From IMG/VR virus record IMGVR_UViG_3300012979_000040, positions 7,757 through 71,756 of that record: a DNA stretch of 64,000 nucleotides. One strand, 5' to 3'. The stretch is from a virus (taxonomy: Duplodnaviria > Caudoviricetes). Below the pieces are notes generated by a model. That model saw only the letters and a list, made by a program, of their open reading frames with translations. It was not told the origin of the DNA and did no database searches. Of this stretch, positions 1-64,000 are shown piece by piece (within the stretch, counting starts at the first letter, position 1; every line of letters starts with the position of its first letter). A program made the translations under genes and the position numbers.

Positions 1-34
1 GTTATCTTTCTGGTGTAATCATAATGCTAAGGTA

Positions 35-241
35 ATGAGAACTGTGTTCGAATCATCTAGGTATTATAAAGCCAAGGATGCTAAGCATCTAAAGAAATGG
101 TCACGTAAAGATTATAGTGACACACTTATTAGTAAAGCTAATGCTTCTAATAATGTAGCTAAAATATATTTTGAGGATTCTTATGCGTATAATCCAATTA
201 CGAATAAGATAGAGGAGGTTAAATATGAATCAAATATATAA
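35..241 (+). CDS. hypothetical protein (68 aa)
   Basis: ORF packed against the next gene (17-nt overlap); no recognisable motif. Confidence 0.5.
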   Translation: MRTVFESSRYYKAKDAKHLKKWSRKDYSDTLISKANASNNVAKIYFEDSYAYNPITNKIEEVKYESNI

Positions 242-602
242 ACCAGGTACATTAGTTACAGCTTTGTATAAATCTTTTGATGGTACAAAGTTGCCTGGAA
301 TATTTCTAATACTATATGATGAGGCACTAGACCCTAGACATAACTTTGATTGTAATGTTGTAGGTGTTAAGTGTACTACATCACATGCTGTTGTAGGTAA
401 CTATACAATAGCACTAGACCCAGAGGAAATCTCTGAGTTAGATAATGCATCTATCGCTGCATGCTCTAAGCTGCAGACGTTGGATAAATCAAAGATAGGT
501 AAAGTAATATGTCAGTTACCTAGCCACGTTTATACAAAGTTTTATAAAGAGTATACCGACTTTGCAAACGAGGTTGATAGACAAATGAAAGGAGGATTAT
601 AA
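225..602 (+). CDS. PemK/MazF-fold protein, probably catalytically divergent
   Basis: RBS GAGGAGG; pattern G-x-LV...K-x-P-x-x-FLIL...NVVGVKCTT...L-x-x-x-S-x-x-x-CSKLQTLDKSKI-x-K-x-I-x-x-L matches the PemK layout; the usual K-x-RP reads KLPG. Confidence 0.6.
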   Translation: MNQIYKPGTLVTALYKSFDGTKLPGIFLILYDEALDPRHNFDCNVVGVKCTTSHAVVGNYTIALDPEEISELDNASIAACSKLQTLDKSKIGKVICQLPSHVYTKFYKEYTDFANEVDRQMKGGL

Positions 603-603
603 G

Positions 604-1053
604 ATGACATTAACTGATGAACAAAAGATATTCTTAGCTTGGTTAAACAAGACATCTAAGATTCGTTATTATGAAATGGTTATCTGTAAAGATTTCAATG
701 GAGATAAATCTTCTCCACTTCATGGTGTTGGCCATGTTGCATTTAGAATCTTTATTGATCCAAGTTCATACTTACATTGTGTATTTTCTAATGAAGAAGA
801 TACAATGTATGTTACTGAGTATCATTGTACAACTAAGCGTATACCTAGTACTCAGGTAGGATTTATTAATAGATACTTTAGTAAGTATAGATTAAACTCT
901 GGACTTGTTAAAGGTGTCTTTAATAATTCTAAACAAATCTACATTAACTATAAAGACTTTATTAAAATTGTAGATAGAATTTATGATGGAGATTTTTATT
1001 CTCGTGGTTCGATGGATAAAGATAGTTATCATAGAGCAGGAGGTTTATACTAA
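604..1053 (+). CDS. hypothetical protein (149 aa)
   Basis: RBS AGGAGG, directly after the upstream stop. Confidence 0.75.
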   Translation: MTLTDEQKIFLAWLNKTSKIRYYEMVICKDFNGDKSSPLHGVGHVAFRIFIDPSSYLHCVFSNEEDTMYVTEYHCTTKRIPSTQVGFINRYFSKYRLNSGLVKGVFNNSKQIYINYKDFIKIVDRIYDGDFYSRGSMDKDSYHRAGGLY

Positions 1054-1298
1054 TGAAAACTAAATGGTCTAAACTTCATGCTGAGTATAATGAGAAGAGT
1101 AAAGCTATCATCTTTGATGATAGTATCTTCTCTCATATACCAAACCATACTTATTATATGTGTAAGGAACTTGCATTAGATAATAAGTTGGATGTACAAA
1201 AAGTAATCTACTCTAACTATAAAGATAGAGAGTATAGATTAGAAGAATTAAGAGGCGTGTTTGACTGGGAAGATATTAATAAGAAAGGAAGGAATTAA
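1053..1298 (+). CDS. hypothetical protein (81 aa)
   Basis: TAATG coupling, RBS GGAGG. Confidence 0.7.
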   Translation: MKTKWSKLHAEYNEKSKAIIFDDSIFSHIPNHTYYMCKELALDNKLDVQKVIYSNYKDREYRLEELRGVFDWEDINKKGRN

Positions 1299-1300
1299 AT

Positions 1301-1720
1301 ATGGAATTAAAAGAAATTAAAAGAATTGAAGATGAAGGGACAATTAAAGAACAATCTAAAGAGATTAGATTAGAAGGAGGATTAACTCTTAAGAGAACTG
1401 GTGAAACTTTAATTAAGAGATCAATCCCTTGGTTTGAATCTCTTGAGGATGATATGAGTGTTGGAGAACAACTTGCTTTAGATATGGGTGGAACTATATA
1501 TAAAGCTAAGAAGAAAGAATCCAGTTCTCATAAGAGGAAATCTGGTGTTACTGAGGCAGCTGTAATAGAGTTGCTTAAGGATAAAGGTATGACTCAATAT
1601 CTAAAGGAAGCAGTTAATACAAATAAGCTTTATAAAGATTATGATTCCGGGGTATTAACTGATGCTGATGTTAGAGATTGTTTCGAAAGACTAATTGAAG
1701 AAAAATTAGATATAAAATAA
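1301..1720 (+). CDS. hypothetical protein (139 aa)
   Basis: RBS AAGGAAGGA; Lys/Glu-rich. Confidence 0.75.
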   Translation: MELKEIKRIEDEGTIKEQSKEIRLEGGLTLKRTGETLIKRSIPWFESLEDDMSVGEQLALDMGGTIYKAKKKESSSHKRKSGVTEAAVIELLKDKGMTQYLKEAVNTNKLYKDYDSGVLTDADVRDCFERLIEEKLDIK

Positions 1721-1746
1721 TATAAGGAAAAGGATGGTAAATAATT

Positions 1747-3627
1747 ATGAGTAAGAAATATAGTTTAACTAAAGTTGCTGAGGTTTTCTTAAATGATAAT
1801 AGAAGAAAGTCTTGGTCATTATTTGTGAGAGGACAGATAGCACAGCGTGTAGTTGTGTTGGCTGCTCTTGATAATGGATGTCGTACTTATTATGATTATT
1901 ATAATGGATTAACTATTTCATTAGGTAAGACATTCTATAGAGATATTTTTGGATTAGATGAAGAGGTAGACCCTCTTGATCTTAAGACATATGTGTATTC
2001 ACATCTTGCTAAGATTTATATTGGTGTATTCTATCATGAGTTTTTTCACTTAAGATATACTGATATGGATTATGAAAAAGATCTTTTAAGAAAGCTTGAT
2101 AGTAGGGTTATAGAATTAGTACATACTATCTTTAATATCTTAGAAGATGTTACTATAGAAAACTCTGGAGTTCAGGATTATCCTAGCTCTAGACGTTTCA
2201 TAGACGAACTATCTAAGTCACACTTTCAAGAAAGGGCAATAGATGCTGCGTCTAATCTTATCACTAATCACCCAGATACTGTTGATGCCTTAATAAGTTT
2301 CTTGTTATTGTATGCTAGAGGCTATGATATGTCTAAGCTACCACAATATAAGTTCTTTGAAGATAACAAAGAGCTTATTAAGTGGGGTATAGCTCAATGT
2401 CTAAGCGAGAATTTTCCTCGTCTAAGACATAGAAAGCAAATAGCACTTGCATTACAATTACTTAAACTTATTAATGGCGAAGAGTTTGATAAGGATAAAG
2501 TATCTGAAGGCGATATAAATACAAGAGTATCTGGAGTACCAAGATCTGGTACTGGTGATATGTCTACAGTAATTAAAGGTATCACACAAACTGATGGAGG
2601 TGTATATAACTCAACAGGTAATAAACCTATTGAAGCTAATACTTATGACCCATCAGCAACTGCTAATATGGATAATGTGGAAGGAAAAGCAGAACCTAAA
2701 CAAGTCAAGGCATCTCGCGGTGATAATGATATGATGAATATAGATGCATCAGCCATGAGTTCTGATGTAACTCAGCAATGTATTGAGACAATAGCTAATG
2801 ATGATCCTGTTACACATTATGCACATTCAGTTGAAAGATTGGATGCTTATGTTGACACATCTGGCTATGCTCCATCTTATCGTGATGTTAAGAATAAGTT
2901 TAGTAAACTTATTAACAGTGTTACTGGAACTATTCGTAAGATGAAAGCACATAATATAGCATCTTATAGAAGGAATCAATCTCGTGGTATTATTGATATC
3001 AAAGCTGTTATAAATAATAAACCAACTAATAAGAGTTTCATGAGAGTATTGAATCCTGGTAGAGAACCTGACCCAGTGTTCTGTGTAGTTGTAGATAACT
3101 CTGGTTCAATGTCTGGTAGAAAAGCCACACTTGCAGGTGAAGCTTGTATAGCATTAAGTGAATCTTTAAATAGTCTTGGTATAAGTTTTGGTGTATTTGC
3201 TTTTACCGAAGGTAGAAGTTGTGTAACTATAACTTTAAAAGATTATAAAGATATCTATGATAAGGTTAAATATAATTTAACTTTATTTACCAATAATATA
3301 CATTGTTCAGAATGTTGTACATATATGGGTAACATTGATGAAGTTAACATAAGATATCTTAGAGATCAGTTAATACATCAACCACATTCAGATAAGATAA
3401 TGATTGTTATAAGTGATGGTGCTACTTGTGGTGACTGGAAGGAACTTAAGAGAGTAGCAGATGGTATGGAAGCTAGAGGTATCAGAGTTCTCGGCATTGG
3501 TATCTATGATAGAAATGTTGAGAAGATATACAAGAACCATATCATCTTGAGAGACCAAAAGGATTTGGAATCTCTACCAGCATTCTTAAATCAGTATCTT
3601 ATCAAGATGTATAATGGAGGTAAATAA
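1747..3627 (+). CDS. CobT-like protein: N-terminal HEXXH metallopeptidase-like domain plus C-terminal VWA domain
   Basis: FYHEFFHLRYT followed by NILEDVTIE; MIDAS motif VVDNSGSMSG, later VISDG. Confidence 0.85.
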   Translation: MSKKYSLTKVAEVFLNDNRRKSWSLFVRGQIAQRVVVLAALDNGCRTYYDYYNGLTISLGKTFYRDIFGLDEEVDPLDLKTYVYSHLAKIYIGVFYHEFFHLRYTDMDYEKDLLRKLDSRVIELVHTIFNILEDVTIENSGVQDYPSSRRFIDELSKSHFQERAIDAASNLITNHPDTVDALISFLLLYARGYDMSKLPQYKFFEDNKELIKWGIAQCLSENFPRLRHRKQIALALQLLKLINGEEFDKDKVSEGDINTRVSGVPRSGTGDMSTVIKGITQTDGGVYNSTGNKPIEANTYDPSATANMDNVEGKAEPKQVKASRGDNDMMNIDASAMSSDVTQQCIETIANDDPVTHYAHSVERLDAYVDTSGYAPSYRDVKNKFSKLINSVTGTIRKMKAHNIASYRRNQSRGIIDIKAVINNKPTNKSFMRVLNPGREPDPVFCVVVDNSGSMSGRKATLAGEACIALSESLNSLGISFGVFAFTEGRSCVTITLKDYKDIYDKVKYNLTLFTNNIHCSECCTYMGNIDEVNIRYLRDQLIHQPHSDKIMIVISDGATCGDWKELKRVADGMEARGIRVLGIGIYDRNVEKIYKNHIILRDQKDLESLPAFLNQYLIKMYNGGK

Positions 3628-3812
3628 TGGATGTTCCAGTAGAATATGTTGTAATCATGTTAGATATAACTGATACAGAAACATATGAGTACTTCACTGA
3701 TAAGCGTAAAGCTTTGAAGTATGCAAGAGAATATAGATATGCATATAAATCTATTGCTGTTAAGGAAATAGATTATATAAATAATAATGAAGAAATTATA
3801 TGGGAGGATTAA
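3627..3812 (+). CDS. hypothetical protein (61 aa)
   Basis: TAATG coupling, RBS GGAGG. Confidence 0.65.
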   Translation: MDVPVEYVVIMLDITDTETYEYFTDKRKALKYAREYRYAYKSIAVKEIDYINNNEEIIWED

Positions 3813-3813
3813 A

Positions 3814-4098
3814 ATGAAAGTAAATGCATTAAGACATGAATACAGAGTAGATGCCTACACTGTAGATGTTCCAGTAACTGTTATGAAGATAGATGGACAA
3901 ACATTCTATCACATACAGTCAGAAGATATTGAAGGAGGTACACCATTGTTGTGTACCCCTCTCAAATCTTATACTACAATTCCAAAGAAAGCTTGGAATG
4001 CTAAGATTAAATATAAAGGTCTTCATTGGATATTACATTTAGGTAATTCAACAAGAAGACTATATCAAGAGGAGGTTGATTCTTTATATGACGAATAA
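3814..4098 (+). CDS. hypothetical protein (start moved to ATG 3814)
   Basis: RBS GGGAGG before 3814. Confidence 0.65.
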   Translation: MKVNALRHEYRVDAYTVDVPVTVMKIDGQTFYHIQSEDIEGGTPLLCTPLKSYTTIPKKAWNAKIKYKGLHWILHLGNSTRRLYQEEVDSLYDE

Positions 4099-4378
4099 TA
4101 AAGAAGAGTTATTAGAAGCTGTGATGTACTTCCCAGCTAGACCTAAACAAATATTTATAAATCCAAATAGAGATGAGGATTTTACTGATGTTCGTTATAG
4201 TTTCTTATCAGGTAAGGAACGTAATGTTAAAACTAAACTTGATGTTATTCAAGATTCAGAGTTTAAACCTGATCATCAAGCATTGTTTAGTGCTAATCAA
4301 TTACAAACTGGAGAGATAGTTGTAGTTAGAGTACATCCAGCTGATAGTTTAATAAGTATAGAAAGAAGGAGAAGTTAA
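4088..4378 (+). CDS. hypothetical protein (start moved to ATG 4088)
   Basis: RBS GGAGG upstream; packed between neighbours. Confidence 0.65.
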   Translation: MTNNKEELLEAVMYFPARPKQIFINPNRDEDFTDVRYSFLSGKERNVKTKLDVIQDSEFKPDHQALFSANQLQTGEIVVVRVHPADSLISIERRRS

Positions 4379-4379
4379 T

Positions 4380-4577
4380 ATGAATAGTTGTTTTGAAACT
4401 AATAAAGAAGAATTTACAAAGGCAGAGGTTGAAGAAATTATAAAAGCAATAGAGAATGGTGCTAATAATATCATACATGATTTAGCACACAGAGAGAAAG
4501 TTGCTACTAGAATAGCAATGCTTAGTCTTATTGTAGCTACCATATCTACAATGACTATATTCCTAAGGTTAGGATAA
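4380..4577 (+). CDS. small protein with C-terminal hydrophobic segment
   Basis: RIAMLSLIVATISTMTIFL looks like one transmembrane helix. Confidence 0.6.
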   Translation: MNSCFETNKEEFTKAEVEEIIKAIENGANNIIHDLAHREKVATRIAMLSLIVATISTMTIFLRLG

Positions 4578-4597
4578 GAAAGGAAGGAGAATCAAAT

Positions 4598-5164
4598 ATG
4601 GGACAAAGATTAAATTTAGAAATAAGAAAGAAAGGTAAAGTATTAGCTAATGCATATTATCATTGGTCAGCATATACAGCTGATTCATTCAGGCTTATTA
4701 ATATAGCTTATGATTATATTTCTATGAATCATAACGAAGATGATTTAATGTTAGCTGTTCATGCCTTAGAATATACTGGTGCTGGCATGGAAGAGTGTGA
4801 ACTTACAGAGGTCTATAAACAACGTAAGTATGCAGGTGTAGAATTTAAGAAAGCTAAAGATAGGAATGAAGGACTACTTGCTATCTCTGAGAAAGGTATT
4901 GAAAGTACTATTCAATGGGCTGAAGAGACTGCTATCATAGATATTACAGACCCAAAGAATGTTAAGTTTAACTTCTGGGTAGTCTGGGCAGATGATGAAG
5001 ACTATTATATAGAGAATGATAAGAATGAATCAGATGTCATAATTGATTATGACTTTGATCCTGAAGAAGATATGACTTATATGCAGTTATATTCTTATGT
5101 TAAAGATTTAACTGATGGTAATGTAGTTAGATACTCAGGTAGAGTATTCAGGGAGATAGCATAA
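4598..5164 (+). CDS. conserved-looking phage hypothetical protein (MGQRL...AYYHWSAYT)
   Basis: strong RBS AGGAAGGAG; acidic C-terminus; function unknown. Confidence 0.8.
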   Translation: MGQRLNLEIRKKGKVLANAYYHWSAYTADSFRLINIAYDYISMNHNEDDLMLAVHALEYTGAGMEECELTEVYKQRKYAGVEFKKAKDRNEGLLAISEKGIESTIQWAEETAIIDITDPKNVKFNFWVVWADDEDYYIENDKNESDVIIDYDFDPEEDMTYMQLYSYVKDLTDGNVVRYSGRVFREIA

Positions 5165-5706
5165 TGGAACATAAAAGTGTATTAATGAATCATAAAGATA
5201 CTGCTGTTGATATGACATGCAATGGTAAGTGTTCTAATTGTGGAGGATGTTGTAATCCTTGGAACCCTATCACTAACGAAGAGATAGAAACAATAAAGAA
5301 ATATATAAAGGAAAATAATATTAAGTATATACCTATGGTACCTGAAGGTAATGATATATACTTTGATTGTTGTTTCCATGATAGGAAGAATAAGAAGTGT
5401 CTTATCTATCCAGTAAGACCAGAAGTATGTCGTTCTTTCTGTTGTAATCTTAACAAGAGAAAGATTAATCGTAATAAATATTATTATGATAGACGTGCTG
5501 ATGTAAATGGTAGACACTTGGATAAGTTCTATCCATTTGACTTATTATTCTTTGATGACCCTAGAACATTGTTCCACTTTATTATGGATGTGTACCATCC
5601 ACAAAGCCCTGAACAATTAGAAAGGATACTATTGTATCATGGTCATAAAGATATTGTGGAAGCAATAAAGAATGGAAATATTGTATTAGATTGGAGTGAT
5701 AAATAA
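5164..5706 (+). CDS. YkgJ-family cysteine-cluster (CxxCxxCC) protein
   Basis: CSNCGGCC ... CCF...CLIYPVRPEVCRSFCC. Confidence 0.85.
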   Translation: MEHKSVLMNHKDTAVDMTCNGKCSNCGGCCNPWNPITNEEIETIKKYIKENNIKYIPMVPEGNDIYFDCCFHDRKNKKCLIYPVRPEVCRSFCCNLNKRKINRNKYYYDRRADVNGRHLDKFYPFDLLFFDDPRTLFHFIMDVYHPQSPEQLERILLYHGHKDIVEAIKNGNIVLDWSDK

Positions 5707-6005
5707 TGATTAATATGTTTATGTTAGTCGGAAGAACTGAGTTGATTACTGATGATTATATTCAGATATGTTTTACTGATAATAATCAAAAGGAAATACA
5801 TGCTAGAGTTTATATAGTAGGTTCTGATTCATTTAAATTAAATGTTAGAGATAATCTAGAAATAGGTGGAGTTGTAGGTGTTAAAGGACATCTTGGTATT
5901 ACTGAAGATGATAAAGCATTAAAACTTATTGGAGAAAAGTTTACATTCTTAGGTAAGTCTGGTTCAGTATCAGATACAAGAGGAGAGGAAGTAGAAGATG
6001 AATAA
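5706..6005 (+). CDS. ssb: short OB-fold single-stranded DNA-binding-like protein
   Basis: MIN-x-x-x-LVGR ... G-x-VVGVKG-x-L ... EKFTFL resembles bacterial SSB. Confidence 0.65.
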   Translation: MINMFMLVGRTELITDDYIQICFTDNNQKEIHARVYIVGSDSFKLNVRDNLEIGGVVGVKGHLGITEDDKALKLIGEKFTFLGKSGSVSDTRGEEVEDE

Positions 6006-6390
6006 TATGTATAAGAAAGTTTTAGTTCTTGGTTTACAAGCTGGCGATAATGTACAGATTATAACAAATAAAAAGAAGGAACTAATCGCTGTTAGATTTC
6101 TTCTTAATAGAAATGAGTTTATATCTGTTAGTTGGTATCCAGAACTAGAGGATAAGGTGAAAGTTATGGGAGGTAAACAATCCCGTAACTATATGTCACC
6201 TACACCTAGAGTATCTATCATAGATGAATACTTTCCAAGGGTTCGTAAACCTAAGGAACAATTTATTGTGGTAGATTTTTCTGAAGTTAATACAGCTTTA
6301 GCTAACCTACCAGCTTATACCACACCTTATGTAGTAGACCCATCTAGAAATCCAGTTTATCCTGGATATATTGGGGAGGTAATTTGGTAA
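5998..6390 (+). CDS. hypothetical protein (130 aa)
   Basis: overlapping, packed ORF. Confidence 0.7.
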   Translation: MNNMYKKVLVLGLQAGDNVQIITNKKKELIAVRFLLNRNEFISVSWYPELEDKVKVMGGKQSRNYMSPTPRVSIIDEYFPRVRKPKEQFIVVDFSEVNTALANLPAYTTPYVVDPSRNPVYPGYIGEVIW

Positions 6391-6749
6391 TGAAATTAAC
6401 AAGTGGAAAGTTTCTGGAGATATTAAATTCAATAGATCCAGATCCCCAATTACTTGCGAAGATAGTTGTTGATACAATGAAGCGTATGCCTAGTGCATAT
6501 GCTTGGCAACTATCACAGCAATTATATATGGAATATTTCTATGATGGTCCTACTATCATAGTAACAAACAATCTTACTGGTGTGGTTAGAAGGTTTGCTA
6601 ATGAAAAAGATATCTTAGTATATCTTAACAATTTAGGTTATAAGTGTGACTTAACTGGAGTTAAGCGTGCTGTAACTTCTCGAGCTGTTGATTATAATAA
6701 TCATAAGTTCGAACCAAGCGAAAGAAAAGAGATTACTTATTTTGAGTAG
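6384..6749 (+). CDS. hypothetical protein, possible NUMOD1-like C-terminal DNA-binding region
   Basis: last gene of the + block; converges on and overlaps the GroEL stop. Confidence 0.6.
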   Translation: MVMKLTSGKFLEILNSIDPDPQLLAKIVVDTMKRMPSAYAWQLSQQLYMEYFYDGPTIIVTNNLTGVVRRFANEKDILVYLNNLGYKCDLTGVKRAVTSRAVDYNNHKFEPSERKEITYFE

Positions 6750-8295
6750 TCTCTTTCATTATTAATGTATTAGTTCTAAGATATGCACAAGCAATTGAGC
6801 CTGCATTCTTTAACGCTTCATCTATAGATAGATAACTATCTAAGATACCAGCATTTTTTAGATTCACTAGGACCCCTCTAGTTACATCTATACCATGTAC
6901 ACGGTCCCCTACATTTTTTGAATCTATAATTTCTTTGTCGCCCGCCGATATTTTTACACCTGCGTTCTCACATATAGTTCTCATTGGAGCATCAAGCACA
7001 TCTCTAAGAACACAATCAGTACTTAGATTCTTCTTAACATTAACTAAAGCTTTACCCCCACCAAGTACGATACCAAACTTGAAAGCTTTTCTTACAGCTC
7101 CGATAGCATCGTCTAATTTCAGTGCAAGTATCTTAAACTCAGTCACAGTAGGTACACCAACTTTTATTTTAACAATACCATTCTGTAATGATCCCAACCT
7201 TCTTTCGTATAATACACGATCAACTTGGTTAAGTTTGTAACGATTCTTGTTAAGCTTATCTCTATACACTTTGATTCTTCCTTTAACTTCATCATTCATT
7301 TCCAAACTGAATACAGTCTTGTCTACCTCTACACATACATGCTTACATATTCCACAGTGTTCGTAACCATATTCTCCAACTCCCGAGCTGGCATCTTGAA
7401 CTATCCCACCAGTTACTGCAGCACAGTCCATGTATACGTCATCCATCTTCGCTTCATTAACGAACACAAATTGGAAATTAAATTTATTCTTTATTAGAGT
7501 ATCAATAAGAATTCTAAGTGTGTTCGGATTGAAGTTCGGATTCAATATAAATAACCATGGATCCCCAACTTTCTCTCCTGGGATTCCTGCAAAGAATTTA
7601 TTGATTCCAGCTTGGGTCATGATCCCTTCCTTCATTAACACAACGTGACAGTCATCAACTTCCCACTTCTCACCATCAGGACATAACCTACGCATAGCAT
7701 CAGTCATGTAACCTGACTCCATTGTGTAACCATTTGTATGCTCTATCTTCATACCCATGTTATCACGATCATGTTCAATAAGTATGTTCATGTCACGGCC
7801 TGCAAGCTCATAAGCTTGTTTCACTATAGACCCAACTTCAGGTATCTTAGTAGATATAGTAGCAATGTCATATACATACTTCTTCCCCATACGCATCTTC
7901 TCACGACTAAGTAACTTCCTTATGATCTTAATCTCAATGTCTATCATATCAGCTACAACTTGTGGATGTAACCCCTCTTCGATCTTAGCACATCCTAAAT
8001 TATAGATCTCATCTGTTAATAATATAGTAAGAGTTGTTCCATCCAACGCTTCCTTCTCTGTATTTGATGCAGCTTCGATCATATCCATTGCAACCATACG
8101 TTTGAATCCATCCATCTTTGCAGCTTCACGTGCAACAGTAACACCATCATCTGTAAGCGTAGGCTTGTCAAAGTCCTGATTGATCGCAACATATAATCCC
8201 TTTGCACCCATGGTAGGTACAACTAAATCTCTTACCTCTCTGAATGTTTCACGTATTAAGCTTCTACATTCTTGTCCTTTGATATAGCTAAGCAT
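6733..8295 (-). CDS. groEL: GroEL-like chaperonin (520 aa)
   Basis: PTMGAKG, LTDDGVTVARE, ALDGTTL (GDGTTT variant), LDDAIGA (catalytic Asp), GIVLGGGKAL, KNAGILD; no GGM tail. Confidence 0.95.
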   Translation of the reverse strand: MLSYIKGQECRSLIRETFREVRDLVVPTMGAKGLYVAINQDFDKPTLTDDGVTVAREAAKMDGFKRMVAMDMIEAASNTEKEALDGTTLTILLTDEIYNLGCAKIEEGLHPQVVADMIDIEIKIIRKLLSREKMRMGKKYVYDIATISTKIPEVGSIVKQAYELAGRDMNILIEHDRDNMGMKIEHTNGYTMESGYMTDAMRRLCPDGEKWEVDDCHVVLMKEGIMTQAGINKFFAGIPGEKVGDPWLFILNPNFNPNTLRILIDTLIKNKFNFQFVFVNEAKMDDVYMDCAAVTGGIVQDASSGVGEYGYEHCGICKHVCVEVDKTVFSLEMNDEVKGRIKVYRDKLNKNRYKLNQVDRVLYERRLGSLQNGIVKIKVGVPTVTEFKILALKLDDAIGAVRKAFKFGIVLGGGKALVNVKKNLSTDCVLRDVLDAPMRTICENAGVKISAGDKEIIDSKNVGDRVHGIDVTRGVLVNLKNAGILDSYLSIDEALKNAGSIACAYLRTNTLIMKETTQNK

Positions 8296-8714
8296 CCTAT
8301 CTCCTCCTTCTGAACCATGTCTTCGAAGTTAACTGGTTCTTTAACTTTCATATTCTCTTTCAATGCATGTAATTGTTTCATAAGATTTTCCATCTTCGGA
8401 TACCAGCATGCTAACTTCTCTATGAACTCTTCGTCACTCCAGTGAGCGTAACCTGATTCATATAATAATGCATGCCACAATTCATGGTTGAAAGTATTAT
8501 CCCTGTAATCAATACTTGTCTCAGTGAATACATGTATCTCTTTAGCAAGCACGTCACAGAATCCCATTACGTTTTTGTATGGGCTATCCGCCTTAAAGTT
8601 TAAATCATACTTCATATCTAGATTTCTTTCTAGTTCATTTATCTCATGGTAATCCTGGTGTTGATATAAGCTATATTCAACTCCAAGGATATTAATGCTT
8701 CCTAGTCGATGCAT
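8256..8714 (-). CDS. HEXXH zinc-metallopeptidase-like protein
   Basis: G-x-C...KEIHV...TFNHELWHALLYESG...EE. Confidence 0.7.
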   Translation of the reverse strand: MHRLGSINILGVEYSLYQHQDYHEINELERNLDMKYDLNFKADSPYKNVMGFCDVLAKEIHVFTETSIDYRDNTFNHELWHALLYESGYAHWSDEEFIEKLACWYPKMENLMKQLHALKENMKVKEPVNFEDMVQKEEIGCLAISKDKNVEA

Positions 8715-9039
8715 GTTTCTCTCCTCCGTCTATCCCATATCTTTCTAAAGTACGGTCAATCTTTCTAGCTCCCATCTCTGCGATCAGATCTTTGTCTATG
8801 TTGAACCAATCTATGAATTGTCCTAACATAACAAAGTTATCTGCTAGTTCCTCCACTATATGTATACGATAAGTTTCCAACGCATCATCCACATATTTAG
8901 CAGGTCGTCCCTCTAGCTCCCTGCATTTCATTTGGAATTCTGTGATCGCTTCAAATAGTTCCATTGATTCTTCCATGAACTTTCTCTTCTGATTAGTTAA
9001 CCCGAAGAAACTTATGATCTTGTATAATTTACTTCGCAT
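8692..9039 (-). CDS. MazG-like nucleotide pyrophosphohydrolase
   Basis: Q-x-x-KFMEESMELFEAI ... IVEELADNFVML. Confidence 0.85.
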   Translation of the reverse strand: MRSKLYKIISFFGLTNQKRKFMEESMELFEAITEFQMKCRELEGRPAKYVDDALETYRIHIVEELADNFVMLGQFIDWFNIDKDLIAEMGARKIDRTLERYGIDGGEKHASTRKH

Positions 9040-9286
9040 GAAGATCCCTCTCTTTCAAATATTCATTAAGCCATTCGTAAACTTCTTCCAAGTCTTTATC
9101 TGATTCCACACGAAAAGTCTTCTCGTCAGCTCCTGAGAAACTAACGGAGAAGACTTCGCCATCTCGTGTGTCCATCCGAATGTCTACATACTTAGGCATA
9201 TGCCTTCCATGCATGGCAGCGTACTCTTTCCAAGAGTTATTCTCCATCACATATTTCAACAGCTTCGCTGCTTTCTGTATCGTCAT
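9029..9286 (-). CDS. hypothetical protein (start moved to ATG 9286)
   Basis: the shorter start avoids a long overlap with the upstream gene. Confidence 0.6.
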   Translation of the reverse strand: MTIQKAAKLLKYVMENNSWKEYAAMHGRHMPKYVDIRMDTRDGEVFSVSFSGADEKTFRVESDKDLEEVYEWLNEYLKERDLHAK

Positions 9287-9704
9287 TCTTATCACCACAT
9301 AAACTGAAGACTGAATAATCTGGGTCACGACCCTGTAATATATTCTTAAGTTCATCTTCTTTATAAACTCTGTTATTATAATCCTTATTCAATCTCTCGT
9401 ACATTTTATTTATTTCAGCACGTAACATTTCACGGCCACCATGTGACTGTAACTTCTGCTCGTTCTGCTTGAAGGTTCTCATGATCTCCCAATCATTATT
9501 AACCTTACGTCTCTCGCCTCTTAACTCATGTATAAGTTTAACGGCACGGTAACATTCACCAGTCTTAAGGGAATTGTTTTCAATATAGTGATTGATGTCA
9601 CTCAATCTACTATCCAGATTAGATTGCATAACTGGAATCTCATCAGCGTATTCTTCTATTTCAATAAGTAAATTTAAAACTTGTTCTATCTTTTCTTTTA
9701 GCAT
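9237..9704 (-). CDS. helical/coiled-coil hypothetical protein
   Basis: packed ORF with RBS GGAG. Confidence 0.75.
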   Translation of the reverse strand: MLKEKIEQVLNLLIEIEEYADEIPVMQSNLDSRLSDINHYIENNSLKTGECYRAVKLIHELRGERRKVNNDWEIMRTFKQNEQKLQSHGGREMLRAEINKMYERLNKDYNNRVYKEDELKNILQGRDPDYSVFSLCGDKNDDTESSEAVEICDGE

Positions 9705-9931
9705 CCTTTGTACTCCAGATAAAGAACATCATCCTTAAGGAAATCCTTCACGATCTTTAGGTTGTGTCTTGTCCCACCATACTCGAATGATGCTTGACCT
9801 ATGAGAATCCATAGGCCACAGCACCTTCCATCCCTAGTGATTTCGATCTGAGGATTCTTAAGTAGTTTCTTTAGTTCTCCTAATGTTCCTACAAAAGTAT
9901 ACTTCCCACTATTTATTAGTGTTTGCATCAT
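9698..9931 (-). CDS. hypothetical protein (77 aa)
   Basis: packed ORF. Confidence 0.6.
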   Translation of the reverse strand: MMQTLINSGKYTFVGTLGELKKLLKNPQIEITRDGRCCGLWILIGQASFEYGGTRHNLKIVKDFLKDDVLYLEYKGC

Positions 9932-10178
9932 CTACGATCATAACATCGTCTACATTAAGAATGTAGAACTCTCCTTCGCTCAATGTTACAACGCTAGCTG
10001 CATACATAGGGAACCAAACTAGTTCCCCTTCTCTGATTTCATCAACACTAGTTTTAAATACTTTACCTGAAATAATATCTTTACGATTCTGAGTTTCATT
10101 GTTAACACTTAAACCATTACCGAATGTAGTAGACTGAGATTCCAACTTAACTAATAGGTTATCATTTATAACTCTCAT
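9909..10178 (-). CDS. groES: GroES-like co-chaperonin (89 aa)
   Basis: MRVINDNLLVK, mobile-loop-like TTFGNGL, GKV...IREGELVWF-x-x-YA, FYILNVDDVM. Confidence 0.85.
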   Translation of the reverse strand: MRVINDNLLVKLESQSTTFGNGLSVNNETQNRKDIISGKVFKTSVDEIREGELVWFPMYAASVVTLSEGEFYILNVDDVMIVDDANTNK

Positions 10179-10387
10179 TAAATTATTCTCCCATCTTTGC
10201 TAATAGTTTCTAGCTTACTAACGATTTCAGTCTTGGTTAATTTCTTGCTGTTGTCTAAGATACCTTTTACTCCAGAAAGAACTCTGTTTAAAGTTATACG
10301 ATTACGATCTCTAGTGTTTTCGTAGTGTCTAACCTTATCTTCAAGCTCTTCGAAGTAATCTTTGTTCACTATTTTTAATCCGAACAT
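10178..10387 (-). CDS. hypothetical coiled-coil protein (69 aa)
   Basis: RBS GAGGTGAGG; first gene after the promoter at 10414-10442. Confidence 0.7.
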   Translation of the reverse strand: MFGLKIVNKDYFEELEDKVRHYENTRDRNRITLNRVLSGVKGILDNSKKLTKTEIVSKLETISKDGRII

Positions 10388-10413
10388 GTCATCCTCACCT
10401 CTCTTCTAACTTA

Positions 10414-10442
10414 ATTATACCACTTTCTACTATATAAGACAA
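10414..10442 (-). promoter_or_regulatory. sigma-A/70-type promoter for the GroES-MazG-GroEL block
   Basis: TTGTCT-17-TATAAT with TG extension. Confidence 0.75.
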
Positions 10443-10457
10443 GAGAAAAAGGAGATA

Positions 10458-12008
10458 TTATTCTTTATCCCCATCTCCATCTCCGTTCCCTTTACCAGTA
10501 TCAGTCTTAGGAGTTCCAGTATAAGTTCTATTAACAGCAGTCCAATCACCATCAGGAACTTTAGTGGAAGTACCAACCCAGTATCCAGGAATATAATCAG
10601 ACTTCTTATTAGCAGACCACACATATATTTGTCCATCATCTGTTTTAAGATATGTAGATCCATTATATGTTTTAATAGCTCCACCTGTTACACCTTGGTA
10701 GTTACCATTCTTATCTCGAATCATAGAAGGATAAGTCTTACCATTATATATTAGCTCACCATTATTCTTAAGGTTCTCACTGTATATAGAATTCTTGTTA
10801 AAGTTGATAACAGAGTTTGCTTCTGCCCAAGCAGCATTCGCAGAATCCTCAGCAGCATCTGCAGCTCTCTGTTGTTCAGTTAACATATCCTTTTGATATT
10901 GTTCTTGAACTTTATTCATGTATACAGTTTCTTCATACTCATATGTTGCAAGAGTCTTAACACCGGGGTACTCTACAGTTTTACCAGTTCTAGGATCTGT
11001 ATAAGATTTTTCAAATCCAAGGGAATCAAAGTAAGCATAGACAGCACCTCTTATATTCTCTGCTCTATCCTTTTGTTCTTGAGTAGCATTCGGATCATTA
11101 GCGATCTTATCTGCTAATTCCATTTGGATCATCATCTCACCAGCTTCAGGTGAAATATAGAATCCAGTACGATCAGCTTTTTGTAAAGCTAGGTTCTCTG
11201 CATCTTGATACATTTCAAGAGCAAGCTTATCTCTCTCAGCTTCGGCATACATTCTAGCTACACTTAATTGTGAATTCAAACCATACTCTTGTAGTTCAAA
11301 CTTGTTAAACATGTTAGCTTTAGTTTGAGCTTGCAAGAATTTTGTACGAGCTGCTTCACTTTCAATGTGACCTCCGCTCCATCCCATCTTATCTGCTGTT
11401 TGGTTAGCAGAGTAAGTTGCTGCAAGATACTCTTCCATAGCTTGAGCACCAGCAGCTCTGATCTCTTGCATTGATTTACTGTAGTCAGCTAGAACTTGAG
11501 CACGCTCTTGTTCATACACAGCTTGGCTACGTTGTGATGCAAGCTTGTTCCAAGAATAATCTTCAGTGTCTGTAGCTTTGTATTGGTTATCCATATTCAT
11601 TTTTGAATCCCAAGAAGCTGATGTAGTTGTTACACCTCTTACAGTATTCTGAGTTTCTATAGCTGAAGCTGCACTTTTGTCATCTCGTGGAGCTGTGTCG
11701 TAATTTGTTGTATTTCCTAGGTTATTTAGTATTCCAGAATTTGCATCGACATTCGGATTAGATGGGTTATTGCCCACTCGATGCAACAAATTTTCGGCTA
11801 TATTTGATGCATGATCCTGCTCTCCAACAACATTTGTAGGTGTGGCAGTTGGCATCTCAGATTTACCAGGGATGCTTGGTCTTGATGGTCCTTGGATCTC
11901 AACTTTAACACGATCTTGAAGAGGTGCTTCTTTTTCTACAGGAGCACTCTGCATATCTTGCACACTATTTAAAACTTCGTTCATTATTTTTATCTCCTTT
12001 CTTTCCAT
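10458..12008 (-). CDS. putative internal virion/ejection protein A (516 aa)
   Basis: Ala/Gln/Asn-rich helical protein; central block is paralogous to 11965-14214; function inferred. Confidence 0.6.
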   Translation of the reverse strand: MERKEIKIMNEVLNSVQDMQSAPVEKEAPLQDRVKVEIQGPSRPSIPGKSEMPTATPTNVVGEQDHASNIAENLLHRVGNNPSNPNVDANSGILNNLGNTTNYDTAPRDDKSAASAIETQNTVRGVTTTSASWDSKMNMDNQYKATDTEDYSWNKLASQRSQAVYEQERAQVLADYSKSMQEIRAAGAQAMEEYLAATYSANQTADKMGWSGGHIESEAARTKFLQAQTKANMFNKFELQEYGLNSQLSVARMYAEAERDKLALEMYQDAENLALQKADRTGFYISPEAGEMMIQMELADKIANDPNATQEQKDRAENIRGAVYAYFDSLGFEKSYTDPRTGKTVEYPGVKTLATYEYEETVYMNKVQEQYQKDMLTEQQRAADAAEDSANAAWAEANSVINFNKNSIYSENLKNNGELIYNGKTYPSMIRDKNGNYQGVTGGAIKTYNGSTYLKTDDGQIYVWSANKKSDYIPGYWVGTSTKVPDGDWTAVNRTYTGTPKTDTGKGNGDGDGDKE

Positions 12009-14214
12009 CTTTAATTAACATTGAGTCTAAAGTCTCGTTTGTTTCTAAATGCTCTCCCATTGTAGTAGTACCTACTGGTTTCTTTGTTTTAGATTTATCT
12101 GATGATTCTTTTTTATCCTTCTTCTTTGTTTCTTTTTTAGTAGTAGTAGTCGTAGTAGGAGGATTATGTAGTGAGTCTAGTACAGGATTTGAATCTAAGT
12201 GTGATCCCATCTTTGGAGATTCACCTTTTCCTCCTCTGGAACCTCCACCCATGGATCCTCCTCCACCGAAGGAACCTTTTCCTCCACTACCTTTACTAGG
12301 TTTTTTAATAACTTTAACATTGTCGTCTATTATATTAAAGTTACCATCCCTGTAATCCTCAAAGTCATCAAGTTCTTCATCAAGATAACCAGATACGTCA
12401 GTGTTGGGATTGAAGAATTCAGTGTATGTATTAGCATAAGGATTATCAGTTGGCTCATAATTACCATCAACTGCTTGAGTTGTGTACTCAATCATCTTTC
12501 CATTAGAATCAATTATGAATGTTGTTTCTTTACCATCAATAGTATATGTTAATGTTTGATTATCAACTACAAGTTGTTCATAGTTAAGAACATTGCTTTG
12601 TTGCCATCCAGTAAGGTCATTACCATCTGCACGTTTCCATACGAATTTACCATCACTTCCCATAGACATATATAGAAGTTTAGATTCGTCAGTTACTTCT
12701 TTCGCTACACCATCCTCATGTATTGCTATGTATGTTCTATTACCTTGGGCATCTTCTTTGTACATAATGATACCAGAATTTTTCTTATCTAGATCTACAT
12801 AACCATGGGCGATTCTATAACCTTTCTTTTCATAGTTAGTTATAGTCTTACCTTCTTTATCGTTGATACCTTTATAATGTTCTGGATTCTTAGTATAAGA
12901 TCCATCCATTTTAGAATAGTTTACGTTACTTCCAACATTTATTTTTGAGTTACCTCTTGTAACTAGTTCAGTATCTTTAAATGTGAACTGGCTAAAGTCA
13001 TCAAGACTATCTCCTTTACTTAATGTTATATCATTTATATTTGTTACCTGTTCAAATACTGGATCATCTTGTGTTCCTACGTTTACATAATATCTTATCT
13101 CACCATTATATAATACATAGTAAAGATTTTTATCAGAGTTGTTACCATACTTACCATCGTTGGCTGATATAGTACAACCTGTTTTAGGTACTTGATTAGT
13201 ATCTAACACACCTTTATTTTGTGATGCTGCTGCATCTATGGCTTTAGTTTGAGATTCGTTTTGATAAGCTTTGTTAAAGTCTCTTTCATAGTTTTCACCA
13301 AATAGAATCTTAAGACCTGATGATCCCATGATAGTCATGGCTGTCATTGGGTGGTCTTTAGCCCATTCTTTAACATCATCATAGCTTCCAAATTCTCCTT
13401 CCCATTCACTGCCACCGAATCCAATTACACCATCTTCATTTAGATCCATACCAGAATCTAATTCCCATTCTCTTAATTCATAGTCAGCCATCCTGTTACT
13501 GTAGTTTGCATTCTTTTGTGCATTGTTAGCTTTAGTTCTTTCAAGCTCTACTTCCATATCATAAAGAGCTTCTACTTCTCTGTTATGTCTTACTGTTTCC
13601 TCATAGTACATGTGACTTAATGTTTGTATACCACGTCTAGTAATATTGTTTGCATTGAACCAACTCTCACTAGCACGTACTACACTTTCTGCACGTGCAC
13701 GATCAACATCTGATATGTCATTACGTTTTAACTCTTCTTCTGCAGTAACCCATTGTGCTAGCATATAAGCAGCTTCGGGTGGCATATACCATCCAGTTAG
13801 ATCTGCTTCAGCAAGAGCTCTTTCTTGTGCAGCTTTATAATAACCATACATAGTTTCTAGTTTCTTTTCTTTAGCATAAGCTCTGGCATTAGCTAGATTC
13901 TGATCAAAGTAATACTTACCAATATCTAATTCGCTGTACATGTCTTCATTTAGTGTAGCTTCAAGAAAGCTTAACTGTGTATTGGCGTCACTGATAGCTC
14001 CAGCTATCCAAAGAGTACCTGTATCTGCGGGATTATAATCATAACTAGTATCTATCCAATCTTTAATTGCATTACCTTTAGAGTTATAATCATTTATTCT
14101 TTGTTGATCCATAGTCTGTGCAACAACTTGTTCTTGCGTAAGCTGTGGTTCAGCTGCTGGCATTTGCTGATCAACTATTTGATTAACCTCAGGTGTTAGG
14201 TTTTCTCCGTCCAT
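11965..14214 (-). CDS. putative internal virion/ejection protein B (749 aa)
   Basis: paralogous block (ADLTGWYMPPEA vs ADRTGFYISPEA; YEETV in both); Gly/Lys/Thr low-complexity tail. Confidence 0.6.
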   Translation of the reverse strand: MDGENLTPEVNQIVDQQMPAAEPQLTQEQVVAQTMDQQRINDYNSKGNAIKDWIDTSYDYNPADTGTLWIAGAISDANTQLSFLEATLNEDMYSELDIGKYYFDQNLANARAYAKEKKLETMYGYYKAAQERALAEADLTGWYMPPEAAYMLAQWVTAEEELKRNDISDVDRARAESVVRASESWFNANNITRRGIQTLSHMYYEETVRHNREVEALYDMEVELERTKANNAQKNANYSNRMADYELREWELDSGMDLNEDGVIGFGGSEWEGEFGSYDDVKEWAKDHPMTAMTIMGSSGLKILFGENYERDFNKAYQNESQTKAIDAAASQNKGVLDTNQVPKTGCTISANDGKYGNNSDKNLYYVLYNGEIRYYVNVGTQDDPVFEQVTNINDITLSKGDSLDDFSQFTFKDTELVTRGNSKINVGSNVNYSKMDGSYTKNPEHYKGINDKEGKTITNYEKKGYRIAHGYVDLDKKNSGIIMYKEDAQGNRTYIAIHEDGVAKEVTDESKLLYMSMGSDGKFVWKRADGNDLTGWQQSNVLNYEQLVVDNQTLTYTIDGKETTFIIDSNGKMIEYTTQAVDGNYEPTDNPYANTYTEFFNPNTDVSGYLDEELDDFEDYRDGNFNIIDDNVKVIKKPSKGSGGKGSFGGGGSMGGGSRGGKGESPKMGSHLDSNPVLDSLHNPPTTTTTTKKETKKKDKKESSDKSKTKKPVGTTTMGEHLETNETLDSMLIKDGKKGDKNNERSFK

Positions 14215-14232
14215 ATTGCACCTCCTATTCTA

Positions 14233-14910
14233 TTACATTGCTCCTAATTGTAACGGTGTTCCTTGCTCTGCACCTGGAACTTGTGTCTCAGGTATTGGCT
14301 GATCTTGTGGTAACATTGAATTAGCTTGCTCTCCACCATGTGGCATCATATCTTGAGGGTTTAGAGGTCTACGACCAGCTTGCCCTGTACCTTTTTGTGT
14401 TAGTCTTCTAATAGTTTCTTGTTCTCTAGGATCTAATTCTGCTAGCTTTGATTCTAGATCTGGTTGAGGTATTGGTTCTCTATCAAATTTACCTGTACCA
14501 AGATTGAATCCAGCTGTGATAGCTTGACGTACACTCATCCATCCATTAGGTGTTTGGATCTGCACGCTCTCAGGATCTTTAAGAGCTTTTTCCATTAATT
14601 GTCTACGATATTTATCGCTTTGTTTGCCATTCTTTTCTAGCATCTTAAGTAAATCTTTACCTGATTTTTTCTTTTCATTTTTTACTTCAGAAGATTTTTC
14701 AATCTCTAGTGTAGGATCTGCATCACTTGCACTAGGTGAATACATCATTTTTCTTAATGCTTCTTCTTCAGCTTCTTTATCTTTAGGTTCATCTTTTGGT
14801 GGTTCAACTGGTGCTCCTTGTTCAGTAGGCATTGCTCCTTCAGCAGGAACACCCTCCATACTTGCACCAACGTCTGGTAATCCTAAGACTTTGTTCTCTT
14901 CGTTTTGCAT
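14233..14910 (-). CDS. Pro/Gln/Glu-rich hypothetical protein, possibly virion-associated
   Basis: RBS AAAGGAGG; co-oriented with the two paralogs. Confidence 0.7.
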   Translation of the reverse strand: MQNEENKVLGLPDVGASMEGVPAEGAMPTEQGAPVEPPKDEPKDKEAEEEALRKMMYSPSASDADPTLEIEKSSEVKNEKKKSGKDLLKMLEKNGKQSDKYRRQLMEKALKDPESVQIQTPNGWMSVRQAITAGFNLGTGKFDREPIPQPDLESKLAELDPREQETIRRLTQKGTGQAGRRPLNPQDMMPHGGEQANSMLPQDQPIPETQVPGAEQGTPLQLGAM

Positions 14911-15134
14911 AATAAATATTCCTCCTTTAATATATTATTTTCTTCATCGATCACACCATGCTTCCTGGCAACACGTGCCATGATAGCATCTGATCTGTTG
15001 TTGGGATCGAAATCCCCTCTAGATATTTTTCTGGTGATGTATACAAGACTTCTATCTAGATGATTCTCCTTTGTATCATACTTGATCTTTTTCTTTTTGG
15101 GTCTCTTCACCCTCAGTTTCAATGGATCTCTCAT
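14883..15134 (-). CDS. basic hypothetical protein (start moved to ATG 15134)
   Basis: RBS AGGTGA; a promoter lies inside the longer ORF-track N-terminus. Confidence 0.6.
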   Translation of the reverse strand: MRDPLKLRVKRPKKKKIKYDTKENHLDRSLVYITRKISRGDFDPNNRSDAIMARVARKHGVIDEENNILKEEYLLCKTKRTKS

Positions 15135-15150
15135 TTTATCACCTATATAA

Positions 15151-15191
15151 ATTATACCATAGTAGAAAGTTTTACTCAATAATGGTATAAT
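15151..15191. promoter_or_regulatory. overlapping divergent sigma-A promoters
   Basis: - strand TTGAGT(15174-79)-17-TATAAT(15151-56); + strand TAGAAA(15163-68)-17-TATAAT(15186-91); both TG-extended. Confidence 0.75.
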
Positions 15192-15210
15192 ATAGTAGAA
15201 AGGAGAGACC

Positions 15211-15381
15211 ATGGGAGAAACTAAAGAGCACATTAAAGAATGGATCGAGAGAGAAGTACATGAAATCCACACGTCATATTATGCAGACATGGATGACTGT
15301 GAACTTCTACAATTATTAGAGCATGCACATAAGTTGCAAAGGTATATAGAAAAATTATTAGGGGGTGAGTATAATGACTAA
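15211..15381 (+). CDS. small hypothetical protein (56 aa, MGETKEHIKEW...; below the ORF-track cutoff)
   Basis: RBS AAGGAG after the + promoter; stop overlaps the TerS start. Confidence 0.65.
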   Translation: MGETKEHIKEWIEREVHEIHTSYYADMDDCELLQLLEHAHKLQRYIEKLLGGEYND

Positions 15382-16012
15382 GCGTGTGTTTGTACCTGAG
15401 ATAATCGAAACAAAAGAAAATCTCCTAAGTGCATTGCGTACTGGAGATATTAAAACTAGTAAATATAATTTATTAAATGAGGAAGAGAAACTCTTCGTAG
15501 AACTTGTAGTCTTCGGTGACTATACTGCTGAGCAAGCTGTTAAGTCTATCCGTGGAGCTAGCTATGTTAGAGGCCAAGGTACCAGAATGTGTGCCCGTCC
15601 TAATGTGGCCGAAGCTTTAGAAGAATTATCATATAAGAAAAATAAAAAGTTCATGGCTGAGATCTCTAGTGCTAGAGACATGGCCTTAAGAAAGTTACAG
15701 TACATAATGACTACAACAGAGGATGAGAGTGTGGCATTGGCTGCAGCTAAAGTTATACTTGATAGATCAGAGAAAGCTACTACAGAGAAAGAGGCCAGCA
15801 GTGTGGTTAATGCTATCCAGTTTAATATCCAAGCTGCTCCTAGAGTATTAGATAATCCAATGGATCCGAAGGTGGATACTGAGAAGGTAATTGAAATAGC
15901 TGGGATGGATGATCTTGAATCAAGTAAGCAAAGTAAATTAGAAAAAGCCACAGCAGGAACTGGGCTAGACTTTGTACTTAGTTACGAGCAAGTTGATAAT
16001 TATAAAGGATAG
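15374..16012 (+). CDS. terS: terminase small subunit-like protein
   Basis: LNEEEKLFVELVV...TAEQAV...GTRMCARPNVAEALEEL HTH-like signature, then a helical oligomerisation-like region. Confidence 0.7.
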   Translation: MTKRVFVPEIIETKENLLSALRTGDIKTSKYNLLNEEEKLFVELVVFGDYTAEQAVKSIRGASYVRGQGTRMCARPNVAEALEELSYKKNKKFMAEISSARDMALRKLQYIMTTTEDESVALAAAKVILDRSEKATTEKEASSVVNAIQFNIQAAPRVLDNPMDPKVDTEKVIEIAGMDDLESSKQSKLEKATAGTGLDFVLSYEQVDNYKG

Positions 16013-16021
16013 TGGTATAAT
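15993..16021 (+). promoter_or_regulatory. promoter of candidate sRNA-1
   Basis: TTGATA-17-TATAAT with TG extension, overlapping the terS 3' end. Confidence 0.7.
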
Positions 16022-16025
16022 TAAT

Positions 16026-16080
16026 GTAGTGATTGACTGCATCACTATATCATTCCTTTGGAGGCGAAAGCCTCTTTTTT
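16026..16080 (+). ncRNA. candidate small RNA 1 (~55 nt)
   Basis: promoter, 5' hairpin TAGTGAT/ATCACTA, ATCATTCCTTT anti-SD-like segment, then a terminator; no ORF. Confidence 0.5.
16060..16080 (+). terminator. Rho-independent terminator
   Basis: GAGGC-GAAA-GCCTC then TTTTTT. Confidence 0.9.
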
Positions 16081-16087
16081 ATTGCAC

Positions 16088-16150
16088 TAAAAAAGAGCCG
16101 TAGCTCTAAGGAGAATCAAATATAAAAAATATGTTCTCTAATCTGGTGCA
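16088..16150 (-). ncRNA. candidate small RNA 2 (~62 nt)
   Basis: promoter TTGCGA(16179-84)-17-TATAAT(16156-61) with TG extension; terminator AGAGC-TACG-GCTCT-TTTTT; contains 16 nt antisense to 4584-4599. Confidence 0.6.
16089..16107 (-). terminator. Rho-independent terminator (C-UACG-G loop)
   Basis: AGAGC-TACG-GCTCT then a T run on the - strand. Confidence 0.85.
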
Positions 16151-16164
16151 ATTTAATTATAACA

Positions 16165-16268
16165 TAAAAAGATTGCCTTCGCAATCCTTTTATGTGTTTG
16201 AAGATGACATTAGATTATCTCACAAACGAACAAGACCATTCAACCAAGAGCTGGATATTTTCATATCC
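16165..16268 (-). ncRNA. candidate small RNA 3 (~103 nt)
   Basis: TTGACA(16298-303)-17-TATAAT(16275-80); predicted +1 at G16268 begins the hairpin GGATAT-GAAA-ATATCC; ends in a terminator. Confidence 0.55.
16166..16187 (-). terminator. Rho-independent terminator, also ending the replication operon
   Basis: GATTGC-GAAG-GCAATC then TTTTT; T run also present on the + side. Confidence 0.85.
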
Positions 16269-16274
16269 ATTATA

Positions 16275-16303
16275 ATTATATCTTAAATATAATTACTTGT
16301 CAA
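16275..16303 (-). promoter_or_regulatory. consensus sigma-A promoter of candidate sRNA-3
   Basis: perfect TTGACA-17-TATAAT overlapping the primase stop region. Confidence 0.85.
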
Positions 16304-18272
16304 CAAACACAGTCCCACGCTTGTATACCTTGAATTCCATGCCAACTTCAGTTTCAAACCTAGTTGATTTAACTGTTTTAAAGTTATTAACATCACACCA
16401 TACAGAATATTCTGCATATAATTCTTCAATTGGTTTACTCTTGATATAAGTATCATCAAGATTCTTAGCAGATATCCAACTAAGTACACCTGAGTTATCT
16501 ATTCTATAGATCTTCATCATCTCAGTTACACATGTAGGTTCTATAAAAGTATGGGTAGTCTTCAATACTTGACTGATAGCGAGCACACTTTTATATGCTA
16601 TGTATTCTAGGTCTTTCATAAGCCTGTCTTTGAAATCCATACCATCAACAAGACTAACTTTAGTTAGGTCTGCATTGAATGGTATAATACATAGTCTTCT
16701 ATAGAAACCACTAGTTGTGTCTGGTGTCCTAGGTAATGTGTTAGCACTGAACATTAACGTAGCGAAGACTGTATCATTGAATGGGTCTTTGTTCTTACGC
16801 TCTATAGTTATCTCATCCCCACCGACTATCTGTTTAAATAAGTCTGAGTCTTTAAGAGGTTGACTAGAGATATCTCCACTAAGAGATACGAGTTTGTTAT
16901 GTAACATACCAACTCTGAACTTCTCTCCCAAATCTTTGAAGTCTAAGCCAGTGCAGTTCTTTGCTCCACATATAGCTTTTATAACATCTAAGTATGTACT
17001 CTTACCATTTCTACCTTCTCCGATTAGTAGGAATGCCTTATGAAGTTCAGGTGTTTTCAAGAATGAATAACCTATTGCTTCATATAAGAGTTGTTCTACT
17101 TCCTTATCCCCACAAGTTGCTGTCTTAAAGAACTCGTCAGCAGTGGCACCCGTAGCACTTGGGTTATACTTGACGTTCATCCTAATAGTTTCAAGATGAT
17201 CAGGATGATGCGGGGTTAATGTTAGTGTTCTTATATTTAAGATCCCATTCTCGAACACAATATTGAATGGGTTCTTATTAAAGTCTGATAAATGTAATTC
17301 CAAAAATGTTTCTAGGAAATTAAGTACTTCCTTCTTCTGGAATTCTTTTAATGAAGGACACAGTTGTGTCATTATGCCTTTAATGTAATCATTATTCGAA
17401 ACATAAATACCTAACTTCTCATCATAGAAGTATAAGTTTTTTGATTTACTATCTTTTTTAATCTTAAGTAAGTCAATAAGATACTTACCCATAGTGTCAT
17501 GTAAGAAGACACCATTGTTTGAAAAGAACTTTTCTTCAGGAGTATCTTCATTGTTACTATCCCTTAGCATAGTAGCATCCATTTCATTCTCACTTAATGG
17601 TGTTGTTGCTACATAGCTATTGATTAAACGTATGCATTCAGCCCTTTGCTCTGGACTTAGATTGGTTTTCTTCAACCTCCACAGATGTCTGTTATAACTA
17701 TCATTCCTTGCATCTTGCATGGGGTATGAGATAAAGTTGTCATCCTTCTTATTACCTTTAGTAAATATTGGTGTTAGAAAGAATGGCAACTCTTCAATAC
17801 CATTATAATATATAACTCTTCTGTCTTGTAACTTTGCACTCCTATTTATTTTAGGATTCTTAAATGGTGTAGTAATAAAACTCTTACCATTAGCGTGCAC
17901 TATAGTATCACATACAGCCCCCACTGCTGTGATATTATTTACTGTCTTATTATTATAAGTACTCTTTGCATAGATATGAATACCTCTAGTAGTTTTAACT
18001 ACAAGAACTTTTTCTTTCCGGTCCGTTATTATCTTGTAGACTATCTTAGCTGTAGTCATATCATCTATATCAATTATAATCCAACCTTCTGGAATAATCC
18101 AACCTATTTCCATATAAGGATCTGTGTTTGCTAGGTTTACTATCTCTTCAAAAGATACAGGGGTTAAGGAACCCTTAGCTTTTGGTGCACCTCCTGATAG
18201 TTGCACATACGATTTGGCACCTTTGTTGTACAACTTCTCAAAATCTAAAAATGTTAGCATCAATCTTATCAA
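16293..18272 (-). CDS. primase-helicase (AEP/Prim-Pol N-terminus, D5/P4-family SF3 helicase)
   Basis: IIIDIDD and TTRGIHIY motifs; IVFENGIL (D5_N); Walker A GEGRNGKST; IERKNKDPF. Confidence 0.92.
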   Translation of the reverse strand: MIRLMLTFLDFEKLYNKGAKSYVQLSGGAPKAKGSLTPVSFEEIVNLANTDPYMEIGWIIPEGWIIIDIDDMTTAKIVYKIITDRKEKVLVVKTTRGIHIYAKSTYNNKTVNNITAVGAVCDTIVHANGKSFITTPFKNPKINRSAKLQDRRVIYYNGIEELPFFLTPIFTKGNKKDDNFISYPMQDARNDSYNRHLWRLKKTNLSPEQRAECIRLINSYVATTPLSENEMDATMLRDSNNEDTPEEKFFSNNGVFLHDTMGKYLIDLLKIKKDSKSKNLYFYDEKLGIYVSNNDYIKGIMTQLCPSLKEFQKKEVLNFLETFLELHLSDFNKNPFNIVFENGILNIRTLTLTPHHPDHLETIRMNVKYNPSATGATADEFFKTATCGDKEVEQLLYEAIGYSFLKTPELHKAFLLIGEGRNGKSTYLDVIKAICGAKNCTGLDFKDLGEKFRVGMLHNKLVSLSGDISSQPLKDSDLFKQIVGGDEITIERKNKDPFNDTVFATLMFSANTLPRTPDTTSGFYRRLCIIPFNADLTKVSLVDGMDFKDRLMKDLEYIAYKSVLAISQVLKTTHTFIEPTCVTEMMKIYRIDNSGVLSWISAKNLDDTYIKSKPIEELYAEYSVWCDVNNFKTVKSTRFETEVGMEFKVYKRGTVFVDK

Positions 18273-18549
18273 AGACTTCCTTAATCTGATTTATATCCTT
18301 AACTTCCATAGCAATACCTCCGCTGTTACGAATCATCTCTAGCTTGATGGTTTGTAACTCACTTAATTTAGATCCTTGTTTTAGTTCAAATGCACAAAAC
18401 CTCCCTTTGTAACAGCAGACTATATCAGGTTCTCCCTCTGTCTGATATGAAGAGGCGTGGATTTTTATTTTATATCCACCACGAGATTCTATATAGTCTA
18501 TTACTTTCTTTTGAAAGGCTGACTCAAGAGGTGTACTCCTTCTTACCAC
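18238..18549 (-). CDS. VRR-NUC domain nuclease (Holliday-junction resolvase-like)
   Basis: ESAFQKKVIDY...GEPDIVCCYKGRFCAFELK...LSELQ. Confidence 0.9.
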   Translation of the reverse strand: MVRRSTPLESAFQKKVIDYIESRGGYKIKIHASSYQTEGEPDIVCCYKGRFCAFELKQGSKLSELQTIKLEMIRNSGGIAMEVKDINQIKEVFDKIDANIFRF

Positions 18550-19046
18550 GGAGTTTCAATGTCTTCAGTAGTAACAGGTGCACTGTCAAAAGGATCTGCT
18601 TCTGCTGTAACTGTATATGTTGCAGCTGTTGGAGCACTAGTAACTGGTGCTGTCTCAACTTTTGAAGTTACCTTATATTTAACGCTTTGGTAATCATTTC
18701 CGTCATTACCTTTTCTTGCTGTAAGTTCTACTCTTACTGCTTTGTTTAATAGTAATGCTTCAATGTCTACATTAGGTGATTCACTTTCAGTGTAAGGAAC
18801 ACCTGCTGCTTTTCTTAAGTTTCTATACTTCCAAGCATATTCACCAGCATAAGATACTCTGTCCCATACTAGTCTATTCTTGTGTTGAGTTTCTCCTATT
18901 ACTTTTAATGTTACTTTAATTGTATTGTCCCAATCAGGGTCAATCTCTAATTTAACTATTTGACATAATTCATCTTTAGAGATGATGATATCAAACTTGT
19001 TGTCTTGACTTGTGTCTTGTTTTCCTTGATTAATTATTAATCCCAT
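18543..19046 (-). CDS. phage SSB-like protein (DUF669-like)
   Basis: OB-fold-like beta pattern, acidic tail ending DIETPW, next to the Sak4-like ATPase. Confidence 0.7.
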   Translation of the reverse strand: MGLIINQGKQDTSQDNKFDIIISKDELCQIVKLEIDPDWDNTIKVTLKVIGETQHKNRLVWDRVSYAGEYAWKYRNLRKAAGVPYTESESPNVDIEALLLNKAVRVELTARKGNDGNDYQSVKYKVTSKVETAPVTSAPTAATYTVTAEADPFDSAPVTTEDIETPW

Positions 19047-19257
19047 CTTCTTTTACCTCACTTTTCTTATTGTTAACTGCTTCTACTAAAGCTGTTATTA
19101 TTTCTTGTAAACTTCCATGTATTGCCATAGTAGCATTGAATGCTTCTAATAGTTGAGTATATCTTGTATCTGTTACTTCTACCTTTTTAATCTCTTCTAC
19201 TAATTTAGGAATATTATCCTCTAAATGTTTTCCTAATTCTATAAAACTTTTTGTCAT
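19030..19257 (-). CDS. hypothetical helical protein
   Basis: packed ORF. Confidence 0.65.
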   Translation of the reverse strand: MTKSFIELGKHLEDNIPKLVEEIKKVEVTDTRYTQLLEAFNATMAIHGSLQEIITALVEAVNNKKSEVKEDGINN

Positions 19258-19478
19258 TAGTTTAACCTACTTTCCATTATCTCTAATACTAGAAAGTTCC
19301 CTTCCTCGTCTTCATCAAAGACTGTATAATATTCATCGCCTTCGATAACACGAGCATTGTGTGTTGCTATCAAGTGGTCATAGTACGCTCTTGCTTGGTC
19401 AAGGTCTCTATAAGATTTGAAGTTAACTTCAATCTCGCCGTCTGTATACCTATCTATCATAACAACATTATATATCAT
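19257..19478 (-). CDS. hypothetical acidic protein
   Basis: RBS GAGGAGGAG. Confidence 0.65.
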   Translation of the reverse strand: MIYNVVMIDRYTDGEIEVNFKSYRDLDQARAYYDHLIATHNARVIEGDEYYTVFDEDEEGNFLVLEIMESRLN

Positions 19479-19780
19479 AGCTCCTCCTCGTACTGATAGT
19501 ATATCTTAAACCCATAAGCACTCTTGTATCTACCAGTCAATACTTTATACAAGAAACTTCTATCTGGGCTTACACCTTTCTCTTGGTAAAGATATTCTTG
19601 AAGGTTACCTATGTCTAGGAACTTTATCAATTTCCCCTTTTCGTAGTCTTCCAATACTAATATTGGTTTGTGATGAATGATTCTATATAATCTTTCAATC
19701 TCGGTCTTTCTATCCTTTTCGTCTAAGTCACGGAACGCCTTACGAAGTTCCGCAATCTTATCTTCTCTACTTCTTTGCAT
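19475..19780 (-). CDS. hypothetical protein with NUMOD1-like C-terminus
   Basis: LYKVLTGRYKSAYGFKIYY. Confidence 0.6.
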   Translation of the reverse strand: MQRSREDKIAELRKAFRDLDEKDRKTEIERLYRIIHHKPILVLEDYEKGKLIKFLDIGNLQEYLYQEKGVSPDRSFLYKVLTGRYKSAYGFKIYYQYEEEL

Positions 19781-20570
19781 TTATTTTATCCAATACATTA
19801 GCTTTGAACTTGTCGTAAGTTAAGTCAGTAACTTTCGCTTGTACTGGAAAGTCCTTTGGTTTACGACACTTAGTTAGCAAGTAAGGCTTTGCATTTATAT
19901 AAGTATTAAATTCTGTTATTTCTTTTACTTCTTGGTTTGGCATAAGAATTTTATTCTTTTCAATGTTAGTATACCAAACATAAGATGCTTTTGCACATAG
20001 ACTAGTAGCCGCTGAAGTCATAAGGCTAGGTATCAAAGTATTAAACTCTGGATTATCATCATCCTTAATCTCCTTCTCATGTGCTATACCTACTATTACT
20101 GCACCAGTTCTAACATGTAAGAACTTAAGTAAGTTATAGATATCCTCTTGGTTATCCTTAGCTTGTCCCCATAGTTGTAATGTCATAGAAGATTTACCTG
20201 AATCTGATTTAAGTTTCTTCTTTAATAAATATTCCATCTGTGTTAATGAATCAATAACAATTGTAGAATACTTAACTGGAATCTTCTTGCCATCAACTTC
20301 AGAGTAACCATTAACTACTTCTTCTAATACATCATCTAGTTCTTCAAATGTTTCAATAGGTACCCAGTCAATAAGTTCTTTGTCTGCTGTAGCTACTGAA
20401 CCAATACCACCTTCTAATATATCTAAATATAATAGAGGGGCTTCTTTTGTTTTTGGAAAAGTACTAGCTAATACTGTCTTACCACTACCTGCTTTACCGT
20501 AGATTACATATACTTGGTCAACAGGTGCTTCAATAGCTTTCCTCTTCTTTGCTTGTAGAATACTTCCCAT
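19767..20570 (-). CDS. Sak4-like AAA ATPase / single-strand annealing protein (start moved to ATG 20570)
   Basis: YGKAGSGKT Walker A, IVIDSLT Walker B, IAHEKE; RBS AAAGGGAG. Confidence 0.85.
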   Translation of the reverse strand: MGSILQAKKRKAIEAPVDQVYVIYGKAGSGKTVLASTFPKTKEAPLLYLDILEGGIGSVATADKELIDWVPIETFEELDDVLEEVVNGYSEVDGKKIPVKYSTIVIDSLTQMEYLLKKKLKSDSGKSSMTLQLWGQAKDNQEDIYNLLKFLHVRTGAVIVGIAHEKEIKDDDNPEFNTLIPSLMTSAATSLCAKASYVWYTNIEKNKILMPNQEVKEITEFNTYINAKPYLLTKCRKPKDFPVQAKVTDLTYDKFKANVLDKINAKK

Positions 20571-20589
20571 ATCTTTCTCCCTTTCTGCA

Positions 20590-20800
20590 GTTGCTCGCTG
20601 CTTACAATATACTAGAATGCTCATTCCATGATTTACTCCCCTCCCCAGGGCACCCGTGTCTGTCGGAGCGTGTCGTCTTTCAGTGTCTTATCTGTTAAAT
20701 ACAGGAGGATAAGCGTGCTTAGGACGGTCTGGACTCTAATGGTTTAACAGTGGCAGCTACCCCACCATCTCCCTCTAATATATTGTAAGCAAGGAGCAAC
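20590..20800 (-). ncRNA. candidate structured RNA, 211 nt, rod-like with a 26-bp closing stem
   Basis: inverted repeat 20590-20615 / 20775-20800 (25 of 26 pairs on the - strand counting two G-U); GC-rich interior with a central hairpin. Confidence 0.6.
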
Positions 20801-21234
20801 TAAGTTGATTCTTCAATCTTATAAGAATTGTTGCTTGCTCTTATAGTGATTTGCTTAACGTCTTGGCGATACATTATTTGTAACCCAAAGTAATTTAATG
20901 CCCACTGTATTGGCTTTGTCAATCTGAGTTCTAACTCATCCAGGGTGATTGCCAAAGTAATAATTAAACTCCGTTTTAAAGCTGAAGATTTTTTCTCTTC
21001 TAAGTTTCTCCATCTTGGAGTGATGGCCACAACTAGTGTTACCGTCTTATTAGTAACCAAACCCTCAGTATCGATTTCAATATGTCTATCAGTAGGCGTT
21101 ACATATTTAATTTCTTCTTGAAGGTAATAAAGGATGGTATCTTGGACCTTCTTTACTGCAGCAGCGGAAATACTGCTACCGGCCTTCGAAATTTTTGGCT
21201 TATTAATAATGATATCACTTAGTTGTGCAGTCAT
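20800..21234 (-). CDS. hypothetical protein (144 aa)
   Basis: RBS AAGGAGTGAG after the promoter. Confidence 0.75.
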   Translation of the reverse strand: MTAQLSDIIINKPKISKAGSSISAAAVKKVQDTILYYLQEEIKYVTPTDRHIEIDTEGLVTNKTVTLVVAITPRWRNLEEKKSSALKRSLIITLAITLDELELRLTKPIQWALNYFGLQIMYRQDVKQITIRASNNSYKIEEST

Positions 21235-21256
21235 AATCCTCTCACTCCTTAATATA

Positions 21257-21285
21257 ATTGTATACTATAGTAGACAAAAAGTCAA
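21257..21285 (-). promoter_or_regulatory. sigma-A promoter
   Basis: TTGACT-17-TACAAT. Confidence 0.75.
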
Positions 21286-21290
21286 TACTT

Positions 21291-22211
21291 TTATGAACTT
21301 TTTTTAATTTTATTTATTAGCATTTGTCTATCCTGATCATCAGGTAGATAAAAATCTAAGTTACATAATTCTTGGTAAGCACAGTACTCACAAAGTTTAC
21401 CTCTTACTCTGTTATCATGATTAAGTTTTATCTTCTCATATGTTTGAGCTATGTCTTCTAGATTAGATGCTAATATATTTTGATCTAGTAAATGACATTT
21501 TGTTCTATTAAATAGTGGGTGCCCTCTCTTCTCAAGATAATCAAGGACTCCGTAATATTCAGGTTCATTCTCTAACCCTAGTTCACAAAGTTTATTGTAG
21601 TAGTCTTCCTTCAATACAAGACCAAGTCTCTTCTTATCTGCTGATGGTTTACCATTTGCATTCAAAGGTACTGGTTGTATTTTAGCTAGTCTTACTTCAT
21701 CTATCTCATAGATATCTACATTCATGTTAAGGTTTTCTTGTACAACAGAACAGTATGTTAATAACTGTGTGTTGAACTTAACTTGATTTGTAGTATAGCT
21801 AAGAGCTGACTGAGTGGTTTTAGTATCTCTGATAGTAACTAATCCATCATTACTAACTATCCTGTCTATGATGGCTGTGAACTTGTCACCATCTTCCCAC
21901 TCTTCTTCTATTCTTAATTCACTTGCAATGATTTCTTCATCTGGTTCATAGTAATCTATGTATCTCTCTACTACTTCACGCATCATACCAGGTTCGGTAG
22001 ATAATGTACCAGCAGCAACTTTAGTTTCATAGTCACTTAAGAACGGTTCATAAGATTCTCCTTTAGAGTAAGCATCTATACACTTATGAAAAATGTCACC
22101 AAGAGTTAGGAATTCATTACCTTCAGTGTAAATTTTTTCCTCGTACATATATCTATGTTTCTTGGGACATTGATTGTATGTGCTTAGTCTGGAGAAACTG
22201 AAGTTTCCCAT
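21291..22211 (-). CDS. PD-(D/E)XK exonuclease (Cas4/RecB-like, Cys cluster)
   Basis: SFSRLSTYNQCP, IDRIV...IRDTKT, Q-x-x-x-Y, LCEYCAYQELC. Confidence 0.9.
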   Translation of the reverse strand: MGNFSFSRLSTYNQCPKKHRYMYEEKIYTEGNEFLTLGDIFHKCIDAYSKGESYEPFLSDYETKVAAGTLSTEPGMMREVVERYIDYYEPDEEIIASELRIEEEWEDGDKFTAIIDRIVSNDGLVTIRDTKTTQSALSYTTNQVKFNTQLLTYCSVVQENLNMNVDIYEIDEVRLAKIQPVPLNANGKPSADKKRLGLVLKEDYYNKLCELGLENEPEYYGVLDYLEKRGHPLFNRTKCHLLDQNILASNLEDIAQTYEKIKLNHDNRVRGKLCEYCAYQELCNLDFYLPDDQDRQMLINKIKKSS

Positions 22212-22212
22212 A

Positions 22213-23955
22213 CTAATCCTCCTTGCAATAATCGTCTAAGTCTACACCCTTACCCCAAGGACCACATTCAATATCAGCTACAATAGGTACATCCCATTTA
22301 ACTGTTAACATTGAATCTATTCTCTTAGGGTGTTGCATTATAGATTGTATCTTTAGTACGTTCTTGCGAAAATTTTCATTCTTTCTAACTAACATTATAA
22401 TACTATCGTGTACAGTTGCACATATTTTTACTTCATCTTTACTAAATGTATCGTTGATTTCACATAGTGCACACAATGCTATGTCACTTGCAGCACTCTG
22501 TACTGGGAAGTTAATTACTCTTCGCATATATTTTTGTCTATCATCAGGAAAATATAATGCTTTGTAGTTAACTTTATATCTTCTACCCATTATGCTAGTG
22601 ACTTCACCAGTATTTATTAATTCATTCTGTGTGTCACGATAGTATTTGTGTAGCTCATGGTATTCTTCAAAGAACTTTTGTCTTATATGTGTAGCCTCTT
22701 CAAGGGAAAATGTTTGCCCGTATGATAGTGCAGCATATGCTACGAATGAATTGGGCTGCATACCATATAAGTATCCAAAGTTTATTGCTTTGGCTGCAGT
22801 TCTTTGTGGTTTAGTTACATCTTTTGGATCTATACCTGCTACTTTAGCAGCCATATTAGTGTGTAAATCTACACCATTATTATATAATTCTTTAATCTTA
22901 CTAACCTTAGCTACAACACCAGCTGTTCTTAGTTCAGCTTGTGAGTAGTCTAGTTGAACAAGTTCCCAGTCAGGATCTATTGATCTGAATAAAGTTTTTA
23001 AATCTTTATTTCTTGGTACTTGTTGTAAGTTAGGATTATTACAACTGGTTCTTCCTGTAACAGTTGTGGTTAGATTAAAGTTAGCGTGTATGATTCCATC
23101 TCGTTGACGCTCTGACCAATCAACAAGAAAGGTTAATGCCTTGTCGACCTCTCGTCTTTTCAGAATCATATCAACAATAGGGTGCTTACCTCTTAGTTTA
23201 CTAAGGGCACTTACACCTGTACTTGGTTGACCACTGTCAGTATATTCCGGTATATCTAAACCAAGTTCTTTATATAATAGGTCTTGTAATTGTTTTGGAG
23301 AATTCCAATTTATATTTGCATACTTGATTAGTTGATCGTCACACTCTTTTAGTTTCTCCATGTAGATCTCTTTAGTTTCTTCTAACAGTTCTACATCAAT
23401 TGGTAAACCATGTAACTCTACATCTCTGTATACGTTACTTGTATCTACAACTAATCGGTATGTCTTATAGTCTCTTTGATCAAAATTGTCACGGAAATAT
23501 TTGTACAATTCTCTTGTCCAATATAAATCCAGTTTTAAATATTCCTCGACATCCTTACGAGTCTTGGAAGTTTTCTTATCTATGCCAACATCCCAGTTAG
23601 GTGCTCCGAGTAATCTCATTGCACAGTTCTTAAGTGTTAGCCAACCTTTACGATTTTCGATAAGATCTGATGCGTTTGATGATATATAAGCAAGGATCAT
23701 TGTATCGTGGTCCATCTTAATATCCACATCTAATTGGTATTTCATCATCTTGGTATCGAACTTACCATTATGAAATATATTTATACATCCTTTAGCTTCT
23801 TCTAGTATATCCAGATTATCTTTGTGTCTGTCTAGAATTATATATTCACCAGGGTCGTCATCAGAATCAAATGTTAGTATTCCTATCCAGTTGATGGCGT
23901 CTTCTAATTCAAGTCCGTCTGTCTCAATGTCTATGACATTATACTTCTTCAACAT
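22213..23955 (-). CDS. family A DNA polymerase with 3'-5' exonuclease
   Basis: DIETDGL, HNGKFD, TGRTSCNNPNLQQVP, DYSQAELR, RTAAKAINFGYLYG, TVHDSI. Confidence 0.97.
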   Translation of the reverse strand: MLKKYNVIDIETDGLELEDAINWIGILTFDSDDDPGEYIILDRHKDNLDILEEAKGCINIFHNGKFDTKMMKYQLDVDIKMDHDTMILAYISSNASDLIENRKGWLTLKNCAMRLLGAPNWDVGIDKKTSKTRKDVEEYLKLDLYWTRELYKYFRDNFDQRDYKTYRLVVDTSNVYRDVELHGLPIDVELLEETKEIYMEKLKECDDQLIKYANINWNSPKQLQDLLYKELGLDIPEYTDSGQPSTGVSALSKLRGKHPIVDMILKRREVDKALTFLVDWSERQRDGIIHANFNLTTTVTGRTSCNNPNLQQVPRNKDLKTLFRSIDPDWELVQLDYSQAELRTAGVVAKVSKIKELYNNGVDLHTNMAAKVAGIDPKDVTKPQRTAAKAINFGYLYGMQPNSFVAYAALSYGQTFSLEEATHIRQKFFEEYHELHKYYRDTQNELINTGEVTSIMGRRYKVNYKALYFPDDRQKYMRRVINFPVQSAASDIALCALCEINDTFSKDEVKICATVHDSIIMLVRKNENFRKNVLKIQSIMQHPKRIDSMLTVKWDVPIVADIECGPWGKGVDLDDYCKED

Positions 23956-24148
23956 CTAATAACTCCACGACTTCATCGACAGTTATTTCTAATAATCTAG
24001 ATAATTCTTGAAGGATGTTTTTAGTTGGGTTGCTCTTTGACCCATTAACTAATCTATAAATATAGGCACGAGAGATTTGATCTGTCTCTTCAAGCATCTT
24101 ATCAATGCTGCCATATTTAGTTTTAATTACTTCTTCTAAATTATTCAT
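23939..24148 (-). CDS. XRE-family HTH protein
   Basis: ISRAYIYRLVNGSKSNPTKNILQELSRLL. Confidence 0.8.
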   Translation of the reverse strand: MNNLEEVIKTKYGSIDKMLEETDQISRAYIYRLVNGSKSNPTKNILQELSRLLEITVDEVVELLDVEEV

Positions 24149-25725
24149 TATGCCCTCCTCCTATAATGGCTTTTCTCTTGGTCATTAAAGTTCTTCTTGT
24201 TTTTGACACTTCTATATCTATCTTTTTCTACTGAACCTTTCACTAACAAATAATAATAATTGCAGGGATTAGTCTTACCTAATCTTCTAATCCTATACTT
24301 GGATTGTTCATAGAATATATAGGAGTCATGTAATGAATAATAGATTACATTGTCGATCATAGGGAAATCCAATGCAGCATTTCCACTTTGAATCTGCATG
24401 ACAAGATAGTCTATATTACCATCTTTCATGTCTTGTATGTTTTGGTCACATTCTTTTTTAGATAGTGAACCATTAACCATTGCAAACTTTTTACCCTTAA
24501 GTAATTCTTGAATAATAGTTTGCTCTTCATCATAGCAAGTGTATATAATTGCTTTGTTACATTTATCAATTGTTTCAAGGAATGGTTTCTCTTTTGGATT
24601 GAAGTGAGTTCTATGTGCTACACCCTCTTCATCTATAATGAAACCACTACAAAGCTGTGTCTTCTTGGATCTAACTTTCGGAGGAGTATCTCCAAGTGCC
24701 ATCCAGCCTTTACCTCTTAATACTTTCTTATTACTGAAAGTATCGTAGTACCTTTTTATATCCCCGAGGTGGCAGTCAACTATGAAATCATTAGAGTCCG
24801 GTAAGTCTAATAGATTTTCAGAGTCGTCACCATATGAAATCTTTTCTATTATCTCAGCTAGTTCGTCCGGTCTTTTCTCTTTGACTGGGTTAAAGTAATC
24901 ATCCATGAAAAAATATCTCTCATAAAATAAATACTTCACACCCATTAGGTTAGGGTTGAGAATAGCGAACTGTGCGAAGACCTCGTGACGGTTCTTGTCT
25001 TGAGGGGTTCCAGAAAAGATATATGTATTTTCAGAACTAATCTTTCTTATAGTTTTACTTATAAGACTAGTATAATTCTTGCACTTATGGGATTCATCAA
25101 GTATTAAGGCTTTGTATTTTACTTTGGTGTCTACTAAATGTGCCGACTCATAATTAAGTATGCCTATATTAACCCCAGGTTGTGATAGACTGGAACTCTT
25201 TTTTATCTGTTTACGATAATCAAAGACATTTGCATACGTTAAATATTTGTTAGCTTCTTTAATATACTGATCAATAGCTTTAGCTGGAGTGAAGATAAGG
25301 TAGGTACCAGGTTCCTTAATCATATCAATCGCACCTAATGCTATTAAGGTCTTCCCTGTTCCAGGGCCAAGAAAAATACAGAACTGTTTGTACTTGCTGA
25401 TGTAATCTAACGCAATGTTTTGATGGCTCTTAAAAGTTATACCATGAAACTCGGTTCTCTTTAGAGGTACATCTCTAACCTCTATATAAGGATTGTGATC
25501 TTCATCTATGAAAGTTTTAACCTTTACATCAAATGTGAAATGTTTTTTAAAGAAATCCAAGTGTGCACGTAAGAAATTTCTAGCAAGGTTATTGGCCATA
25601 CAATAGAAAGTTTCTTTATCATTTGGATGTCTAGTTAAAAACGTAGACAGGTGTAACTTTTCAAATACATCTTGTTCATTAGTACTCATCAGAATGAAAC
25701 CTTTATGCATCCACATCTTATTCAT
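24148..25725 (-). CDS. SNF2-family helicase (start moved to ATG 25725)
   Basis: GPGTGKT, ILDESH, SGTP, Q-x-x-x-RIRRLG; RBS GAGGAGG. Confidence 0.92.
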   Translation of the reverse strand: MNKMWMHKGFILMSTNEQDVFEKLHLSTFLTRHPNDKETFYCMANNLARNFLRAHLDFFKKHFTFDVKVKTFIDEDHNPYIEVRDVPLKRTEFHGITFKSHQNIALDYISKYKQFCIFLGPGTGKTLIALGAIDMIKEPGTYLIFTPAKAIDQYIKEANKYLTYANVFDYRKQIKKSSSLSQPGVNIGILNYESAHLVDTKVKYKALILDESHKCKNYTSLISKTIRKISSENTYIFSGTPQDKNRHEVFAQFAILNPNLMGVKYLFYERYFFMDDYFNPVKEKRPDELAEIIEKISYGDDSENLLDLPDSNDFIVDCHLGDIKRYYDTFSNKKVLRGKGWMALGDTPPKVRSKKTQLCSGFIIDEEGVAHRTHFNPKEKPFLETIDKCNKAIIYTCYDEEQTIIQELLKGKKFAMVNGSLSKKECDQNIQDMKDGNIDYLVMQIQSGNAALDFPMIDNVIYYSLHDSYIFYEQSKYRIRRLGKTNPCNYYYLLVKGSVEKDRYRSVKNKKNFNDQEKSHYRRRA

Positions 25726-25755
25726 ATTGCCACCTCCTCTTAAGGATACATGTCT

Positions 25756-25784
25756 ATTATAGTATACAAAATAAAAGAAGTCAA
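25756..25784 (-). promoter_or_regulatory. sigma-A promoter for the helicase-polymerase block
   Basis: TTGACT-17-TATAAT. Confidence 0.8.
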
Positions 25785-25786
25785 TA

Positions 25787-26878
25787 CTATTTAATAGTTT
25801 TGACACCTTTATTTCCTCTTGTTACCCAAACTTCTTCTACTTTAGAAATGTTTCCTTCAGAATCTTTATACCATACTTCATCTACAGCATGTATACCAGT
25901 AGTTTGTTTTGTAAATACTCCGATCTCTCGTTCTGGTATAGTTACTTCTACTGATTTAGTAGCGTAAACTGTTTTATCTTTACCTGTTATAGATACTGAT
26001 AGTACTTTTGTTGTACCAAACATATCTTTTGTTATTGGAATATCGTGAAAGAAACTTCCAAAGTCTATATATGTTATAGTTTCATCTGTTCTTAGATTAG
26101 TATTATCTAAAAATACATCAGCAGTATAATAGCTTTCAGGATTAGTCCATAAAAATGTTATTTCAAGCATCGGGTTTTTCTTGTCTTCAAGATTAACTTC
26201 CATTTTTAAACCTATTATTGTAGGATCTGCTATTTCTAAAGTACTTAGTTCAGCAGATACTTCTGCGTTGTTAAAATTTGTTGTGCTGTTATAATTACCA
26301 TTACCTGTACTTTCAATCTTACCCCAAACTTTAATAGTTCCTTTTCTGTTATTTCCTCTAGGTACACTAACTTCATAATCTTTTGAATGTACTATGGATG
26401 CTGTTACCCATCCACTTGTTTTATCTGCTGTATTAATTTGAGTTTTTGTGTGTTTTACTATGCTACTATTATAGTATACATTACCATAATGATTTGCTTT
26501 ATAATCTGGTTTCCAAATGCTATTTTTGTCTTTCTTCTCGTCACTTGATATAGCTTTCCATGCTGGGAAAAACCAGTGTATAAGTTCTTTATTTCTATCA
26601 TCCTGAGAAGCTTTTCCACCTTCTATATAATCTATTAGTGTTGTATTTGGATGTACAATTATATTTTTATAAGATTCATTACCTGCTTTATGTTTTATAG
26701 ATAATGAAGAAGAACCACAGAATTTTCCATTTAGTCTAGACGCTTTTATTCTATATACAATGGATTCAGCTTTTCTTTCTATTAATTCTATTTCTACTTT
26801 ATACACTTTGTCACGAGCTGCATTAGTTTGAGTTCCTTCAGCATATGCTACTACTTTACCCTCTTTCATGTAAATCAC
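25787..26878 (-). CDS. beta-rich putative structural/tail-associated protein
   Basis: composition and position; no family recognised. Confidence 0.55.
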   Translation of the reverse strand: MIYMKEGKVVAYAEGTQTNAARDKVYKVEIELIERKAESIVYRIKASRLNGKFCGSSSLSIKHKAGNESYKNIIVHPNTTLIDYIEGGKASQDDRNKELIHWFFPAWKAISSDEKKDKNSIWKPDYKANHYGNVYYNSSIVKHTKTQINTADKTSGWVTASIVHSKDYEVSVPRGNNRKGTIKVWGKIESTGNGNYNSTTNFNNAEVSAELSTLEIADPTIIGLKMEVNLEDKKNPMLEITFLWTNPESYYTADVFLDNTNLRTDETITYIDFGSFFHDIPITKDMFGTTKVLSVSITGKDKTVYATKSVEVTIPEREIGVFTKQTTGIHAVDEVWYKDSEGNISKVEEVWVTRGNKGVKTIK

Positions 26879-27747
26879 TACCCTTCTAGCTTAAAGTATA
26901 TAGTATTATTCTCTTTTCCTTGTAATGTAACATCACCATCGGCAGTTCCAAATAGATGTTTTTCATTAAAGAAAGTTGTTAACTTATCTGACACAGTCTT
27001 ATCAACATATTGTTTGTTTGCTACTTCTGTCTTATTAGTAGGATCTGATATCTCAGTACCTTGTGGTAATGTTAAATTATTAACTGTAGATATATCTAAT
27101 GATGTTGCAACCTTTGCATTAACTGTTTCAATATCATTTGCAATAAGTTTTCCTTTTATTGTTAGATTGTCATTGCTAAATCCTAAGCTTTCTAGATTCT
27201 TTTGAAGATCTTCAACTGTTTTAGTTAAACTTTGTACAAGGTTTAATGCAGTTACTCCAGAGTTGCTTGAAGATATGATAGCAATGTTTTGTGCATTGAA
27301 ATATATTTCGTAAACATTACCGTTAACAAAGTCTCCACTTTCTAATTCATCAAATAGATTGTCATCAGCAGCCATCTTCATTAATGGGTATTCAACAGTT
27401 TCTTCACCACGTTTGAATATGATTTTAGTTCCTGGATTATTTTCTGGTACTGCTAAAGTATGAGATGCTCTTACTTTTATTAGTGAGTATGGTGGTATTT
27501 CGTTGGGCCTTCCAAGGTAAGAGTCAATATATAAACAGTTACCTTCATTGTCAGTCTTCTCAATATATAATGGTGATACGTATCTATCTAAAGTTTCTTG
27601 TAAACTGTTAGCATAGAATTTAAGTTGCTTAATATCTCCAATATAGTTTTCTAATTGTTTTACCCTTGCTTCTATGTCAACTCTAAAATCAAAAAGCTTT
27701 TTAAGTTTGACTTCTAAAGGTAAATCTAATTCTTCATCGTAATTCAT
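26878..27747 (-). CDS. putative tail-associated protein with coiled coil
   Basis: NKQYVD fibre-type motif; RBS GGAGG. Confidence 0.55.
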   Translation of the reverse strand: MNYDEELDLPLEVKLKKLFDFRVDIEARVKQLENYIGDIKQLKFYANSLQETLDRYVSPLYIEKTDNEGNCLYIDSYLGRPNEIPPYSLIKVRASHTLAVPENNPGTKIIFKRGEETVEYPLMKMAADDNLFDELESGDFVNGNVYEIYFNAQNIAIISSSNSGVTALNLVQSLTKTVEDLQKNLESLGFSNDNLTIKGKLIANDIETVNAKVATSLDISTVNNLTLPQGTEISDPTNKTEVANKQYVDKTVSDKLTTFFNEKHLFGTADGDVTLQGKENNTIYFKLEG

Positions 27748-27763
27748 AATAACCTCCTAAATT

Positions 27764-27790
27764 AAAAGAGTGCTGTGCACTCTATTTTTT
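27764..27790. terminator. bidirectional hairpin terminator after the endolysin
   Basis: AAAA-GAGTGC-TGT-GCACTC-TATTTTTT. Confidence 0.75.
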
Positions 27791-28600
27791 AATACTATTA
27801 GGTGCAAACCATGCAGTAACTTTGGAATAATCTCCAACCTTACCTTCATTGTATTGATTCAATGCATAAGGATGGCTTGCATTCTTAGCTATTGCTATAA
27901 CTTTCATCTTAGTATTAACGTATGATCTTGTTGATACTCCTGTTCCTGCAGAGCTAGCTCTTCCTGGACCGTTAACGATAACAGTATCACCTAACTCTAT
28001 AGTAGTACTTGGTTTTGGTTTTAATATTTCATTTACACGAGCTTGAACTTCAGAATAATTATATCCTTCTGCCTCAAGACGCTCCTTACGTTCTGGATAG
28101 TTACCGTACTTTCCATTTATTACATCATGTGCTACTTCGTCAATAGACTTAGTAGGTGTAGGTTTTGGATCATTATTGATTGGTAACTCTTTATCCAAGT
28201 ATGGTGTAGGATCTATCCTAGTATCATTTAATCTCACTTCGAAATGCAAATGTCCCCCATAGCTGGTTCCGGTGTTGCCCATATAGCCAATCACACTTCC
28301 AGCTTTAACTTTATCTCCAACTTTAACAGCTACAGATTTATATGCCATGTGAGCGTATAAAGTTTTGTAACCTGAACCATGATCAATAATAACATAGTTA
28401 CCATAGTTACCACCATCTATAAATCCTGTAATGTCATTACGTGTAGCAATAACTTTTCCATCTGAATGTGCTGTTATATAATCAAGCACATGTGTTTTAT
28501 TTCTATATCCTGTAACATCAACACCACCGTGCCAAGAGCTACCTCTTTTTCCATATGCACTAGTGATGATGTGAGGATAATTCTTAAGGACTCTACTCAT
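27782..28600 (-). CDS. endolysin: M23 peptidase plus Cpl-7 cell-wall-binding domain (start moved to ATG 28600)
   Basis: HGGVD, YAHM, HLHFEVR; SIDEVAHDVINGKYGN...RKERL...YSEVQARVN. Confidence 0.93.
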   Translation of the reverse strand: MSRVLKNYPHIITSAYGKRGSSWHGGVDVTGYRNKTHVLDYITAHSDGKVIATRNDITGFIDGGNYGNYVIIDHGSGYKTLYAHMAYKSVAVKVGDKVKAGSVIGYMGNTGTSYGGHLHFEVRLNDTRIDPTPYLDKELPINNDPKPTPTKSIDEVAHDVINGKYGNYPERKERLEAEGYNYSEVQARVNEILKPKPSTTIELGDTVIVNGPGRASSAGTGVSTRSYVNTKMKVIAIAKNASHPYALNQYNEGKVGDYSKVTAWFAPNSIKK

Positions 28601-28601
28601 A

Positions 28602-28697
28602 TTAGATCTCCTCCATTTCTCCTTCATAGTGTTCAGTATCTTCTGTAGCAACTGGAACACCTTCTTCTGGTATAAATCCTGGTATTAGTTCTTCCAT
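28602..28697 (-). CDS. 31-aa acidic micro-ORF (MEELIPGFIPEEG...)
   Basis: RBS AGGAG; fills the gap before the endolysin. Confidence 0.45.
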   Translation of the reverse strand: MEELIPGFIPEEGVPVATEDTEHYEGEMEEI

Positions 28698-28709
28698 CTT
28701 ATTCATCTC

Positions 28710-28745
28710 CTATTTCTTTTTACCTTTGCCTCTTTTACAAGCCAT
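28710..28745 (-). CDS. 11-aa basic micro-ORF MACKRGKGKKK
   Basis: ATG 1 nt after the holin stop, RBS AAAGGTGA. Confidence 0.35.
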   Translation of the reverse strand: MACKRGKGKKK

Positions 28746-28746
28746 G

Positions 28747-29028
28747 TTACTCACCTTTCTTCTTTAATTGTTTAATTGTTTCATAGCCGCCTGTTGCTAC
28801 CCAACCCATAGCTAGACCTAGAATAGCACAAGTAACTATGTCTTTACCTACAAATACTGTAGGTATACAAATACCTAATACAACTCCTAATAACCCTCCG
28901 ATTAGTGGTATAAATTTGTTAGGTACTTTTAATCCTTTGATAATTTCACCAACAATAAATGCAGCTACTGCAATTATTACACCATCTTCAACAAATAGGT
29001 TAGTTATAAATTCTACTATCTGTTCCAT
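28747..29028 (-). CDS. holin
   Basis: 93 aa, three hydrophobic segments, basic C-terminus, upstream of the endolysin. Confidence 0.85.
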   Translation of the reverse strand: MEQIVEFITNLFVEDGVIIAVAAFIVGEIIKGLKVPNKFIPLIGGLLGVVLGICIPTVFVGKDIVTCAILGLAMGWVATGGYETIKQLKKKGE

Positions 29029-29065
29029 ACTTTACCTCCTAAGTATATTGTATCATAAAATAGAT

Positions 29066-29088
29066 AAAAGAAAAAGGGGCGACCCCTT
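29066..29088 (-). terminator. Rho-independent terminator
   Basis: AAGGGG-TCG-CCCCTT then TTT. Confidence 0.8.
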
Positions 29089-29419
29089 AATCTATTATAT
29101 GTCTGTACAATGCTTCCACATCTGACTTATCCAATGTGATTGTACCTAGCATTGGGATCTCAATATGTATTGGTCCCTTAGATGCCTGCTCGATAAGTTC
29201 ATGGTAGATGCATGTTACATTTATTTTCTCTTCTTCAATAAGTTCAAGTGTGTGAAGAAGTTCAACTTCTTTTAACTTATGGAATATTTTCTCAGCCTTG
29301 CTAAGTGCAATGCCTGCTCCAGTACCAAAGACCCAACGATTAAGTCCTGACATCTTTGGTATTAGCTCGTGATCAATGAACTCAGCTAATCCATCCATAA
29401 CTGTCTTATAATGATACAT
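29087..29419 (-). CDS. hypothetical protein, third gene of the HTH cassette
   Basis: RBS GGAG...AGGTGA; amphipathic segment RWVFGTGAGIAL. Confidence 0.75.
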   Translation of the reverse strand: MYHYKTVMDGLAEFIDHELIPKMSGLNRWVFGTGAGIALSKAEKIFHKLKEVELLHTLELIEEEKINVTCIYHELIEQASKGPIHIEIPMLGTITLDKSDVEALYRHIID

Positions 29420-29429
29420 AGTTAATCAC

Positions 29430-29885
29430 CTACGCTCCTGTTGTAGTAGTTGGGATAGTTACATTAACATTACCCCATCCTGGACATACACTTGTGTTAG
29501 GGATTACTAACTTAGTTATTGATTGTAACTGAGCTATTTGTCCTTGCATACATCCAATAGTACTTGTAATAGTAGCGTTAACAACAGCTTGTGTATTGAC
29601 TGCAGCTTCAACACCAGAGATTTTTGTATTTAATCTTTCATATACTTCTGCGATCTTTTGATCTGTGTATATGTTAGATTTCAATAATGCAATCTCATTA
29701 TCTTTGTTGACAATCTTGTTCTCCATCTCTAATTCATATCTGTTAATAAATTGGTTGTCTGAGCAATTGTTCATTGCTCCACCTAATAGATTGCCTAAAC
29801 CTCCGTTTAGAACACCTAATGCTGTACCTGCAATACCTAAACCTAGGCCACTGCCAGCTACTCCTTTGCTTGCAAATTCTGCCAT
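29430..29885 (-). CDS. Gly-rich N-terminal (MAEFASKGVAGSGLGLGIAG) coiled-coil protein
   Basis: GxGxG hydrophobic hairpin plus coiled coil; function unknown. Confidence 0.8.
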   Translation of the reverse strand: MAEFASKGVAGSGLGLGIAGTALGVLNGGLGNLLGGAMNNCSDNQFINRYELEMENKIVNKDNEIALLKSNIYTDQKIAEVYERLNTKISGVEAAVNTQAVVNATITSTIGCMQGQIAQLQSITKLVIPNTSVCPGWGNVNVTIPTTTTGA

Positions 29886-29977
29886 AATAAATCATTCCTT
29901 CCTTAATATATAAAGAATAAGATAGCTGCTAGCATATTTACCACTCCTTCTTTACATCTTAAGTATAGCATAAGTCA

Positions 29978-30009
29978 ACAGTATAGAACTGTAAAAATAC
30001 TGTAAAAAT
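29978..30009. repeat. tandem 11-bp direct repeat ACTGTAAAAAT x2 plus ACAGT/ACTGT inverted repeat
   Basis: 29988-29998 and 29999-30009; inverted repeat 29978-29992; lies between the HTH gene and the Gly-rich gene. Confidence 0.7.
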
Positions 30010-30022
30010 AATTTATAAAAAA

Positions 30023-30325
30023 CTAGATAGTTTCTGGTCTATCTAGTTTGACTTCCCGTTTAGAGGGTTTACGAACAGGAAGTATAACTGAGTGTTTCTG
30101 TGTTAAGTCGTATAAATCTTTTAATTCTCTGATGTATTTGTTAACTGTATCTACAGATACATTGAATTCGCTGGCCTGCTTGGGTACTGTCCATCCTGCT
30201 ACTCTAGTACGCATGATTCCTTCTAGTATTCTAGCTTTGTCGTCCCCTAATTTTATTCTATCATTTATCCCACTCTCCTCAAGGAAGGTTTCTAGGATAA
30301 TCTTAGACCAACATAATTGTTTCAT
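30023..30325 (-). CDS. LuxR/sigma-region-4-like HTH protein
   Basis: GWTVPKQASEFNVSVDTVNKYIRELK. Confidence 0.75.
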   Translation of the reverse strand: MKQLCWSKIILETFLEESGINDRIKLGDDKARILEGIMRTRVAGWTVPKQASEFNVSVDTVNKYIRELKDLYDLTQKHSVILPVRKPSKREVKLDRPETI

Positions 30326-30705
30326 TATAAAATCATTCCTTTATCGTGACATTCTCTTATATATTCCATCTCGTGCATTATATAGGAGTTGCCACCTTTG
30401 TTTTTATATTTGGTGAATATGGTCTCAATGTGTAAGTAATCTGTTTCGCTACGTTTTAATCCATTACGTAGGCTACCACTGAATTGTAGAATCTCATATT
30501 TGATTCTATCAATCTCGTTAGCGTCAACTTCTTGTTCTAACTTATTAATCTTATCATTCAATTGACTTATTCCTAACCACTTACTTAGACATTTACCTAA
30601 CCATTTAATTGGGCTAAGCTTGATAGGAGCAATTTCTACTCCTATCAAAGCTAGCAACCCAAGTACCCAAGTGTACTTTTCAATAATTAAATCTATTAGT
30701 TCCAT
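30325..30705 (-). CDS. membrane-anchored holin-like/lysis accessory protein
   Basis: N-terminal TM segment, IEIAPIKLSPIKWLG, then a coiled coil. Confidence 0.6.
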   Translation of the reverse strand: MELIDLIIEKYTWVLGLLALIGVEIAPIKLSPIKWLGKCLSKWLGISQLNDKINKLEQEVDANEIDRIKYEILQFSGSLRNGLKRSETDYLHIETIFTKYKNKGGNSYIMHEMEYIRECHDKGMIL

Positions 30706-33700
30706 TATTCAGTTACCATACCAGCTGTTAAATCTATATTCATTATTGAGATATTTGATATTTTACCTGTGTTGCTTACAGAATTTAACCATGGGATAAT
30801 GTAATAATTGTTTGAATAACGTAAGTCTTGATTAAGTTTAACTATTGTGTTTTGAAGTCTTATATATTTTAAATTTGTAGTTGAACCTTCTAAATGTTTA
30901 TTTGAATCCTCATCTACTACTAACATTACTCTGTTATCATCTATCAGTATATAACATCCTAAAGGCCCTGCATCAGTTACAACATAGAATACTCTATCCT
31001 TTACTGTTCCATTAGGTCCAAGTAATCCTTCTAAAGATGTATAAGAATTTTCAAGTTGTTGACCAAATCTATTATAGTTTCTAACATGTAGTGTACTATA
31101 ACTAGTAATGTTTACTTTAGTTTCTGCTAATATACATACTTCTTCAGCACCTACTGTTTCTTTTGTTTCTAGTAATTTGTCATATGTTTGGAATACAGCA
31201 CTTCCTAAATAAGCCTTCTCAAATGCAATAGCTAATTTACCACCCATTACACCAATAGATAATTCTTTTTGAGAAGGTTTAGTATATCCACTAGGCAATT
31301 CAAATTCAATAAATAAATTGTCAAACATATGGTCATATACTGTTGGTAGTGCAGAAATGTATTCTTTATCAGCGTGATAATATACAGATTCTGGATCTTC
31401 ATAGTAATTACTGTTATTGTTTTCTATGATATCCCACAAGTCTGGATGTATTATATCGTCATTTGTAACGAATCCGCTATTATTTTTCAAGTCGCTAGTA
31501 CTTGTAGGTATAACTGTTCCAAGACCTTTGTCAATCATAAGAGCAGTGTTTTCTCGTAACGATAATGTATGCAATTCAAAATCATATTCTGAATTGTAAG
31601 TTATTTCTGATGTTATTCTTAAAGAAATATCTTTATGATTATAATCAGTATACATCTCTTTAAATGTTATTGCTATATCATCAAATGATTGATAATTTGG
31701 GTCAAGATAATGTGTTATTGATAATATAGCTCTATGTCCATCAAGACAGTCTGAAATAGAAGGGGTGAAAGCTCTTACCTCACTTGAATTTATAGCTACA
31801 GTCTTCAAATAATTATTATTAGCATTATCATAGTCTTCGTAATTTATTGTTGCATCTGGTAAAAGATTTACTAATACAGAAATATTTAGTGGCATATAAA
31901 GTAAAACATAATCTCCGAAGTTACTAGTACGCATTAATGATTCTCCGGTATCTTGTTTTATTTTTAAAACCCTTTTTAGTGCTGTATTTATGAAAGGCAT
32001 AGCAGATTCATCTATTGTATAATCTAGAATTTTTGGAGTTACTCTTTCTTCACCACTATATTTCAATACGTCTACATTGTATCTACCTTTAATTATGATA
32101 GGATAATTTATAGAATCTAGTGTTATTAATCCAGCTTCATTAGCAGATTCTGCTAATTCTTCTTTCGTTAATTTATCTTCAACTGTATTCCATTTAGATA
32201 TCATATCTTGAGTGATATTCTTAACATGTAATGGAACTGTTGGATCTGATTCTTCTGTTATTCCTCCACCTGCACCTGCTACTGCTTGGTCAACATATTG
32301 TTTAGTTGCTGGATGATATGCACTTGCTGGTGTATATGCAGTAGTATTTGTTTTAGTTAATACATCTGATGCTTTAGGATATATACCAGGGTCTCCAGTG
32401 TATGAAAAGAATGCTATTGCGTTACCACCAGAATGTTTGAATGATTCAGAGGCTGTATCATAATAGAATGTACCATACATAAAGTTTGCTTTTCGTCTTT
32501 GTGTTATGTTACCATCACCATCACATAAAGTAGTCATTATAGGCTCTATGCTTGGTGATGTACCATTAAATCCAACTCTACATTCCCAATAAACTGAAGG
32601 ATTTGAGTTTGTTGCAATCCTAATTCTACGTGTCTGTGGTCCTTTTTTATATAATTCTGTAAGTTTCTCCATGAATTTAACTACTACATCTGAACTTGCC
32701 TCTGCATAATAAGGATTGCTTCCTCCGAAATCTGATTTAATTACATTAATATCTAAATCATCTTGAAGTGGTAATGCATCTATTTCTTCTTTAGTATAGT
32801 AGTTACTTAGATCTGGACCTTCGCCACTTCCACCACCGGCTGCTGCTACTGCATCATCTACATACTTCTTAGTAGCTGGTTCGTAGTCTGCATCTGGTGT
32901 GAATGCTGTAGTATTACTTTTTGTTAATACATTATTAGTTGTAGCAAGTATTGTTTTGTTGCTAGCACTATTCATCCAATTATATATTCTTATTACATCA
33001 GATGTATTAGATCTATGAGTAACTTTACCGTCAACAATTTGCAATGGGAATTGCATTTGTGGTGTTAGGTAAGATACATCATCAACAAATCTAGGTATAA
33101 CTATAGGAGTATATGAAGGATATGTACTAGTCATAGTTAGTATAGTTTCTAAATAAGGTATTGTATTGTTATCTGTAATTATCATTCTAACTAATACTTT
33201 AGTTATACCTTTTTCTAACATAACATTTAATTTTTCTAACAAATCTTTACCTACTTCACTTGTATAGCTTTTATTTTCTGGGTCATAAGAAGTACCATTT
33301 TCAGTTTTTAATTTACCCTTAATAGTTACTACAGGCCATGGATATTGTTCAGGAACTTCTGCCCCTGATGCAAATTTTATTTCATTCCAAGCGTATGTAG
33401 TTGTTTCCCCATCAACTGTTGAAATACATTGATAGAAGAATCCTTTAGTAAACTCTTCTGTATCTTCACCTATATATTGATATATCTTATCAAGATAAGT
33501 TGCTGATGCTGTTGGCATCTCATTTTTCTGTGGTATTGCATCTAATACTTTATCATCTACGTACTTCTTTGTTGCTGGGTGGTAATCAGCTGTAGGTGTA
33601 TAAGATTTTGTATTTTGTGTATTTAAATAATTTGTCATTAATGTTAGAGATGTACCCCAATAACTTAGACTTGAACTATAGTAAGGTGTAAAAGAACCTG

Positions 33701-34652
33701 CTGAACCTTTTACGTGAAAAGATATGCTAAACATATACATTTGCTTAGAAGTATCTGGGGGTATTATAGGTTGACTATTGAACTTTGCTCCTATTGAACT
33801 ACTAGAAATACTACGTCCAGTGTATGTTAATGGGAAAAACCTACTCCCAGAACGTAATATTAATCCTTTTGTTGGAGCACTGTCAGTACCAGCCCAATAA
33901 TTATTTAGATATTCTGTAATAGTATTTCTATCAGTTTCATTTAGTGTAAATACGTTCCTTTTAGAAGAACTTGAACTTGAATTAACGTCACCGTCTATAT
34001 CATTTATTGGTGTTGTTATATTAATTATTACGAATTCAGAGTCATTAGCTGATTTTAGTAATGCATCAACTTCTTCTTTAGTATAATAATTACTTAAATC
34101 TACTTCTGTAGTACCAATCATTTCCCATTTAGATTGTACAAATAACCATTCTTCATATATGTTGTTACCTGATTCATTTTTAGGTACAAGATATATAATA
34201 TGTTCTGTTCCAACCTCTGGTAATTCTTGAACTACTTGTAATGTTAGTCTTGTTAAGCTTCCTATTAATGAGTTAACTTCCTCTTGGCTATAGGTTTCTG
34301 TCTTTTTGTAATAATTCTTTAGGTCTTCAACAGAGTTAGTAATGAATCCTGCTTCACCACCTAGCCCTGCTATTTCGGTCTTGTCTGCTTTAGCTTCTAG
34401 TGCATCATAGACACCACCAGAGGAAACGACATTAGTCGAATCCTTTACTGGAACTGCGTCTATAATAACTAAGTCACCAATTTTTACAGTACAATTTATT
34501 GTGTTTGTATGTTCATCTATTTGTATGTATCTTCCTGCTGCGTATTGTATAGCTCCGTCTTTACCGTCTTTACCATCAATACCATCAGCACCTTTGATGG
34601 CTGGGATATTACTCCAACTACCATCTGCTTGTTTGATTCTTAATAGTGACAT
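30705..34652 (-). CDS. long modular tail fibre (1315 aa)
   Basis: short collagen-like GADGIDGKDGKDG, repeated DLSNYYTKEE, three TP-x-x-x-Y-x-PATK-x-YVD joints. Confidence 0.8.
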   Translation of the reverse strand: MSLLRIKQADGSWSNIPAIKGADGIDGKDGKDGAIQYAAGRYIQIDEHTNTINCTVKIGDLVIIDAVPVKDSTNVVSSGGVYDALEAKADKTEIAGLGGEAGFITNSVEDLKNYYKKTETYSQEEVNSLIGSLTRLTLQVVQELPEVGTEHIIYLVPKNESGNNIYEEWLFVQSKWEMIGTTEVDLSNYYTKEEVDALLKSANDSEFVIINITTPINDIDGDVNSSSSSSKRNVFTLNETDRNTITEYLNNYWAGTDSAPTKGLILRSGSRFFPLTYTGRSISSSSIGAKFNSQPIIPPDTSKQMYMFSISFHVKGSAGSFTPYYSSSLSYWGTSLTLMTNYLNTQNTKSYTPTADYHPATKKYVDDKVLDAIPQKNEMPTASATYLDKIYQYIGEDTEEFTKGFFYQCISTVDGETTTYAWNEIKFASGAEVPEQYPWPVVTIKGKLKTENGTSYDPENKSYTSEVGKDLLEKLNVMLEKGITKVLVRMIITDNNTIPYLETILTMTSTYPSYTPIVIPRFVDDVSYLTPQMQFPLQIVDGKVTHRSNTSDVIRIYNWMNSASNKTILATTNNVLTKSNTTAFTPDADYEPATKKYVDDAVAAAGGGSGEGPDLSNYYTKEEIDALPLQDDLDINVIKSDFGGSNPYYAEASSDVVVKFMEKLTELYKKGPQTRRIRIATNSNPSVYWECRVGFNGTSPSIEPIMTTLCDGDGNITQRRKANFMYGTFYYDTASESFKHSGGNAIAFFSYTGDPGIYPKASDVLTKTNTTAYTPASAYHPATKQYVDQAVAGAGGGITEESDPTVPLHVKNITQDMISKWNTVEDKLTKEELAESANEAGLITLDSINYPIIIKGRYNVDVLKYSGEERVTPKILDYTIDESAMPFINTALKRVLKIKQDTGESLMRTSNFGDYVLLYMPLNISVLVNLLPDATINYEDYDNANNNYLKTVAINSSEVRAFTPSISDCLDGHRAILSITHYLDPNYQSFDDIAITFKEMYTDYNHKDISLRITSEITYNSEYDFELHTLSLRENTALMIDKGLGTVIPTSTSDLKNNSGFVTNDDIIHPDLWDIIENNNSNYYEDPESVYYHADKEYISALPTVYDHMFDNLFIEFELPSGYTKPSQKELSIGVMGGKLAIAFEKAYLGSAVFQTYDKLLETKETVGAEEVCILAETKVNITSYSTLHVRNYNRFGQQLENSYTSLEGLLGPNGTVKDRVFYVVTDAGPLGCYILIDDNRVMLVVDEDSNKHLEGSTTNLKYIRLQNTIVKLNQDLRYSNNYYIIPWLNSVSNTGKISNISIMNIDLTAGMVTE

Positions 34653-34676
34653 GGTTATTTAAACCTCCTTTACTAT

Positions 34677-34705
34677 ATTATAAAATATTTTTATTCTTCT
34701 GTCGA
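34677..34705 (-). promoter_or_regulatory. sigma-A-like promoter for the tail fibre gene
   Basis: TCGACA-17-TATAAT. Confidence 0.6.
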
Positions 34706-36475
34706 GTGAGTGGCTAAGTAGTTTTGGTATCCTGACCAGTCTGTTAACGGTTTTATTCTACTAGCTAAAGTTTTCCAATTACTATGTGCCTTCATAGCAT
34801 CTACTAAATTAGCTGGAACGTATATATATCCTGCACTTGCTGATAATTTTGATGATCCATTCAATAAAGTAGATATAGCTGATGTTAATTTAGGAACTGT
34901 TCCAATATTAACAAATACTAGCTTAGATAATGATGTCATATTTTGTAGTCCATAAGAGTGAAATTCAACTTCCTGAGCTTCAAACACTATTGTTTCAATT
35001 GTTGAACAATATTGGAAACATCTTGTAATCATATACGTGAAAGTTTTTGGTAAGATTAATTCTGTTATAGATAATTTAGCATTAGTAAATGCATATTCAC
35101 CACAATTTTGAAGGTTACTAAAGTCTGTAAGACCTGTTAATGTAGCACCTTGAAATGCTCCATAAGGTAAATAAACTGATGGTAGTTTTTTTAAGTTAGG
35201 GAATTGGCAATGGTTAAATGCATTAGATCCTGTTAATGTGAAGTCACCTTTGATTTCTTCTACTAATGGAAAGTAACTTCCAGAAAGTAAATTATTTCCA
35301 GTAAACTTACCGTTTAATTCAAGATGTGTTAGTCCAAGACAATTCTTATATCTGAAAACATCTGCTGCAGAGTAAGTAACTCCTGGAAGTTCCCCAATTT
35401 TTAAAGTTGTTAATTTAGGAAGACCTATCATATTGCTTTCCCCTGAAGATCCTGCAAACGCACACATTGCTGGGGTTTTAATTACTAATGATTCTAAGTT
35501 AGGAAATTTTGCACCATAAAATGAATATGTTCCTGAAGAATCCACAGTTAAGTCTTTTATGCTATCAAACGTACAGCTGTAAAATTCATAATTTTTAAAT
35601 GTTGTTTTATTAAAGTTAGTTAAACTAGGGAACTTACACGATGTAAAACTGTAAGTACCAAAGTTATTATCTTCAGGAAATTCTTCTAATATGTCAAATG
35701 TACAGTTATAAAATGCCCCATAAGAATTATTATTTTTATTTTTTGTATTTATTGTTTTAAACATTTTAGTTAAATTACTAAATGTGCACCCATTAAATAC
35801 AGATATATTACCATCAACTGATATAGTTTCTGGTAATTCTATTATATTAGTAAAAGTACAATTGTATATACAGTTTCCAGACTCATCTTGATCAGCTGTA
35901 ACATTTATATTATTACCAAAGTATTCTAAAGAATTTAATCCAGAATTATAAAATGAACCTATTCTCAATTCAACATTATCTGGTATGTTTTTTAATTTAG
36001 GTAAAACTATACCATTAAAACCATTTTTACCTATCTTTGTTAAAGTATTTGGTAGCTCTTCTAAATTACTTAAGTCACAATTTGTAAATGCATTTGATCC
36101 TATATATGTTAAATTTGCAGGAAGCTTTGTTAAATTGGTACAGTTTGTGTACCCTAGAGAATAATTTCCTAGAGATGTAACAGTGTCTGGTAATACAGAT
36201 GCATCAAAGTTCTCTTTTTTATATAATGCATAAGATCCTAAAGTTGTTACATTTTCTGGCCATCTTGTTATATTGCCTCCTAAGGATGTATCCATAAGTG
36301 ACTTGAAATTAAGTTCCCAGTCATTTGCGAATCCTGCTCTATCCATACACTTTCTAATGTCTTCAAAACTAGCATTTTCAGATACATCTGTAAAGCCTAA
36401 TTCGTGTGCTTTCTCAATGCACGCTAGTCTACCTTTTTCTATTTTTTGAAATGTTTTTAATAATTCACTAGCCAT
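34691..36475 (-). CDS. BspA-type leucine-rich-repeat protein, probable receptor-binding tail component
   Basis: LP-x-x-(V/L)T-x-(L/I)G-x-x-(A/S)(F/L) repeats; C-terminal YIYVPANLVDAMK-x-x-SNW. Confidence 0.8.
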   Translation of the reverse strand: MASELLKTFQKIEKGRLACIEKAHELGFTDVSENASFEDIRKCMDRAGFANDWELNFKSLMDTSLGGNITRWPENVTTLGSYALYKKENFDASVLPDTVTSLGNYSLGYTNCTNLTKLPANLTYIGSNAFTNCDLSNLEELPNTLTKIGKNGFNGIVLPKLKNIPDNVELRIGSFYNSGLNSLEYFGNNINVTADQDESGNCIYNCTFTNIIELPETISVDGNISVFNGCTFSNLTKMFKTINTKNKNNNSYGAFYNCTFDILEEFPEDNNFGTYSFTSCKFPSLTNFNKTTFKNYEFYSCTFDSIKDLTVDSSGTYSFYGAKFPNLESLVIKTPAMCAFAGSSGESNMIGLPKLTTLKIGELPGVTYSAADVFRYKNCLGLTHLELNGKFTGNNLLSGSYFPLVEEIKGDFTLTGSNAFNHCQFPNLKKLPSVYLPYGAFQGATLTGLTDFSNLQNCGEYAFTNAKLSITELILPKTFTYMITRCFQYCSTIETIVFEAQEVEFHSYGLQNMTSLSKLVFVNIGTVPKLTSAISTLLNGSSKLSASAGYIYVPANLVDAMKAHSNWKTLASRIKPLTDWSGYQNYLATHSTEE

Positions 36476-36740
36476 TAGTTATATCCTCCATTTCTGTGTA
36501 GAAGTCTATAAGTGCTTGGCACTTTGCAACCTCTTCATTAGTATAATTATTTTCATTCATTGGCTCTGGGTATTTTAAATGATCTGACATTCTCATGTAA
36601 TCTTCTGTTGTTGGTTTAATTAGTTTGATGCGATCTGGATAGTTATCTACTGCGATTTCATCAGTAGTTTCATCCATATATCTAATAGCATCTGCTATAT
36701 TCTTAAGAGATTCTTCTTTAACTATATAAGTAGTATTCAT
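36468..36740 (-). CDS. tail-fibre-associated small protein
   Basis: YIVKEESLKNIADAIR motif typical of fibre N-termini. Confidence 0.6.
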   Translation of the reverse strand: MNTTYIVKEESLKNIADAIRYMDETTDEIAVDNYPDRIKLIKPTTEDYMRMSDHLKYPEPMNENNYTNEEVAKCQALIDFYTEMEDITNG

Positions 36741-37321
36741 TAGAAGCTCACCTCTTCTGCTACAGTAATAGTAGTTTCATCAGAAGTGTCAATCCATACT
36801 CCTACGGCTGGATCAGTTGGTTCTGTATTACCCATGTGTACTCCACTGTTACCTGTAGCTTTTACTCCAGTATTTATATCTCCTATGTACCAGTTATTAT
36901 CTGATCCAACACTAGGTAATGAATGATCTCTAACATAGTTAACTCTTTCAATAAGAGCATTAAGGTCAGTCTTAAGAGCTACTCTATCATCTAATGCATT
37001 AAGTCTACGTTCAAGATTATTATATTTATTAAATAACATATTAATATTAAGTTTAGCATAATCATGATTAGTATCTATTGCATTAAAAGCTTTTACTAAT
37101 TCCCTAGCTAATCTATCCATCTCATCAAGTATAGGGAAGTTGGATATTTCAGAATATTTATTTCTATCACCTTTAGGTATTCTATCTTTCATTATATAGA
37201 TTCTACCAGCTAATTCATTTATAGCAGTGATTAAATTGTTTTTCATTTCAGTAAGCTCTTCTGCTGTAAGGTCCGATCTAGGTACGAAATCAGGTATTGC
37301 ACCTGGTGCTATGTATTGCAT
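36740..37321 (-). CDS. coiled-coil tail/collar protein
   Basis: heptad region, NNWYIGDINTGVKATG, VWIDTS. Confidence 0.65.
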   Translation of the reverse strand: MQYIAPGAIPDFVPRSDLTAEELTEMKNNLITAINELAGRIYIMKDRIPKGDRNKYSEISNFPILDEMDRLARELVKAFNAIDTNHDYAKLNINMLFNKYNNLERRLNALDDRVALKTDLNALIERVNYVRDHSLPSVGSDNNWYIGDINTGVKATGNSGVHMGNTEPTDPAVGVWIDTSDETTITVAEEVSF

Positions 37322-37515
37322 TTGTCTTTCCTCCTTTTCAAAGACTTTGGTGTTTCAACATAACCAAAGCTTTCTAATAATTCGTCAAAGGGCATACCAC
37401 ATAGTGGGCCCCATATTTTAGTTGTGAGTTCAAGAGCTGCATCATTTAGCAACTCCTGATCTCCTGCTCTTCTAGCTGCGAAATAGTCTTGTAATATCTC
37501 AGTTACTGATCTCAT
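37309..37515 (-). CDS. hypothetical protein (68 aa)
   Basis: packed ORF. Confidence 0.6.
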   Translation of the reverse strand: MRSVTEILQDYFAARRAGDQELLNDAALELTTKIWGPLCGMPFDELLESFGYVETPKSLKRRKDKCNT

Positions 37516-40370
37516 TGTCTTATTATCTCCCTATATAATTTTTCTCTAGTAAAGTCTGGTAAGTCACTGCTAGTATAACTAAAGTTGATACCGCTTAGAG
37601 TAAATGCTTGATTACCTAACAATTCTATTTCAACACTACAACTTAAGAATGGGAATCTCCATTTAGGTGTTAATGTTTTAGATGCAAAGTTAGGCCTGTT
37701 TAATGTCGCAGTATCTAGAGGTATTCCTTTAGATAATATTTGTACAGGCTTATCCATAGGATCAACATAATCTAATCTATGTTCTTTACCATAATTTAAT
37801 ATATCATCAAATGACATAGGTGTGCTTGTTTTTAATTGATCTGTAATGAATGTCGTATCTATAAAAGCCTCATTGTTGTTGCTATAAATTTCATAGTCTG
37901 CTTCATTATATATTTTAAAATCCATCTTTGAGTTCTTTGTGTATCCTCTATTGTAATATATACAAGCAGAGTCAAGGAATTTACATAATGCTGGTGCTTC
38001 CATATCATAAGCTTTTGTTATTATACGCATCTTATAGTGGTCATACATATATTTAATAGAGTCTGGTATTATTAGTTCTTGAGTATAAGAAGTGCCGTCA
38101 TCTCTATCAAAACGTATTACATCCCCATTTGATAATACATAACATGGGTATCCTTCGACATGTATAATACCAGTTATATCGAATAGGTAACTTACATCTC
38201 TTAACCAAGGATATTGTACTTTAGTTGTGTTAGAATATTGTCTACCATTTCTAAAGTAACACTTCCATTTTAATCCTGGTTTCATTTTAAACTTTTCCAT
38301 GTATACTGTTTTGTTAGATTTGTTTTTATAATAGTCACCTTTGTACGCTTCAACTGTATCCTCAGAAGGTTTAGTATCTGTATCAGAGAAATGTCCTTGA
38401 TGAGGAAGTATTAAACTATAACAACCATCTTCTATTTCTGAGAAAATTTCATCAGGTTTTAAACATCCTGCATAGCCATGAAAATCTGAATCTAATTGTT
38501 CATTCTTTTTAGGTTGACGTATTCTTTCTAAAGGTAATTCAATATTACCTAAAGGTTGTTTAATCATATCATTAATTGTTTCTACTTTAACAGTATCTGT
38601 ATTAGACAGTCCAGTAGAATCAAGAATGTATATATCTTTTCTATATTTAAATATAACGAAATTATCTGCTATCTGCATTGAATTGTATGCATCACAGCTA
38701 ACATTGCTATTAACTATTTTACGTTGATAAGGGCTGTAGTACTCATCTCTATTATAGTCATCACCATTACCTGTAACAACACTAATGTTACCACCAAGTT
38801 GTTCATTGTCTGCGAATACTACAATGTTAGTATCAAATACTGCTACAGCTACTAAGCTTTCGTTCTTAGTTGTTTTAAAACACAATGACATATTCTTAGT
38901 AATATAGTTGTACTGACTAACAACAGTTTTAAACCAACTACCTGTATTGTATGCATCATCATAGAACAATGCTTTCTGTCCATCAGCTGTTACCTTAGTA
39001 CATGAATGTATGTAGTAGAAGTATTGATCAACATCATGATAACTTGGTGTATATGTTTGATGTAGTCTAAAAGTTTGGTGTGTTCTACTATGTCTAGCCG
39101 ATGCTTGTAATGAAACTAAGTCACCATCTGTATCTCTAACTGGAGTAGTTTCTTTTGTAGACGTATCAAAGTGAGATTCAAACTGGTTAGTTATTGTACA
39201 TCTAACAAGTATCGCAGATATTGTATCGGTTTCATTTGGGTTATAAGCTGTTATATCTCTACCGAGTATTGTTTTTAACAATGCTGGGGATAAAGTTATG
39301 GTGTGTTTTCCTTTTGACCAATGCTTACCATCTTCTACTCCTAGCTTAGTTTTATTTAACTCTTCATCCCAATACCAAACTGTTTTCCACTCTGTATCTA
39401 GAGTTTGATTAGTTTGAGAACTGTCACTGAATTCAACGTATTTGACTTCCCACTTATAGAAGAAATCAGATTTGTCAAACCCATCTTCAATAGAAGATAT
39501 AGTTTTGAATTCCCAAAGATTATCCTCTTTATCTGTAGTTAGATTCCAAGGTTTTGGCATTATGAAATCTAATTGAGTTATTGGTGCACCAGGCATATCA
39601 GCTATGTGATAGTATGGGAATGGACTTAAAAAGTTAGGACCTATTCTTGAATAATCAAGTGCAGGAGGTTTCTTTGCTCCTAGTATTTCTGCTTTAAGCA
39701 TGTATTGATCTGTACCTATGCCATAATTTATTTCAGATACTTTTAATATTCTTGTACCTGTAGCCATAATAAAGTAATCATCAACAGGTATACCTTGGAT
39801 ACGTTTAGTATTTTGTATTATTAAAGTTTCCTCATATACATCTTCGACTGGATCTACATCTTCGCCAGGATTTAATGCTTCTCCTGTACCCATACTCTTT
39901 TTGAATTTATATATAAAACCTTCATGATCATCTTCCATAAGCTCTGTTATGAAATTATAATCCTCTGTATATGTATCTAGGTTAGCTATATAGTTTTCAG
40001 TATCTAATATTTCTGTTCTTACAAAATCCATTGTAAGTATATTCATTGTTACTTCTTCTGAATTACCAAAGTCTCCAAAATATATATGACCATTTCTTAC
40101 AGATATTATCCAAGTGTTATTAGGCGTTGCCCATAAAAAATCTCCTTGAGGTCTAGTATCTGTTTTGTCTGGAAAAATTAATGTTTTAAGTTTTGATGCT
40201 CCTGGTCTATTTATAAGTGCACCATTACTGTAGTGGCAATTAAGTGCATCTCTTAATTCGTTTGGTTGTAATGATTCATTGCTTAAACTTGTATTGATTC
40301 CCCCATCAAAGTTTCTATACGAAGCTGGAGGATCATACACTGGCAATGGATATTTTTTAGTTAGACTCAT
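37512..40370 (-). CDS. podovirus tail nozzle / tail tubular protein B-like
   Basis: N-terminal NFDGGINT...L-x-PNE-x-x-DALNC...GALINRPG, beta-propeller-like composition, position after the adaptor. Confidence 0.75.
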   Translation of the reverse strand: MSLTKKYPLPVYDPPASYRNFDGGINTSLSNESLQPNELRDALNCHYSNGALINRPGASKLKTLIFPDKTDTRPQGDFLWATPNNTWIISVRNGHIYFGDFGNSEEVTMNILTMDFVRTEILDTENYIANLDTYTEDYNFITELMEDDHEGFIYKFKKSMGTGEALNPGEDVDPVEDVYEETLIIQNTKRIQGIPVDDYFIMATGTRILKVSEINYGIGTDQYMLKAEILGAKKPPALDYSRIGPNFLSPFPYYHIADMPGAPITQLDFIMPKPWNLTTDKEDNLWEFKTISSIEDGFDKSDFFYKWEVKYVEFSDSSQTNQTLDTEWKTVWYWDEELNKTKLGVEDGKHWSKGKHTITLSPALLKTILGRDITAYNPNETDTISAILVRCTITNQFESHFDTSTKETTPVRDTDGDLVSLQASARHSRTHQTFRLHQTYTPSYHDVDQYFYYIHSCTKVTADGQKALFYDDAYNTGSWFKTVVSQYNYITKNMSLCFKTTKNESLVAVAVFDTNIVVFADNEQLGGNISVVTGNGDDYNRDEYYSPYQRKIVNSNVSCDAYNSMQIADNFVIFKYRKDIYILDSTGLSNTDTVKVETINDMIKQPLGNIELPLERIRQPKKNEQLDSDFHGYAGCLKPDEIFSEIEDGCYSLILPHQGHFSDTDTKPSEDTVEAYKGDYYKNKSNKTVYMEKFKMKPGLKWKCYFRNGRQYSNTTKVQYPWLRDVSYLFDITGIIHVEGYPCYVLSNGDVIRFDRDDGTSYTQELIIPDSIKYMYDHYKMRIITKAYDMEAPALCKFLDSACIYYNRGYTKNSKMDFKIYNEADYEIYSNNNEAFIDTTFITDQLKTSTPMSFDDILNYGKEHRLDYVDPMDKPVQILSKGIPLDTATLNRPNFASKTLTPKWRFPFLSCSVEIELLGNQAFTLSGINFSYTSSDLPDFTREKLYREIIRQ

Positions 40371-40373
40371 ATA

Positions 40374-41060
40374 TTACATATGCTCCAATATCTTTGTACC
40401 TTGCTCTCTATCGTAGTCATCTTCATGAGCTACAGTAGCAGTAATGTCTTCTACAAAGTACTTATAATTATTTAATGCCATCTGAATTCTTTCAAACTCT
40501 TTACCGTATCTATTATATATTTGGTATATACCATATAATACAATAGCGTCTTCATATTCTCTACGTACATCTATAACTGTTATGTCATAGTTCTCTACCT
40601 TTGGTTCTTCTGGTACTGTAATCTTTTTATCATATCCAAATCGTACATCTATAACTTCAGCATCACGATCTCTTAGTTCAAAGTATACTCTACCATTGTT
40701 AGTGTAGTATATTAAGCCTTGCTCTATATTAGTGAATGCAGTTCTTAAATGTTTATCAGATGTGACAATGTTATTTATTCTATCATCTGTAATAGATAGT
40801 CTTAATCCTAATAACATAGTTCCTCTGATACCTACTTTAAGATATAAGATTCTTCTTAGATTTTCTGGTATCTCAAATGAGTATAGTCCATCTCCATGAT
40901 TCTCAGGTTCAATTTGTATTTCACAAAAGTCTCTGTAGCCACGGCTTGATAAATCTGCCATACTGTTTTCAACTATAGCTTGCATAGTACCAGGTGTTAA
41001 TACATCAAGACCAGTACTCTCTCTTATTCTTCTATAAAGTTTACCGTAAGTAAATGCCAT
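40374..41060 (-). CDS. head-tail adaptor / tail tubular protein A-like
   Basis: size and position between MCP and nozzle; helical N- and C-termini. Confidence 0.65.
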   Translation of the reverse strand: MAFTYGKLYRRIRESTGLDVLTPGTMQAIVENSMADLSSRGYRDFCEIQIEPENHGDGLYSFEIPENLRRILYLKVGIRGTMLLGLRLSITDDRINNIVTSDKHLRTAFTNIEQGLIYYTNNGRVYFELRDRDAEVIDVRFGYDKKITVPEEPKVENYDITVIDVRREYEDAIVLYGIYQIYNRYGKEFERIQMALNNYKYFVEDITATVAHEDDYDREQGTKILEHM

Positions 41061-41446
41061 TATAAATCCCTCCCAATCATTTTTTCTATAGTAGTTAGTG
41101 CCCTTTGTTGTAATAACTCCATGCCCCTACCATCGTAGAGATCTAGAGTAGCATTAGTTATTTCTCTGTCTGCTTGAATTTCTTGTGAGAACTTTCTATT
41201 GTCGTTAGCTCTATAATCTGTTACCAACCATCCATGAAGTATTTCATCAGGTATAGTAGCATTCAAACTCTCTTGGTTATATTTAAAGCTTCTTATAGAA
41301 TGTAACTCATAAGTGTCCTTACTTTTATTAAATAACAATAATAAGTTATTTCCTGATGCCTTAAGAATTCTTTCATACATATTATTAATTCTTACAGGCT
41401 TTAAATATGGGAATGATCTTAGAAATTTCTCAATCATAACACACAA
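41060..41446 (-). CDS. hypothetical structural-region protein
   Basis: RBS AAGGAG. Confidence 0.65.
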   Translation of the reverse strand: MCVMIEKFLRSFPYLKPVRINNMYERILKASGNNLLLLFNKSKDTYELHSIRSFKYNQESLNATIPDEILHGWLVTDYRANDNRKFSQEIQADREITNATLDLYDGRGMELLQQRALTTIEKMIGRDL

Positions 41447-41467
41447 CTCCTTCAGTTTAATTATATC

Positions 41468-41494
41468 AAAAAAGAGAGATATAGTCTATCTCTC
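41468..41494 (-). terminator. terminator after the major capsid gene
   Basis: GAGAGATA-5-TATCTCTC then TTTTTT on the - strand. Confidence 0.8.
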
Positions 41495-41510
41495 CTCTAT
41501 GATCATACGA

Positions 41511-42800
41511 TTAGTCGTTTAATACGTATTCTTCAGCAGCGTTAACAAATCCAGCGTGAGATTTGAATGCATCGATATACATGTCAGCATATTTAGTCAT
41601 GATACCTTCATACATTTCTGATCCATCTCTTCTTTCTAGGATTGTATGAGTTCCGCTTGTTAACCAAGAGAATTCTTTTCTTACTAATTCACCGATTTTA
41701 TCTGTGTCTAGTAATACTACGTTTTTATCTCTTGAGTATTTATCTTTATATAATTGATAAGTATCAAATATAATGTTCTTTCTTCCTAAGTGGAAAGCTT
41801 GTCCAGCTGTATCAATTGTATAATCTTTGAATTGATACATTTGTTTTTCAACTGTAGAAATAATTTTGTGGTTAGATGCTACTAATTTAACTGAGCTATC
41901 ATCAGCACAACTTACTTCAATATGGTCAGCCATATCTCTTAATTTAGATTCAGTTAAGATTTCATTTTTTAAATCTTCTACTGTGCAGTTCAATGTTTTG
42001 AATTCACTTCTGTCTACTCCGAAGATTGTGTTATCTTGAGTAAATACGATATCTTGGATACCAGTGTATTCATCAACAATGTTAGCTTTGTTTAATTGTC
42101 TAGAGTAAACTTCAGCACCTGCTTTGATTTCAGTAACTGTTTCTCCTTCAGCTAAATCTAAGAATACGATAACTTTTTCTACTCCTACACCTGCAGAATA
42201 TTTTTGCCATACTTTACCTTGGTATCTGTTTGAACCGTCAACGATTAATACACCCATACCTGGTAAAATAGATAAGCTGTTAGTCATTTCGAAATCAGCT
42301 GTATATAATGGTAATTTCTTTTGTGTATCTGGAGCTTTGATAACTGCATCAGCTTTTAATGCACCAATCTTACCGTTCTTAGAACCATAAGTGAATCTGT
42401 TCATAGTGTGTTTTAAAGCTAAGTTCATTCTTCCTAAGCTATCATTTAATACGTCAAAGATTGAACCATCAGTAGTTCCTTTAACGATTGTTTCATCAGT
42501 AATAGCGAAGATACCCATTAATTTAGTAGTATCAAATCTAGCTTCTACTGTTTCAACAGCGTTAGTGTAGTCTGTAGCTTTTAATACATAGCTATCATTT
42601 CCATCTCCTAACATTCTGATGTTATCTGTAACACCTAATGCGAAGTTTTTAGTTTTATATTTTCCAACTAAAGTATCTTTTTTGATGTGGTTAATCAATG
42701 CTTCCATAGTGTTGAATTCATTTTGTAACCCATCAGTGTATTCGATCTTTAAAAATTCTTCTAAAGAATCTCTTACATTAATTTTATTAAAATTAATCAT
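41511..42800 (-). CDS. major capsid protein (HK97 fold)
   Basis: 429 aa after the scaffold and portal genes, followed by a terminator; IFGVDRS...L motif. Confidence 0.85.
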   Translation of the reverse strand: MINFNKINVRDSLEEFLKIEYTDGLQNEFNTMEALINHIKKDTLVGKYKTKNFALGVTDNIRMLGDGNDSYVLKATDYTNAVETVEARFDTTKLMGIFAITDETIVKGTTDGSIFDVLNDSLGRMNLALKHTMNRFTYGSKNGKIGALKADAVIKAPDTQKKLPLYTADFEMTNSLSILPGMGVLIVDGSNRYQGKVWQKYSAGVGVEKVIVFLDLAEGETVTEIKAGAEVYSRQLNKANIVDEYTGIQDIVFTQDNTIFGVDRSEFKTLNCTVEDLKNEILTESKLRDMADHIEVSCADDSSVKLVASNHKIISTVEKQMYQFKDYTIDTAGQAFHLGRKNIIFDTYQLYKDKYSRDKNVVLLDTDKIGELVRKEFSWLTSGTHTILERRDGSEMYEGIMTKYADMYIDAFKSHAGFVNAAEEYVLND

Positions 42801-42813
42801 TGTTTATTCCTCC

Positions 42814-43470
42814 CTATTCGAATTTGGTTGAATCGAATCCGTTAAGAAGTCTTGTCTTGAAACTTGCCATAGCGTCTTTAGTATTAGCCACTGTAGGTCT
42901 AGATACAGGCGTTGGCGTAGTCATTTGTAGGTCCTCGTTTGTCATCCCAGGATTTTGCATCCTAGCAACTTGTTCAGCTATAGCAGTAGGATTAACCGGA
43001 TTAACTGGTTGAGCTACTTGTATAGCAACATTTTTCTTTTGATTTATTACATGACTTGGATTAGCATATGCTTTTCCTAGTACTAAATGGAATGCATCAA
43101 TAATATATTTAACTGAAACATTAGCTTCATTCATATAAGTATTTAAGAATGTGTCAACTTCTGGTTTGATTAAATCAAAAGTTTCTTCTCCAATACTATT
43201 TCTAACTTGAGAGTAAGCTTGTTCTGTATAATCTTCTCTTCTTTTCTTTTGAAAATATTCTACCACTTCAGGTGGGAATTCTTTCTGATTATTAACAGTG
43301 TTCTTAACATTGTTCATGTTAGTTTCTAATGTTTGATTCTTTTGTTCCAACTTTGTTATGTATGCATTTTGGTTTGAGCGTTGAGATTCTAAACTAGAAA
43401 TAGTTGTATCTTTAGCTTTTACTAATCCCTCTAACTCTTCAATCTTGGCTTTCATTTGTTCTTCTGTCAT
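42814..43470 (-). CDS. capsid scaffolding protein
   Basis: coiled-coil N-terminus, Pro-rich linker, located between portal and MCP. Confidence 0.75.
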   Translation of the reverse strand: MTEEQMKAKIEELEGLVKAKDTTISSLESQRSNQNAYITKLEQKNQTLETNMNNVKNTVNNQKEFPPEVVEYFQKKRREDYTEQAYSQVRNSIGEETFDLIKPEVDTFLNTYMNEANVSVKYIIDAFHLVLGKAYANPSHVINQKKNVAIQVAQPVNPVNPTAIAEQVARMQNPGMTNEDLQMTTPTPVSRPTVANTKDAMASFKTRLLNGFDSTKFE

Positions 43471-43527
43471 TGTCTATTCCTCCTTTGTATGCTGTACCGA
43501 TAATAATCCTTGGCGTTTCCGCTGTAA

Positions 43528-45435
43528 CTATTTCACAAATGCCTTGGCATCTTGATAAACATTTTGACTTTCAGTGCCTTGCTTATACTCAGAGTGCTTC
43601 TTTATGTGTTCGTCTAATTTAGCCATAACATATTCGTACATAGCTGGATTAGAAGATTTTAAATTACGAACATAAGAACTCATTCTAAATAAAGAGTGCT
43701 CTAGTATATGCTGTGAGTGGTTATCCCAGTCATTAACTTCAGTGTCGATCTTATCTAGGATACATCTATGTTCATCGCTAATTTGATCATGACTAGCTCT
43801 TTCCATAGGATCTAGTGTATCTTTAAGGAAGCCAGAGTTTAAGGCATCCAAGATCTCTAACTTTGTTACATAAGATAACCCAGTTTGTGGATTGTATACT
43901 CCCAAATTCGCAGCTTGTGTCATACGAAGTTGACGAGCTTGATCTGATTGCATCAGGAATTCCCTGTTAACAATTTCCAGATTCTCTGGGTCTAACTCTC
44001 CTAATTTATATTTTACCATATAACTATCTAGTTTTGCAAGTTGTAGAACTTTTGAAAGGATTTTCTGTCTTTCTTTTTCTACATAACACACTTGTTTAAA
44101 TAGTTCTATTAAACATTCACCAACATTATCTATAGCGTTTGTTAGTTTGTTTTGGTCTGCTTCACCAATCTTATCTGCAACACCATCTGTTCTTACAGAA
44201 CTTTTACTCATACCGTAGGCAGATATTTGTGATAGTCCTGCAGTTACTAACATATCTTCTTCAATAGATTTAAGATAGTTAATAATTTCATTACCAACTT
44301 GAGCTTTCTGTACTGGCTCAGGTCTTTTGGCATTACGTTTAATCATAATGAATTGACCAGGCTTATTAGTTACTCCATCAGGATTTACTAATGAGTCTTT
44401 CCAAACATACATCTGACCAATAGATAAATGGTTAATGTGTTCTAATAATCTATTCTTAACACTATTGTAAGTATCTTGAATAGGAATTATCTGACTATAA
44501 ACTGTAACACTAACTAGGTGATTAGGTACAGTTTGTAGATTCATAGGGATGAAAGGAATAGCCCTTCTATTGTATGAATTATCATATGGTAATTCGCCTT
44601 CATACAATATCTTCTCATTAATGATTACAACAAATTGTCCTTTAGGGTGAAGAGCATCCGGCTTACGATAATACTCATATACATAGGCATATTTGTTTTG
44701 CTCATATTTATCATTATCTGAGAATCTAGATGAATCCAAAAAATATCTTGGGTCGATATCTTCTGCTCTAGCTTCGAATCCCCAGCGTTTACAAATGTAT
44801 TCTAACGAAAACATTCTTCTATGACACAATTCAGAAATGTCTTCCATTGATTCAACTGCAAGAGAATCTACAAGAATCTCATGCATTGGGATTACATCTA
44901 TGAATACACGTCCTTCTCTTATTTTTCTTGTTCCTTGTACTTTAAAATCATCATCCTCAGGTTTAGTAATAGTAATATCTTTCGAAAGAATTTCATCACC
45001 TTTACTCCAATCTATACCAATTTTAAACCATACAAGACCAAATATATCAGCGTGTTGTACAGCCTTTTTATATTTAGCTGTGAAGTTAATATCTTTTCTG
45101 AAAGTATCCAGAAACTTATTCCCTTCCATGGCATTTGTTATAGTTTCTTCTCTATTATCTGTACCCTTAAAACCAATCAATGGTTGGTTCTGAGAAAGAA
45201 TACCATAACGAGTTAAATATATAGGTAACATTCTGTTGAATATTTTTCTTTCTAAATATAGACCATGTACGTTTTTTAAACCTTCAATGGCTAATGTTCG
45301 TTCATTTATTCTTTTATATTGATACCCTTGAATATAACCTTTACTAAGTTCACCAGATAAAACGAAGGGTCTCAATCTTAATTCAGCATCTCTAATGAAT
45401 GACTGAATATGATTTAATAATGGACTATTCTTCAT
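43528..45435 (-). CDS. portal protein (P22/podovirus-like)
   Basis: 635 aa; FIDVIPMHEILVD, Q-x-x-YN-x-x-K, NKPGQFI; located downstream of TerL. Confidence 0.88.
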   Translation of the reverse strand: MKNSPLLNHIQSFIRDAELRLRPFVLSGELSKGYIQGYQYKRINERTLAIEGLKNVHGLYLERKIFNRMLPIYLTRYGILSQNQPLIGFKGTDNREETITNAMEGNKFLDTFRKDINFTAKYKKAVQHADIFGLVWFKIGIDWSKGDEILSKDITITKPEDDDFKVQGTRKIREGRVFIDVIPMHEILVDSLAVESMEDISELCHRRMFSLEYICKRWGFEARAEDIDPRYFLDSSRFSDNDKYEQNKYAYVYEYYRKPDALHPKGQFVVIINEKILYEGELPYDNSYNRRAIPFIPMNLQTVPNHLVSVTVYSQIIPIQDTYNSVKNRLLEHINHLSIGQMYVWKDSLVNPDGVTNKPGQFIMIKRNAKRPEPVQKAQVGNEIINYLKSIEEDMLVTAGLSQISAYGMSKSSVRTDGVADKIGEADQNKLTNAIDNVGECLIELFKQVCYVEKERQKILSKVLQLAKLDSYMVKYKLGELDPENLEIVNREFLMQSDQARQLRMTQAANLGVYNPQTGLSYVTKLEILDALNSGFLKDTLDPMERASHDQISDEHRCILDKIDTEVNDWDNHSQHILEHSLFRMSSYVRNLKSSNPAMYEYVMAKLDEHIKKHSEYKQGTESQNVYQDAKAFVK

Positions 45436-45734
45436 TATTCAGAATCTCCAGCGTATGGGTCATAGTTATGAGGATTGAATCCTTCACCAATCACTGTATC
45501 ATCTTCATTTAATATATCATTGTAGCTAGCTGAGTAGTCTTCTCTATCAACTACATCATTAATCTTAGGAGTTTCAAATTGGATATTACCAAGTATATCT
45601 CCAATAGTAGCTACCATTCTTTTGTTAATAGTACTTAATAATTGCATAAAGTTATATAGGAGGATAGATCCTATAATACTAAATACTAATACAAGTACTA
45701 CAACAACTAAACATAATGTTTCTATTGTTGTCAT
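45435..45734 (-). CDS. membrane-anchored hypothetical protein
   Basis: N-terminal TM segment LCLVVVVLVLVFSIIGSILL. Confidence 0.7.
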   Translation of the reverse strand: MTTIETLCLVVVVLVLVFSIIGSILLYNFMQLLSTINKRMVATIGDILGNIQFETPKINDVVDREDYSASYNDILNEDDTVIGEGFNPHNYDPYAGDSE

Positions 45735-45742
45735 ATATCCTC

Positions 45743-46141
45743 CTATTCAACGATTAGATCTTCTTCTCCTAAAGTTTCAAGCTTAGGTTCTTCAGATTTA
45801 GGTTCTTCTTTTTTAGGTTCCTCTATCTCTTTTTCAATCTTTTCAACCTTAGGTATATTTGTTCTTCTTTTAGGTTTTACTTCTTCTACTTTTTCTTCGC
45901 TCTTAGTAGCATCTGTGATCTTAACACCTATAGTTTCTTCTAAATAATCAGCACTAGCAAGTAATGCTTCTCTAAGTATATTAGAGTTTAAGAATACTTT
46001 AGATCCCATGATCTCAGGATGCATTAAAACTATATCCCCTTTGAAATACTTCTTACCAAAAGGTATAGCTGGTTTGAATACAGCTGTTACTGGATCGGTA
46101 TAAGTTTTTCCAACAGGATAAAATTTAAAATTACATGCCAT
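45743..46141 (-). CDS. hypothetical protein with Lys/Glu/Pro-rich tail
   Basis: RBS AAGGAGG after the promoter. Confidence 0.7.
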   Translation of the reverse strand: MACNFKFYPVGKTYTDPVTAVFKPAIPFGKKYFKGDIVLMHPEIMGSKVFLNSNILREALLASADYLEETIGVKITDATKSEEKVEEVKPKRRTNIPKVEKIEKEIEEPKKEEPKSEEPKLETLGEEDLIVE

Positions 46142-46162
46142 AAATATTACCTCCTTAATGTA

Positions 46163-46191
46163 ATTATACCATTAAAAGTAATCATCTTCAA
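46163..46191 (-). promoter_or_regulatory. sigma-A promoter for the portal-capsid-tail operon
   Basis: TTGAAG-17-TATAAT with TG extension. Confidence 0.8.
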
Positions 46192-47749
46192 CTGCTACTC
46201 CCCAAGAATCTATCTCTCCACTGTCTAACCTTTCTTCCTCTTCATCTAACTTACGTTGCCATTTAGTACGGGTATCTTCTTCATACTCTTCTAATCCTAT
46301 AGGTGCAATGTCAGATGAATAGAATACTAAGAACAAACCATATGAGTCAATGGCGTGGTCTGCACAACCTTTGTTGATCATACCGATATTGAAATCATCA
46401 TACACAGCATTATCCATTTCTTCTATCAAACTATTAACAGATGTAGATATTCTAAACCTGTGTGTACCATCTATCATCTTAAGTCTAGTAGACGAATGGA
46501 TTTTATCATAACGCATTTGTACTTTACCTTTACCAGATTCAACACCTATAGGGTTTAATCCATAGTAATCAAATACTTCTGATTTCATTTCACCTATTAT
46601 TCTACCAGTATCATCTCTATATCTATCACCACCACGATACATATCATGTGGTAATAAAGTGGCTGTTATATAGTAACCCATTTGTTTAGACTTATCTGCT
46701 ATTGCTCTAACAAAGTCTTCAAATATTAGATCTTGCCCATACATATCATCGAATGTTATAACCCTACCATCTTCAAATACTGCGTGCCATAAGGCTGAGT
46801 GATAAGATGGTTTGTAACCCCAGTCTATAGATATGTATACATCAAAGTTTTGTGGGCCATTGGTTAATTCAAGGAAAGCTTCTCTACCATTTATATACTG
46901 TTCTTCAGGAACATCAAACATCCTACCAGCTACAACATCCCAGTTACCATATAAATCCATTTGCTTTCTTGCTTCATCTTGCATCTCTAACATAGCTGCG
47001 TATGATGCATTTAAGAATGGATTATCTTTATATGATGCTGGTATAAATCTAGTAATAACTTTGATCTTACCTTTAGCTGTGTCCATCCATTCAATGTGGT
47101 CTTTTGTTTCAATAGGAGCATTAGTGTATGGATCATACAATGTAACTGTAGGATCAATAAATCTACGCTTAACCCATTTGTGACCTTTACCTCCAGGGTT
47201 ACAACCAAGTACAACCTTTGTAGGAATTCTTAGTTTCTCGCCTGTATAAGGATTGGTTTGAATTGTAGAACGAACTGTTGATAACAGATAGTTAAATGTT
47301 CTTTCATCTTGTTTAGTAACTTCATCAATAGCTAAGTAGTGAAATTCCCAACCTTGTTGGCTTAATGCTTCACGGTAATCAGCTACACGTTGAAGTGTGA
47401 TGTAACTTCCATTAGGAAAGATTATAGAACGGGAAGGGTACCAAGAGGTACTCTTCTCTCTATATTCATATATTGTTTGCCCACCTGCTTTTTGTGGAAA
47501 CAATGTAGGCAACTTATCTAGGAATGATTGTTTAACGGCATCCAGTTTCTCACGGATGATTATACATTTAGCTCCAGGATAAGTAGTGGCAAACATGAAG
47601 GCGTCAGCTAGAATACCTGCTGACTTACCTCCACCTCTCGAACCACCATAGAGAGTAATACATATATCCTCAAAGGAGCAAGGTGCATTGTGTAATAGCA
47701 CCTGCTTCTCGTGAGGTTGATAGCTTGGTGTGACAACTACCTTAGCCAT
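46172..47749 (-). CDS. terL: terminase large subunit
   Basis: YGGSRGGGKS Walker A, AIDEVT Walker B, GCNPGG motif III, ISIDWG nuclease, DHAIDS. Confidence 0.97.
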   Translation of the reverse strand: MAKVVVTPSYQPHEKQVLLHNAPCSFEDICITLYGGSRGGGKSAGILADAFMFATTYPGAKCIIIREKLDAVKQSFLDKLPTLFPQKAGGQTIYEYREKSTSWYPSRSIIFPNGSYITLQRVADYREALSQQGWEFHYLAIDEVTKQDERTFNYLLSTVRSTIQTNPYTGEKLRIPTKVVLGCNPGGKGHKWVKRRFIDPTVTLYDPYTNAPIETKDHIEWMDTAKGKIKVITRFIPASYKDNPFLNASYAAMLEMQDEARKQMDLYGNWDVVAGRMFDVPEEQYINGREAFLELTNGPQNFDVYISIDWGYKPSYHSALWHAVFEDGRVITFDDMYGQDLIFEDFVRAIADKSKQMGYYITATLLPHDMYRGGDRYRDDTGRIIGEMKSEVFDYYGLNPIGVESGKGKVQMRYDKIHSSTRLKMIDGTHRFRISTSVNSLIEEMDNAVYDDFNIGMINKGCADHAIDSYGLFLVFYSSDIAPIGLEEYEEDTRTKWQRKLDEEEERLDSGEIDSWGVAVEDDYF

Positions 47750-50700
47750 TCAAGATCACTCCTGTCTTTATAGTCTACTCCAGTATCATATGATGTAAGA
47801 TTGTAATCGTTACTCCATATACCCATTTCAGGGGATACGTGTACACTTACTCTGTCAAGATTCCAATCATTATATCTATCAAGCTTTTTGTTATAAGAAT
47901 ATGTTTTAGGATAGTACTTACCAGGATATATATTTGAGTATGGATAGTATGAAGAATAACTACTACCATAATAATTGTTGTTATAAGTCTTCTTGTATTT
48001 AGGTACATATACATCCTTTGTTTCTGTAGGGAATAATTTCTCTAACATTGGGTACATCTCTGATTCATATTCTATAGCTTGTTGTAATTTTAATTGTTCT
48101 GCTGGAGTTAGTGAGTTTATATAAGCTTGTCTATACTCTTTTAAAGTATTTAACTTTCTTATTATAGAGTTGTTATTTAATGCAGCTCTTAGTGTTGCTT
48201 CAGATACATCATTGTCATTGTATTCATGAGTTATATAGTTATATACAACTGTAGAACTTTCACGACCATTGATCATCTTTCTAAGAGTTTGATTAACTCT
48301 ATTAAAGTCATCTACGTCATAAGATCCATATTGAGAAGCGTAATGTCTGTTATAGTACAATTCATCAACACTAGCCATATCGTTTATGTCTAGGTCATAA
48401 TCATAACCTTTAATACCTCTACTAAACGCTTTCATATCTGTTATGAATGCATAGTAGTTAGAAGTATCTTTCTTCCAAGATTTCTGATTACCTAGATCAC
48501 TATTGATACCTTTAGTTAAACCTTTCCATAAAGATGTAAGGAATCCAGTATCTTGATCTGAGTATTTAGAATATTTGTTTTGATCTATAACATTATCTGC
48601 AATACCACTTCCTGTAAAGAATCCAAGGACTTTTCTCATACCGTTCTCAACATTAGTGTATTGGTATTTTTGTTTAGTGCTCATGAATGGATCAGCTATT
48701 TGATAAGGGTCACCACTGTCACCAAACATTTCTTGTCCTGTAACTATTTCAATAGGTAACTTAAGTACTGGGTTTAATCTAGAAAGTACGTTAGCTTTAA
48801 TCCAACCATAACCTTTTTTAGCTAATGTATCATTATACTCATTTGTTAATGGGTTAATATACATTTCTTTAATTTGGTATGCAGGATTTAATGAATCATA
48901 TACAACTGTAGGAGTTCCTCCGATAAGAGTACCAATAGGATCAAGTGTAACACCTTCTTCTATCCACTCTTCTTCAGTCTCTTCATCTACACCGTACATA
49001 TCACATACTGCTGTTATGATTGCATTTGATAATAATGATAATCCAACTACACCTAAGCTAGGCATTACAACTGTGTTATACCATTGTGTTGCATTGTTTT
49101 CAGTTATACCTTCTTGGAATAATCTTCCAACACTCATTGCATATGAACCAAGAGTTCTTGTTAAGTTCATAGGGAATGTTGCGAACATCATTATACCTGA
49201 TGTGTATTTAGATAAATAAGGGAAACCTCCAGGAGAACCAAGCATGTAATCCATGATGTACATAGCTTTATCTCTGTTATCTTTTATACCATCAATAGCA
49301 TTCTTGTTATAGTATTGAGAACCATACCAAGGTCTACCATTATCAAATGATTCTTTAGCTGTTAGATATATAGCGTATCTTCCAAGATGATTCTGTAAGT
49401 CTAACGGCTTAGTCATAAAGTCTGTAATCTTACTTAATATATCTGTACCCATATCTTCTGTAAAGTTGATTGGGTCTTTATTAGTTCCACCCCATAAACT
49501 AGGTTGACCTTCACGTATTAAGTAATCTTTTAAATCTTCAGGTATTGACTTACCTTTTGAACTTAAGGCTTGAGATATATCTTTACCAGCTCTAGCTATA
49601 TTAGGAATTGTATCGTAGTTAGATATAGCTCCCATAGCATAGTCTGAACCAGTATATCTTAAGAATCTACTTAGCATCTTAGCAGGTAATGCCATTTGTA
49701 TTCCTGCTGATGTTGTAGAAATTTTCTTAAATAATTTCATAACTCTTCCAGGAATCTTTCTGGTATATACCTTAGATGAAAGTTGATCTACTAAATCGTT
49801 TCGAGCAAGATAGATTTCTCCACTTAATGCTTTCTCTAGTACATATTGAGCAAACATTGTATCACTCTTACTATTGTAAGATAGTTCAATATTATCTTTC
49901 AAATATGATAGGGATCCGTCATATACTGGAGCAACTGATCCACCTCTTTGAATCTTTTGACCAAACTTATTTACAAGACTGTAACCTTCTTTTTCAAGAC
50001 CTGCTATATATTTAACAAGCTTGTCAGAAGATCTAGAAGAACATTCTATAATTCTTTGTGCAATCATTATCTGAGCCCACATAGCATTGTAAGTTTCTTT
50101 TGCTAATAGTCTAGTTGGTTCATTCACATATTGATCAACATTAGCCATACGATATATCTCAGATAGTGATGATACAACACCGTCTGAAGATGTTTCTGCA
50201 AGTTGTTGTCTTAATGATTCTGCCTTACCTCTTACTTCTCTGTAAGCTTCTAGTATAAGATCAGCACCATTCTTAGAAGTTTTTCTTAATCTGTATATAT
50301 CTAGGTCAGTATACATACTTGTTATCTCTAAGACTTTATCAGTTATTTCTGAATCAAGTGCATTATAAACTTTAAGATCTCCGAATGTTTCTGGTGCATC
50401 TATTATTTCAAATGCTTTGTTAACTATATCAACATTGTTGATTAAAGCTTTACCAGTATATTTACCAGTCAATGCATTGGAAATATTTTCAGCAGCTATA
50501 ACATTACTCATATCTCTAATAAGTTTTTCTGATCCTTCAAAGAAATTAAATATCATGTTTTGTTCAACTATGTTCTTATTACTAGATGGATCATATGCTT
50601 TAGAAATGCTTGATATCTTTTTAAGATTATTAAGTATCATGTTTTCTCTTGCTACTTTATCTTTAGGAACATATGGTGCCATCAGAATGTGGAATGAATC

Positions 50701-53700
50701 AAATGGTTCATTAGATATCTGTGACGCTCTTCCTGCAAGATACATCATATTAGAAATGAATTCATCATAAGCTTTTACTATTTCAGGATGTTTAGTTACG
50801 TAAGAATCATGATCAAGTTTTAATTTGCTGTTCTCAGCTTTCCATTCTTCTTTTGATAATCCCATGTATTTAAGTTTAGCTTCAAAAGTTTTAGGATCTT
50901 TAGAAGCTTCTGTTAACCATCTGAACTTAGCAAATTGTTCAAAGTTTCCAATACCAGCCTTAGTTATCATCTTATTAAGGGCTGTTAACTTTTGACCGTA
51001 TTCTAATTGGATATACTCTGCTTCAGACTTAAAGTTCTTTATACCTATATCAACACCAAGTTGATCAGCGTTGTCTGTAGATATACCACTTCTTGTCCAC
51101 AATCTAGATTCAAACAATTTATCATTAGTAGATAAATCCCATGTGAAGTTTATAAACCCAGAAGACTTATCAGCTGTGTAAGCTCTAACTTTTTTAGTTA
51201 GTTCTTCATAAGCTTCAAACTCTCTTTGTTTAGCTTCTTCAAATTGTTTAGTATCCATTATAGCATTATCAATAGCTTTAGATCTTTTGAATGCTTTTAC
51301 TTCATCATTTGTGAATTCTTGTTTACTAATAGTATCAGTTATATCACGTCTAAGCATGTAACCTTTAGTACCTTTATTTATCTCTCTTCTATAATCTCTA
51401 GGATCAATAATATCATGATGGTGAACTCTTTGATAATTTAATCCACCTTCATCATTTACGAATTGTCCTACAAGCTTATTAACTTCTATACCTTTTATAC
51501 CACGGTATTCAGCAGCTTTTTCTACTGAGTTTTTATTTTTATCCATAGCAAGAGACATTATATAGAATGCTCTAACAGATGGTGAATATCCTGTAGATAA
51601 TCTTTCATTCTCAATAGACTTACCTATTAAGCCTTCAAATGTAGGTTTAGTAGGAGTGTTATCTGTTTCGAATACATCATAATCATCAGAACCTTTTGTG
51701 AATATTTCATCAATCTGAGGTCTTATACCAAAGATATCTTGTTCACCACCAAGGTTTGTTTTAGTATTTCCACCGAAGACATATTCATTTAGTATAGGAT
51801 CATATATTAGTGTACCCATCTTAGTATCTATAGATGTCCAGCCAGTACCTATACTCGCACTATTTGGAATGAATTGCCTGTAACCCATATCACCTTCTTG
51901 AATAGCTTTCAAGATTGCATTTGTATTAGGGTATGCTCCAGTTACACCTCTATAGAATTCTATGAATGGAACATGTAATATAGTGTTCTGTACTAATGTC
52001 CTATCATTTGTACTCTTATTAGCCATATTAAATAGTTTACCGTGAACACTCTCATACTTAGGGTCAAGTATTTGAGCTTCAGATCCACCACTGGCTTTTG
52101 AAGATGTAGATCTAGGGTTACTGTAGAATTCTTCTGAGAAGTTAGAAGGCATTGTTGGATCTAACTTATTAGCTATTTCATTACTAAATAGGAACTTCAT
52201 TACATTTGAACTATTAGCAAGTTTAATCATTCTATCTCTACCTAGAGTTCTCATTAAAGCATATTGTTCTTCAAGTAATTCATAAGAGTTTATCTTCTCT
52301 CTAGAATATCTTAAGTTATTTAAATACTCTTCTCTTGTTTTAAATGGACTGTTATAACTTCCGAATAAACCTTCTAACTCTTTATCAGTTAAAGAGTTTA
52401 ATAAAGCATCTGTTCTTAAGAACATCACATATGATCCTGTATCTCCCCAAGCAACTCTATGATCACCTTTATTAGTGTCTAAGACTTTAGATATCTGTGA
52501 TGTGTCTATGTATAATCTTCCTTCTTTATCACGCTTTAATGCAGCACTTCCGAATCTAGCCATCTGCATGAATGACATTATATTAGACATTGACATCAAT
52601 TCAAACGATCTGATGTGACTAGGATCATTAGGATCTAGTTTAGGTGTGTAATCAATATCGGCACCTATGATATTAGTAGGTACTCCTTTTAACACATAAC
52701 CAGATCTTGGTTTGCCGTCAGGTCCTTTGAATGTTACATACTCAGCATTTCTAAAGTAAGATAACAATTCAATACCTTGAGCATATTTATTCCAGTTCTT
52801 AGTAGCATTATTAGCATCAACTATTAAGTCAATATTAGCAGCTTTAAAGCTATCCCCTTCTTTATCAACATCTGATATTTTTGTTTCTGCAGTATTACCT
52901 TTAAAGAATCCAGCACCTGCAAGTTTCTTACCTACAACTTCAGTTTCTTCAAAATAAATTATTGCATTATCTTTTTTCGATACATCAGATATAACTATGT
53001 TATTGTGAGCTTTAACAACAGACCCATCGTCTCTAAAACCTAGTACTTGGCCTTCTCTAATTACAGCACCTTTACGAACTCTATCAACATGCTTACCATT
53101 AACTTTGTCTTTTATAAATGTTATTCCTTCATAAGGCATAACTTTTGCAGCAAAGCTTCTTATCTTACTATTTCTATTTCCGATATTTGTATTAAGACCT
53201 ACTGTATCTTCATTATTAAATATACCTTTTGTTACAAATACATTAACTCTATTTTGTCTAGGTGAATAGTCGTCATCTACAAGTTCAACCATAGAACCTT
53301 GGATAGCTTCCATAGCCTTAGCAAAGTTGAATGTACCTTCTGATACTTCATCTAATTTGTCTGATGTAGTAACATCTAAAGGTTTATTTAAGTTTGTACT
53401 AACCTTACTTCTTACTAATTCTGATTGTAACATATCTGATAAAGGAGTGTCATTAGCTGCATATCCAGATATCTCTTTCTTTCTATGTGTAAGTTGTGCA
53501 AGTTTTTCATCTAGTAATTTAGTTCTCTCCAATTGATCAGAGAATGTAGTGTCTTTTGAAACAAGATCAAGAGCCCTATCTAAAGCAGCTTTTGTTTCAT
53601 CGTTAAGATTATTGTAGTTTCTACTAAATAACTCTAAATCATGTAATGCTTGTGATAAAACTGTTTCTGCAAAGTCAGCATAAGCTTTAGATTTATTTAC

Positions 53701-56700
53701 ATCATTAGTTATTTTTGAAATGAACTCATCTGTATTAGTTGCCCATTTATAGAAGTTAACTAAATAATCTTGCTTGAATGCTTGAATGCTTGCATCGTTA
53801 TATTTATTTGAGTTAACCATCCTAGATAGGTTAGCAGTTAAGTCATTAACAAATGTTACTAAAGTCTCTTGTGAATTAACATTATCCTTAATCATGTTAC
53901 TCATACTCTTAGTTAAATACATCGAAGGTGTATACAAGTCTTGTAAAGGATCTTCTAATGTTTTATTAGGAGCCATTAAGTATGATATAACCTTTTGATA
54001 AGTACCAACCGTAGGGTCAAGTATATTTGATTTAGTTAACTCTTGTCTAGCAAACATTGCTTTTCTAGCTTTATATGTATAAGAGTTTTTATATAATGCA
54101 GGGTTGTTAACAAATCTAATAGGATGTGACATATTAGTAAATGTTTCTTTTACACTTAAGTCTTTAACAGCTTTATTGATAAATTTAATTTTTTCTTCCT
54201 CGGTAGTATGTCCAAGAGTTAATGCTATACCTTGTTCAACATATAATTTTTCTAACTCTAGTGCCATAAGATCTTCTATATCTTTGATCTCTTTAGCAAC
54301 ACTATCAGGAATTTCAACTTCATTTTGGACTCTACTTAAGATATTGTCAAGGTTTTTACTTAATTCTGTTATCTCTTTTGTAGTACCAAGTCTTACAACT
54401 TCTTCTGATTCTACAGAAAAGTTTTTATTGATTTTATTTAATCTTGCTTGAGCTCTAGTATATAAGTTTGTAGGTTCCCACATAATCTTATATATAATAG
54501 GAGCCATTTCAAGCATTCCATTATTAACTATGTTACCATCCGCATCTTTATGAGCATCTGGTGATAATACAGTAGTCATTGTATGGTCACCATCGAAGTC
54601 ACGGTTACGTAAGATCTCTTGAGTTTCAGGAGTAAATCTTATTGTAACTTCATCACCCTCAACCAATCTAACTCTTAATGGTAGTATAGGGTTCATGTTA
54701 TCGGCAGGATATGTGATAGACATTAAATAGTAATTACCATCACTAGCTCTCATTGTTTCAACATCATACACATTAAAGAATTTCTTTAGTGCTGCTCTAG
54801 TGATAACGATGTCACCTGTAGATACATTCTTAAGTTTACCTTTAGCTTTATCTGTAGTCATATCTACTTCTATGTATTCATTAGTAAATGGTGAAACTGA
54901 GTCCATCATTGAATATAATCCAACAAATGATCCTGTACCCTTATTTTTACCTAGAACATTTTTAATTTCTGATGCTAATGATTCAACACCACCATCATCA
55001 TAGTATATATTGCGTTCTTCGTATTCAGATAATATAGATTCGTCATAACCTTCTTCTATAGTTATAGCATTGTTAATAAACATATTTCTAAATACTTGCA
55101 TAGCAGCTTCAGAGAATTGTTGTTTATTATTAATACACATTTCTTGTACTTCCATTAAGTATGGTATATAAGGTCTAGTCCTTACAAATTCTGTAGCAAC
55201 ATTTTCAGGTATACCATTTATCTTACCTTTTCTAAAACCTACAGTTCCTGTAGATAATTGATTGATAAGATTACCTCTATAAGTTTTAACTACATCCTCA
55301 TCTAACATTGATGAGTTTATATTTAGAATTTTATAAGTTTCAGTATCCTTATTAGCTAATTTCTCTAGGAATGTACTTAGTGATTTATCATCAGATTGTT
55401 TAATGTAAGTGTAATATAAATTATCAAATGCTTTTATAAAATCTCCTTGTGTATTATAAGATTCTATAGCTATTGCATCTATAATATTATATTTCATATT
55501 ACCATCAACAATCATCTTTACATAGCTATTATTGTTATAACCTAATTGATCCATAAGTCTTAACCATACACTACCTCTAGTATTATTCTTTAGATAGTTC
55601 ATAGCTCTTTGTACTTTCTTTATATTATCTAATGTTGGATTATAACTTTTAAAACTCTTTCTAGCTTCAGATAAATTTTTAGTATACATAGCTTTATCTA
55701 CTGCATTATATATCTCTGCTATTTGAGCTTCCGTTAAATCCTCAGGTAATAATTTATGAATGTCAATAATAAGTTTATTTCTATCGTCAACCATATTCTT
55801 TGTATTACTAAAATGATCTATTAATAATTCCATCATGTCTTCAGTGTCTTGGTCAGCTGAGTGAGCTTCTTTATAATGTTCAACACTGAAAGTTCTTTTG
55901 TATTCCTCTTCTTGACCTATAGATCTTGTAGTATCACCTTCACGTTTTAATACAGTTTCGATAGCATCAAGTCTCATAGCTTTAGGATCTAGATAATCTT
56001 TAAGTATTTCAAACTCGAAGTTATCGCCATTATAAGCTATGTACATATCAACATCTTCTGTGTCTTTTAGTATTCTAGCTGCTTCCTCTTTAGTTATGAA
56101 TGTTCCAGCTTGTGTGTTATGTTCTTTATAATCCTCAAGAGCTTTTCTATAAGATTCATTCTTTAAGTAGAACGCACCTTTCTTATCTACATGTTCAGCA
56201 ATCCACTTCTCTTCTGAAGATGCATACTTAGTATTATCTTTAAAAGATAATTGATGATCAATGAAGTATGTTTTAATTTCTTCTGTTAGTTTACCATTAA
56301 CTACTTTGTAAGTTTTTACAGCCATTTGGAAAATGTTAGACATATCTTTAATGTTAGGATCTAAGTTACCACTTTCTAAATCCACTGCTTTTACATGTTT
56401 AATAGTAGAACCAGTACCATTGAAGAATTTATTTAACTCTTCTACAGCTATAGTGCTTTCCCCATTTAATGTAGTAACTTTATAAGTTTCATTAAATCCT
56501 TGAGTCCAGTTTCTAAATCTAGCCATTAGAGGTACTTTCTTATTGAATAAGTAATCAAGCACTTCTGGGTTTTCAAAGTGGTTATACAAATATTTCTTAA
56601 TTGCTGTTACATATTCATCAGTAGTTGATTTGCTGTGTAAACCATATAGTGTTCTATAGTGGTCTAAATCTTTTTGAGATATATTTACCCCACTTTTAAA

Positions 56701-59700
56701 TTTATCTTCCATCTCTAATATCTTACTAATATTGTATTTAGTAAAGTCTAGTTTTGAATACATATCAGGATTGTCTGGTTTAAAGCTTGCTAATATATCT
56801 TCTTTAATAGCATCAGCAAGTTCTCTATGTTTAGGATCTAATAACTTATAATCTATACCATAAAGTATTGCACTAGCTATCATTCTTACTTGTTCATTAT
56901 CAGCATCACGTGCACGTCTTGCACTACCTAACATTTCTTCAACAGTATATTTATTAGCACCTGCTGAATAATCTGGTGGAAGTACTAGAGCTCTCCAAGC
57001 ATCTCCTATGTTTGTTTTTGATAAAGCTTCTAATGCATTATCAACTTTATCTTTTTCTGTTATTGTTTCAGTTATTATCTTATTCATTAAAGATTGTAAC
57101 TGCTTTGAATTTAAGTTACTTAACTTAGTAAAGAAATCTGAGCCTTGAACACTATTAAGTCTCCACTCGTTTTCCTTTAACACTTTAAGTATTACTTCGT
57201 TCTTGAAGTTTCTAACATCAGATTCTGTTTCAAACTTCCTATAAGAGAATGTTAATCCATCAGGATTGTCAGCATTATGCTTATCTAAGTTAATAAATAC
57301 TTTACCAACAAAGTCTTTATCATCATGACCTAACATAGTATTAAGTAAGTCTACATGAGTTCTATTACCATCCGCTTTAGTAATGTTAGCACTCTCGTAC
57401 TCAGTACCTTTTGCTGGATTGAAGAATGAGAACTTCTTATAGTTAGATGTATATCTAATACCAGATGTAGTTCTTACTAATGAAGCTATATAATCTTTAA
57501 CTCTTGATGCATAGAAGTTATCTGACATATCAAGTTTAAGAGCTTTAACTAATGCCTTTTGAGTATTAACTGATGTAGATACCATCTTAGCTAAATTGAT
57601 ATTAGCAGATATATCTACTATAGCTCCTCTAGAAGTTAAGTCTCTATTGATTAACTTATTATCTTTAGCCATTTGTCTAGAGAATATCTGAGTATAATAA
57701 TTAGAATCATCTCTAGCATAATCACTAGAAGTTTTGTCATGGATAACTGATGTTGATTTACCTGTTAATGGATCTACTATTGTTGCTGGCATCTCGCTTC
57801 TATAATCATTAGCAAATCTTTCTGTATTACGAGCTAGTGCATCAACTACAGCTTGTTCAGATAATGCAGGGTTTTTAATCTTCTTTAATGAAACACTCTG
57901 TTCTGGATTAATAGCTTGTAAAAGTTTCTTACCATTTAGTGGAGCTTTAACAAGTATCTCTTTTGCATCCATAAAGTTTGTAGCACTACCCGTTTGAGCA
58001 AATACTTTCTTATCACTAGATATTCTGATTCTAGGTCCTATGTCTTCTCCTATTACATGTTTCATAAGTCTTTCATACAATGAGTCAACTCTTGCTTTTA
58101 CATCTGCACCTTTTAAACCTTGAATATTTAATTTCTCAAAGAATTCATTATAAGCTTCTGCTTCTATAGCATATAGTCTATCTAAGTCTTCAAGCGTAAT
58201 CTTACCATCTGTAGCTCCTAGGATTATCCATAGAGATGTAGCATCTGATGGTTCGAATATAAATTTATAATCAGTATCTTGCTTAACTAAATTTCTTGAT
58301 ACTTGTTGATTCATATCAAGCATATTCATATGATCTTGAACATATTTGAATGCATTCTTTATTGTATTATTAACGTATTCTGGGTTCCAGTCTTTAGCTG
58401 TCATGTTATATTTAATACCCATGATATTATCTAATAATGATTTAGATACAACTGTATCACCATCTATATTAGGTATTGATCCCCAGAATCCAACAGATGA
58501 TATGTTAGATCTTCTATATCCAGTATCATTATAATTACTAACATCATATGAGTTATAACCTTCTGAATAGATATCTTTTACAGTTTTAATATCTTCAGCA
58601 GATAATTCTGTCTTACCTTCTTGTACGAATTTAATCATACGTTTAAGAACTCTACCATCAGTCAACCACACTTTATGATCTTCGTTTTCACTATCAGAAA
58701 CATAATTATCTTGTAATTGTTTATAAGATTCAACAAGTATAGCATAAGGATCATTTGTTTCTGGATCTAATTGATCAAGTTCTCTGTATGCATGGAAGTC
58801 TTCTTGCTTATCGAAAGTAAGTTTTAACCTATCTTTTGAGAATGGGTTGTATGAGAAGTGTCCTTCCTTCGCAGCTAAGAATAAACCATTTATTAATTCT
58901 GTTCTTAGAGTTTGTTTCTGATCGTAGTTAAACATCTTGTTTGCGAATCCATATAATGATCTATTATCTGTAGTAAGTCCTCCAGAAATATCAGGTACAA
59001 ATTCAAGCTTATGCATTTCAGGGTTCTGGAATACAGTAGTAACTTGAGCAGCATCATCAGATGCAAATGGTAATATCTTAAATAAGTTTGGAACATCACT
59101 AGATAATATATAGTATTCCATATCTTCTCTAGTTACCCAAGGTTTCAAACCTATTGTGAAGTATCCCTCTTTAACACCTTTAGATGGTCTTTCTTCATAG
59201 AAACCATCTTGCCCTAGAATACTTAAGTTATATAATTGTTCCTTATGTCTTATAGGTATAGCTATATAACCATGCTTAGCATTCTCTAATACAAAGTCTA
59301 TATAGTCACAAATCATTAATGACTTAGCTATATCGTGGTTAGCGTTAGCTATCTTAGCAGTATCATTCAATGTTAGATAAGTTTGTTCTTGTCCTGCTAG
59401 ACCACCACTTCTACCACTTTTAGAAGCTTTATTAGTTTCTTTTCTTATAAAGATTCCAACACCATCTGAGTCTGTCTCGAATGATGATAAGTCTACAGGA
59501 TTCAAATATATAGGTGCATCATTGTTACGCATCATATGTTTTTGCATCTTGCTACTTATTTTATTTATATGTATGTTACTAGATATCATTTGATAGTAAT
59601 CATATCTAGCCACAATATCATTGTTAGGATCTAGAACTCTTACGTTATAAACAATATCTTCAACACTTAAATCTTTAAGCTTTTCTTTTATTTGCTTAGC

Positions 59701-62700
59701 AGCTTCTTTATTAATAATACCTGTGTCATATTCATATGTGGATTTGTATACAGCAAAGCTTTGACCTTCTTCAGATAAGCTAGTCTTAAGAATGTTTTTC
59801 ATATCTTCTGCATTCTTAGGGGCTCTTGTGAAATCAGCTGGAATATACTCTGCTTCAACTAACATATTATATAACCAAGTAATCTCTTCCATGTTGCTAT
59901 CATCTAACTTAATAGTCAGTGTCTTGTGTTTAGCAACCTCTAATTGATGATCAAGTTGTTTGATTGTAGCTCTTTCAGATGCTTGTCTAGACCATGATTG
60001 TTTTTTATCCATAGTCATTGCTGATGCATCATCTTGTCTAGCTACTTCTTTAGCAGCATCAGATACTTCTTTGTGCACCCAACGTGCCATGTCTATAGTA
60101 ACAACATCACCAGTAAATTTAACAGGTGTGAAGTTTTCTACTTCTCTAAAGAATTCTAATAACTCTTTAGCTCTTGTGTGTATGAAAGAATCGTCTTTAC
60201 CTTTGTAGTTTGCAAGCTTCTTCAACTCTTTTACAAGGAATGATTCACCGGCTTCGTCATCCATCTTTTTAAGATTTGCGTAGCCATCTTGGCCGATAAC
60301 CTCAATCATATCCTTAAAATCTTTTGAGAGCCTATCGGTTGCGTACTGAAAAGAACCTTCTTTAATCTTTTCTGCTTGTAATAGTACATACTTAGTATAT
60401 GCATTAGGATCGATAGGGATCTTATGTGATTCCATATCCGCAATAACTTCTGCCTCTAAGTCTGTTATTTTCTTAGACGCCATCATCTCTGCAGCTATAG
60501 TCTTACTACTGAACCTGTTTGTTTCATTAGTGCTTAGCTGTTTGATTGTTGCATATAATAATGTATATTTTTCTATATCTGTTAAACTGTCTGCTTTCTT
60601 AACATTCTTAAGTGAAAGCTCAGTACTGAATGTATTTCTAAGTTTGTTACCAATAGAACCTTCCTCATCACCGTACTTAGATTCAATAGCCATTAGTAGC
60701 TCAGCTACCTCAAGTTTGTCCATTGCACCTGATTCGATTGTATGAGTGAACACTTGTTCTAGTAGGTCTTTGGTATCTTGTTTAGATAGATTAGCTCCAT
60801 CACCTTCTAGAGTTTTAACTAGTAGGTCTATAGCTTCTATCTTCATATCATATTGCTCTGATGTAACAACTCTACCACTCAAGATATTAATAGCTAAGTT
60901 AACTTTTTGTTGTACGTCCATAGTGAATAATTGACCCATCTTGTTAGCTGGTGCGATCATACCATAAGTATTATCGTCAACTTTGTAGAATAAGTCTGGC
61001 ATTATATCAACAAGAATATTAAATGTAGCTCTTGATGAGTTGTAACCTTTTCTATCTGGAGATTCGTTTTTCAAACGTATGAATTGGCTAGCTGCCAAGA
61101 TGTTCTCTGTAGTAGTGTTGTACTCTTTAGCTTTAGCTTCTGCAGCTTTCTTGGCTTGAGACTTATCTTTTCTCTTCATTTGTTTGTATACAGTGATATC
61201 CTCTTCAGCATCAGTTAGAATCTTTTCGGCGAAATCTATTCTAGCACGAATACGATCTTCTACTTTTTGAGATTCAATAGATCCTGTCATGAATAAATAT
61301 TGATCATATAGTGATCTACCATATGCTTCACCACTAGCTATGCTAGCTTCATAAGCTTTGGCATTCTTATATTTATCACCAAAGAATTTCCTGTATGACC
61401 AAGTGAATAATGATCTTATACCATGACGCTTAGCATCTTTCATCTTTTCATTATATGTGTTCATCCTGTTACGATATACATCATTAGCTATGCTGTTCAT
61501 CTCTTTATAGATGTTTATCATAGCTGGGTCCAAGGTCTCTTTCATAGTACGTCTAACAAGAGGTGACATGTTAGAGTCCCCAGTTCTTAGGCCTTCATCT
61601 AATTGAGACAATGCATATAGTGATCTATCTGCTATAGTAGGATTCTCTAAAGGTTTACCATTCGTGTCTAGAGGTTTTTGGAAATCCTCTAAGAATTTCT
61701 TCCTTACTAGCATATAAGATTGTTGAGCTTTAGGGTTAGTAGTATCTGCTTCTCCTTTATATAGCTCATTCAATGTAGCTTGGTACCACATCTCAGCTTT
61801 CTCACCTGCAATGTTACGGTACTCAACATTAGCTCTTAATGTTGGTAATGTCATGATACCTGCTTGTACTGCTGTTCTTAGGGCTAAGTTCCAGTTGTAG
61901 GTATCCTTCTCACCGTCATCATCAGTATCGATTCTAGCTTTCTCGTTCCATTCGATGCTGCCAGTCTCAGTATTGTAGCCCATGATGTTACCTGTGTACA
62001 TAGTCAATGCATTATCAAGGAAGTCTGCAGCTGTGTTGATACCAACACGCCAGTATGGATTAGATGATGCTCTGAATAATATATTAAGTTTAAGATTTTT
62101 AGATACATCAGCTTTGTTCTTAAATAGGCTGCCCCATCTATCAAGTTGATTATCATCAATACCACCAGATAAGATTAGGGAGATCGCTCCGTTAACAGCT
62201 GCGTTAGTAGCTGCCATCTTGAATATCTCTGTGTGATCTATCTCGAATTGCTCTTTGCCTTCTTTAAATCTTTGATAGTTCATTTGAGCATGATCATTAT
62301 ATAGTTGGTTAACATTATTGTAGAAGTCTTTGAACATGTATACCCCAACTGTCTTAGAGTGATCCAACCATGAACCTAGGGTCTTGGCAGATCTCACTGT
62401 TTGCTTGATACCCTCTTTAGTAGTTAGATCCTTAGCTGCTTGTAGTGGATTCTTGAAGTTACCTGTACTTCTTGAGTATAGAAGACCAGTTTGTTTTAGC
62501 ATCCATCCAGACACTTTGTGTCCGTGCTTCATAAGGTCATCACCCCATGATGCTACTTTACCGAATGCTCCACCAAGCACAATTCCTCCGGTCATCATAC
62601 CGATAGATTCACTAACTGTGTATGCCCACTCCCATCCTTCAGTCTTACCATCTAAGTCAATGTAGCCTGAGTCTAGTAGTCCACCTACATCATTGAACCA

Positions 62701-63690
62701 TCCTCCTACTTGGTTAGTAGTGTTAGCTACGTGCTCGAAGAAGTTCGTTCCTTGTGATGCTTCTGTGAAATAAGTGAACGGGCTAACTATCACCGCTGCT
62801 AGCTGTACGAACATTTTCGGAATGTCAGCGAAGCCTTTAGTGAATGAGCGTCCCATTGTTATCAGCTCGTTGCCATCGTTAAGGTCGATTGCTGTGATCT
62901 GCCCTTTGTCGTTTAGGGTATAGTGAGCTACGTTATCACCACTTGAGTTATTGTCCAATAAGTATAGGCGACCGTTTGTGTGCAAGTAGTATGATTGCGT
63001 ATCTGTGTGGTAGATCCTGTCTAGGGCTGAGATCTGTCCACTGGTAATGAACTCTTCGTAATCGTTTGTTTTGTATGTGTCCTTGATATAACGGGTAAGT
63101 TCTGGGAACAAGGTAGCTATGTCCTTATTAGATAAGTCACCTTTGCCTAGGTAGGTAGTCATTTGACTCTCTGTCACTTTCTTAGTGTACGCATACTCTA
63201 GTTGTGCGTAGTAGTTCTCACGCTCTTGGGCTGCCTTCAGGATTTGTTGATTTAGATAGGGGTCCTCTAGGGGATTAGTGAAATCATGGCTTCTGTACTT
63301 CTGCTCCCACCATCCAGCGTTGCGGATGTCATAGCCGTTTTCTTTTAAAATGTCCACGGCGTACAAGTCTTTAAGATAAGTTGTCTTATCTATCCTGTTT
63401 TCTTCAAGGGCTTGCTTGTACTCGTCACGTCTGTCTAAGAAGATGAATGTGTCTTCTTGTGGGACTGGTGGCATTGATGGATTTTGGGCCTTGAAGTCTT
63501 GGTATGTAGTTGTTGGTTTTAGGTCTTTGTCAAGTAAGTTATGTTTGGAATAAAATTGTTTACGTTCCTCGAAGGGATTCGTGTCTGTCGTGAATCGCTG
63601 TGTTGCAGCGGTTAATGGATCTGTCGGGTTGTTAGTTATGATGTTTTCCATTGCCTCTTCACGGCGTTTTTGAATTTCTTCCCATTGCAT
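47737..63690 (-). CDS. giant (5317 aa) putative virion protein with DEDDh exonuclease and two-barrel RNA polymerase domains
   Basis: single uninterrupted ORF with RBS GAAAGGA; DLES/AYNGDNFE/HSADQD (aa ~2437-2615), NRDFDGD (aa 3029-3035), NNED (aa ~3494) and GKKLAGAGFFKG (aa 3587-3598). Confidence 0.88.
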   Translation of the reverse strand: MQWEEIQKRREEAMENIITNNPTDPLTAATQRFTTDTNPFEERKQFYSKHNLLDKDLKPTTTYQDFKAQNPSMPPVPQEDTFIFLDRRDEYKQALEENRIDKTTYLKDLYAVDILKENGYDIRNAGWWEQKYRSHDFTNPLEDPYLNQQILKAAQERENYYAQLEYAYTKKVTESQMTTYLGKGDLSNKDIATLFPELTRYIKDTYKTNDYEEFITSGQISALDRIYHTDTQSYYLHTNGRLYLLDNNSSGDNVAHYTLNDKGQITAIDLNDGNELITMGRSFTKGFADIPKMFVQLAAVIVSPFTYFTEASQGTNFFEHVANTTNQVGGWFNDVGGLLDSGYIDLDGKTEGWEWAYTVSESIGMMTGGIVLGGAFGKVASWGDDLMKHGHKVSGWMLKQTGLLYSRSTGNFKNPLQAAKDLTTKEGIKQTVRSAKTLGSWLDHSKTVGVYMFKDFYNNVNQLYNDHAQMNYQRFKEGKEQFEIDHTEIFKMAATNAAVNGAISLILSGGIDDNQLDRWGSLFKNKADVSKNLKLNILFRASSNPYWRVGINTAADFLDNALTMYTGNIMGYNTETGSIEWNEKARIDTDDDGEKDTYNWNLALRTAVQAGIMTLPTLRANVEYRNIAGEKAEMWYQATLNELYKGEADTTNPKAQQSYMLVRKKFLEDFQKPLDTNGKPLENPTIADRSLYALSQLDEGLRTGDSNMSPLVRRTMKETLDPAMINIYKEMNSIANDVYRNRMNTYNEKMKDAKRHGIRSLFTWSYRKFFGDKYKNAKAYEASIASGEAYGRSLYDQYLFMTGSIESQKVEDRIRARIDFAEKILTDAEEDITVYKQMKRKDKSQAKKAAEAKAKEYNTTTENILAASQFIRLKNESPDRKGYNSSRATFNILVDIMPDLFYKVDDNTYGMIAPANKMGQLFTMDVQQKVNLAINILSGRVVTSEQYDMKIEAIDLLVKTLEGDGANLSKQDTKDLLEQVFTHTIESGAMDKLEVAELLMAIESKYGDEEGSIGNKLRNTFSTELSLKNVKKADSLTDIEKYTLLYATIKQLSTNETNRFSSKTIAAEMMASKKITDLEAEVIADMESHKIPIDPNAYTKYVLLQAEKIKEGSFQYATDRLSKDFKDMIEVIGQDGYANLKKMDDEAGESFLVKELKKLANYKGKDDSFIHTRAKELLEFFREVENFTPVKFTGDVVTIDMARWVHKEVSDAAKEVARQDDASAMTMDKKQSWSRQASERATIKQLDHQLEVAKHKTLTIKLDDSNMEEITWLYNMLVEAEYIPADFTRAPKNAEDMKNILKTSLSEEGQSFAVYKSTYEYDTGIINKEAAKQIKEKLKDLSVEDIVYNVRVLDPNNDIVARYDYYQMISSNIHINKISSKMQKHMMRNNDAPIYLNPVDLSSFETDSDGVGIFIRKETNKASKSGRSGGLAGQEQTYLTLNDTAKIANANHDIAKSLMICDYIDFVLENAKHGYIAIPIRHKEQLYNLSILGQDGFYEERPSKGVKEGYFTIGLKPWVTREDMEYYILSSDVPNLFKILPFASDDAAQVTTVFQNPEMHKLEFVPDISGGLTTDNRSLYGFANKMFNYDQKQTLRTELINGLFLAAKEGHFSYNPFSKDRLKLTFDKQEDFHAYRELDQLDPETNDPYAILVESYKQLQDNYVSDSENEDHKVWLTDGRVLKRMIKFVQEGKTELSAEDIKTVKDIYSEGYNSYDVSNYNDTGYRRSNISSVGFWGSIPNIDGDTVVSKSLLDNIMGIKYNMTAKDWNPEYVNNTIKNAFKYVQDHMNMLDMNQQVSRNLVKQDTDYKFIFEPSDATSLWIILGATDGKITLEDLDRLYAIEAEAYNEFFEKLNIQGLKGADVKARVDSLYERLMKHVIGEDIGPRIRISSDKKVFAQTGSATNFMDAKEILVKAPLNGKKLLQAINPEQSVSLKKIKNPALSEQAVVDALARNTERFANDYRSEMPATIVDPLTGKSTSVIHDKTSSDYARDDSNYYTQIFSRQMAKDNKLINRDLTSRGAIVDISANINLAKMVSTSVNTQKALVKALKLDMSDNFYASRVKDYIASLVRTTSGIRYTSNYKKFSFFNPAKGTEYESANITKADGNRTHVDLLNTMLGHDDKDFVGKVFINLDKHNADNPDGLTFSYRKFETESDVRNFKNEVILKVLKENEWRLNSVQGSDFFTKLSNLNSKQLQSLMNKIITETITEKDKVDNALEALSKTNIGDAWRALVLPPDYSAGANKYTVEEMLGSARRARDADNEQVRMIASAILYGIDYKLLDPKHRELADAIKEDILASFKPDNPDMYSKLDFTKYNISKILEMEDKFKSGVNISQKDLDHYRTLYGLHSKSTTDEYVTAIKKYLYNHFENPEVLDYLFNKKVPLMARFRNWTQGFNETYKVTTLNGESTIAVEELNKFFNGTGSTIKHVKAVDLESGNLDPNIKDMSNIFQMAVKTYKVVNGKLTEEIKTYFIDHQLSFKDNTKYASSEEKWIAEHVDKKGAFYLKNESYRKALEDYKEHNTQAGTFITKEEAARILKDTEDVDMYIAYNGDNFEFEILKDYLDPKAMRLDAIETVLKREGDTTRSIGQEEEYKRTFSVEHYKEAHSADQDTEDMMELLIDHFSNTKNMVDDRNKLIIDIHKLLPEDLTEAQIAEIYNAVDKAMYTKNLSEARKSFKSYNPTLDNIKKVQRAMNYLKNNTRGSVWLRLMDQLGYNNNSYVKMIVDGNMKYNIIDAIAIESYNTQGDFIKAFDNLYYTYIKQSDDKSLSTFLEKLANKDTETYKILNINSSMLDEDVVKTYRGNLINQLSTGTVGFRKGKINGIPENVATEFVRTRPYIPYLMEVQEMCINNKQQFSEAAMQVFRNMFINNAITIEEGYDESILSEYEERNIYYDDGGVESLASEIKNVLGKNKGTGSFVGLYSMMDSVSPFTNEYIEVDMTTDKAKGKLKNVSTGDIVITRAALKKFFNVYDVETMRASDGNYYLMSITYPADNMNPILPLRVRLVEGDEVTIRFTPETQEILRNRDFDGDHTMTTVLSPDAHKDADGNIVNNGMLEMAPIIYKIMWEPTNLYTRAQARLNKINKNFSVESEEVVRLGTTKEITELSKNLDNILSRVQNEVEIPDSVAKEIKDIEDLMALELEKLYVEQGIALTLGHTTEEEKIKFINKAVKDLSVKETFTNMSHPIRFVNNPALYKNSYTYKARKAMFARQELTKSNILDPTVGTYQKVISYLMAPNKTLEDPLQDLYTPSMYLTKSMSNMIKDNVNSQETLVTFVNDLTANLSRMVNSNKYNDASIQAFKQDYLVNFYKWATNTDEFISKITNDVNKSKAYADFAETVLSQALHDLELFSRNYNNLNDETKAALDRALDLVSKDTTFSDQLERTKLLDEKLAQLTHRKKEISGYAANDTPLSDMLQSELVRSKVSTNLNKPLDVTTSDKLDEVSEGTFNFAKAMEAIQGSMVELVDDDYSPRQNRVNVFVTKGIFNNEDTVGLNTNIGNRNSKIRSFAAKVMPYEGITFIKDKVNGKHVDRVRKGAVIREGQVLGFRDDGSVVKAHNNIVISDVSKKDNAIIYFEETEVVGKKLAGAGFFKGNTAETKISDVDKEGDSFKAANIDLIVDANNATKNWNKYAQGIELLSYFRNAEYVTFKGPDGKPRSGYVLKGVPTNIIGADIDYTPKLDPNDPSHIRSFELMSMSNIMSFMQMARFGSAALKRDKEGRLYIDTSQISKVLDTNKGDHRVAWGDTGSYVMFLRTDALLNSLTDKELEGLFGSYNSPFKTREEYLNNLRYSREKINSYELLEEQYALMRTLGRDRMIKLANSSNVMKFLFSNEIANKLDPTMPSNFSEEFYSNPRSTSSKASGGSEAQILDPKYESVHGKLFNMANKSTNDRTLVQNTILHVPFIEFYRGVTGAYPNTNAILKAIQEGDMGYRQFIPNSASIGTGWTSIDTKMGTLIYDPILNEYVFGGNTKTNLGGEQDIFGIRPQIDEIFTKGSDDYDVFETDNTPTKPTFEGLIGKSIENERLSTGYSPSVRAFYIMSLAMDKNKNSVEKAAEYRGIKGIEVNKLVGQFVNDEGGLNYQRVHHHDIIDPRDYRREINKGTKGYMLRRDITDTISKQEFTNDEVKAFKRSKAIDNAIMDTKQFEEAKQREFEAYEELTKKVRAYTADKSSGFINFTWDLSTNDKLFESRLWTRSGISTDNADQLGVDIGIKNFKSEAEYIQLEYGQKLTALNKMITKAGIGNFEQFAKFRWLTEASKDPKTFEAKLKYMGLSKEEWKAENSKLKLDHDSYVTKHPEIVKAYDEFISNMMYLAGRASQISNEPFDSFHILMAPYVPKDKVARENMILNNLKKISSISKAYDPSSNKNIVEQNMIFNFFEGSEKLIRDMSNVIAAENISNALTGKYTGKALINNVDIVNKAFEIIDAPETFGDLKVYNALDSEITDKVLEITSMYTDLDIYRLRKTSKNGADLILEAYREVRGKAESLRQQLAETSSDGVVSSLSEIYRMANVDQYVNEPTRLLAKETYNAMWAQIMIAQRIIECSSRSSDKLVKYIAGLEKEGYSLVNKFGQKIQRGGSVAPVYDGSLSYLKDNIELSYNSKSDTMFAQYVLEKALSGEIYLARNDLVDQLSSKVYTRKIPGRVMKLFKKISTTSAGIQMALPAKMLSRFLRYTGSDYAMGAISNYDTIPNIARAGKDISQALSSKGKSIPEDLKDYLIREGQPSLWGGTNKDPINFTEDMGTDILSKITDFMTKPLDLQNHLGRYAIYLTAKESFDNGRPWYGSQYYNKNAIDGIKDNRDKAMYIMDYMLGSPGGFPYLSKYTSGIMMFATFPMNLTRTLGSYAMSVGRLFQEGITENNATQWYNTVVMPSLGVVGLSLLSNAIITAVCDMYGVDEETEEEWIEEGVTLDPIGTLIGGTPTVVYDSLNPAYQIKEMYINPLTNEYNDTLAKKGYGWIKANVLSRLNPVLKLPIEIVTGQEMFGDSGDPYQIADPFMSTKQKYQYTNVENGMRKVLGFFTGSGIADNVIDQNKYSKYSDQDTGFLTSLWKGLTKGINSDLGNQKSWKKDTSNYYAFITDMKAFSRGIKGYDYDLDINDMASVDELYYNRHYASQYGSYDVDDFNRVNQTLRKMINGRESSTVVYNYITHEYNDNDVSEATLRAALNNNSIIRKLNTLKEYRQAYINSLTPAEQLKLQQAIEYESEMYPMLEKLFPTETKDVYVPKYKKTYNNNYYGSSYSSYYPYSNIYPGKYYPKTYSYNKKLDRYNDWNLDRVSVHVSPEMGIWSNDYNLTSYDTGVDYKDRSDLEWLR
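52780..53270 (-). other. RNAP beta-like double-psi barrel within the giant protein
   Basis: QNRVNVFVTKGIFNNEDTVGL resembles GQN-x-x-VA...GYNFEDSI; GKKLAGAGFFKG resembles GDKMAGRHGNKG; IDLIVD resembles VDIVLN. Confidence 0.8.
54560..54900 (-). other. RNAP beta-prime-like double-psi barrel with catalytic DxDGD
   Basis: YP...LVEGDEVTIRFTPETQEILRNRDFDGDHTM aligns by eye with P...[26 protein letters not shown]; DFDGD at 54586-54600. Confidence 0.88.
55820..56400 (-). other. DEDDh (DnaQ-like) 3'-5' exonuclease domain within the giant protein
   Basis: ExoI AVDLES (D2437, E2439), ExoII IAYNGDNFE (E2559), ExoIII HSADQD (H2610, D2615). Confidence 0.75.
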
Positions 63691-63719
63691 AATATCGTCC
63701 TTTCTGCTTTCGCAATTAT

Positions 63720-63728
63720 ATTATATCA
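63720..63728 (-). promoter_or_regulatory. extended -10 promoter for the giant gene
   Basis: TGaTATAAT ~30 nt upstream of the start; flanked by a TCGCAA/TTGCGA inverted repeat (63710-15, 63740-45). Confidence 0.55.
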
Positions 63729-63896
63729 TATTTGTTTATTTGCGACTATCTTGTCTAGTTGTGTTTGAGTTACCCATTGACGCTTGCCTTGCTTGTTAGT
63801 TAATAAGTAGCGGGGCTCTTTTCTAGTAAGGTTCGGTTTGATCTCTTTGTAGACCTTACCTTCGTGGATATAGTAGTCCTTGCCGAATGGTATCAT
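63726..63896 (-). CDS. small hypothetical protein (56 aa, MIPFGKDYYIHEGKVYKEIKP...; not in the ORF track)
   Basis: RBS AGGAGGTGA; TGgTATAAT upstream (~63928-36). Confidence 0.7.
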   Translation of the reverse strand: MIPFGKDYYIHEGKVYKEIKPNLTRKEPRYLLTNKQGKRQWVTQTQLDKIVANKQI

Positions 63897-63959
63897 TTGT
63901 TATCACCTCCTGGTTCTCTTAGTACCATTATACCATATTGGTTCTTAAAGTACCACACT

Positions 63960-64000
63960 TTTGGTAACATTTGTTAGCAATTTGGTAACACTTGTTAGCA
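63960..64000. repeat. 21-bp tandem direct repeat, each unit an imperfect palindrome; truncated by the window end
   Basis: TTTGGTAACATTTGTTAGCAA / TTTGGTAACACTTGTTAGCA. Confidence 0.75.

What the first reader, a model, noticed from the sequence alone, without database searches (positions are those of the whole stretch)
15993..16303. Three compact promoter-to-terminator units in one 280-bp convergent gap: candidate phage sRNA locus
Seen: (1) + strand TTGATA-17-TATAAT, then ~55 nt ending in GAGGC-GAAA-GCCTC-T6; (2) - strand TTGACA-17-TATAAT, then ~103 nt starting with a GAAA-capped hairpin and ending in GATTGC-GAAG-GCAATC-T5; (3) - strand TTGCGA-17-TATAAT, whose -35 overlaps terminator 2, then ~62 nt ending in a C-UACG-G terminator. 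None has an RBS-led ORF, and each contains a segment complementary to a translation-initiation region elsewhere in this genome (next three findings). Two terminators would be enough to end the converging operons; three extra promoters are not explained by that. Established: trans-acting phage antisense RNA has precedent (P1 C4). Inference: an sRNA switchboard controlling temporal expression.
Basis: partly seen in the sequence, partly recalled or inferred. Interest (0 to 1): 0.85.

Follow-up and report, generated by a model that had tools for sequence, protein, structure and literature searches.

The report
Conserved small-RNA island in rumen phage
The 280-base gap between two converging genes of an uncultured rumen phage very probably holds three tiny non-coding RNA genes: one is a new, strongly conserved structured RNA and two are fast-changing RNAs that display a ribosome-binding-site-masking motif, but what they control is still unknown and no expression data could be obtained.

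Summary
They are more than chance: only four sites in the 71.7-kb phage genome match the sigma-A consensus at 11/12 or better, and two lie in this gap, including the only 12/12.

Unit 2 (16163-16268, - strand, "RNA2") is a real RNA family. It occurs once per genome in 19 distinct relatives. 97% of pair cells pair, 11 of 21 pairs show double changes, and slid controls give 48-64%. It is the best-conserved 100 nt of the region and has no Rfam match.

Units 1 and 3 are lineage-variable cassettes with an exposed CU-rich anti-Shine-Dalgarno stretch. Five clade-B relatives carry UCACCUCCUUUC, which matches the 16S rRNA 3' tail. In 11 of 12 clade-A relatives the RNA2 terminator stem carries the -35 of the next unit.

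The "switchboard" reading is not supported:
- RNA2's 12-nt match to gene 604 is chance-level and is lost in three relatives.
- Unit 3's 16-nt match to gene 4598 is real but borderline, and is lost in a relative with an identical unit 3.
- Unit 1 has no match above shuffles.

No expression data were obtainable. Earlier scan notes, which I did not check, describe similar anti-SD small RNAs in other uncultured phages, though not this sequence. This is a new member of a known kind.

The parts
15365..16012 (+). Upstream flanking gene (215 aa; weak match to small-terminase PHROG). Its last codons (..V-D-N-Y-K-G*) contain the -35 of unit 1.
   Evidence: (phrog_51, E 9e-5). Homologues of 209-212 aa sit in the same place in all relatives.
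15993..16021 (+). Unit 1 promoter: TTGATA-17-TATAAT with a TG extension.
   Evidence: 11/12. The -10 lies after the stop codon. It is kept at 17 nt in the window subclade and in all clade-B relatives examined, and is absent where the terminator directly follows the stop codon (L004, L005, L007, L008 types).
16028..16081 (+). Unit 1 RNA (about 54 nt). It has a 5' hairpin (16028-16046), a single-stranded CU-rich stretch AUAUCAUUCCUUU (16047-16059), and a terminator GGAGGC-GAAA-GCCUCU plus T6 (16060-16081).
   Evidence: MFE -14.2, z -2.7. The RNA body is identical in L023, L049 and L050.
16088..16150 (-). Unit 3 RNA (about 62 nt). It has a weak 5' hairpin, a single-stranded UUCUCCUUA stretch, and a terminator AGAGC-UACG-GCUCU plus T6 (16107-16088). 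The segment complementary to 4584-4599 corresponds to 16108-16123.
   Evidence: The RNA is identical in L023, L049 and L050. Diverged relatives keep the 5' AUUGC.. and the ..UCCUUAG motifs.
16156..16184 (-). Unit 3 promoter: TTGCGA-17-TATAAT (TG-extended). Its -35 lies inside the 5' arm of the RNA2 terminator stem.
   Evidence: 10/12. TTGC(G/T)N followed after 17-18 nt by a TATAAT-like box is present in 11 of 12 clade-A relatives. No TTGC is present in the stems of the 9 clade-B relatives, which also lack a downstream - strand unit.
16163..16268 (-). It has four parts:
- a 5' hairpin GGAUAU-GAAA-AUAUCC (16268-16253);
- a conserved single strand ..CUCUUGGUUGAAUGGUCUUGUU.. (16252-16228);
- a middle hairpin GUUUG...CAAAC (16227-16196) with the invariant loop UAAUGUCAUCUU (16212-16201);
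- a terminator (core stem 16186-16171, T-run to 16165).
   Evidence: MFE z -4.2; 19 distinct sequences, 91-118 bits; 97.2% of cells paired; 11 of 21 pairs with double changes; the best-conserved 100-nt bin of the region.
16275..16303 (-). RNA2 promoter: TTGACA-17-TATAAT, the only 12/12 consensus match in the genome. The -35 is embedded in the last primase codons (V-D-K*).
   Evidence: TTGACA is present in all 20 distinct relatives, which requires Asp = GAC although GAC is only 26% of Asp codons in this phage.
16293..18272 (-). Downstream flanking gene: D5-like primase/helicase. RNA2 also forms its 3' untranslated end.
   Evidence: phrog_864 E 5e-114; PF19263, PF08706.
4584..4599 (+). Candidate target of unit 3, specific to this lineage: the SD, spacer and first bases of the start codon of gene 4598-5164 (AAGGAGAAUCAAAUAU).
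   Evidence: It is kept in L048 but not in L049/L050. Borderline, and not established.

Best explanation
The gap is a small-RNA gene island read by the host's sigma-A-type RNA polymerase.

RNA2 is a conserved, structured, about 105-nt non-coding RNA. It starts with a protective 5' hairpin and ends in an intrinsic terminator that also ends the primase operon. Between these it exposes two invariant stretches, which are its likely contact surfaces for a conserved partner. No conserved complementary site exists in the phage, so the partner is probably a host RNA, or possibly a protein.

Units 1 and 3 are short, exchangeable cassettes with the layout 5' hairpin, single-stranded CU-rich stretch, terminator. 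The exposed stretch is an anti-Shine-Dalgarno sequence. They most likely act by pairing with ribosome-binding sites of mRNAs and blocking translation initiation, as SD-masking small RNAs of Bacillota and the c4 RNA of phage P1 do.

Shown here:
- the sequence features;
- conservation;
- covariation;
- modular gain and loss of cassettes;
- the anti-SD motif.

Inferred:
- transcription;
- base-pairing as the mode of action;
- the identity of every target.
For: Promoters and terminators:
- All are found by the scan.
- Two of the genome's four best sigma-A matches lie in the gap.

RNA2:
- It occurs as a single copy in every relative down to about 63% primase identity.
- 97.2% of pair cells form pairs, 11 pairs show double changes, and slid controls give 48-64% with 2-5 such pairs.
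- Its 100-nt bin is 90-92% identical where the flanking genes are 47-83% identical.
- The -35 is kept through a rare GAC codon in 20 of 20 relatives.

Units 1 and 3:
- They are identical in L049/L050, where a neighbouring protein is only 58% identical.
- The -10 boxes are conserved at fixed spacing while the RNA bodies diverge.
- The terminator-embedded TTGC -35 co-occurs with a downstream unit: 11 of 12 clade-A relatives against 0 of 9 clade-B relatives.
- In my reading of the 21 relatives' gap sequences, every accessory unit I could delimit carries UCCUU or CCUUUC (UUCUCC in L002's unit 3, UUCUUU in its unit 1).
- The 12-mer UCACCUCCUUUC occurs in 5 distinct relatives. It is always on the + strand, always inside the gap, and found nowhere else in those loci. 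It equals the Bacillus subtilis 16S 3' tail GAUCACCUCCUUUCU (PMC5732282).

Host and folding:
- The phage itself uses strong SDs, with 56 of 64 ORFs SD-led, so SD pairing is meaningful in this host.
- Folding leaves the CU-rich stretches unpaired.
Against: - There is no transcript evidence of any kind.
- No target is established. Intragenomic complementarity of units 1 and 2 does not exceed shuffles, and the unit 3 match is not conserved.
- Much of the RNA2 covariation separates just two clades, so there are few independent events, except in the terminator.
- The -35 boxes of units 1 and 2 overlap coding sequence.
- An anti-SD stretch would pair with most mRNAs, phage ones included, so specificity is unexplained.
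- The host is unknown. The only hint is that a sister phage contig was binned into an Acholeplasmatales MAG.
Confidence: 0.6

Rival explanations
1. Only RNA2 is a real RNA gene. Units 1 and 3 are just the terminators of the two converging operons plus a back-up terminator, with promoter-like boxes that arise easily in AT-rich spacer DNA.
For: - Two terminators are needed here anyway.
- In the 2.3-kb scan, promoter-like sites are common (16 found against 9.3+-2.9 in shuffles).
- Unit 1's -35 is coding sequence.
- Unit 3 folds only weakly (z -1.6).
- The unit 1 and 3 bins are the least conserved part of the region in L004 and L005 (47-67%).
- The units are absent or replaced in many relatives.
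Against: - The -10 boxes sit at exactly 17-18 nt from the -35 in many relatives, although the surrounding sequence differs.
- TTGC in the terminator stem occurs only where a downstream unit exists: 11 of 12 clade-A relatives against 0 of 9 clade-B relatives.
- Where unit 1's -10 is missing, the whole RNA body is missing too, and the terminator abuts the stop codon.
- Every cassette keeps the layout of 5' hairpin, anti-SD stretch and terminator.
- Both units are 100% identical in L049/L050 amid diverged genes.
Confidence: 0.15
2. RNA2 does not act by base pairing. It is instead a protein-binding or decoy RNA. Examples would be an anti-defence RNA that mimics a host RNA such as a CRISPR repeat or an RNA antitoxin, or an RNA that binds a phage or host enzyme.
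For: - No conserved complementary site exists in two complete phage genomes or in 13 partial relatives.
- The loop and the single strand are invariant, as expected for a fixed partner.
- The 32-nt middle hairpin GUUUG...CAAAC has the size and ends of a CRISPR repeat (my own observation).
- Phage RNA anti-CRISPRs are known (from my own knowledge, not checked here).
Against: - No genome among 401 of the MAG's class holds array-like multiples of the loop motif; the maximum was 6 scattered near-matches, about 2-3 times the control.
- Model R1 finds no copy in three genomes that hold exact 15-mers of the motif.
- RNA2 has no internal repeats.
- The host, and therefore its CRISPR repeats, is unknown, so the test is weak.
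Confidence: 0.12
3. The RNA2 region is a replication origin next to the primase/helicase gene. The strong promoter would supply an activating or primer transcript, and conservation would act at the DNA level.
For: - It directly follows the D5-like primase/helicase at the end of the replication module.
- It carries the strongest promoter in the genome.
- DNA identity is very high.
Against: - Compensatory changes keep three RNA helices.
- The transcript is stopped by an efficient-looking terminator after about 105 nt.
- There are no iterons or direct repeats.
- There is no turn in the cumulative GC skew near 16 kb; the only turn is near 6 kb, where the gene strand switches.
Confidence: 0.05
4. 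Nothing in the gap is independently transcribed. All three 'units' are 3' untranslated ends and terminators of the flanking operons.
For: There are no expression data. RNA2 and unit 1 are each contiguous with the 3' end of a gene.
Against: - The perfect consensus promoter is conserved in 20 of 20 relatives through a rare codon.
- A covarying hairpin sits exactly at the predicted +1.
- The -10 boxes lie in non-coding DNA at fixed spacing.
Confidence: 0.05

Closest known systems
c4 antisense RNA of phages P1 and P7 (immI region)
   Same: It is a phage-encoded small RNA whose exposed segments pair with an mRNA around its ribosome-binding site and block translation (review PMC12197685).
   Different: - c4 is cut out of the same operon that it regulates, and its targets lie just downstream. 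The units here have their own promoters and terminators, and no nearby target.
- There is no Rfam match to any family, including C4, at E up to 10.
- The phages are unrelated and the host type differs.
SD-masking C-rich small RNAs of Bacillota (RsaE/RoxS type)
   Same: They are short stand-alone RNAs with pyrimidine-rich unpaired motifs that pair with Shine-Dalgarno regions, and they end in an intrinsic terminator (PMC6158497, PMC8216469, PMC5419742; listed, details from my own knowledge).
   Different: - Those are chromosomal, conserved in sequence, and use CCCC/UCCC motifs.
- The motif here is UCCUU/CCUUUCU, up to an exact copy of the 16S tail in relatives.
- The RNAs here are phage-borne and change quickly.
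- They give no Rfam hit to RsaE or any other family.
Small-RNA clusters in prophage 'moron' slots of enterohaemorrhagic E. coli (AgvB, AsxR) and other phage-encoded sRNAs
   Same: Several short promoter-to-terminator RNA genes are packed into a gene-free slot of a phage genome (PMC4104026, PMC12197685).
   Different: - Those are Hfq-dependent anti-sRNAs of temperate Gram-negative phages.
- The phage here is apparently non-temperate and targets a Bacillota-type host. No integrase was seen in the parts I annotated, but I did not search for one systematically.
- There is no sequence relation.
Anti-SD small RNAs noted earlier in this scan in other uncultured phages (e1-5408065, e1-5351961, e1-5674728, e1-5658311)
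   Same: They also sit in a convergent gap, are promoter-to-terminator units, and expose an anti-SD stretch; one was described as a 16S-tail mimic. These are AI notes that I did not check.
   Different: - They come from different phage groups (jumbo and freshwater phages).
- They are single RNAs, not a chained island.
- A sequence look-up found no shared sequence.

Membership tests
Any curated RNA family (Rfam 15), including C4 antisense RNA, RsaE, 6S and tRNA-like families | A score at or near the family's gathering threshold against its covariance model | tested here: not met
   At E up to 10, the only hit in the gap is Srn266 at 21.4 bits against a gathering score of 63 (E 2.2). ARAGORN finds no tRNA or tmRNA in the window.
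Stand-alone bacterial or phage small-RNA gene (generic definition) | Own promoter and intrinsic terminator, with no conserved ORF | tested here: met
   ORFs in the gap are not conserved and are not SD-led.
Stand-alone bacterial or phage small-RNA gene (generic definition) | Conservation and compensatory base changes in relatives | tested here: met
   Met for RNA2. For units 1 and 3 only the architecture, the -10 boxes and the anti-SD motif are conserved.
Stand-alone bacterial or phage small-RNA gene (generic definition) | A discrete transcript of the predicted size | not testable with these tools
There is no cultured relative.
c4-type phage antisense repressor | Seed segments complementary to the RBS region of a target in the same operon, with seed and target kept matched in relatives | tested here: not met
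   - There is no target in the same operon.
- Distant matches are at or near chance.
- They are not kept in relatives whose RNA is identical or invariant.
SD-masking small RNA (works-like class, not a homology family) | An unpaired pyrimidine-rich stretch complementary to the host-type SD, in a host that uses SDs | tested here: met
   - AUUCCUUU (unit 1) and UUCUCCUUA (unit 3) are unpaired in the fold.
- 56 of 64 phage ORFs are SD-led.
- Five relatives carry UCACCUCCUUUC.
- RNA2 has no such stretch.
SD-masking small RNA (works-like class) | Demonstrated repression of a defined mRNA | not testable with these tools
   This needs an experiment.
RNA anti-CRISPR (solitary repeat mimic) | Similarity of the RNA to the CRISPR repeat of a host array | tested here: inconclusive
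   No array-like multiplicity of the RNA2 loop motif was found in 401 genomes of the class of the MAG that holds a sister phage contig. The true host is unknown.
Transcription-primed replication origin | Iterons or an AT-rich unwinding element, a skew switch, and no need for RNA structure | tested here: not met
   - No direct repeats.
- No skew turn at 16 kb.
- RNA helices covary.

The most novel reading that the evidence does not exclude
The island is a plug-in rack of translation-hijacking RNAs. Each terminator stem carries the -35 of the next cassette, so cassettes can be added or swapped without new regulatory DNA. The cassettes are mimics of the free 3' tail of 16S rRNA, with an exact 12-13-nt copy in several relatives. 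They would compete with ribosomes for Shine-Dalgarno sites, or act as decoys for a factor that recognises that tail. This would let the phage re-weight host against phage translation. The invariant RNA2 would be a separate, host-directed riboregulator or anti-defence RNA shared by the whole phage lineage.
Probability: 0.15. Interest if true: 0.8.

Novelty: new member of a known kind. Interest (0 to 1): 0.55.

Why it matters
Phage-encoded regulatory RNAs are known mainly from temperate phages of Gram-negative bacteria (PMC12197685). This finding adds three things.

- **A new RNA family.** An uncultured lineage of about 71-kb rumen/gut phages, apparently infecting a Bacillota-type host, keeps a dedicated small-RNA locus. 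It has one invariant member with comparative support good enough to define a new RNA family.
- **A modular design.** The terminator stem doubling as the next promoter's -35 explains how cassettes come and go.
- **A recurring theme.** Small RNAs displaying the ribosome's own anti-SD sequence, also noted elsewhere in this scan, suggest a general phage strategy for touching translation initiation.

The locus gives precise, testable predictions: three start sites, three sizes and the seed stretches. These can be checked by small-RNA sequencing of rumen samples or by promoter and reporter tests in a Bacillota host.

Tried and rejected
- **Known families.** The Rfam search of 15000-17500 at E up to 10 gave nothing meaningful. 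There are no tRNA or tmRNA genes.
- **Public collections.**
  - blastn of 5 kb against 50,697 phage records gave no match.
  - The primase scan and the pattern scan of IMG/VR contigs gave none. Relatives came only from ENA, Logan and JGI assemblies.
- **Coding readings.** The 51-aa + strand ORF and the short - strand ORFs in RNA2 have frames broken by indels between clades and no properly spaced SD. I rejected them.
- **RNA2 targeting gene 604.** The match is 12 nt. The score is below the shuffle maxima, and the match is lost in L048, L049 and C33. Rejected as a conserved target.
- **Unit 3 targeting gene 4598.**
  - The score is borderline.
  - The start region is identical in L048 but different in L049/L050, which have an identical unit 3.
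  - I keep it only as a lineage-specific candidate.
  - C33 has neither unit 3 nor a detectable 4598 homologue, which is too weak to use.
- **Conserved RNA2 partner sites.**
  - I searched the start regions of two complete genomes and the flanks of 13 relatives.
  - The only recurring hits are wobble-rich matches inside conserved coding sequence of the Sak4-like ATPase and the primase.
  - They differ between clades and score at background level.
- **Near-matches to the RNA2 loop in the MAG.** There were 46 against 30 for the control. The one hit in the phage contig lies inside a gene.
- **CRISPR-repeat mimicry.** No array-like counts were found in 401 genomes, and there is no RNA2 copy in three genomes that hold exact 15-mers.
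- **Origin of replication.** There are no repeats and no skew turn.
- **More distant relatives.** Model R1 does not detect the positional analogue in the 53%-primase relative L014, so homology there is not shown.
Full report
**What is there.** The gap 16013-16292 lies between a 215-aa ORF (15365-16012, +) and a D5-like primase/helicase gene (16293-18272, -). The ORF has a weak small-terminase PHROG match.
- + 15993-16021, TTGATA-17-TATAAT;
- - 16303-16275, TTGACA-17-TATAAT;
- - 16184-16156, TTGCGA-17-TATAAT.

It also finds three terminator-like hairpins, all inside the gap. Over the whole 71.7-kb genome, only four sites match the sigma-A consensus at 11/12 or better, where shuffles give 5.6+-2.3. 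Two of the four lie in this gap, and the RNA2 promoter is the only perfect one.

**The genome.**
- The window is part of an IMG/VR virus record of 71,756 bp with about 33% G+C.
- It carries a 5317-aa ORF.
- 56 of 64 ORFs have strong Shine-Dalgarno-led starts.
- Its promoters are of the TTGACA/TATAAT type.
- TerL is at most 26% identical to any cultured phage, and blastn finds no related phage record.
- A sister genome of 71,258 bp sits as a contig in a yak-rumen 'Acholeplasmatales' MAG.

The host is therefore probably a low-G+C Bacillota-type bacterium of the rumen or gut, but it is not known.

**Relatives.** Primase homologues at 90-39% identity are plentiful in metagenome assemblies. I fetched loci around them, around an RNA2 pattern, and around two other genes. 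In all relatives down to about 63% primase identity, the same convergent gap (187-319 bp or more) lies between the primase and the 209-212-aa ORF.

- *Distribution.* A covariance model built from 19 distinct sequences finds exactly one copy per relative (91-118 bits). It finds none elsewhere in the window or in the complete sister genome.
- *Consensus structure.* A 5' hairpin sits exactly at the predicted +1. It is followed by a single strand (..CUCUUGGUU(G/A)AAUG(G)UCUUGUU..), a middle hairpin whose loop UAAUGUCAUCUU is invariant, and the terminator.
- *Covariation.* On the model alignment, 97.2% of pair cells form pairs and 11 of 21 pairs show changes on both sides. Sliding the partners by 1-3 columns gives 48-64% pairing and 2-5 such pairs. 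The caveat is that many of these changes separate just two clades.
- *Conservation.* The RNA2 bin is the best-conserved 100 nt of the 4-kb region: 90-92% identity in L004 and L005, where the flanking genes are 47-83% identical.
- *Promoter.* The -35 TTGACA lies in the last primase codons (V/I-D-K). It is present in all 20 distinct relatives. This requires the Asp codon GAC, which makes up only 26% of Asp codons here. The -10 lies in non-coding DNA at 17-18 nt.
- *Not coding, no known family.* Indels between clades break every reading frame. There is no Rfam match.

I take RNA2 to be a real, new RNA family (about 0.8).

**Units 1 and 3.** These behave as exchangeable cassettes. The gap holds two to four units, depending on the relative.

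Unit 1:
- The -35 lies in the ORF's last codons, the -10 follows the stop codon at 17 nt, and then come a 5' hairpin, a CU-rich single strand and a terminator.
- It is present in the window subclade and in all clade-B relatives examined. The official scan confirms it in L010.
- Where the -10 is absent, the whole RNA body is absent and the terminator abuts the stop codon.

Unit 3:
- Its promoter uses a -35 (TTGCGA) that is part of the RNA2 terminator stem.
- TTGC(G/T)N followed after 17-18 nt by a TATAAT-like box is found in 11 of 12 clade-A relatives.
- The nine clade-B relatives have no downstream - strand unit and no TTGC in that stem.
- In L004-type relatives the design is repeated, giving a chain of three - strand units.

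Motif and folding:
- In my reading of the relatives' gap sequences, every accessory unit I could delimit carries UCCUU or CCUUUC (UUCUCC in L002's unit 3, UUCUUU in its unit 1).
- In five distinct relatives the stretch is UCACCUCCUUUC. It is always on the + strand, always in the gap, and occurs nowhere else in those loci. It equals the 3' tail of Bacillus subtilis 16S rRNA, GAUCACCUCCUUUCU (PMC5732282).
- In the window the stretches are AUUCCUUU (unit 1) and UUCUCCUUA (unit 3). Both are unpaired in the predicted folds.
- L049 and L050 carry a gap that is 96-100% identical to the window. This includes identical unit 1 and unit 3 bodies, although a nearby 516-aa protein is only 58% identical.

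**Targets.** I ran an ungapped pairing scan of the whole genome against 40 shuffles of each RNA:

| RNA | Best match | Shuffle maxima |
|---|---|---|
| Unit 1 | 29.5 | 29.6+-1.8 |
| RNA2 | 32 | 33.8+-2.4 |
| RNA2, 12-nt match to gene 604 | 27 | 33.8+-2.4 |
| Unit 3, 16-nt match to gene 4598 | 39.5 | 31.8+-3.6 (maximum 42.5) |

- *RNA2 and gene 604.* The RNA2 loop is invariant. The gene 604 start region differs in L048 (8/12), L049 (7+4) and the sister genome C33.
- *Unit 3 and gene 4598.* The 4598 start region is identical in L048. In L049/L050, which have an identical unit 3, it differs: 11/17 matches, a duplex of about -15 against -25 kcal/mol, and rank 10 of 30 start regions.
- *Other partner sites.* No conserved partner site for RNA2 appears in the start regions of two complete genomes or in the flanks of 13 relatives.

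The 'switchboard' is therefore not supported. The unit 3 match remains a lineage-specific candidate. I also note that the + strand opposite unit 3 (16108-16123) is a 16/16 copy of 4584-4599. This may record how the seed arose.

**Other readings tested.**
- *CRISPR-repeat mimic.* The RNA2 middle hairpin has the size and ends of a repeat. However, no genome among 401 of the MAG's class shows array-like multiples of the loop motif, and three genomes with exact 15-mers hold no RNA2. This test is weak because the host is unknown.
- *Replication origin.* There are no iterons and no skew turn, and the RNA helices covary.
- *Plain terminators.* This does not explain the conserved -10 boxes, the rare codon in the -35, the co-occurrence of TTGC with a downstream unit, or the hairpin at +1.

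**How it most likely works.** Host RNA polymerase reads three short genes.
- RNA2 is shielded at its 5' end by a hairpin, a common stabilising feature in Bacillota (from my own knowledge). It is released at the primase terminator and presents two invariant surfaces to a conserved partner. That partner is probably of host origin.
- The cassettes present an anti-SD stretch and probably mask ribosome-binding sites. This is what c4 RNA does for the ant mRNA of P1/P7 (PMC12197685) and what C-rich small RNAs such as RsaE and RoxS do in Bacillota.
- Transcription, pairing and every target are inferred, not shown.

**Novelty and limits.** The kind of element, phage-encoded regulatory small RNAs, is known. 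RNA2 is a new family. The chained terminator/promoter design and the 16S-tail copies are unusual variants. Earlier notes of this scan describe similar anti-SD RNAs in other uncultured phages. I did not check those notes, and they share no sequence with this locus. The main gap is the complete lack of expression data.

Noticed in passing
window 47737-63690 (-): A single ORF of 5317 aa takes up a quarter of the window, directly upstream of terL (46172-47749). Another first-reader note calls it a virion RNA polymerase candidate.
   Followed up: no
L015 4915-6043 (also L016, L017): In relatives with about 45% primase identity, the position after the primase is a 1.1-kb gene-free stretch holding five tRNA genes (Asp, Pro, Glu, Val, Gln) instead of small-RNA units. 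There are long unexplained spacers of 193 and 436 nt between some of them.
   Followed up: partly
L014 5944-6070 (+ in locus): A 53%-primase relative has, in the corresponding convergent gap, a roughly 95-nt unit: TG-extended TTGAGT-18-TATACT, a 5' hairpin and a terminator (fold z -4.9). It resembles RNA2 in layout and in short motifs (CCUUGUUU, GUCUUCUUCAC), but model R1 does not detect it.
   Followed up: partly
window 225-602 (+) and 604-1053 (+): There is a MazF/PemK-like toxin domain gene (Pfam E 3.3e-5). It is directly followed by a 149-aa ORF of no known family whose start abuts its stop. This may be a toxin-partner pair at the head of the + strand module.
   Followed up: no
window 16108-16123 (+) and 4584-4599 (+): The + strand opposite the unit 3 seed is an exact 16-nt copy of the SD-to-start segment of gene 4598. 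This may mean the seed arose by inverted duplication of that leader.
   Followed up: partly
window 15996-16011 and 16264-16279: A 16-nt inverted repeat (94% complementary) joins the unit 1 promoter spacer and the RNA2 -10/+1 region, so the two outer promoters share sequence in mirror orientation.
   Followed up: no
window 25784 (-) and 34705 (-): These are the only other sites in the genome that match the sigma-A consensus at 11/12 or better. Both sit just upstream of SD-led genes. Overall such sites are no more frequent than in shuffles (4 against 5.6), so host-type consensus promoters are rare in this phage.
   Followed up: partly
G001:C33 (L034-L037), 71,258 bp: A full-length sister phage genome is binned as a contig of a yak-rumen 'Acholeplasmatales' MAG (JAGCWW010000069.1). 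This is either a host hint or a binning artefact.
   Followed up: partly
window 6733-8295 (-); L048 10757-12319; L049 13592-15154: The phage and its relatives encode a Cpn60/GroEL-family protein, and a Cpn10-like ORF lies nearby.
   Followed up: no

Follow-up and report, generated by a model that had tools for sequence, protein, structure and literature searches.

A predicted small RNA of a phage, encoded on the minus strand at positions 16088 to 16150 and here called sRNA-2, is conserved from promoter to terminator among the relatives of that phage and carries 16 nt that are perfectly complementary to the start region of a gene 11.5 kb away (gene 4598, named for its start position). The match is too long to be ascribed to chance, and the RNA is kept in relatives from which the match is gone. 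We tentatively favor the reading that sRNA-2 is an anti-Shine-Dalgarno (anti-SD) small RNA able to pair with several strong ribosome-binding sites (RBSs) of the phage or its host, with gene 4598 as an exceptionally good, lineage-specific, and possibly opportunistic target. On this reading, host RNA polymerase would produce an RNA of ~62 nt from a predicted extended -10 promoter; the UUCUCC anti-SD tract of that RNA and the AU-rich extension next to it, both in a weakly structured region, would mirror strong RBSs of the form AAGGAGAAnnAAAUAUG; and the RNA would most likely base pair with RBSs of this kind, in mRNAs of the phage or of the host, and so keep ribosomes from entering. By far the best site in this genome is the start region of gene 4598 (16/16 positions), and if sRNA-2 is expressed while the mRNA of that gene is present, translation of the gene would probably be dampened. 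Transcription of sRNA-2, its pairing in vivo, and any effect on translation are what we infer from the sequence; the pairing with gene 4598 appears to be lineage specific and is probably not the reason for which the RNA has been conserved.

The window, by which we mean the whole stretch of 64,000 nt that was analyzed, corresponds to bases 7757 to 71756 of a 71.7-kb IMG/VR virus record and has a G+C content of 33.6%. Its RBSs are of the AAGGAG type and its predicted promoters are of the sigma-70 type with TGn-extended -10 boxes, a usage that, to judge from these motifs, is the one usually seen in phages of Gram-positive hosts; neither tRNA nor tmRNA genes were found in the window. By sequence comparison, the phage is a member of a ~72-kb family with many metagenomic relatives of about 70 to 72 kb, whose sample record names suggest a gut origin. 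There is no close isolate, the best primase matches among deposited phages being only about 32% identical; a DNA search of the phage record collection returned no close relatives, and searches of IMG/VR with single-protein patterns or exact motifs returned none. Relatives were gathered through protein look-ups in metagenome assemblies, one metagenome motif scan, and an alignment-based scan of IMG/VR, and the comparison set comprises about a dozen distinct related contigs (the L-numbered loci below). Synteny across the phage family includes a 5317-aa open reading frame (ORF; 47737-63690, minus strand), a Cpn60/GroEL-like gene (6733-8295, minus strand), and a CobT/VWA-like gene (1747-3627, plus strand), and upstream of the equivalent of the window, the relatives encode an AAA_5 ATPase and a protein with an NrS-1-like primase-polymerase helix-bundle domain.

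Layout and conservation of the sRNA-2 unit

The sRNA-2 unit is the second cassette of a conserved array located around the gap (16013 to 16292) between two convergent genes, a small-terminase-like gene (terS; 15365-16012, plus strand; phrog_51) and a D5/DUF5906 primase-helicase gene (16293-18272, minus strand). This 300-bp primase-terS gap accounts for three of the window's dozen strongest promoter matches. For the cassettes, we retain the names given in the preliminary description: sRNA-3 and sRNA-2 on the minus strand and sRNA-1 on the plus strand. The upstream cassette, sRNA-3 (16165-16303, minus strand), combines a TTGACA-17-TATAAT promoter (16303-16275) with a predicted RNA of ~104 nt (about 16268-16165), and its terminator (16186-16171), a hairpin of the form GAUUGC-GAAG-GCAAUC followed by a U-run, contains the -35 element of sRNA-2. 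The convergent cassette, sRNA-1 (15993-16082, plus strand), has a predicted promoter at 15993-16021, an RNA of ~55 nt with a UUCCUUU tract, and a predicted terminator at 16060-16075. An extended promoter motif (GTGGTATAATTAA...) is common to 10406-10434 (minus strand), 16001-16029 (plus strand), about 15150-15179 (minus strand), and 15163 (plus strand), and its presence at several promoters of the window suggests a single promoter class serving a set of operons.

sRNA-2 itself (16088-16150, minus strand) had been described as an RNA made from a host polymerase promoter, and as a prediction this description is borne out, in that a unit running from promoter to terminator is retained in relatives and has the antisense stretch in a weakly structured region. 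The promoter, predicted by consensus, lies at 16156-16184 (minus strand) and consists of a -35 element TTGCGA (16184-16179), a 17-nt spacer, and a TGn-extended -10 element TATAAT (16161-16156). The body of ~62 nt would be expected to start near G16149 and to end within the T-run at 16093-16088, after a predicted intrinsic terminator (16094-16107, minus strand) in which an AGAGC-UACG-GCUCU stem-loop precedes U6. Directly 5' of the terminator is the seed, 5'-AUAUUUGAUUCUCCUU-3' (16108-16123, minus strand), which is the perfect complement of 4584-4599 and has the anti-SD sequence UUCUCC at its 3' end.

In the minimum-energy fold of sRNA-2, UUCUCCUU is mostly unpaired and the seed partly so; the consensus fold instead has UUCUC (16115-16111) and GAGAA (16138-16134) form a weak stem of 5 bp, with a loop that takes in the AU-rich 5' half of the seed. 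Weak alternative folds sequester part of the seed, and the z-score of the sRNA-2 fold is only -1.6. A search of the whole window against 4227 Rfam models gave no match at gathering score, and a search of 15950-16350 at E values of up to 10 gave only chance-level matches to unrelated families. The 5' end of sRNA-2, AUUGCAC (16143-16150), is the exact reverse complement of the GUGCAAU that lies beyond its U-run (16083-16090), and the two ends could pair if termination were leaky; L003 retains only 5 of these 7 bases.

Throughout the relatives compared, the -35 and -10 boxes of both minus-strand cassettes and their terminators are kept, and the -35 core and the GTTATAAT of the sRNA-2 promoter are invariant in all of those that were aligned. 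The body of sRNA-2 is 98 to 100% identical in L003/L004, L009/L010/L012, and L017, with no substitutions and at most one single-base indel, in lineages whose flanking primase and terS DNA is 85 to 94% identical and whose sRNA-1 region is 83 to 92% identical; over 63 nt, an identity of about 88% would predict ~7 changes. In L005, a shortened homologue of sRNA-2 keeps GCACCA, AGAGA, and AUUUnAUUCUCC, the last of which is the longest block common to sRNA-2 of the window and this diverged copy. Its terminator contains a compensatory G-C to C-G change (AGACC/GGUCU), and its seed is altered to AUUUUAUUCUCC, such that a start region matching it would read GGAGAAUAAAAU. Within its clade, sRNA-2 is probably a genuine noncoding RNA gene that would be transcribed as predicted and is under purifying selection; within so narrow a clade, part of the conservation could be due not to selection but to the entire 220-bp block having recombined recently.

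The same DNA can also be read on the plus strand, where the AAGGAG at 16108 might serve as the RBS of a 51-codon ORF (16131-16286) or of an ATA start at 16122. An SD-like sequence is indeed followed there by an in-frame open frame, but the spacing from the SD to the ATG is 17 nt, and the ORF has no family match and sits downstream of a plus-strand terminator; we consider a functional plus strand to be extremely improbable. The ORF was rejected upon alignment, as it is broken by single-base indels in the L007-type sequences (in the sRNA-3 region) and has no counterpart in L005 or the other lineages.

The 16-nt match and its chance level

The identity on which the preliminary description was built is exact: the 16-mer AAGGAGAATCAAATAT occurs on the plus strand at both 4584-4599 and 16108-16123. 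The first copy spans the SD, the spacer, and the AT of the ATG at 4598. No further copy exists in the window at up to 2 mismatches or in the 71.7-kb record at up to 1 mismatch, and among 160 ORFs, gene 4598 is the top trans site for the seed. The similarity between the two copies ends exactly at 16 nt, and their flanks show no homology.

A blind census of the window for exact 16-mer repeats found two direct repeats and one inverted repeat, and none longer, against about 3 direct and about 3 inverted repeats in Markov-2 random sequences; the census is at random expectation, and a 16-mer repeat as such is therefore unremarkable. The same does not apply to a repeat that falls on a start region. 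In 3000 trials with AAGGAG fixed and its flanks shuffled, a run of at least 16 nt to one of 82 start regions came up once, and in 3000 trials with the 10 nt following a fixed AAGGAG resampled position by position from real spacers, such a run came up four times. The longest run common to any two of 56 real start regions (1540 pairs) is 13. Given these SD-fixed nulls and the 13-nt maximum, the match to the start region of gene 4598 is not a product of chance, even with three candidate RNAs taken into account; the earlier rough estimate of ~0.01 expected 16-mer matches anywhere in the window was about right. That an AT-rich intergenic sequence matches one start region among about 80 by pure coincidence would be in line with the repeat census, and the match was indeed found after the fact among several candidate RNAs, but with frequencies of only 0.03 to 0.13% in nulls that preserve the SD, and with no two real start regions sharing a run as long, we deem it very unlikely.

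A second match, between 16113-16128 and 227-242, agrees at 15 of 16 positions, as had been stated, and contains a perfect run of 12 nt (227-238, plus strand) in codons 1 to 5 of a PemK-fold gene. The proposal that this gene is a secondary target is not supported, since runs of 12 nt are common between the array and the genome and the match is at chance level; we regard it as background. When the pair was considered as a type I toxin-antitoxin system, the 12-nt run again proved to be at background frequency, and the site is kept in the L009 lineage but is coding sequence. Two further candidates were rejected: GAATCAAATAT, as a repeated DNA motif, is merely one of nineteen 11-mers that are present at least 4 times in the window, and the 11-nt site AAGGAGAATCA at 15071 (minus strand) is kept in relatives but is coding (T-K-E-N-H) and lies in no start region. 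A 12-nt match also links sRNA-3 (16201-16212) to the start of gene 604 (601-612), a length at which several chance matches exist between array and genome.

Gene 4598 and its start region in relatives

Gene 4598 (4598-5164, plus strand) encodes a 188-aa hypothetical phage protein (MGQRLNLEIRKKGK...) that has no Pfam or PHROG family and resembles unnamed viral clusters. L003, L007, L009, L012, L029, L034, and L035 have homologues with differing start regions. We compared the proposed target site (4584-4599, plus strand, comprising the SD, the spacer, and the AT of the start codon) across the window, L009, L003, L004, L012, L007/L034, L035, and L029. In the window, whose seed is the reference, the start region of the 188-aa gene reads AAGGAGAATCAAATATG and matches at 16/16 positions. 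L009 has an identical seed and the start region AAGGAGAATTAAATATG, which matches at 15/16, the single change resulting in a G·U pair. In L003, L004, and L012, the seed is again identical, and the start region reads TAGGAGGATGAAGTAATG, in which no perfect run reaches 11 nt; L007/L034, L035, and L029 have other cassettes and an unrelated start region, with no match. The duplex between the seed and the start region of the 188-aa gene is predicted at -24.3 kcal/mol in the window, -22.1 kcal/mol in L009, and -15.4 kcal/mol in L003/L012, the last value being no better than those predicted for other strong start regions of the window (-16.2 kcal/mol at 4380 and -17.3 kcal/mol at 225).

The altered start region accompanies a change in gene content, in that L003, L004, and L012 have, inserted directly upstream of the 188-aa gene, a 103-aa gene whose stop codon overlaps the ATG (TAATG), and the gene that now follows the 66-aa gene in these genomes has yet another start region. 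The insertion sits between the 66-aa and 188-aa genes (window 4380-4600 versus L003 17298-17620 and L012 17282-17604), with translational coupling. L009 and L012 have the same sRNA-2 with different target states, and because they are nearly identical around the array yet differ near 4598, the plus-strand cluster must be mosaic. The 16-mer of L009 has 1 change in 16 nt against 2 in the adjacent 44 nt, which is the same rate, and all three changes are C to T. Among the other lineages, no cassette has complementarity of 14 nt or more to start regions within the 21-kb loci, which include the homologous gene cluster.

The preliminary description had named co-variation of seed and target across related phages as a check on its proposal, and none is seen: the seed is invariant in L003/4, L009/12, and L017, while the target ranges from 15/16 in L009 to unrelated in L003, L004, and L012. 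With the RNA constant and the site free to vary, pairing with gene 4598 would not be what keeps sRNA-2 conserved, and to judge from these alignments, the RNA is unlikely to exist mainly for the dedicated control of gene 4598. The trans-repression of early genes that had been proposed is thus supported in part: the conserved RNA unit (as predicted) and the nonchance match to gene 4598 stand, whereas co-variation with the target and pairing with the PemK-fold gene are not supported.

Were sRNA-2 nonetheless devoted to repressing gene 4598 in trans, and in second place the PemK-fold gene, with the 16-nt complementarity as its selected function, this would account for a perfect match over both the SD and the start codon (p about 1e-3), for a predicted duplex that at -24.3 kcal/mol is well clear of those with all other start regions, and for the preservation of 15/16 positions in L009 with a G·U pair as the sole change. 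Such a role is possible for this genome and L009, but as a conserved function it is contradicted by L003, L004, and L012, in which an identical seed faces TAGGAGGATGAAGTAATG at -15.4 kcal/mol. The L009 target, moreover, drifts at the rate of the neighboring 44 nt, no other lineage has a cassette with a match of at least 14 nt to its own start regions, and the PemK 12-mer is background within coding sequence; we thus regard this explanation as unlikely. The comparison illustrates how little a striking and perfect match in a single genome says for a dedicated regulator when the RNA persists in genomes that lack the match.

An identity that is too long for chance and yet not maintained by covariation might also be a relic of descent, the 16-mer having been copied between the two places when a gene boundary recombined, or such a fragment having given rise to the body of the RNA, with no regulatory consequence; sRNA-2 would then be kept for protein binding, for a decoy role, or for the insulation of convergent transcription. 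The plus strand at 16108-16124 does resemble a start region in which ATA replaces ATG, close relatives show a mosaic gene order around 4598, and start regions of like design recur at gene boundaries in the phage family: AAGGAGAA-nn-AAAT-ATG is found at 4380, 4598, and 1301 in the window and at the 137-aa genes of L003 and L012, the start region before that of L003 being AAGGAGAATTAAATTATG. However, the similarity stops abruptly at 16 nt with no homology beyond it, the seed block is the best-conserved part of sRNA-2 between the window and L005, and a perfect 16-bp duplex would be hard to prevent if both RNAs coexist, and we hold a functionless relic to be improbable as well. As for the anti-SD RNA with several possible targets that we favor, the recurrence of these start regions speaks for it too, the seed being in effect antisense to a strong RBS and its AU-rich spacer; four of the five best predicted seed sites are in the plus-strand cluster at 225-6749, an enrichment that is not significant (p = 0.058, or 0.11 without gene 4598) and amounts to a trend only.

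Known antisense RNAs and the wider cassette array

Among trans-acting phage antisense RNAs that cover an RBS, the CI RNA of P4 is analogous to the c4 RNA of P1 and P7. The latter is a small phage RNA that pairs in trans around a distant RBS of a phage mRNA and blocks its translation (PMC12197685). sRNA-2 likewise matches a distant RBS of a phage mRNA, by predicted pairing, but it has a predicted promoter and terminator of its own, whereas c4 is processed from an operon transcript, and the phage described here shows no sign of an immunity region at the locus. In P1 and P7, the RNA and its target co-vary, which underlies heteroimmunity, unlike sRNA-2 and the start region of gene 4598; nor does sRNA-2 match any Rfam model, a collection that would include c4 if it is curated there. 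P22 sar and lambda OOP are small phage RNAs that act via perfect complementarity to a start region (PMC12197685); both overlap their target locus, whereas sRNA-2 and its complementary site are 11.5 kb apart and the strand opposite sRNA-2 encodes nothing conserved.

The pyrimidine-rich anti-SD small RNAs of Gram-positive bacteria (RsaE/RoxS, RNAIII, and SR1) use an exposed C/U-rich tract to pair with the SDs of several mRNAs. sRNA-2 resembles them in being short, in its predicted promoter and intrinsic terminator, and in its C/U-rich anti-SD tract, but differs in being phage encoded and one unit of a tandem array, in lacking any sequence or Rfam relationship to them, and in having UUCUCC with an AU-rich extension as its seed instead of UCCC/CCC loops. 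By its presumed mechanism, sRNA-2 is nearest to c4 and P4 CI and to the Gram-positive anti-SD RNAs, and it is a member of none of these families. To our knowledge, there has been almost no exploration of the small regulatory RNAs of virulent phages, especially those of uncultured gut phages with Gram-positive hosts. If expressed, sRNA-2 would be a straightforward case in which to test a phage RNA directed at an RBS, for which the relatives supply natural controls, namely, the same RNA with a perfect, a G·U, or a replaced target.

No description of such a small-RNA cassette array was found in the literature. The array is modular, with 2 to 4 tandem cassettes per lineage, and the terminator hairpin of each unit holds the -35 element of the next (TTGC..), followed by a T-run and a TGn-TATAAT box (L007, 5680-6000; L033, 5480-5910; also L015, L016, L018, and L020, and 16156-16186 in the window). 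Most cassettes have an AUUGC-like 5' end and a 5' hairpin with compensatory changes between L007, L033, and L034. In place of sRNA-2, L007, L015, L016, L018 to L020, and L033 to L035 have two or three other cassettes. In other lineages, too, the cassette adjacent to terS has a CU-rich, anti-SD-like tract just before its terminator, which reads CACUCCUUUCU in L019, CCUUCUUUCUUUCU in the L015 type, and, on the other strand, CUCUCCCUUCCU in L029; this apparent anti-SD pattern across lineages comprises only about 4 independent cassette types. The cassettes might together form a battery of small RNAs driven by host polymerase, the variable members of which (sRNA-2 and the CACUCCUUUCU and CCUUCUUUCUUUCU types) would mimic the 3' tail of 16S rRNA and mask strong RBSs on host or early phage mRNAs, as a global translation switch of a lytic phage with the seed extension tuned in each lineage (here to gene 4598); we view this broader scheme as speculative and rather unlikely.

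The whole array, and above all its near-invariant first cassette, sRNA-3, may be a more important object than the match of sRNA-2. No promoter of the window other than that of sRNA-3 is a perfect TTGACA-17-TATAAT, and the sRNA-3 core of ~75 nt is invariant in lineages in which the 3' end of the primase gene is only 73 to 77% identical. sRNA-3 belongs to no Rfam family and has no long complement in the phage, and a search of 185,579 species genomes of bacteria and archaea did not return its core, which indicates that it is no obvious copy of a host gene; so high a conservation of the sequence suggests that sRNA-3 has a conserved partner in the host, either an RNA or a protein. A 14-codon frame within sRNA-3 was rejected as coding, since it has a stop at codon 2 in L007, L018, and L019. 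Homologues of sRNA-3 lie at L007 5596-5695, L015 736-839, L019 1785-1885, and L029 11987-12098, and the diverged copy in L029 shows compensatory changes in both the 5' GNRA hairpin and the terminator.

Follow-up and report, generated by a model that had tools for sequence, protein, structure and literature searches.

The giant gene and its surroundings

The window analysed here, a stretch of 64,000 nt from a genome of the Caudoviricetes (positions 7,757 to 71,756 of the IMG/VR record IMGVR_UViG_3300012979_000040), contains a single open reading frame of about 16 kb on its minus strand. This giant gene is the second in the leftward arm and overlaps the gene for the large terminase, terL, by 13 nt. 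The features at this end of the window are:

47737..63690, minus strand: giant open reading frame, 5317 aa, about 606 kDa, pI 5.5, ATG start
46172..47749, minus strand: large terminase gene (terL), immediately downstream of the giant open reading frame and overlapping with it
63715..63728, minus strand: promoter-like element of the extended -10 type, TGATATAATATAAT, read from the sequence, its function being inferred only

The giant open reading frame is real. The base composition of this strand predicts one stop in roughly 12 codons, and the chance of 5317 stop-free codons corresponds to a log10 value of about -197; the remaining two frames on the same strand contain 458 and 871 stops across the interval. 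The gene accounts for 22% of the 71,756-bp genome. Its location directly upstream of terL is as given in a preliminary description of this DNA, and the three motif strings quoted there are present in the translation where they were said to be: DFDGD at aa 3031-3035, NNEDTVGL at about aa 3492-3499, and GKKLAGAGFFKG at aa 3587-3598, followed by IDLIVD. The protein contains 4 cysteines in 5317 aa, and a search for internal repeats identified none.

A relative that is 98% identical to the terL product matches Terminase_3/Terminase_6N, and the protein itself is about 26% identical to the annotated large terminases of Arthrobacter and Bacillus phages. Over 130 terL clusters share an identity of 46% or more with it, and the clade consists of uncultured phages of about 70-79 kb. 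In all nine related loci that were retrieved via their terL (L001-L009), a homolog of the giant protein, with a length of 4963-6072 aa, ends at terL. The portal is of the podophage-type SU10 class, which fits a podophage, and the endolysin contains M23 and CW_7 domains, which fits a Gram-positive host; the earlier suggestion of a podophage of Gram-positive bacteria is consistent with both, and the hosts of the clade are probably Gram-positive. Also encoded in the genome are a family-A DNA polymerase, which has an exonuclease of its own, and a D5-type primase-helicase. Neither tRNAs nor Rfam families were identified in it.

The TGATATAATATAAT element is located about 25 nt upstream of the ribosome-binding site of the giant gene, which is preceded by extended -10 boxes, and a perfect TTGACA-17-TATAAT is present at 16303-16275. 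The overall counts in a sigma-70 scan equal those expected by chance. Since host-type promoter-like elements are present, the phage may not depend on a polymerase of its own. Repeated 10-12-mers were considered as candidate promoters for a phage polymerase, with nothing convincing recovered.

A two-barrel RNA polymerase core in the giant protein

Searches with the giant protein gave few matches. Neither Pfam nor PHROGs matched any of its three thirds, and no Pfam model reached the threshold on the RNA polymerase (RNAP) region. The RNAP region and the C-terminal module had no tblastn matches in 50,697 GenBank phages. A profile search of 1.84 billion proteins retrieved only this clade, and a profile of the RNAP region gave only chance matches to calmodulin from the PDB sequences. 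Scanning IMG/VR with the single giant protein returned nothing, and with a profile one distant locus (L010). The Pfam RNA_pol_Rpb1_2 HMM recovered nothing from the six frames of the genome at E <= 10 and matched two members of the family (E ~5e-4).

An AF2 model covering aa 2800-3950 (pLDDT 69) was searched in four structure libraries. The features predicted in this region are:

54466..54936, minus strand: beta-prime/Rpb1-type double-psi beta-barrel, aa ~2919-3075, with an R-x-P-x-D element (P2995, D2997) and the metal-binding loop
54586..54600, minus strand: DFDGD, predicted Mg2+-binding catalytic loop, aa 3031-3035
53983..54081, minus strand: candidate bridge helix, aa ~3204-3236, corresponding to the long helix 405-437 of the model, with D3225 and G3229
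52663..53259, minus strand: beta/Rpb2-type double-psi beta-barrel, aa ~3478-3676, with E3494-D3495, K3589, K3597, IDLIVD and K3635

Large subunits of RNAPs dominated or recurred among the top matches in all four libraries. Nearly all of the best 50 matches in the Foldseek search of the PDB were RNAP beta/Rpb2 chains, to which was added gp96 of phage P23-45 (rank 8, E 5.6e-3, match probability 0.38). The VIA alignments placed model residues 104-452 on Rpb1/RpoA'/beta-prime chains, including A190, and residues 669-877 on Rpb2. In a search that is independent of Foldseek, both domains again matched large subunits of RNAPs, as well as generic double-psi barrels (PEX1-N, Sec18-N, expansin). The best matches in BFVD were RNAPs of giant viruses, nudiviruses, poxviruses and crAss-like phages (best E 1.7e-4), and RNA_pol_Rpb1 families were found in 8 of 10 rows of an ESM-Atlas shape search. 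The beta-prime-type barrel comprises model residues 120-276, with DFDGD placed between a short helix (222-229) and a strand (238-242), the same helix-then-strand setting as in beta-prime. A lack of double-psi beta-barrels near aa 2940-3045 and 3475-3630 had been named beforehand as a result that would refute the proposal of an RNAP; both barrels were found in the AF2 model, and in the structure searches with this model they aligned to the largest and the second-largest RNAP subunits, respectively.

The motifs were also compared to those of the cellular enzymes with hhalign. The RhPaD...DFDGD segment is in register with NRAPTLH...NADFDGD of beta-prime (P 3e-4 to 1.5e-3), and K-L-A-G...K-G / IDLIVD with GDKMAGRHGNKG / VDIVLNP of beta (P 0.045); the cross-controls gave P values of 0.09 and 0.85, as compared to 3e-4 for beta-prime and 0.045 for beta. 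Residues D3031, D3033, G3034, D3035 and K3589 do not vary in any of the 43 relatives, which have an overall identity of 13-50%, while K3597 is conserved in 42 and D3495 in 39 of them. With this register and near-invariance, the motifs keep the assignments first proposed for them (NADFDGD of beta-prime, YNFED and GDKxAGRHGNKG of beta). The beta-type barrel begins about 560 aa after the beta-prime-type barrel, and this order, with DFDGD at aa 3031 before K3589/K3597, is collinear in all 43 aligned relatives.

The conservation bears on whether the giant protein could be a purely structural or ejection protein, such as an internal core or channel former, with the barrels retained as an inactive relic. 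About 4000 aa of the protein are without an enzymatic signature, its most conserved part is the helical C-terminal module, and gp66 of a crAss-like phage was crystallized in a self-inhibited state (bioRxiv 10.1101/2020.03.07.982082). The expected catalytic residues are, however, all invariant or nearly so in 43 otherwise divergent sequences, which is not expected of a relic, and we regard this explanation as hardly credible. That the giant protein contains a two-barrel RNAP core is well supported; its enzymatic activity is inferred.

In the helical region between the barrels, D3225 is present in 42 of the 43 relatives and G3229 in all of them, and the VIA alignments to Rpb1/RpoA' cover the stretch from the barrel up to chain residues ~850-880, ending at the long helix. 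An hhalign comparison of the inter-barrel region to the bridge and trigger region of beta-prime gave no signal (P 0.4), and for this reason the modelled helix at aa ~3204-3236 is only tentatively assigned as a bridge helix. No trigger loop was identified.

The exonuclease domain and the C-terminal module

Outside the RNAP core, two further segments were delimited:

55831..56403, minus strand: DEDDh 3'-5' exonuclease domain, aa ~2430-2620, with ExoI D2437-x-E2439, ExoII YNGDNFE2559 and ExoIII H2610-x-A-x-x-D2615
47740..50013, minus strand: C-terminal module, aa 4560-5317, the best-conserved segment of the giant protein, predicted to be all-helical

In the preliminary description, the other ~4000 aa of the protein had been considered unrecognizable. 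This remains so for the C-terminal ~750 aa, which have no identifiable fold, but not for aa ~2430-2620, where the DEDDh exonuclease domain is located about 400 aa upstream of the RNAP core; the rest of the protein is thus not wholly unrecognizable. The Exo motifs are conserved in 16 of 16 aligned relatives, and D2437, E2439, H2610 and D2615 are invariant in alignment A6. The ExoII acid is a glutamate in the subclade of this phage and an aspartate in distant relatives. Pfam RNase_T matches three of ten members (best E 1.4e-5) and DEDDh_C has an E of 1.2e-4, while the family profile matches the TREX-like exonuclease 9l8a (E 1.6e-5) and also the exonuclease motif of archaeal family-B DNA polymerases, RNase T and TREX1/2. 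The domain shares ExoI-III, with a His-type ExoIII, with RNase T, TREX1/2, DNA polymerase III epsilon and family-B polymerases, but unlike in those exonucleases it is fused inside a giant protein that also bears an RNAP.

Exonuclease domains typically accompany DNA polymerases, and the core could make a product other than mRNA, as a primer-synthesizing or PolD-like polymerase for which the DEDDh domain would be the proofreading or processing partner. The clade-wide conservation of this domain, with an ExoII like that of family-B polymerases, about 400 aa upstream of the core would fit such an enzyme, as would the two-barrel core of archaeal PolD itself (PMC7281927). Yet no PolD chain is among the best 50 matches of any structure search, where RNAP subunits dominate, and this genome already has genes for the family-A DNA polymerase and the primase-helicase noted above. 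We consider such an enzyme very unlikely.

The identity to close relatives is 60-76% in the C-terminal module, as compared to 26-56% in the RNAP region. Its AF2 model is all-helical (pLDDT 63), and the module ends in a tyrosine-rich, low-confidence tail. The sole strongly hydrophobic 19-residue segment of the giant protein in a hydropathy scan is located here, at aa 4874-4892 (49015-49071 in the window). A Foldseek search of the PDB with the C-terminal model gave no match below E 0.06 and only helical transporters at probabilities of 0.2 or less. An identity with LPD38, as indicated by a language-model feature score of 0.95, was not supported: the PF18857 HMM (LPD38) did not match the genome, scanning the C-terminal alignment member by member with Pfam recovered no LPD38, and the hhalign comparison to an LPD38 alignment, made from the C-termini of phi24B gp47, Vibrio D70, Dimitile, BcepIL02 gp70, NK-7 and BKO1-TP3 gp55, gave a P of 0.55.

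Proposed role and relation to known systems

The best overall explanation, to which we assign a probability of roughly 0.6, is that the giant protein is a two-barrel RNAP with an exonuclease that is packaged, injected and transcribes early genes. Packaging in the virion and early transcription are inferred from the position of the gene, the size of the protein and analogy, there being no experiment or virion proteomics from this clade. The gene is located at the head of the head-gene block, and the scan of the structural genes revealed no further gene recognizable as coding for an ejection or internal-core protein. The known virion RNAPs, gp66, gp96 and N4 gp50, are giant proteins too. In two studies, giant multidomain proteins encoded beside portal or terminase genes are predicted to be virion cargo, as is confirmed by proteomics for phi24B gp47 (PMC5512222; bioRxiv 10.64898/2026.04.10.717836).

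According to this explanation, the giant protein would be made alongside the head and packaging proteins and loaded into the capsid. During infection, its loosely connected domains would be threaded through the portal and the channel of the tail, and once in the cell, the protein would polymerize RNA on the incoming phage DNA. This would yield the first wave of transcription and might also help to pull the genome into the cell. The helical C-terminal module, with its one membrane-like helix, may serve in packaging or in passage through the cell envelope. What the C-terminal module does is inferred, as are the enzymatic activity, the template, the ejection and the timing.

The same core evidence would hold for an RNAP that is not packaged but made during infection to transcribe middle or late genes of the same cycle, like the non-virion RNAPs of P23-45 or the jumbo phages. 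Direct evidence for packaging is absent, and the giant gene has host-type promoter-like elements of its own. However, known non-virion RNAPs are compact, and gp64 of P23-45 is not described as giant (PMC10770324). A chain of 606 kDa in which the best-conserved part is a non-enzymatic C-terminal module is hard to explain for such an enzyme, as is the fixed position overlapping terL in every relative. This conservation and this position fit better with a virion component, and we find an unpackaged RNAP unlikely.

To our knowledge, only a few phage groups, unrelated to one another, are documented to inject a virion RNAP, and experimental evidence for virion-carried two-barrel RNAPs exists from just two lineages, those of the crAss-like gp66 and of the Thermus phage P23-45 gp96. 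We know of no RNAP that combines fused barrels in the reverse order with a DEDDh exonuclease. It is possible, although we propose it only tentatively, that the protein represents an independently evolved class of single-chain two-barrel RNAPs, derived from or sister to the beta-prime and beta modules of multisubunit enzymes rather than to the QDE-1/gp66/YonO lineage, in which the modules were joined in reverse and coupled to a DEDDh domain. If so, this coupling could provide an injected transcription machine with 3'-end trimming or proofreading. The fused exonuclease, conserved and so far without explanation, is accessible to a direct assay. The finding brings in a whole clade whose enzyme escapes Pfam, PHROGs and profile searches. 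The reversed order of the barrels is relevant to the question of how many times phages have assembled a single-chain RNAP from the cellular core, and out of which source, and it is a natural test of the connectivity that a two-barrel active site tolerates. If the protein is packaged, its 606 kDa must pass the tail of a podophage, a translocation problem comparable to that of N4 gp50.

The giant protein shares both barrels, the R-x-P...DFDGD motif with glycine in the fourth position, the ED pair, K-x7-K and a VDIV-like strand with the multisubunit RNAPs, the subunits of which are its best structural matches in the PDB, BFVD and ESM Atlas. Unlike these enzymes, it is one chain with the beta-prime-type barrel first, and it has no recognizable clamp, flap, zinc or assembly-platform elements. 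The barrel order is the opposite of that in crAss gp66, QDE-1 and P23-45 gp96, where the beta-type barrel comes first.

The existence of virion two-barrel RNAPs, to which the preliminary description had appealed, is borne out by the literature on gp66 and gp96 (bioRxiv 10.1101/2020.03.07.982082; PMC10770324). Like the protein studied here, gp66 of the crAss-like Cellulophaga phage phi14:2 (PDB 6VR4) is a single-chain two-barrel RNAP within a giant protein of a short-tailed phage. It has more than 1000 aa of unknown domains around the RNAP and has been proposed to be packaged, ejected and to transcribe early genes; it resembles QDE-1, with a beta-type barrel and a connector followed by DFDID (bioRxiv 10.1101/2020.03.07.982082). 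The fourth residue of this motif is thus not glycine in gp66, whereas it is glycine in 43 of 43 relatives here, and the reversed barrel order, the best matches to multisubunit RNAPs and the host (probably Gram-positive, as compared to Bacteroidota) also differ. Predicted RNAPs of crAss-like phages appear in BFVD at ranks 16-43 only (probability 0.14-0.28), and 6VR4 is absent among the structure matches listed.

In the Thermus phage P23-45, gp96 (PDB 8H2M/8H2N) is likewise a two-barrel RNAP inside a virion protein of about 5000 aa. It makes up the N-terminal portion of the tape measure in a siphovirus, with DPBB-B, of the beta type, followed by DPBB-A, the barrel with DxDxD (PMC10770324). Here, in contrast, the RNAP is located in the middle of the protein, the gene for which lies upstream of terL in a phage whose portal is of the podophage type, and neither Pfam nor PHROGs identified a tape-measure signature.

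Coliphage N4, a podophage with a genome of about 70 kb, provides a functional analog in gp50, a single-chain RNAP of about 3500 aa with N- and C-terminal flanking domains, the fold of which is that of a T7-like right-hand polymerase and unrelated to double-psi barrels. The domains of gp50 have been likened to beads on a string, passing through a channel of ~35 A (PMC13434306).

Finally, the available parts of Iyer et al. (2017; PMC5512222) describe polyvalent proteins, such as phi24B gp47 and BcepIL02 gp70, very large multidomain proteins in which unrelated catalytic modules are combined and whose genes adjoin those for portal, terminase or other virion or late functions. Among the domains covered there, a two-barrel RNAP is not included and the only RNAP named is the N4-like virion enzyme (PMC5512222). 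None of the signature domains of polyvalent proteins (LPD1/5/38, MuF, metallopeptidase) were detected by Pfam in the giant protein, but it has a trait of this type in that exonuclease and RNAP modules are joined in one terL-overlapping chain.

The giant open reading frame and its relatives

The preliminary description had reported one 16-kb open reading frame directly upstream of the large terminase gene (terL) and quoted from it three motifs of an RNA polymerase core. Both observations hold: the ORF listing contains a single ORF across 47737..63690 on the minus strand, encoding 5317 aa, and the motifs were recovered from the translation at the positions originally reported for them. At the base composition of this strand a stop is expected every ~12 codons, and the probability of 5317 open codons is ~10^-197; the other two frames on the same strand contain 458 and 871 stops. 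The ORF overlaps the start of terL by 13 nt. The predicted protein is acidic (606 kDa, pI 5.5), with only 4 cysteines, and a search for internal repeats found none. The GC content over the 5' end of the gene (60001-64000) is 0.36-0.41, as compared to ~0.31 in the rest of the gene, and the N-terminal ~500 aa are glycine-rich with numerous invariant Gly and Asp positions.

Seven full-length homologs of 4963-5334 aa were found directly, and at nine of nine loci fetched via terL (46-98% identical) an ORF of 4963-6072 aa ends at terL. When 1.84 billion representative proteins were searched with a profile of aa 2800-3950, all 37 matches were giant proteins of this clade or their fragments, and the family is therefore isolated in sequence. 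In two related phages (contigs of 71,105 and 69,495 bp), the giant gene is annotated as a shorter, C-terminal product (P0167, 2463 aa; P0168, 2678 aa), one starting ~100 aa ahead of the first barrel and the other within the exonuclease domain; genuine splits, frameshifts and errors of assembly are all possible explanations.

Identity to close relatives peaks in the C-terminal ~750 aa (60-76%), followed by the surroundings of the DFDGD motif (51-56%), and is lowest around the second barrel (26-31%). An all-helical structure is predicted for the C-terminal module (aa 4560-5317; pLDDT 63), in which aa 4874-4892 form the sole strongly hydrophobic segment of the whole chain. Structure searches with this module gave no significant match. 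A language-model hint of LPD38, a phage polyvalent-protein domain, was unsupported in four tests.

RNA polymerase core and exonuclease domain

Profiles of beta and beta-prime were built from 32 proteobacterial rpoBC loci. The first barrel (aa ~2919-3075) aligned to the beta-prime profile with P values of 3e-4 to 1.5e-3, matching RhPaD to NRAPTLH and DFDGD to NADFDGD. The second barrel (aa ~3478-3676) aligned to the beta profile at P 0.045, with K-L-A-G...K-G matched to GDKMAGRHGNKG and IDLIVD to VDIVLNP. With barrels and profiles crossed as controls, P was 0.09 and 0.85. The ED element matched FEDSI (P 0.012). Pfam RNA_pol_Rpb1_2 matched two family members (E 3.6e-4 and 6.3e-4), short of the threshold of that family. 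In an alignment of 43 sequences with 13-50% identity, P2995, D3031, D3033, G3034, D3035, G3229 and K3589 were invariant, while K3597 and D3225 were retained in 42, K3635 in 40 and D3495 in 39 sequences. Judged from this conservation, the active site is intact and under selection.

An AF2 model of aa 2800-3950, predicted from a 25-sequence alignment (pLDDT 69, pTM 0.50), contains two beta-rich domains (model residues 120-276 and 679-877) with a helical region between them. The top 50 Foldseek matches in the PDB were nearly all second-largest RNA polymerase subunits (probability ~1.0, E 1.6e-3 to 4e-2), and also included gp96 of Thermus phage P23-45. In a Foldseek-independent search, RNA polymerase large subunits recurred along with generic double-psi barrels (PEX1-N for the first barrel; for the second, Sec18-N and expansin), interspersed with chance helical hits of comparable Z. 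Mimivirus and moumouvirus RNA polymerases led the BFVD search (E 1.7e-4 and 7.9e-4), followed by those of pithovirus, nudivirus, pox and crAss-like viruses, and RNA_pol_Rpb1 families accounted for 8 of 10 rows in an ESM-Atlas shape search. Absence of double-psi barrels would have refuted the polymerase assignment; both domains match RNA polymerase subunits and generic double-psi barrels, so that the refuting condition set at first reading did not arise. We consider an RNA polymerase fold with an intact active site 85-90% likely.

In every relative DFDGD (aa 3031) comes first and the lysine barrel (aa 3589) second, in line with the reversed barrel order noticed at first reading. In gp66 of crAss-like phage phi14:2 and in QDE-1, the beta-type barrel comes first, then the DxDxD barrel, and then the bridge helix and trigger loop (bioRxiv 10.1101/2020.03.07.982082), and the same order is found in P23-45 gp96 and gp64 (PMC10770324). 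A long helix at aa 3204-3236, which carries D3225 and G3229, is a candidate bridge helix without profile support. Since the closest structural matches of the modelled core are multisubunit-type RNA polymerases rather than QDE-1 or gp66, an independent origin is suggested but not shown.

Upstream of the core (aa ~2430-2620), 16 of 16 aligned relatives keep D-x-E, YNGDNFE and H-x-A-x-x-D, and ExoII in distant members has the canonical Asp. Pfam RNase_T matched three of ten members (best E 1.4e-5), and the family profile retrieved TREX-like proteins, RNase T, TREX1/2 and the family-B-polymerase exonuclease motif from the PDB (best E 1.6e-5). The exonuclease domain proposed earlier is thereby confirmed at the level of motifs and profiles; its role in the giant protein is unknown.

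The phage and its transcription signals

The window covers positions 7757-71756 of a single viral contig of 71,756 bp, which the source lists as linear and, by estimate, 67% complete.

Recognised phage genes, with window coordinates and strand where assigned
1747-3627, plus strand: VWA protein, 626 aa, VWA/CobT-like domain C-terminal
6733-8295, minus strand: GroEL-like chaperonin (Pfam Cpn60_TCP1, E 8e-30)
34691-36475: BspA-type LRR protein, 594 aa
Family-A DNA polymerase
D5-type primase-helicase
SNF2 helicase
PD-(D/E)XK nuclease
AAA_24 ATPase
SSB
M23 + CW_7 endolysin
Portal (SU10_portal family carried by close relatives)

The best stretch of the chaperonin match spans only profile positions 2-209 of 490; the match agrees with a separate remark on GroEL/GroES made at first reading. 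The VWA/CobT-like protein gene sits on the rightward arm among mostly small genes, and two large ORFs (10458-14214, minus strand; 516 and 749 aa), flanked by the replication and chaperonin genes, have no Pfam or PHROGs match. The BspA-type LRR protein takes the place of proteins seen in two related loci: a 2652-aa CotH and LRR protein in the tail region (L007, 20585-21638) and, following the capsid gene, a small protein with a Flg_new domain (L005/L007, ~16340-17011). A Gram-positive host is inferred from the CW_7 cell-wall-binding repeat. The portal shares only ~21% identity with actinophage portals, and a search of GenBank phages gave no match for the likely capsid protein. This terL has 46-98% identity to more than 130 terL clusters, many of which lie on 67-79-kb contigs, so the clade is abundant, uncultured and undescribed; a literature search found no paper on it. 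One terL homolog of a related phage (P0098, 862 aa) is ~330 aa longer than the others and carries LAGLIDADG_3 (PF14528), probably an intein or homing endonuclease within the terminase.

A perfect TTGACA-17-TATAAT (16275-16303, minus strand) and an 11-of-12 divergent partner (15993-16021, plus strand) occupy the gap ahead of the gene block 15272..10458, and suggest that the host polymerase may transcribe part of the genome from these elements. On the minus strand at the right genome end (63726-64000), a pair of ~20-bp direct repeats, TGCTAACAAGTGTTACCAAA and TTGCTAACAAATGTTACCAAAA, precedes an extended -10 box, TGGTATAAT (63927-63935). Next come a strong ribosome-binding site and an ORF of 56 codons (63726-63896), the stop of which overlaps a second extended -10 box immediately ahead of the giant gene. 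The repeats and -10 box look like an operator plus a host RNA polymerase promoter, and the extended -10 boxes immediately 5' of the giant gene count among the host-type promoter-like elements. A repeated candidate promoter for the phage polymerase was looked for and not found. Together with the absence of experimental data, these features weigh against the phage depending on its own polymerase.

Proposed virion role and comparison with known systems

The giant protein could be an enzyme that never enters the virion, or a polymerase that would be packaged and ejected into the cell. We lean towards the packaged and ejected polymerase as a full scenario, without experimental data, because the position overlapping terL is fixed, the size is extreme, the best-conserved part is non-enzymatic, and gp66, gp96 and coliphage N4 gp50 offer analogies. 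Giant genes of 9-17 kb also adjoin portal or terminase genes in phi24B (gp47), BcepIL02 (gp70), Dimitile and BKO1-TP3 (gp55); such proteins are regarded as injected virion cargo, as shown by proteomics for phi24B gp47 (PMC5512222; bioRxiv 10.64898/2026.04.10.717836).

Giant virion-type proteins with an embedded two-barrel RNA polymerase are of a kind already known. The protein described here differs from them in its reversed barrel order, canonical DFDGD and fused DEDDh exonuclease, as well as in its probable Gram-positive host and the location of its gene upstream of terL.

Follow-up and report, generated by a model that had tools for sequence, protein, structure and literature searches.

A DEDDh-type exonuclease domain upstream of a presumed RNA polymerase core in a giant phage protein

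We have analyzed a 64,000-nucleotide window of an IMG/VR phage record (71.8 kb in total), in which one giant open reading frame, P0001, appears to combine a DEDDh 3'-5' exonuclease with an RNA polymerase (RNAP) core. Our main reading, to which we give a probability of about 0.7, is that the exonuclease is a real and probably active DEDDh module, a fixed part of a probably virion-delivered RNAP protein, and that it acts in cis on a 3' end. No paper found in our literature search describes a DEDDh domain fused to an RNAP core in a single phage protein. The phage genome is about 72 kb in size, and the host is probably Gram-positive. The features discussed below are collected in Table 1.

Table 1. 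Features of the giant ORF and its neighbours, with positions in the window
Feature	Position	Strand	Basis
Giant ORF P0001, 5,317 aa	47737..63690	minus	Translation; single ORF, directly upstream of terL
DEDDh (DnaQ/RNase T-like) 3'-5' exonuclease domain (predicted), aa ~2421-2634	55789..56430	minus	AlphaFold, Foldseek, VIA, hhalign
ExoI motif KAVDLESGN (D2437, E2439)	56365..56391	minus	D-x-E in 24/25 relatives; pairs with FDLETTG of PF00929 proteins
ExoII motif YIAYNGDNFEFEILK (N2554, E2559)	55999..56043	minus	Glu where Asp is canonical; pairs with ExoII Asp of PF00929 proteins
Asp motif MRLDAIET (D2575), strand beta-5 between ExoII and ExoIII	55954..55977	minus	Invariant in 7 close homologues
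ExoIII motif KEAHSADQDTEDM (H2610, A2612, D2615), H-x4-D	55834..55872	minus	H and D in 25/25 relatives
DFDGD loop, aa 3031-3035	54586..54600	minus	Presumed Mg-binding loop of beta'-type double-psi beta-barrel; invariant D-x-DGD in family alignment
Two-lysine-like motif GKKLAGAGFFKG, aa 3587-3598	52897..52932	minus	Resembles RNAP beta-type barrel motif GDKxAGRHGNKG
Strongly hydrophobic segment, single, aa 4874-4896	49003..49071	minus	Kyte-Doolittle scan; within most conserved C-terminal part
Terminase large subunit gene	46172..47749	minus	Immediately downstream of giant ORF, overlapping it; relatives carry PF04466/PF03237
Portal protein gene	43528..45435	minus	phrog_156 portal, E 8e-16; SU10_portal Pfam family at same place in relatives

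Profile and fold evidence for the exonuclease domain

An earlier note on this DNA had proposed a DEDDh exonuclease on the basis of five residues, D2437, E2439, E2559, H2610 and D2615, and direct indexing places all of them where they had been put, with DnaQ-like spacing. The D2437 codon occupies nt 56380-56382, N2554 and E2559 (nt 56014-56016) are located in YIAYNGDNFEFEILKD, and H2610 and D2615 (nt 55846-55848) in KEAHSADQDTEDMM. The His, rather than Tyr, in the H-x4-D of ExoIII is what defines the 'h' subclass. A regular expression for the three motifs with DnaQ-like spacing matched the real protein once, but it also matched 31 of 2,000 residue shuffles (1.6%), so that the motif match alone is only suggestive of an exonuclease; it is the profile, fold and conservation tests that make the assignment more than chance.

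A profile of eight family domains, searched against 1.84 billion proteins, recovered 13 giant relatives, followed by some 42 small proteins with E-values of 1e-7 to 1e-3. Eight of the ten best small matches score above the Pfam cut-off for PF00929 (RNase_T). Alignment of the family with 18 PF00929-type proteins by hhalign gave a probability of 99.0% (E 8e-18) and paired D2437/E2439, E2559, D2575, H2610 and D2615 with the invariant D-x-E, D, D, H and D of those proteins. Among PDB sequences the profile matched 3'-5' exonucleases almost exclusively (the ExoII motif of PolB, a TREX1 homologue, RNase T and TREX2). The PF00929 Pfam model gave no match to aa 2351-2700 even at E-values up to 1, and none in the whole record at the gathering cut-off of 24 bits; as judged from these sequence comparisons, the homology to PF00929 is detectable at profile level only.

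The domain was modelled with AlphaFold2, template-free and with the family sequences as the only input. The model (pLDDT 74, pTM 0.74) has the element order beta1-beta2-beta3-alphaA-beta4-alphaB-beta5-alphaC of an RNase H-like alpha/beta fold. The top Foldseek matches in the PDB are TREX2, RNase T and TREX1 (E 1.8e-4, probability 1.00), and all of the top matches are DEDDh enzymes. The same is true of the structural alignments by VIA, which run from a Z score of 11.6 (Rv2179c, 4hec; rmsd 2.7 A over 148 residues) down to 10.1 and cover model residues ~42-255. Viral fold matches are phage DEDDh exonucleases, with E-values down to 8e-6. The RNase H-like fold, for which the earlier note had proposed a check, is therefore the predicted one, and its matches are to DEDDh exonucleases only. 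We regard it as almost certain that aa ~2421-2634 are a true 3'-5' exonuclease domain of the DEDDh class, RNase H-like in fold.

The domain shares this fold, and the layout of D-x-E, an ExoII acid and H-x4-D, with PF00929 DEDDh exonucleases such as E. coli DnaQ epsilon, RNase T, oligoribonuclease, TREX1/2 and M. tuberculosis Rv2179c. It differs from them in the Glu at ExoII, in being missed by the Pfam model, and in a helical insert of ~75 aa between beta3 and alphaA; moreover, it lies inside a 5,317-aa protein, whereas theirs are proteins of ~200 aa or DNA polymerase subunits. The best PDB sequence match is to the ExoII region of archaeal PolB enzymes (Tgo, KOD, 9 degrees N), where PDVLITYNGDNFDFAYLKK is near-identical to PDxxIAYNGDNFEFxxLK here. 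However, this likeness spans only ~32 residues, the PolB exonucleases are DEDDy enzymes with Tyr at ExoIII where the phage domain has His, and no PolB polymerase domain was found next to the phage exonuclease in the Pfam scan. Among the best structural matches (Z 11.4-10.4) are Cas2-DEDDh, S. aureus DinG and PolC, fused DnaQ-like modules that trim 3' ends for a larger enzyme; their fusion partners are an integrase, a helicase and a DNA polymerase, never an RNA polymerase.

Conservation of the catalytic residues and predicted activity

The catalytic residues are invariant in seven homologues with an overall identity of 35-53%, and D-x-E and H-x4-D are retained down to 13% domain identity. The full catalytic set is present in 24 of 25 relatives, the exception being a distant one, L010, in which Ser replaces the ExoI Asp; conservation of the acidic residues and the His, which the earlier note had named as a check, thus holds across the family. 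The note had also read the ExoII Asp as replaced by Glu. This was correct: the column that holds the ExoII Asp in PF00929 proteins is occupied by E2559 here. All 25 relatives have an acidic residue there (Asp in 14, Glu in 11). Glu is, on the alignment, a mark of this subclade, more distant relatives keep Asp, and acidic chemistry at ExoII appears to be kept despite the change. The part from ExoII to ExoIII is better conserved than the N-terminal half of the giant protein. A search for shorter proteins carrying this exonuclease domain was empty, and so no stand-alone version was found. Comparison with a relative 92% identical in the domain gave a dN/dS of 0.14, against 0.08-0.09 for the flanks, a value which indicates purifying selection on the coding sequence.

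With Glu at ExoII the domain would be classed, from its residues, as a 'DEEDh' variant. Coronavirus nsp14 ExoN is an active DEEDh enzyme in which the Glu at the ExoII site is catalytic; Glu and Asp alternate at this position among nidoviruses, and the E191D mutant has near wild-type activity (PMC7654266). By analogy the ExoII Glu is compatible with activity here. It could nevertheless lower the rate, since the Klenow exonuclease loses more than 96% of its activity when Asp and Glu are conservatively exchanged at its catalytic positions (PMC7654266). The phage domain and nsp14 ExoN have the same D-E-E-D-h set and the same E/D alternation at motif II among relatives, and nsp14 also serves an RNA-synthesising polymerase and is made within a giant polyprotein (PMC7654266). 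In contrast, nsp14 has zinc fingers, needs nsp10, and is paired with an unrelated polymerase, RNA-dependent and acting on an RNA genome, and it was absent both from the sequence matches of the PDB profile search and from the Foldseek and VIA fold matches. The likeness is best taken as one of mechanism, an analogy and not membership of the same group.

It might be argued that the domain has lost its catalysis and persists in the giant protein only as a spacer, with a structural or nucleic-acid-binding role, given the Glu at ExoII in this clade, the failure of Pfam to detect it, the missing ExoI Asp in one distant relative and a dN/dS slightly above that of the flanks. We consider this very unlikely. 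The five catalytic positions and the auxiliary D2575 survive to 13-27% domain identity, where most other positions have changed, E/D alternation at ExoII occurs in a known active enzyme, and a dN/dS of 0.14 still denotes purifying selection. The domain is, by prediction, very probably a working two-metal nuclease. In such an enzyme the metal ions would be bound by D2437, E2439, E2559 and D2615 and the general base would be H2610, with nucleotides taken off singly from a free 3'-OH end.

The presumed polymerase core and the giant protein

The earlier note had placed the exonuclease ~400 aa before the RNAP active-site loop. DFDGD begins 416 aa after D2615 (594 aa after D2437), and the order is kept: the exonuclease lies upstream of the DxDGD loop in all relatives looked at, and the spacing from ExoI to DFDGD is 586-631 aa in members in which both were located. 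The loop itself was found in all 15 family proteins checked, as DFDGD in 14 and as DLDGD in one (L005). The pattern of the second motif, GKKLAGAGFFKG, matched only in P0001-P0004; G3587, K3588, K3589, K3597 and G3598 are invariant among close homologues, and the fold there is modelled at low confidence. An AlphaFold model of aa 2880-3720 has a pLDDT of 46 overall and of 50-76 around the DFDGD loop, and Foldseek found no match for it at E-values up to 0.001; P23-45 gp96 and QDE-1 are among its non-significant fold matches. Residues 43-195 of the barrel model align by VIA to residues 351-490 of E. coli beta' with a Z score of 6.5-6.8, which, being below 8, is a weak match. In one of these alignments, to 7chw_D, the rmsd is 3.7 A over 106 residues; at such Z scores the resemblance could reflect a chance common arrangement. 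Since the model has a pLDDT of 46 and Foldseek gave no significant match, we base the polymerase assignment on the motifs together with the weak VIA match, and speak of a presumed two-barrel RNAP core.

Among known virion RNAPs the protein can be compared with crAss-like phi14:2 gp66, P23-45 gp96 and the N4 vRNAP, giant virion-delivered proteins that carry the first polymerase of their phage; a similar delivery is probable here. Both gp66 (bioRxiv 10.1101/2020.03.07.982082) and gp96 of Thermus phage P23-45, which is fused to the tape measure (PMC10770324), are single-chain two-barrel RNAPs with a DxDxD loop. The word exonuclease is absent from both of these papers. The present protein is 1.5 to 2.4 times longer than these proteins, and a whole-protein profile had no RNAP match among PDB sequences, which include the solved gp66 and gp96. 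It has no PHROG match either; any homology would be very distant. Bacillus phage 0305phi8-36 was considered as a cultured example of an exonuclease-RNAP fusion and rejected, as it has no PF00929 match.

At least 13 full-length giant relatives (4,963-6,200 aa) were found, each encoded upstream of a terminase gene. Their contigs were reached via the terminase genes, and the gene order giant protein, terL and portal is kept in all 10 related contigs. A pattern scan of JGI metagenomes gave one locus, L002, while pattern scans of IMG/VR found none. Five pieces of the giant protein searched against Pfam and PHROGs gave no significant family. A tblastn search with aa 2301-3300 against 50,697 phage records found no match, and the best terminase match in a search for cultured relatives was only ~26% identical; from these searches we conclude that no relative has been cultured. 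Members of the family are common in animal-gut metagenomes.

The C-terminal 700 aa of the giant protein are 59-77% identical among homologues, compared to ~34% elsewhere. The gene is diverging much faster than the neighbouring terminase gene; L003, for example, has a terminase 88% identical to that of this phage but only 27% identity in the exonuclease domain. The split genes of L011 and L012 were considered as natural domain boundaries flanking the exonuclease; they were dropped as evidence of modularity because the homology runs on across the breaks, of which one is due to a single in-frame stop and the other to a frameshift. The gene adjoins terL and portal, and the hydrophobic segment lies in the conserved C-terminal part. 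By analogy with the known virion RNAPs, the protein is somewhat more likely to be carried in the virion and to leave it along with the DNA than to have another fate.

Possible substrates of the exonuclease

The giant protein would enter the cell along with the DNA, in the manner of N4 vRNAP, crAss-like gp66 and P23-45 gp96. This would bring in a few copies of the exonuclease just as infection begins, and their action in cis would be on a 3' end that the same giant protein handles. The earlier note had listed several roles; transcript trimming or proofreading, processing of the entering DNA and attack on host nucleic acids or defence signals are retained here at differing strengths. A part in replicative proofreading is argued against by the phage PolA, which carries its own proofreading domain (DNA_pol_A_exo1).

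We tentatively prefer the 3' end of the nascent transcript as the substrate, by analogy, although our confidence in this choice falls short of even; the 3' end of the entering DNA is the next most likely. Acting on the transcript, the exonuclease may edit or rescue complexes that have arrested or backtracked, in the service of a single-chain polymerase that would work without a Gre/TFIIS-type factor; the parallel in function is coronavirus nsp14 with its RNA polymerase. To our knowledge, every cellular-type two-barrel RNAP examined to date uses its own active site, with Gre/TFIIS-type help, to clear misincorporated or backtracked RNA, and we know of none that owns a separate proofreading nuclease. 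Since the catalytic centre of two-barrel RNAPs is itself able to cleave RNA, and early transcripts are too short-lived for errors to matter much, the need for a dedicated transcript exonuclease is not obvious. The more specific proposal, that the DEDDh domain is a dedicated editing and rescue nuclease of the injected two-barrel RNAP which trims the transcript after misincorporation or backtracking, is more speculative, and we hold it to be less likely than not.

Alternatively, the exonuclease might process the entering phage DNA, with the polymerase a mere co-passenger on the ejected protein. The 3'-ending strands could be chewed back at the termini so that terminal repeats anneal and the genome circularises, or the leading DNA end could be trimmed or held away from host end-dependent nucleases. 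As the DNA end arrives, no phage enzyme other than the ejected protein would be there, and few copies per virion would suit a cis-acting job. Among the closest PDB profile matches, DNA exonucleases (the PolB ExoII motif, TREX homologues, PolC) are no rarer than RNases. The two ends of the 71.8-kb record are also related in sequence, since the same palindromic 17-mers occur at both; however, IMG/VR lists no end repeats for the record, whose ends may differ from the true termini. A role at the DNA end also leaves unexplained the fixed ~600-aa spacing to the polymerase loop in very divergent relatives, and we hold it to be rather unlikely.

A variant of this reading, suggested by the fact that crAss-like gp66 transcribes ssDNA only (bioRxiv 10.1101/2020.03.07.982082), has the exonuclease lay bare a single-stranded template for the polymerase. 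We rank it low because it fits the strand geometry poorly: at either end of the record the genes point inward, and a 3'-5' exonuclease that starts at the end of a duplex removes the very strand needed as template for inward transcription.

Less probable than a role at the DNA end is an injected counter-defence or host-takeover enzyme, degrading host nucleic acids with free 3' ends before phage genes are expressed. Its targets could be small guide or signalling oligonucleotides, retron or Argonaute DNA, linear dinucleotides or host transcripts. Structural neighbours of the domain, oligoribonuclease/REXO2 and Rv2179c, act on short oligonucleotides, and arenavirus NP is reported to be a viral DEDDh enzyme that serves immune evasion. 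The giant gene outpaces the terminase in divergence, and fast change is typical of genes in conflict, but it spans the whole N-terminal two thirds of the protein and not the exonuclease domain particularly. A tethered enzyme in a handful of copies would be ill-suited to bulk or diffusible targets, no defence-related family matches the giant protein in Pfam or PHROGs, and known defence signals are mostly cyclic, without a free 3' end.

The preferred reading remains that of a DEDDh module acting in cis beside an injected polymerase. Even between very distant relatives, the distance from the DnaQ-type exonuclease to the presumed polymerase loop has stayed fixed, and the protein that holds both is probably the earliest phage enzyme to enter the cell. 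This points to a step in early infection that has so far gone unrecognised, which may be the editing of transcripts, the processing of DNA ends or the neutralisation of host nucleic acid. If the editing proposal is true, the phage protein would be the first DNA-dependent RNAP to have a proofreading exonuclease as a separate domain. It would be the phage equivalent of coronavirus nsp14, and phages injecting their polymerase would have arrived at this solution repeatedly.

Identity of the exonuclease domain

The giant protein has a predicted DnaQ fold that houses a conserved DEDDh/DEEDh catalytic centre and is fixedly linked to a DxDGD polymerase loop. Indexing of the translation placed all the residues that the earlier note had named exactly where it had put them, with Glu in place of the ExoII Asp and with the polymerase-type loop downstream of the exonuclease domain (see the table). 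The three-motif pattern at DnaQ-like spacing has one match in the real protein, whereas 31 of 2,000 shuffles also contained a match; by itself the pattern is a lead, short of proof of a DEDDh domain.

Features of the giant protein and of the surrounding record
Feature	Residues or sequence	Window position	Strand	Remarks
Giant ORF	5,317 aa	47737-63690	minus	translation of window
ExoI	D2437 + E2439			within KAVDLESGN
ExoII	E2559			within YIAYNGDNFEFEILK
ExoIII	H2610 + D2615			within KEAHSADQDTEDM
DFDGD loop	aa 3031-3035			
DFDGD loop and GKKLAGxGxxKG motif		52897-54600	minus	
C-terminal part	~700 aa	47737-49800		
Only strongly hydrophobic segment	aa 4874-4896	49003-49071		within C-terminal ~700 aa
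Family-A DNA polymerase, then PD-(D/E)XK nuclease gene	polymerase 580 aa	21291-23955	minus	polymerase has own DNA_pol_A_exo1 domain
Lysin		27782-28660	minus	Peptidase_M23 + CW_7 repeat
Palindromic 17-mer	TGGTTCT-NNN-AGWACCA	63911-63927, 63939-63955		also at record start (L013): 3-19, 23-39, 375-391, 398-414
20-mer, three direct copies	TTTGGTAACAYTTGTTAGCA	63886-63905, 63960-63979, 63981-64000		extreme record end, upstream of giant gene

Scans of all parts of the giant protein against the Pfam and PHROGs libraries matched no family. A profile of A3, an alignment of eight exonuclease domains of the family, recovered 13 giants from 1.84 billion proteins and then ~42 small proteins at E values of 1e-7 to 1e-3; eight of the best ten small-protein matches exceed the Pfam cut-off for PF00929 (RNase_T). 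Aligned by hhalign with 18 of these small proteins, five of which had been confirmed to belong to PF00929, A3 gave 99.0% probability and an E-value of 8e-18 over 169 columns, a value flattered by the selection of the targets as A3 matches, of which their Pfam membership is independent. Every proposed catalytic residue, together with D2575, was paired with an invariant residue of the small proteins. A profile search of PDB sequences returned almost only 3'-5' exonucleases, the best match being to the ExoII motif of an archaeal PolB.

An RNase H-like fold, which the earlier note had made a check on its reading, is predicted. An AlphaFold2 model built without templates from family sequences only (pLDDT 74, pTM 0.74) has the DnaQ order of strands and helices, and its top Foldseek matches in the PDB all belong to the DEDDh class, led by TREX2 (E 1.8e-4) and followed by RNase T, TREX1, DinG, PARN, Cas2-DnaQ and QIP. 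With VIA-align the best match was Rv2179c (Z 11.6, rmsd 2.7 A over 148 residues), followed by Orn, epsilon, TREX, RNase T, PolC and ExoI at Z ~10-11; the alignments cover model residues ~42-255 (aa 2421-2634). The viral fold neighbours of the model are stand-alone phage DEDDh exonucleases. Three independent lines, sequence profile, PDB sequences and structure, thus agree on a DEDDh domain.

Relatives and conservation of the catalytic residues

No relative of the giant protein was found among cultured phages. It is one of a few giants, 4,963-5,334 aa long, and further relatives were reached via their terminase genes, whose clusters number more than 130, many of them carried by 70-77-kb contigs. 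All eight contigs retrieved in this way have a gene of 5,270-6,206 codons directly upstream of the terminase gene, and iterated profile searches detected the exonuclease domain in them. Relative to the window, locus L001 is 98% identical in the terminase and 49% in the exonuclease domain; for L003 (terminase 10001-11578, exonuclease domain 1068-2039) the values are 88% and 27%. By these comparisons the giant gene evolves far faster than its neighbour, through either strong diversification or mosaic exchange. In two other loci homology runs across a break in the giant gene: a single in-frame stop ~40 codons before the exonuclease domain (L011, ~2880-3000) and a frameshift at an A-rich run ~40 codons after it (L012, ~11147-11169). 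Either break could stem from an assembly error, decay or recoding.

Conservation of the acidic residues was borne out. Identities in A3 fall from 92% to 13%, with D2437, E2439, H2610 and D2615 invariant. Across 25 family members H-x4-D is present in all and D-x-E in 24, and every member has an acidic residue at the ExoII position (Glu in the 11 members of the window's subclade, Asp in 14). The exception at ExoI, with Ser for Asp (GSLSSEF), is the most distant relative, a 6,206-aa giant (L010, ~aa 385-395 of the partial protein, locus nt ~1150-1190), which retains ExoII and ExoIII; either activity would have been lost in that lineage or the residues are misaligned.

The same Glu at ExoII occurs in coronavirus nsp14 ExoN, an active 'DEEDh' enzyme, and nidoviruses vary between E and D at that motif (PMC7654266), so we do not read the window's Glu as a sign of decay. 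The E191D change leaves nsp14 activity near wild-type, whereas conservative swaps cost the Klenow exonuclease >96% of its activity (PMC7654266). Close homologues share 42-46% identity in the ExoII-ExoIII part, above the ~34% of the protein's N-terminal half. Measured against a relative that is 92% identical in the domain, dN/dS comes to 0.14 for the domain and 0.08-0.09 for its flanks. That the domain is dead and purely structural we consider very improbable.

Linkage to a putative RNA polymerase

DFDGD was found in all 15 family proteins checked (as DLDGD in one) and, wherever its position and that of ExoI could both be fixed, follows ExoI by 586-631 aa. In the giant protein this beta'-type loop lies ~550 aa before a putative beta-type GKKLAGxGxxKG motif, the reverse of the usual order, in which beta precedes beta'. 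The AlphaFold model of aa 2880-3720 was poor (pLDDT 46) and gave no significant Foldseek match. Its better-modelled barrel (model residues 43-195) aligns in VIA-align to the catalytic barrel of RNAP largest subunits at Z 6.5-6.8, with matches including E. coli beta' 351-490 (rmsd 3.7 A, 106 residues), Pol I and Pol IV. Taken with the motifs, this modelled barrel is suggestive of an RNAP; alone, it falls below the level that would exclude a common arrangement.

Genome context and possible role

The record is a 71,756-bp IMG/VR contig, of which the window is the last 64 kb. The giant gene adjoins the terL and portal genes, and its stop overlaps the terminase large-subunit start. The C-terminal part is by far the most conserved (59-77% identity) and, with its hydrophobic segment, may be where an ejection protein inserts into the membrane or forms a channel. 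Gene position and this C-terminal part fit an ejected virion protein, from which we infer packaging. The lysin suggests a Gram-positive host; the public sequencing runs with the highest word shares (0.26-0.29), word sharing being only a hint, are labelled gut and bovine metagenomes.

The palindromic 17-mer (7-nt arms, 3-nt centre) has six copies in the 71.8-kb record, at its two ends only, in non-coding DNA between the upstream region of the giant gene and the plus-strand early genes. Such sites could be operators, or hairpin promoters of the kind used by N4 vRNAP, and their placement suggests that the two ends of the contig lie side by side in the actual genome.

The giant protein would probably be delivered from the virion and, with only a few copies entering the cell in that case, the exonuclease would most likely act in cis. 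We rank first, at a probability of roughly 0.35-0.4, a transcript-coupled role, because the linkage to the polymerase is conserved and, as a general rule, an exonuclease fused to a polymerase edits that polymerase's product. When the polymerase, a single chain working without Gre/TFIIS-type help, arrests or misincorporates, the exonuclease would cut the RNA back from its 3' end. Replication fidelity would not need it, since the family-A DNA polymerase has its own exonuclease domain; with the PD-(D/E)XK nuclease, the phage encodes at least three nuclease domains. Use of the exonuclease in counter-defence or host takeover seems improbable. Processing of the entering DNA end, ranked second, is doubtful. 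A variant, resection exposing a single-stranded template, is prompted by gp66 of crAss-like phage phi14:2, which transcribes ssDNA, not dsDNA (bioRxiv 10.1101/2020.03.07.982082), but misfits the strands: from a duplex end, a 3'-5' exonuclease would destroy the template of inward-pointing genes, and both record ends point inward, the left one with ~14.5 kb of small plus-strand genes and the right one with the giant gene.

The word exonuclease is absent from one paper each on the virion two-barrel polymerases gp66 (bioRxiv 10.1101/2020.03.07.982082) and P23-45 gp96, and full-text literature searches found no report of a DEDDh exonuclease-RNAP fusion. The cultured Bacillus phage 0305phi8-36, considered as a possible carrier of such a fusion, has no PF00929 match. 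In the giant protein an enzyme domain and a class of injected polymerase, each already known, come together in a combination undescribed until now and in an uncultured phage family.
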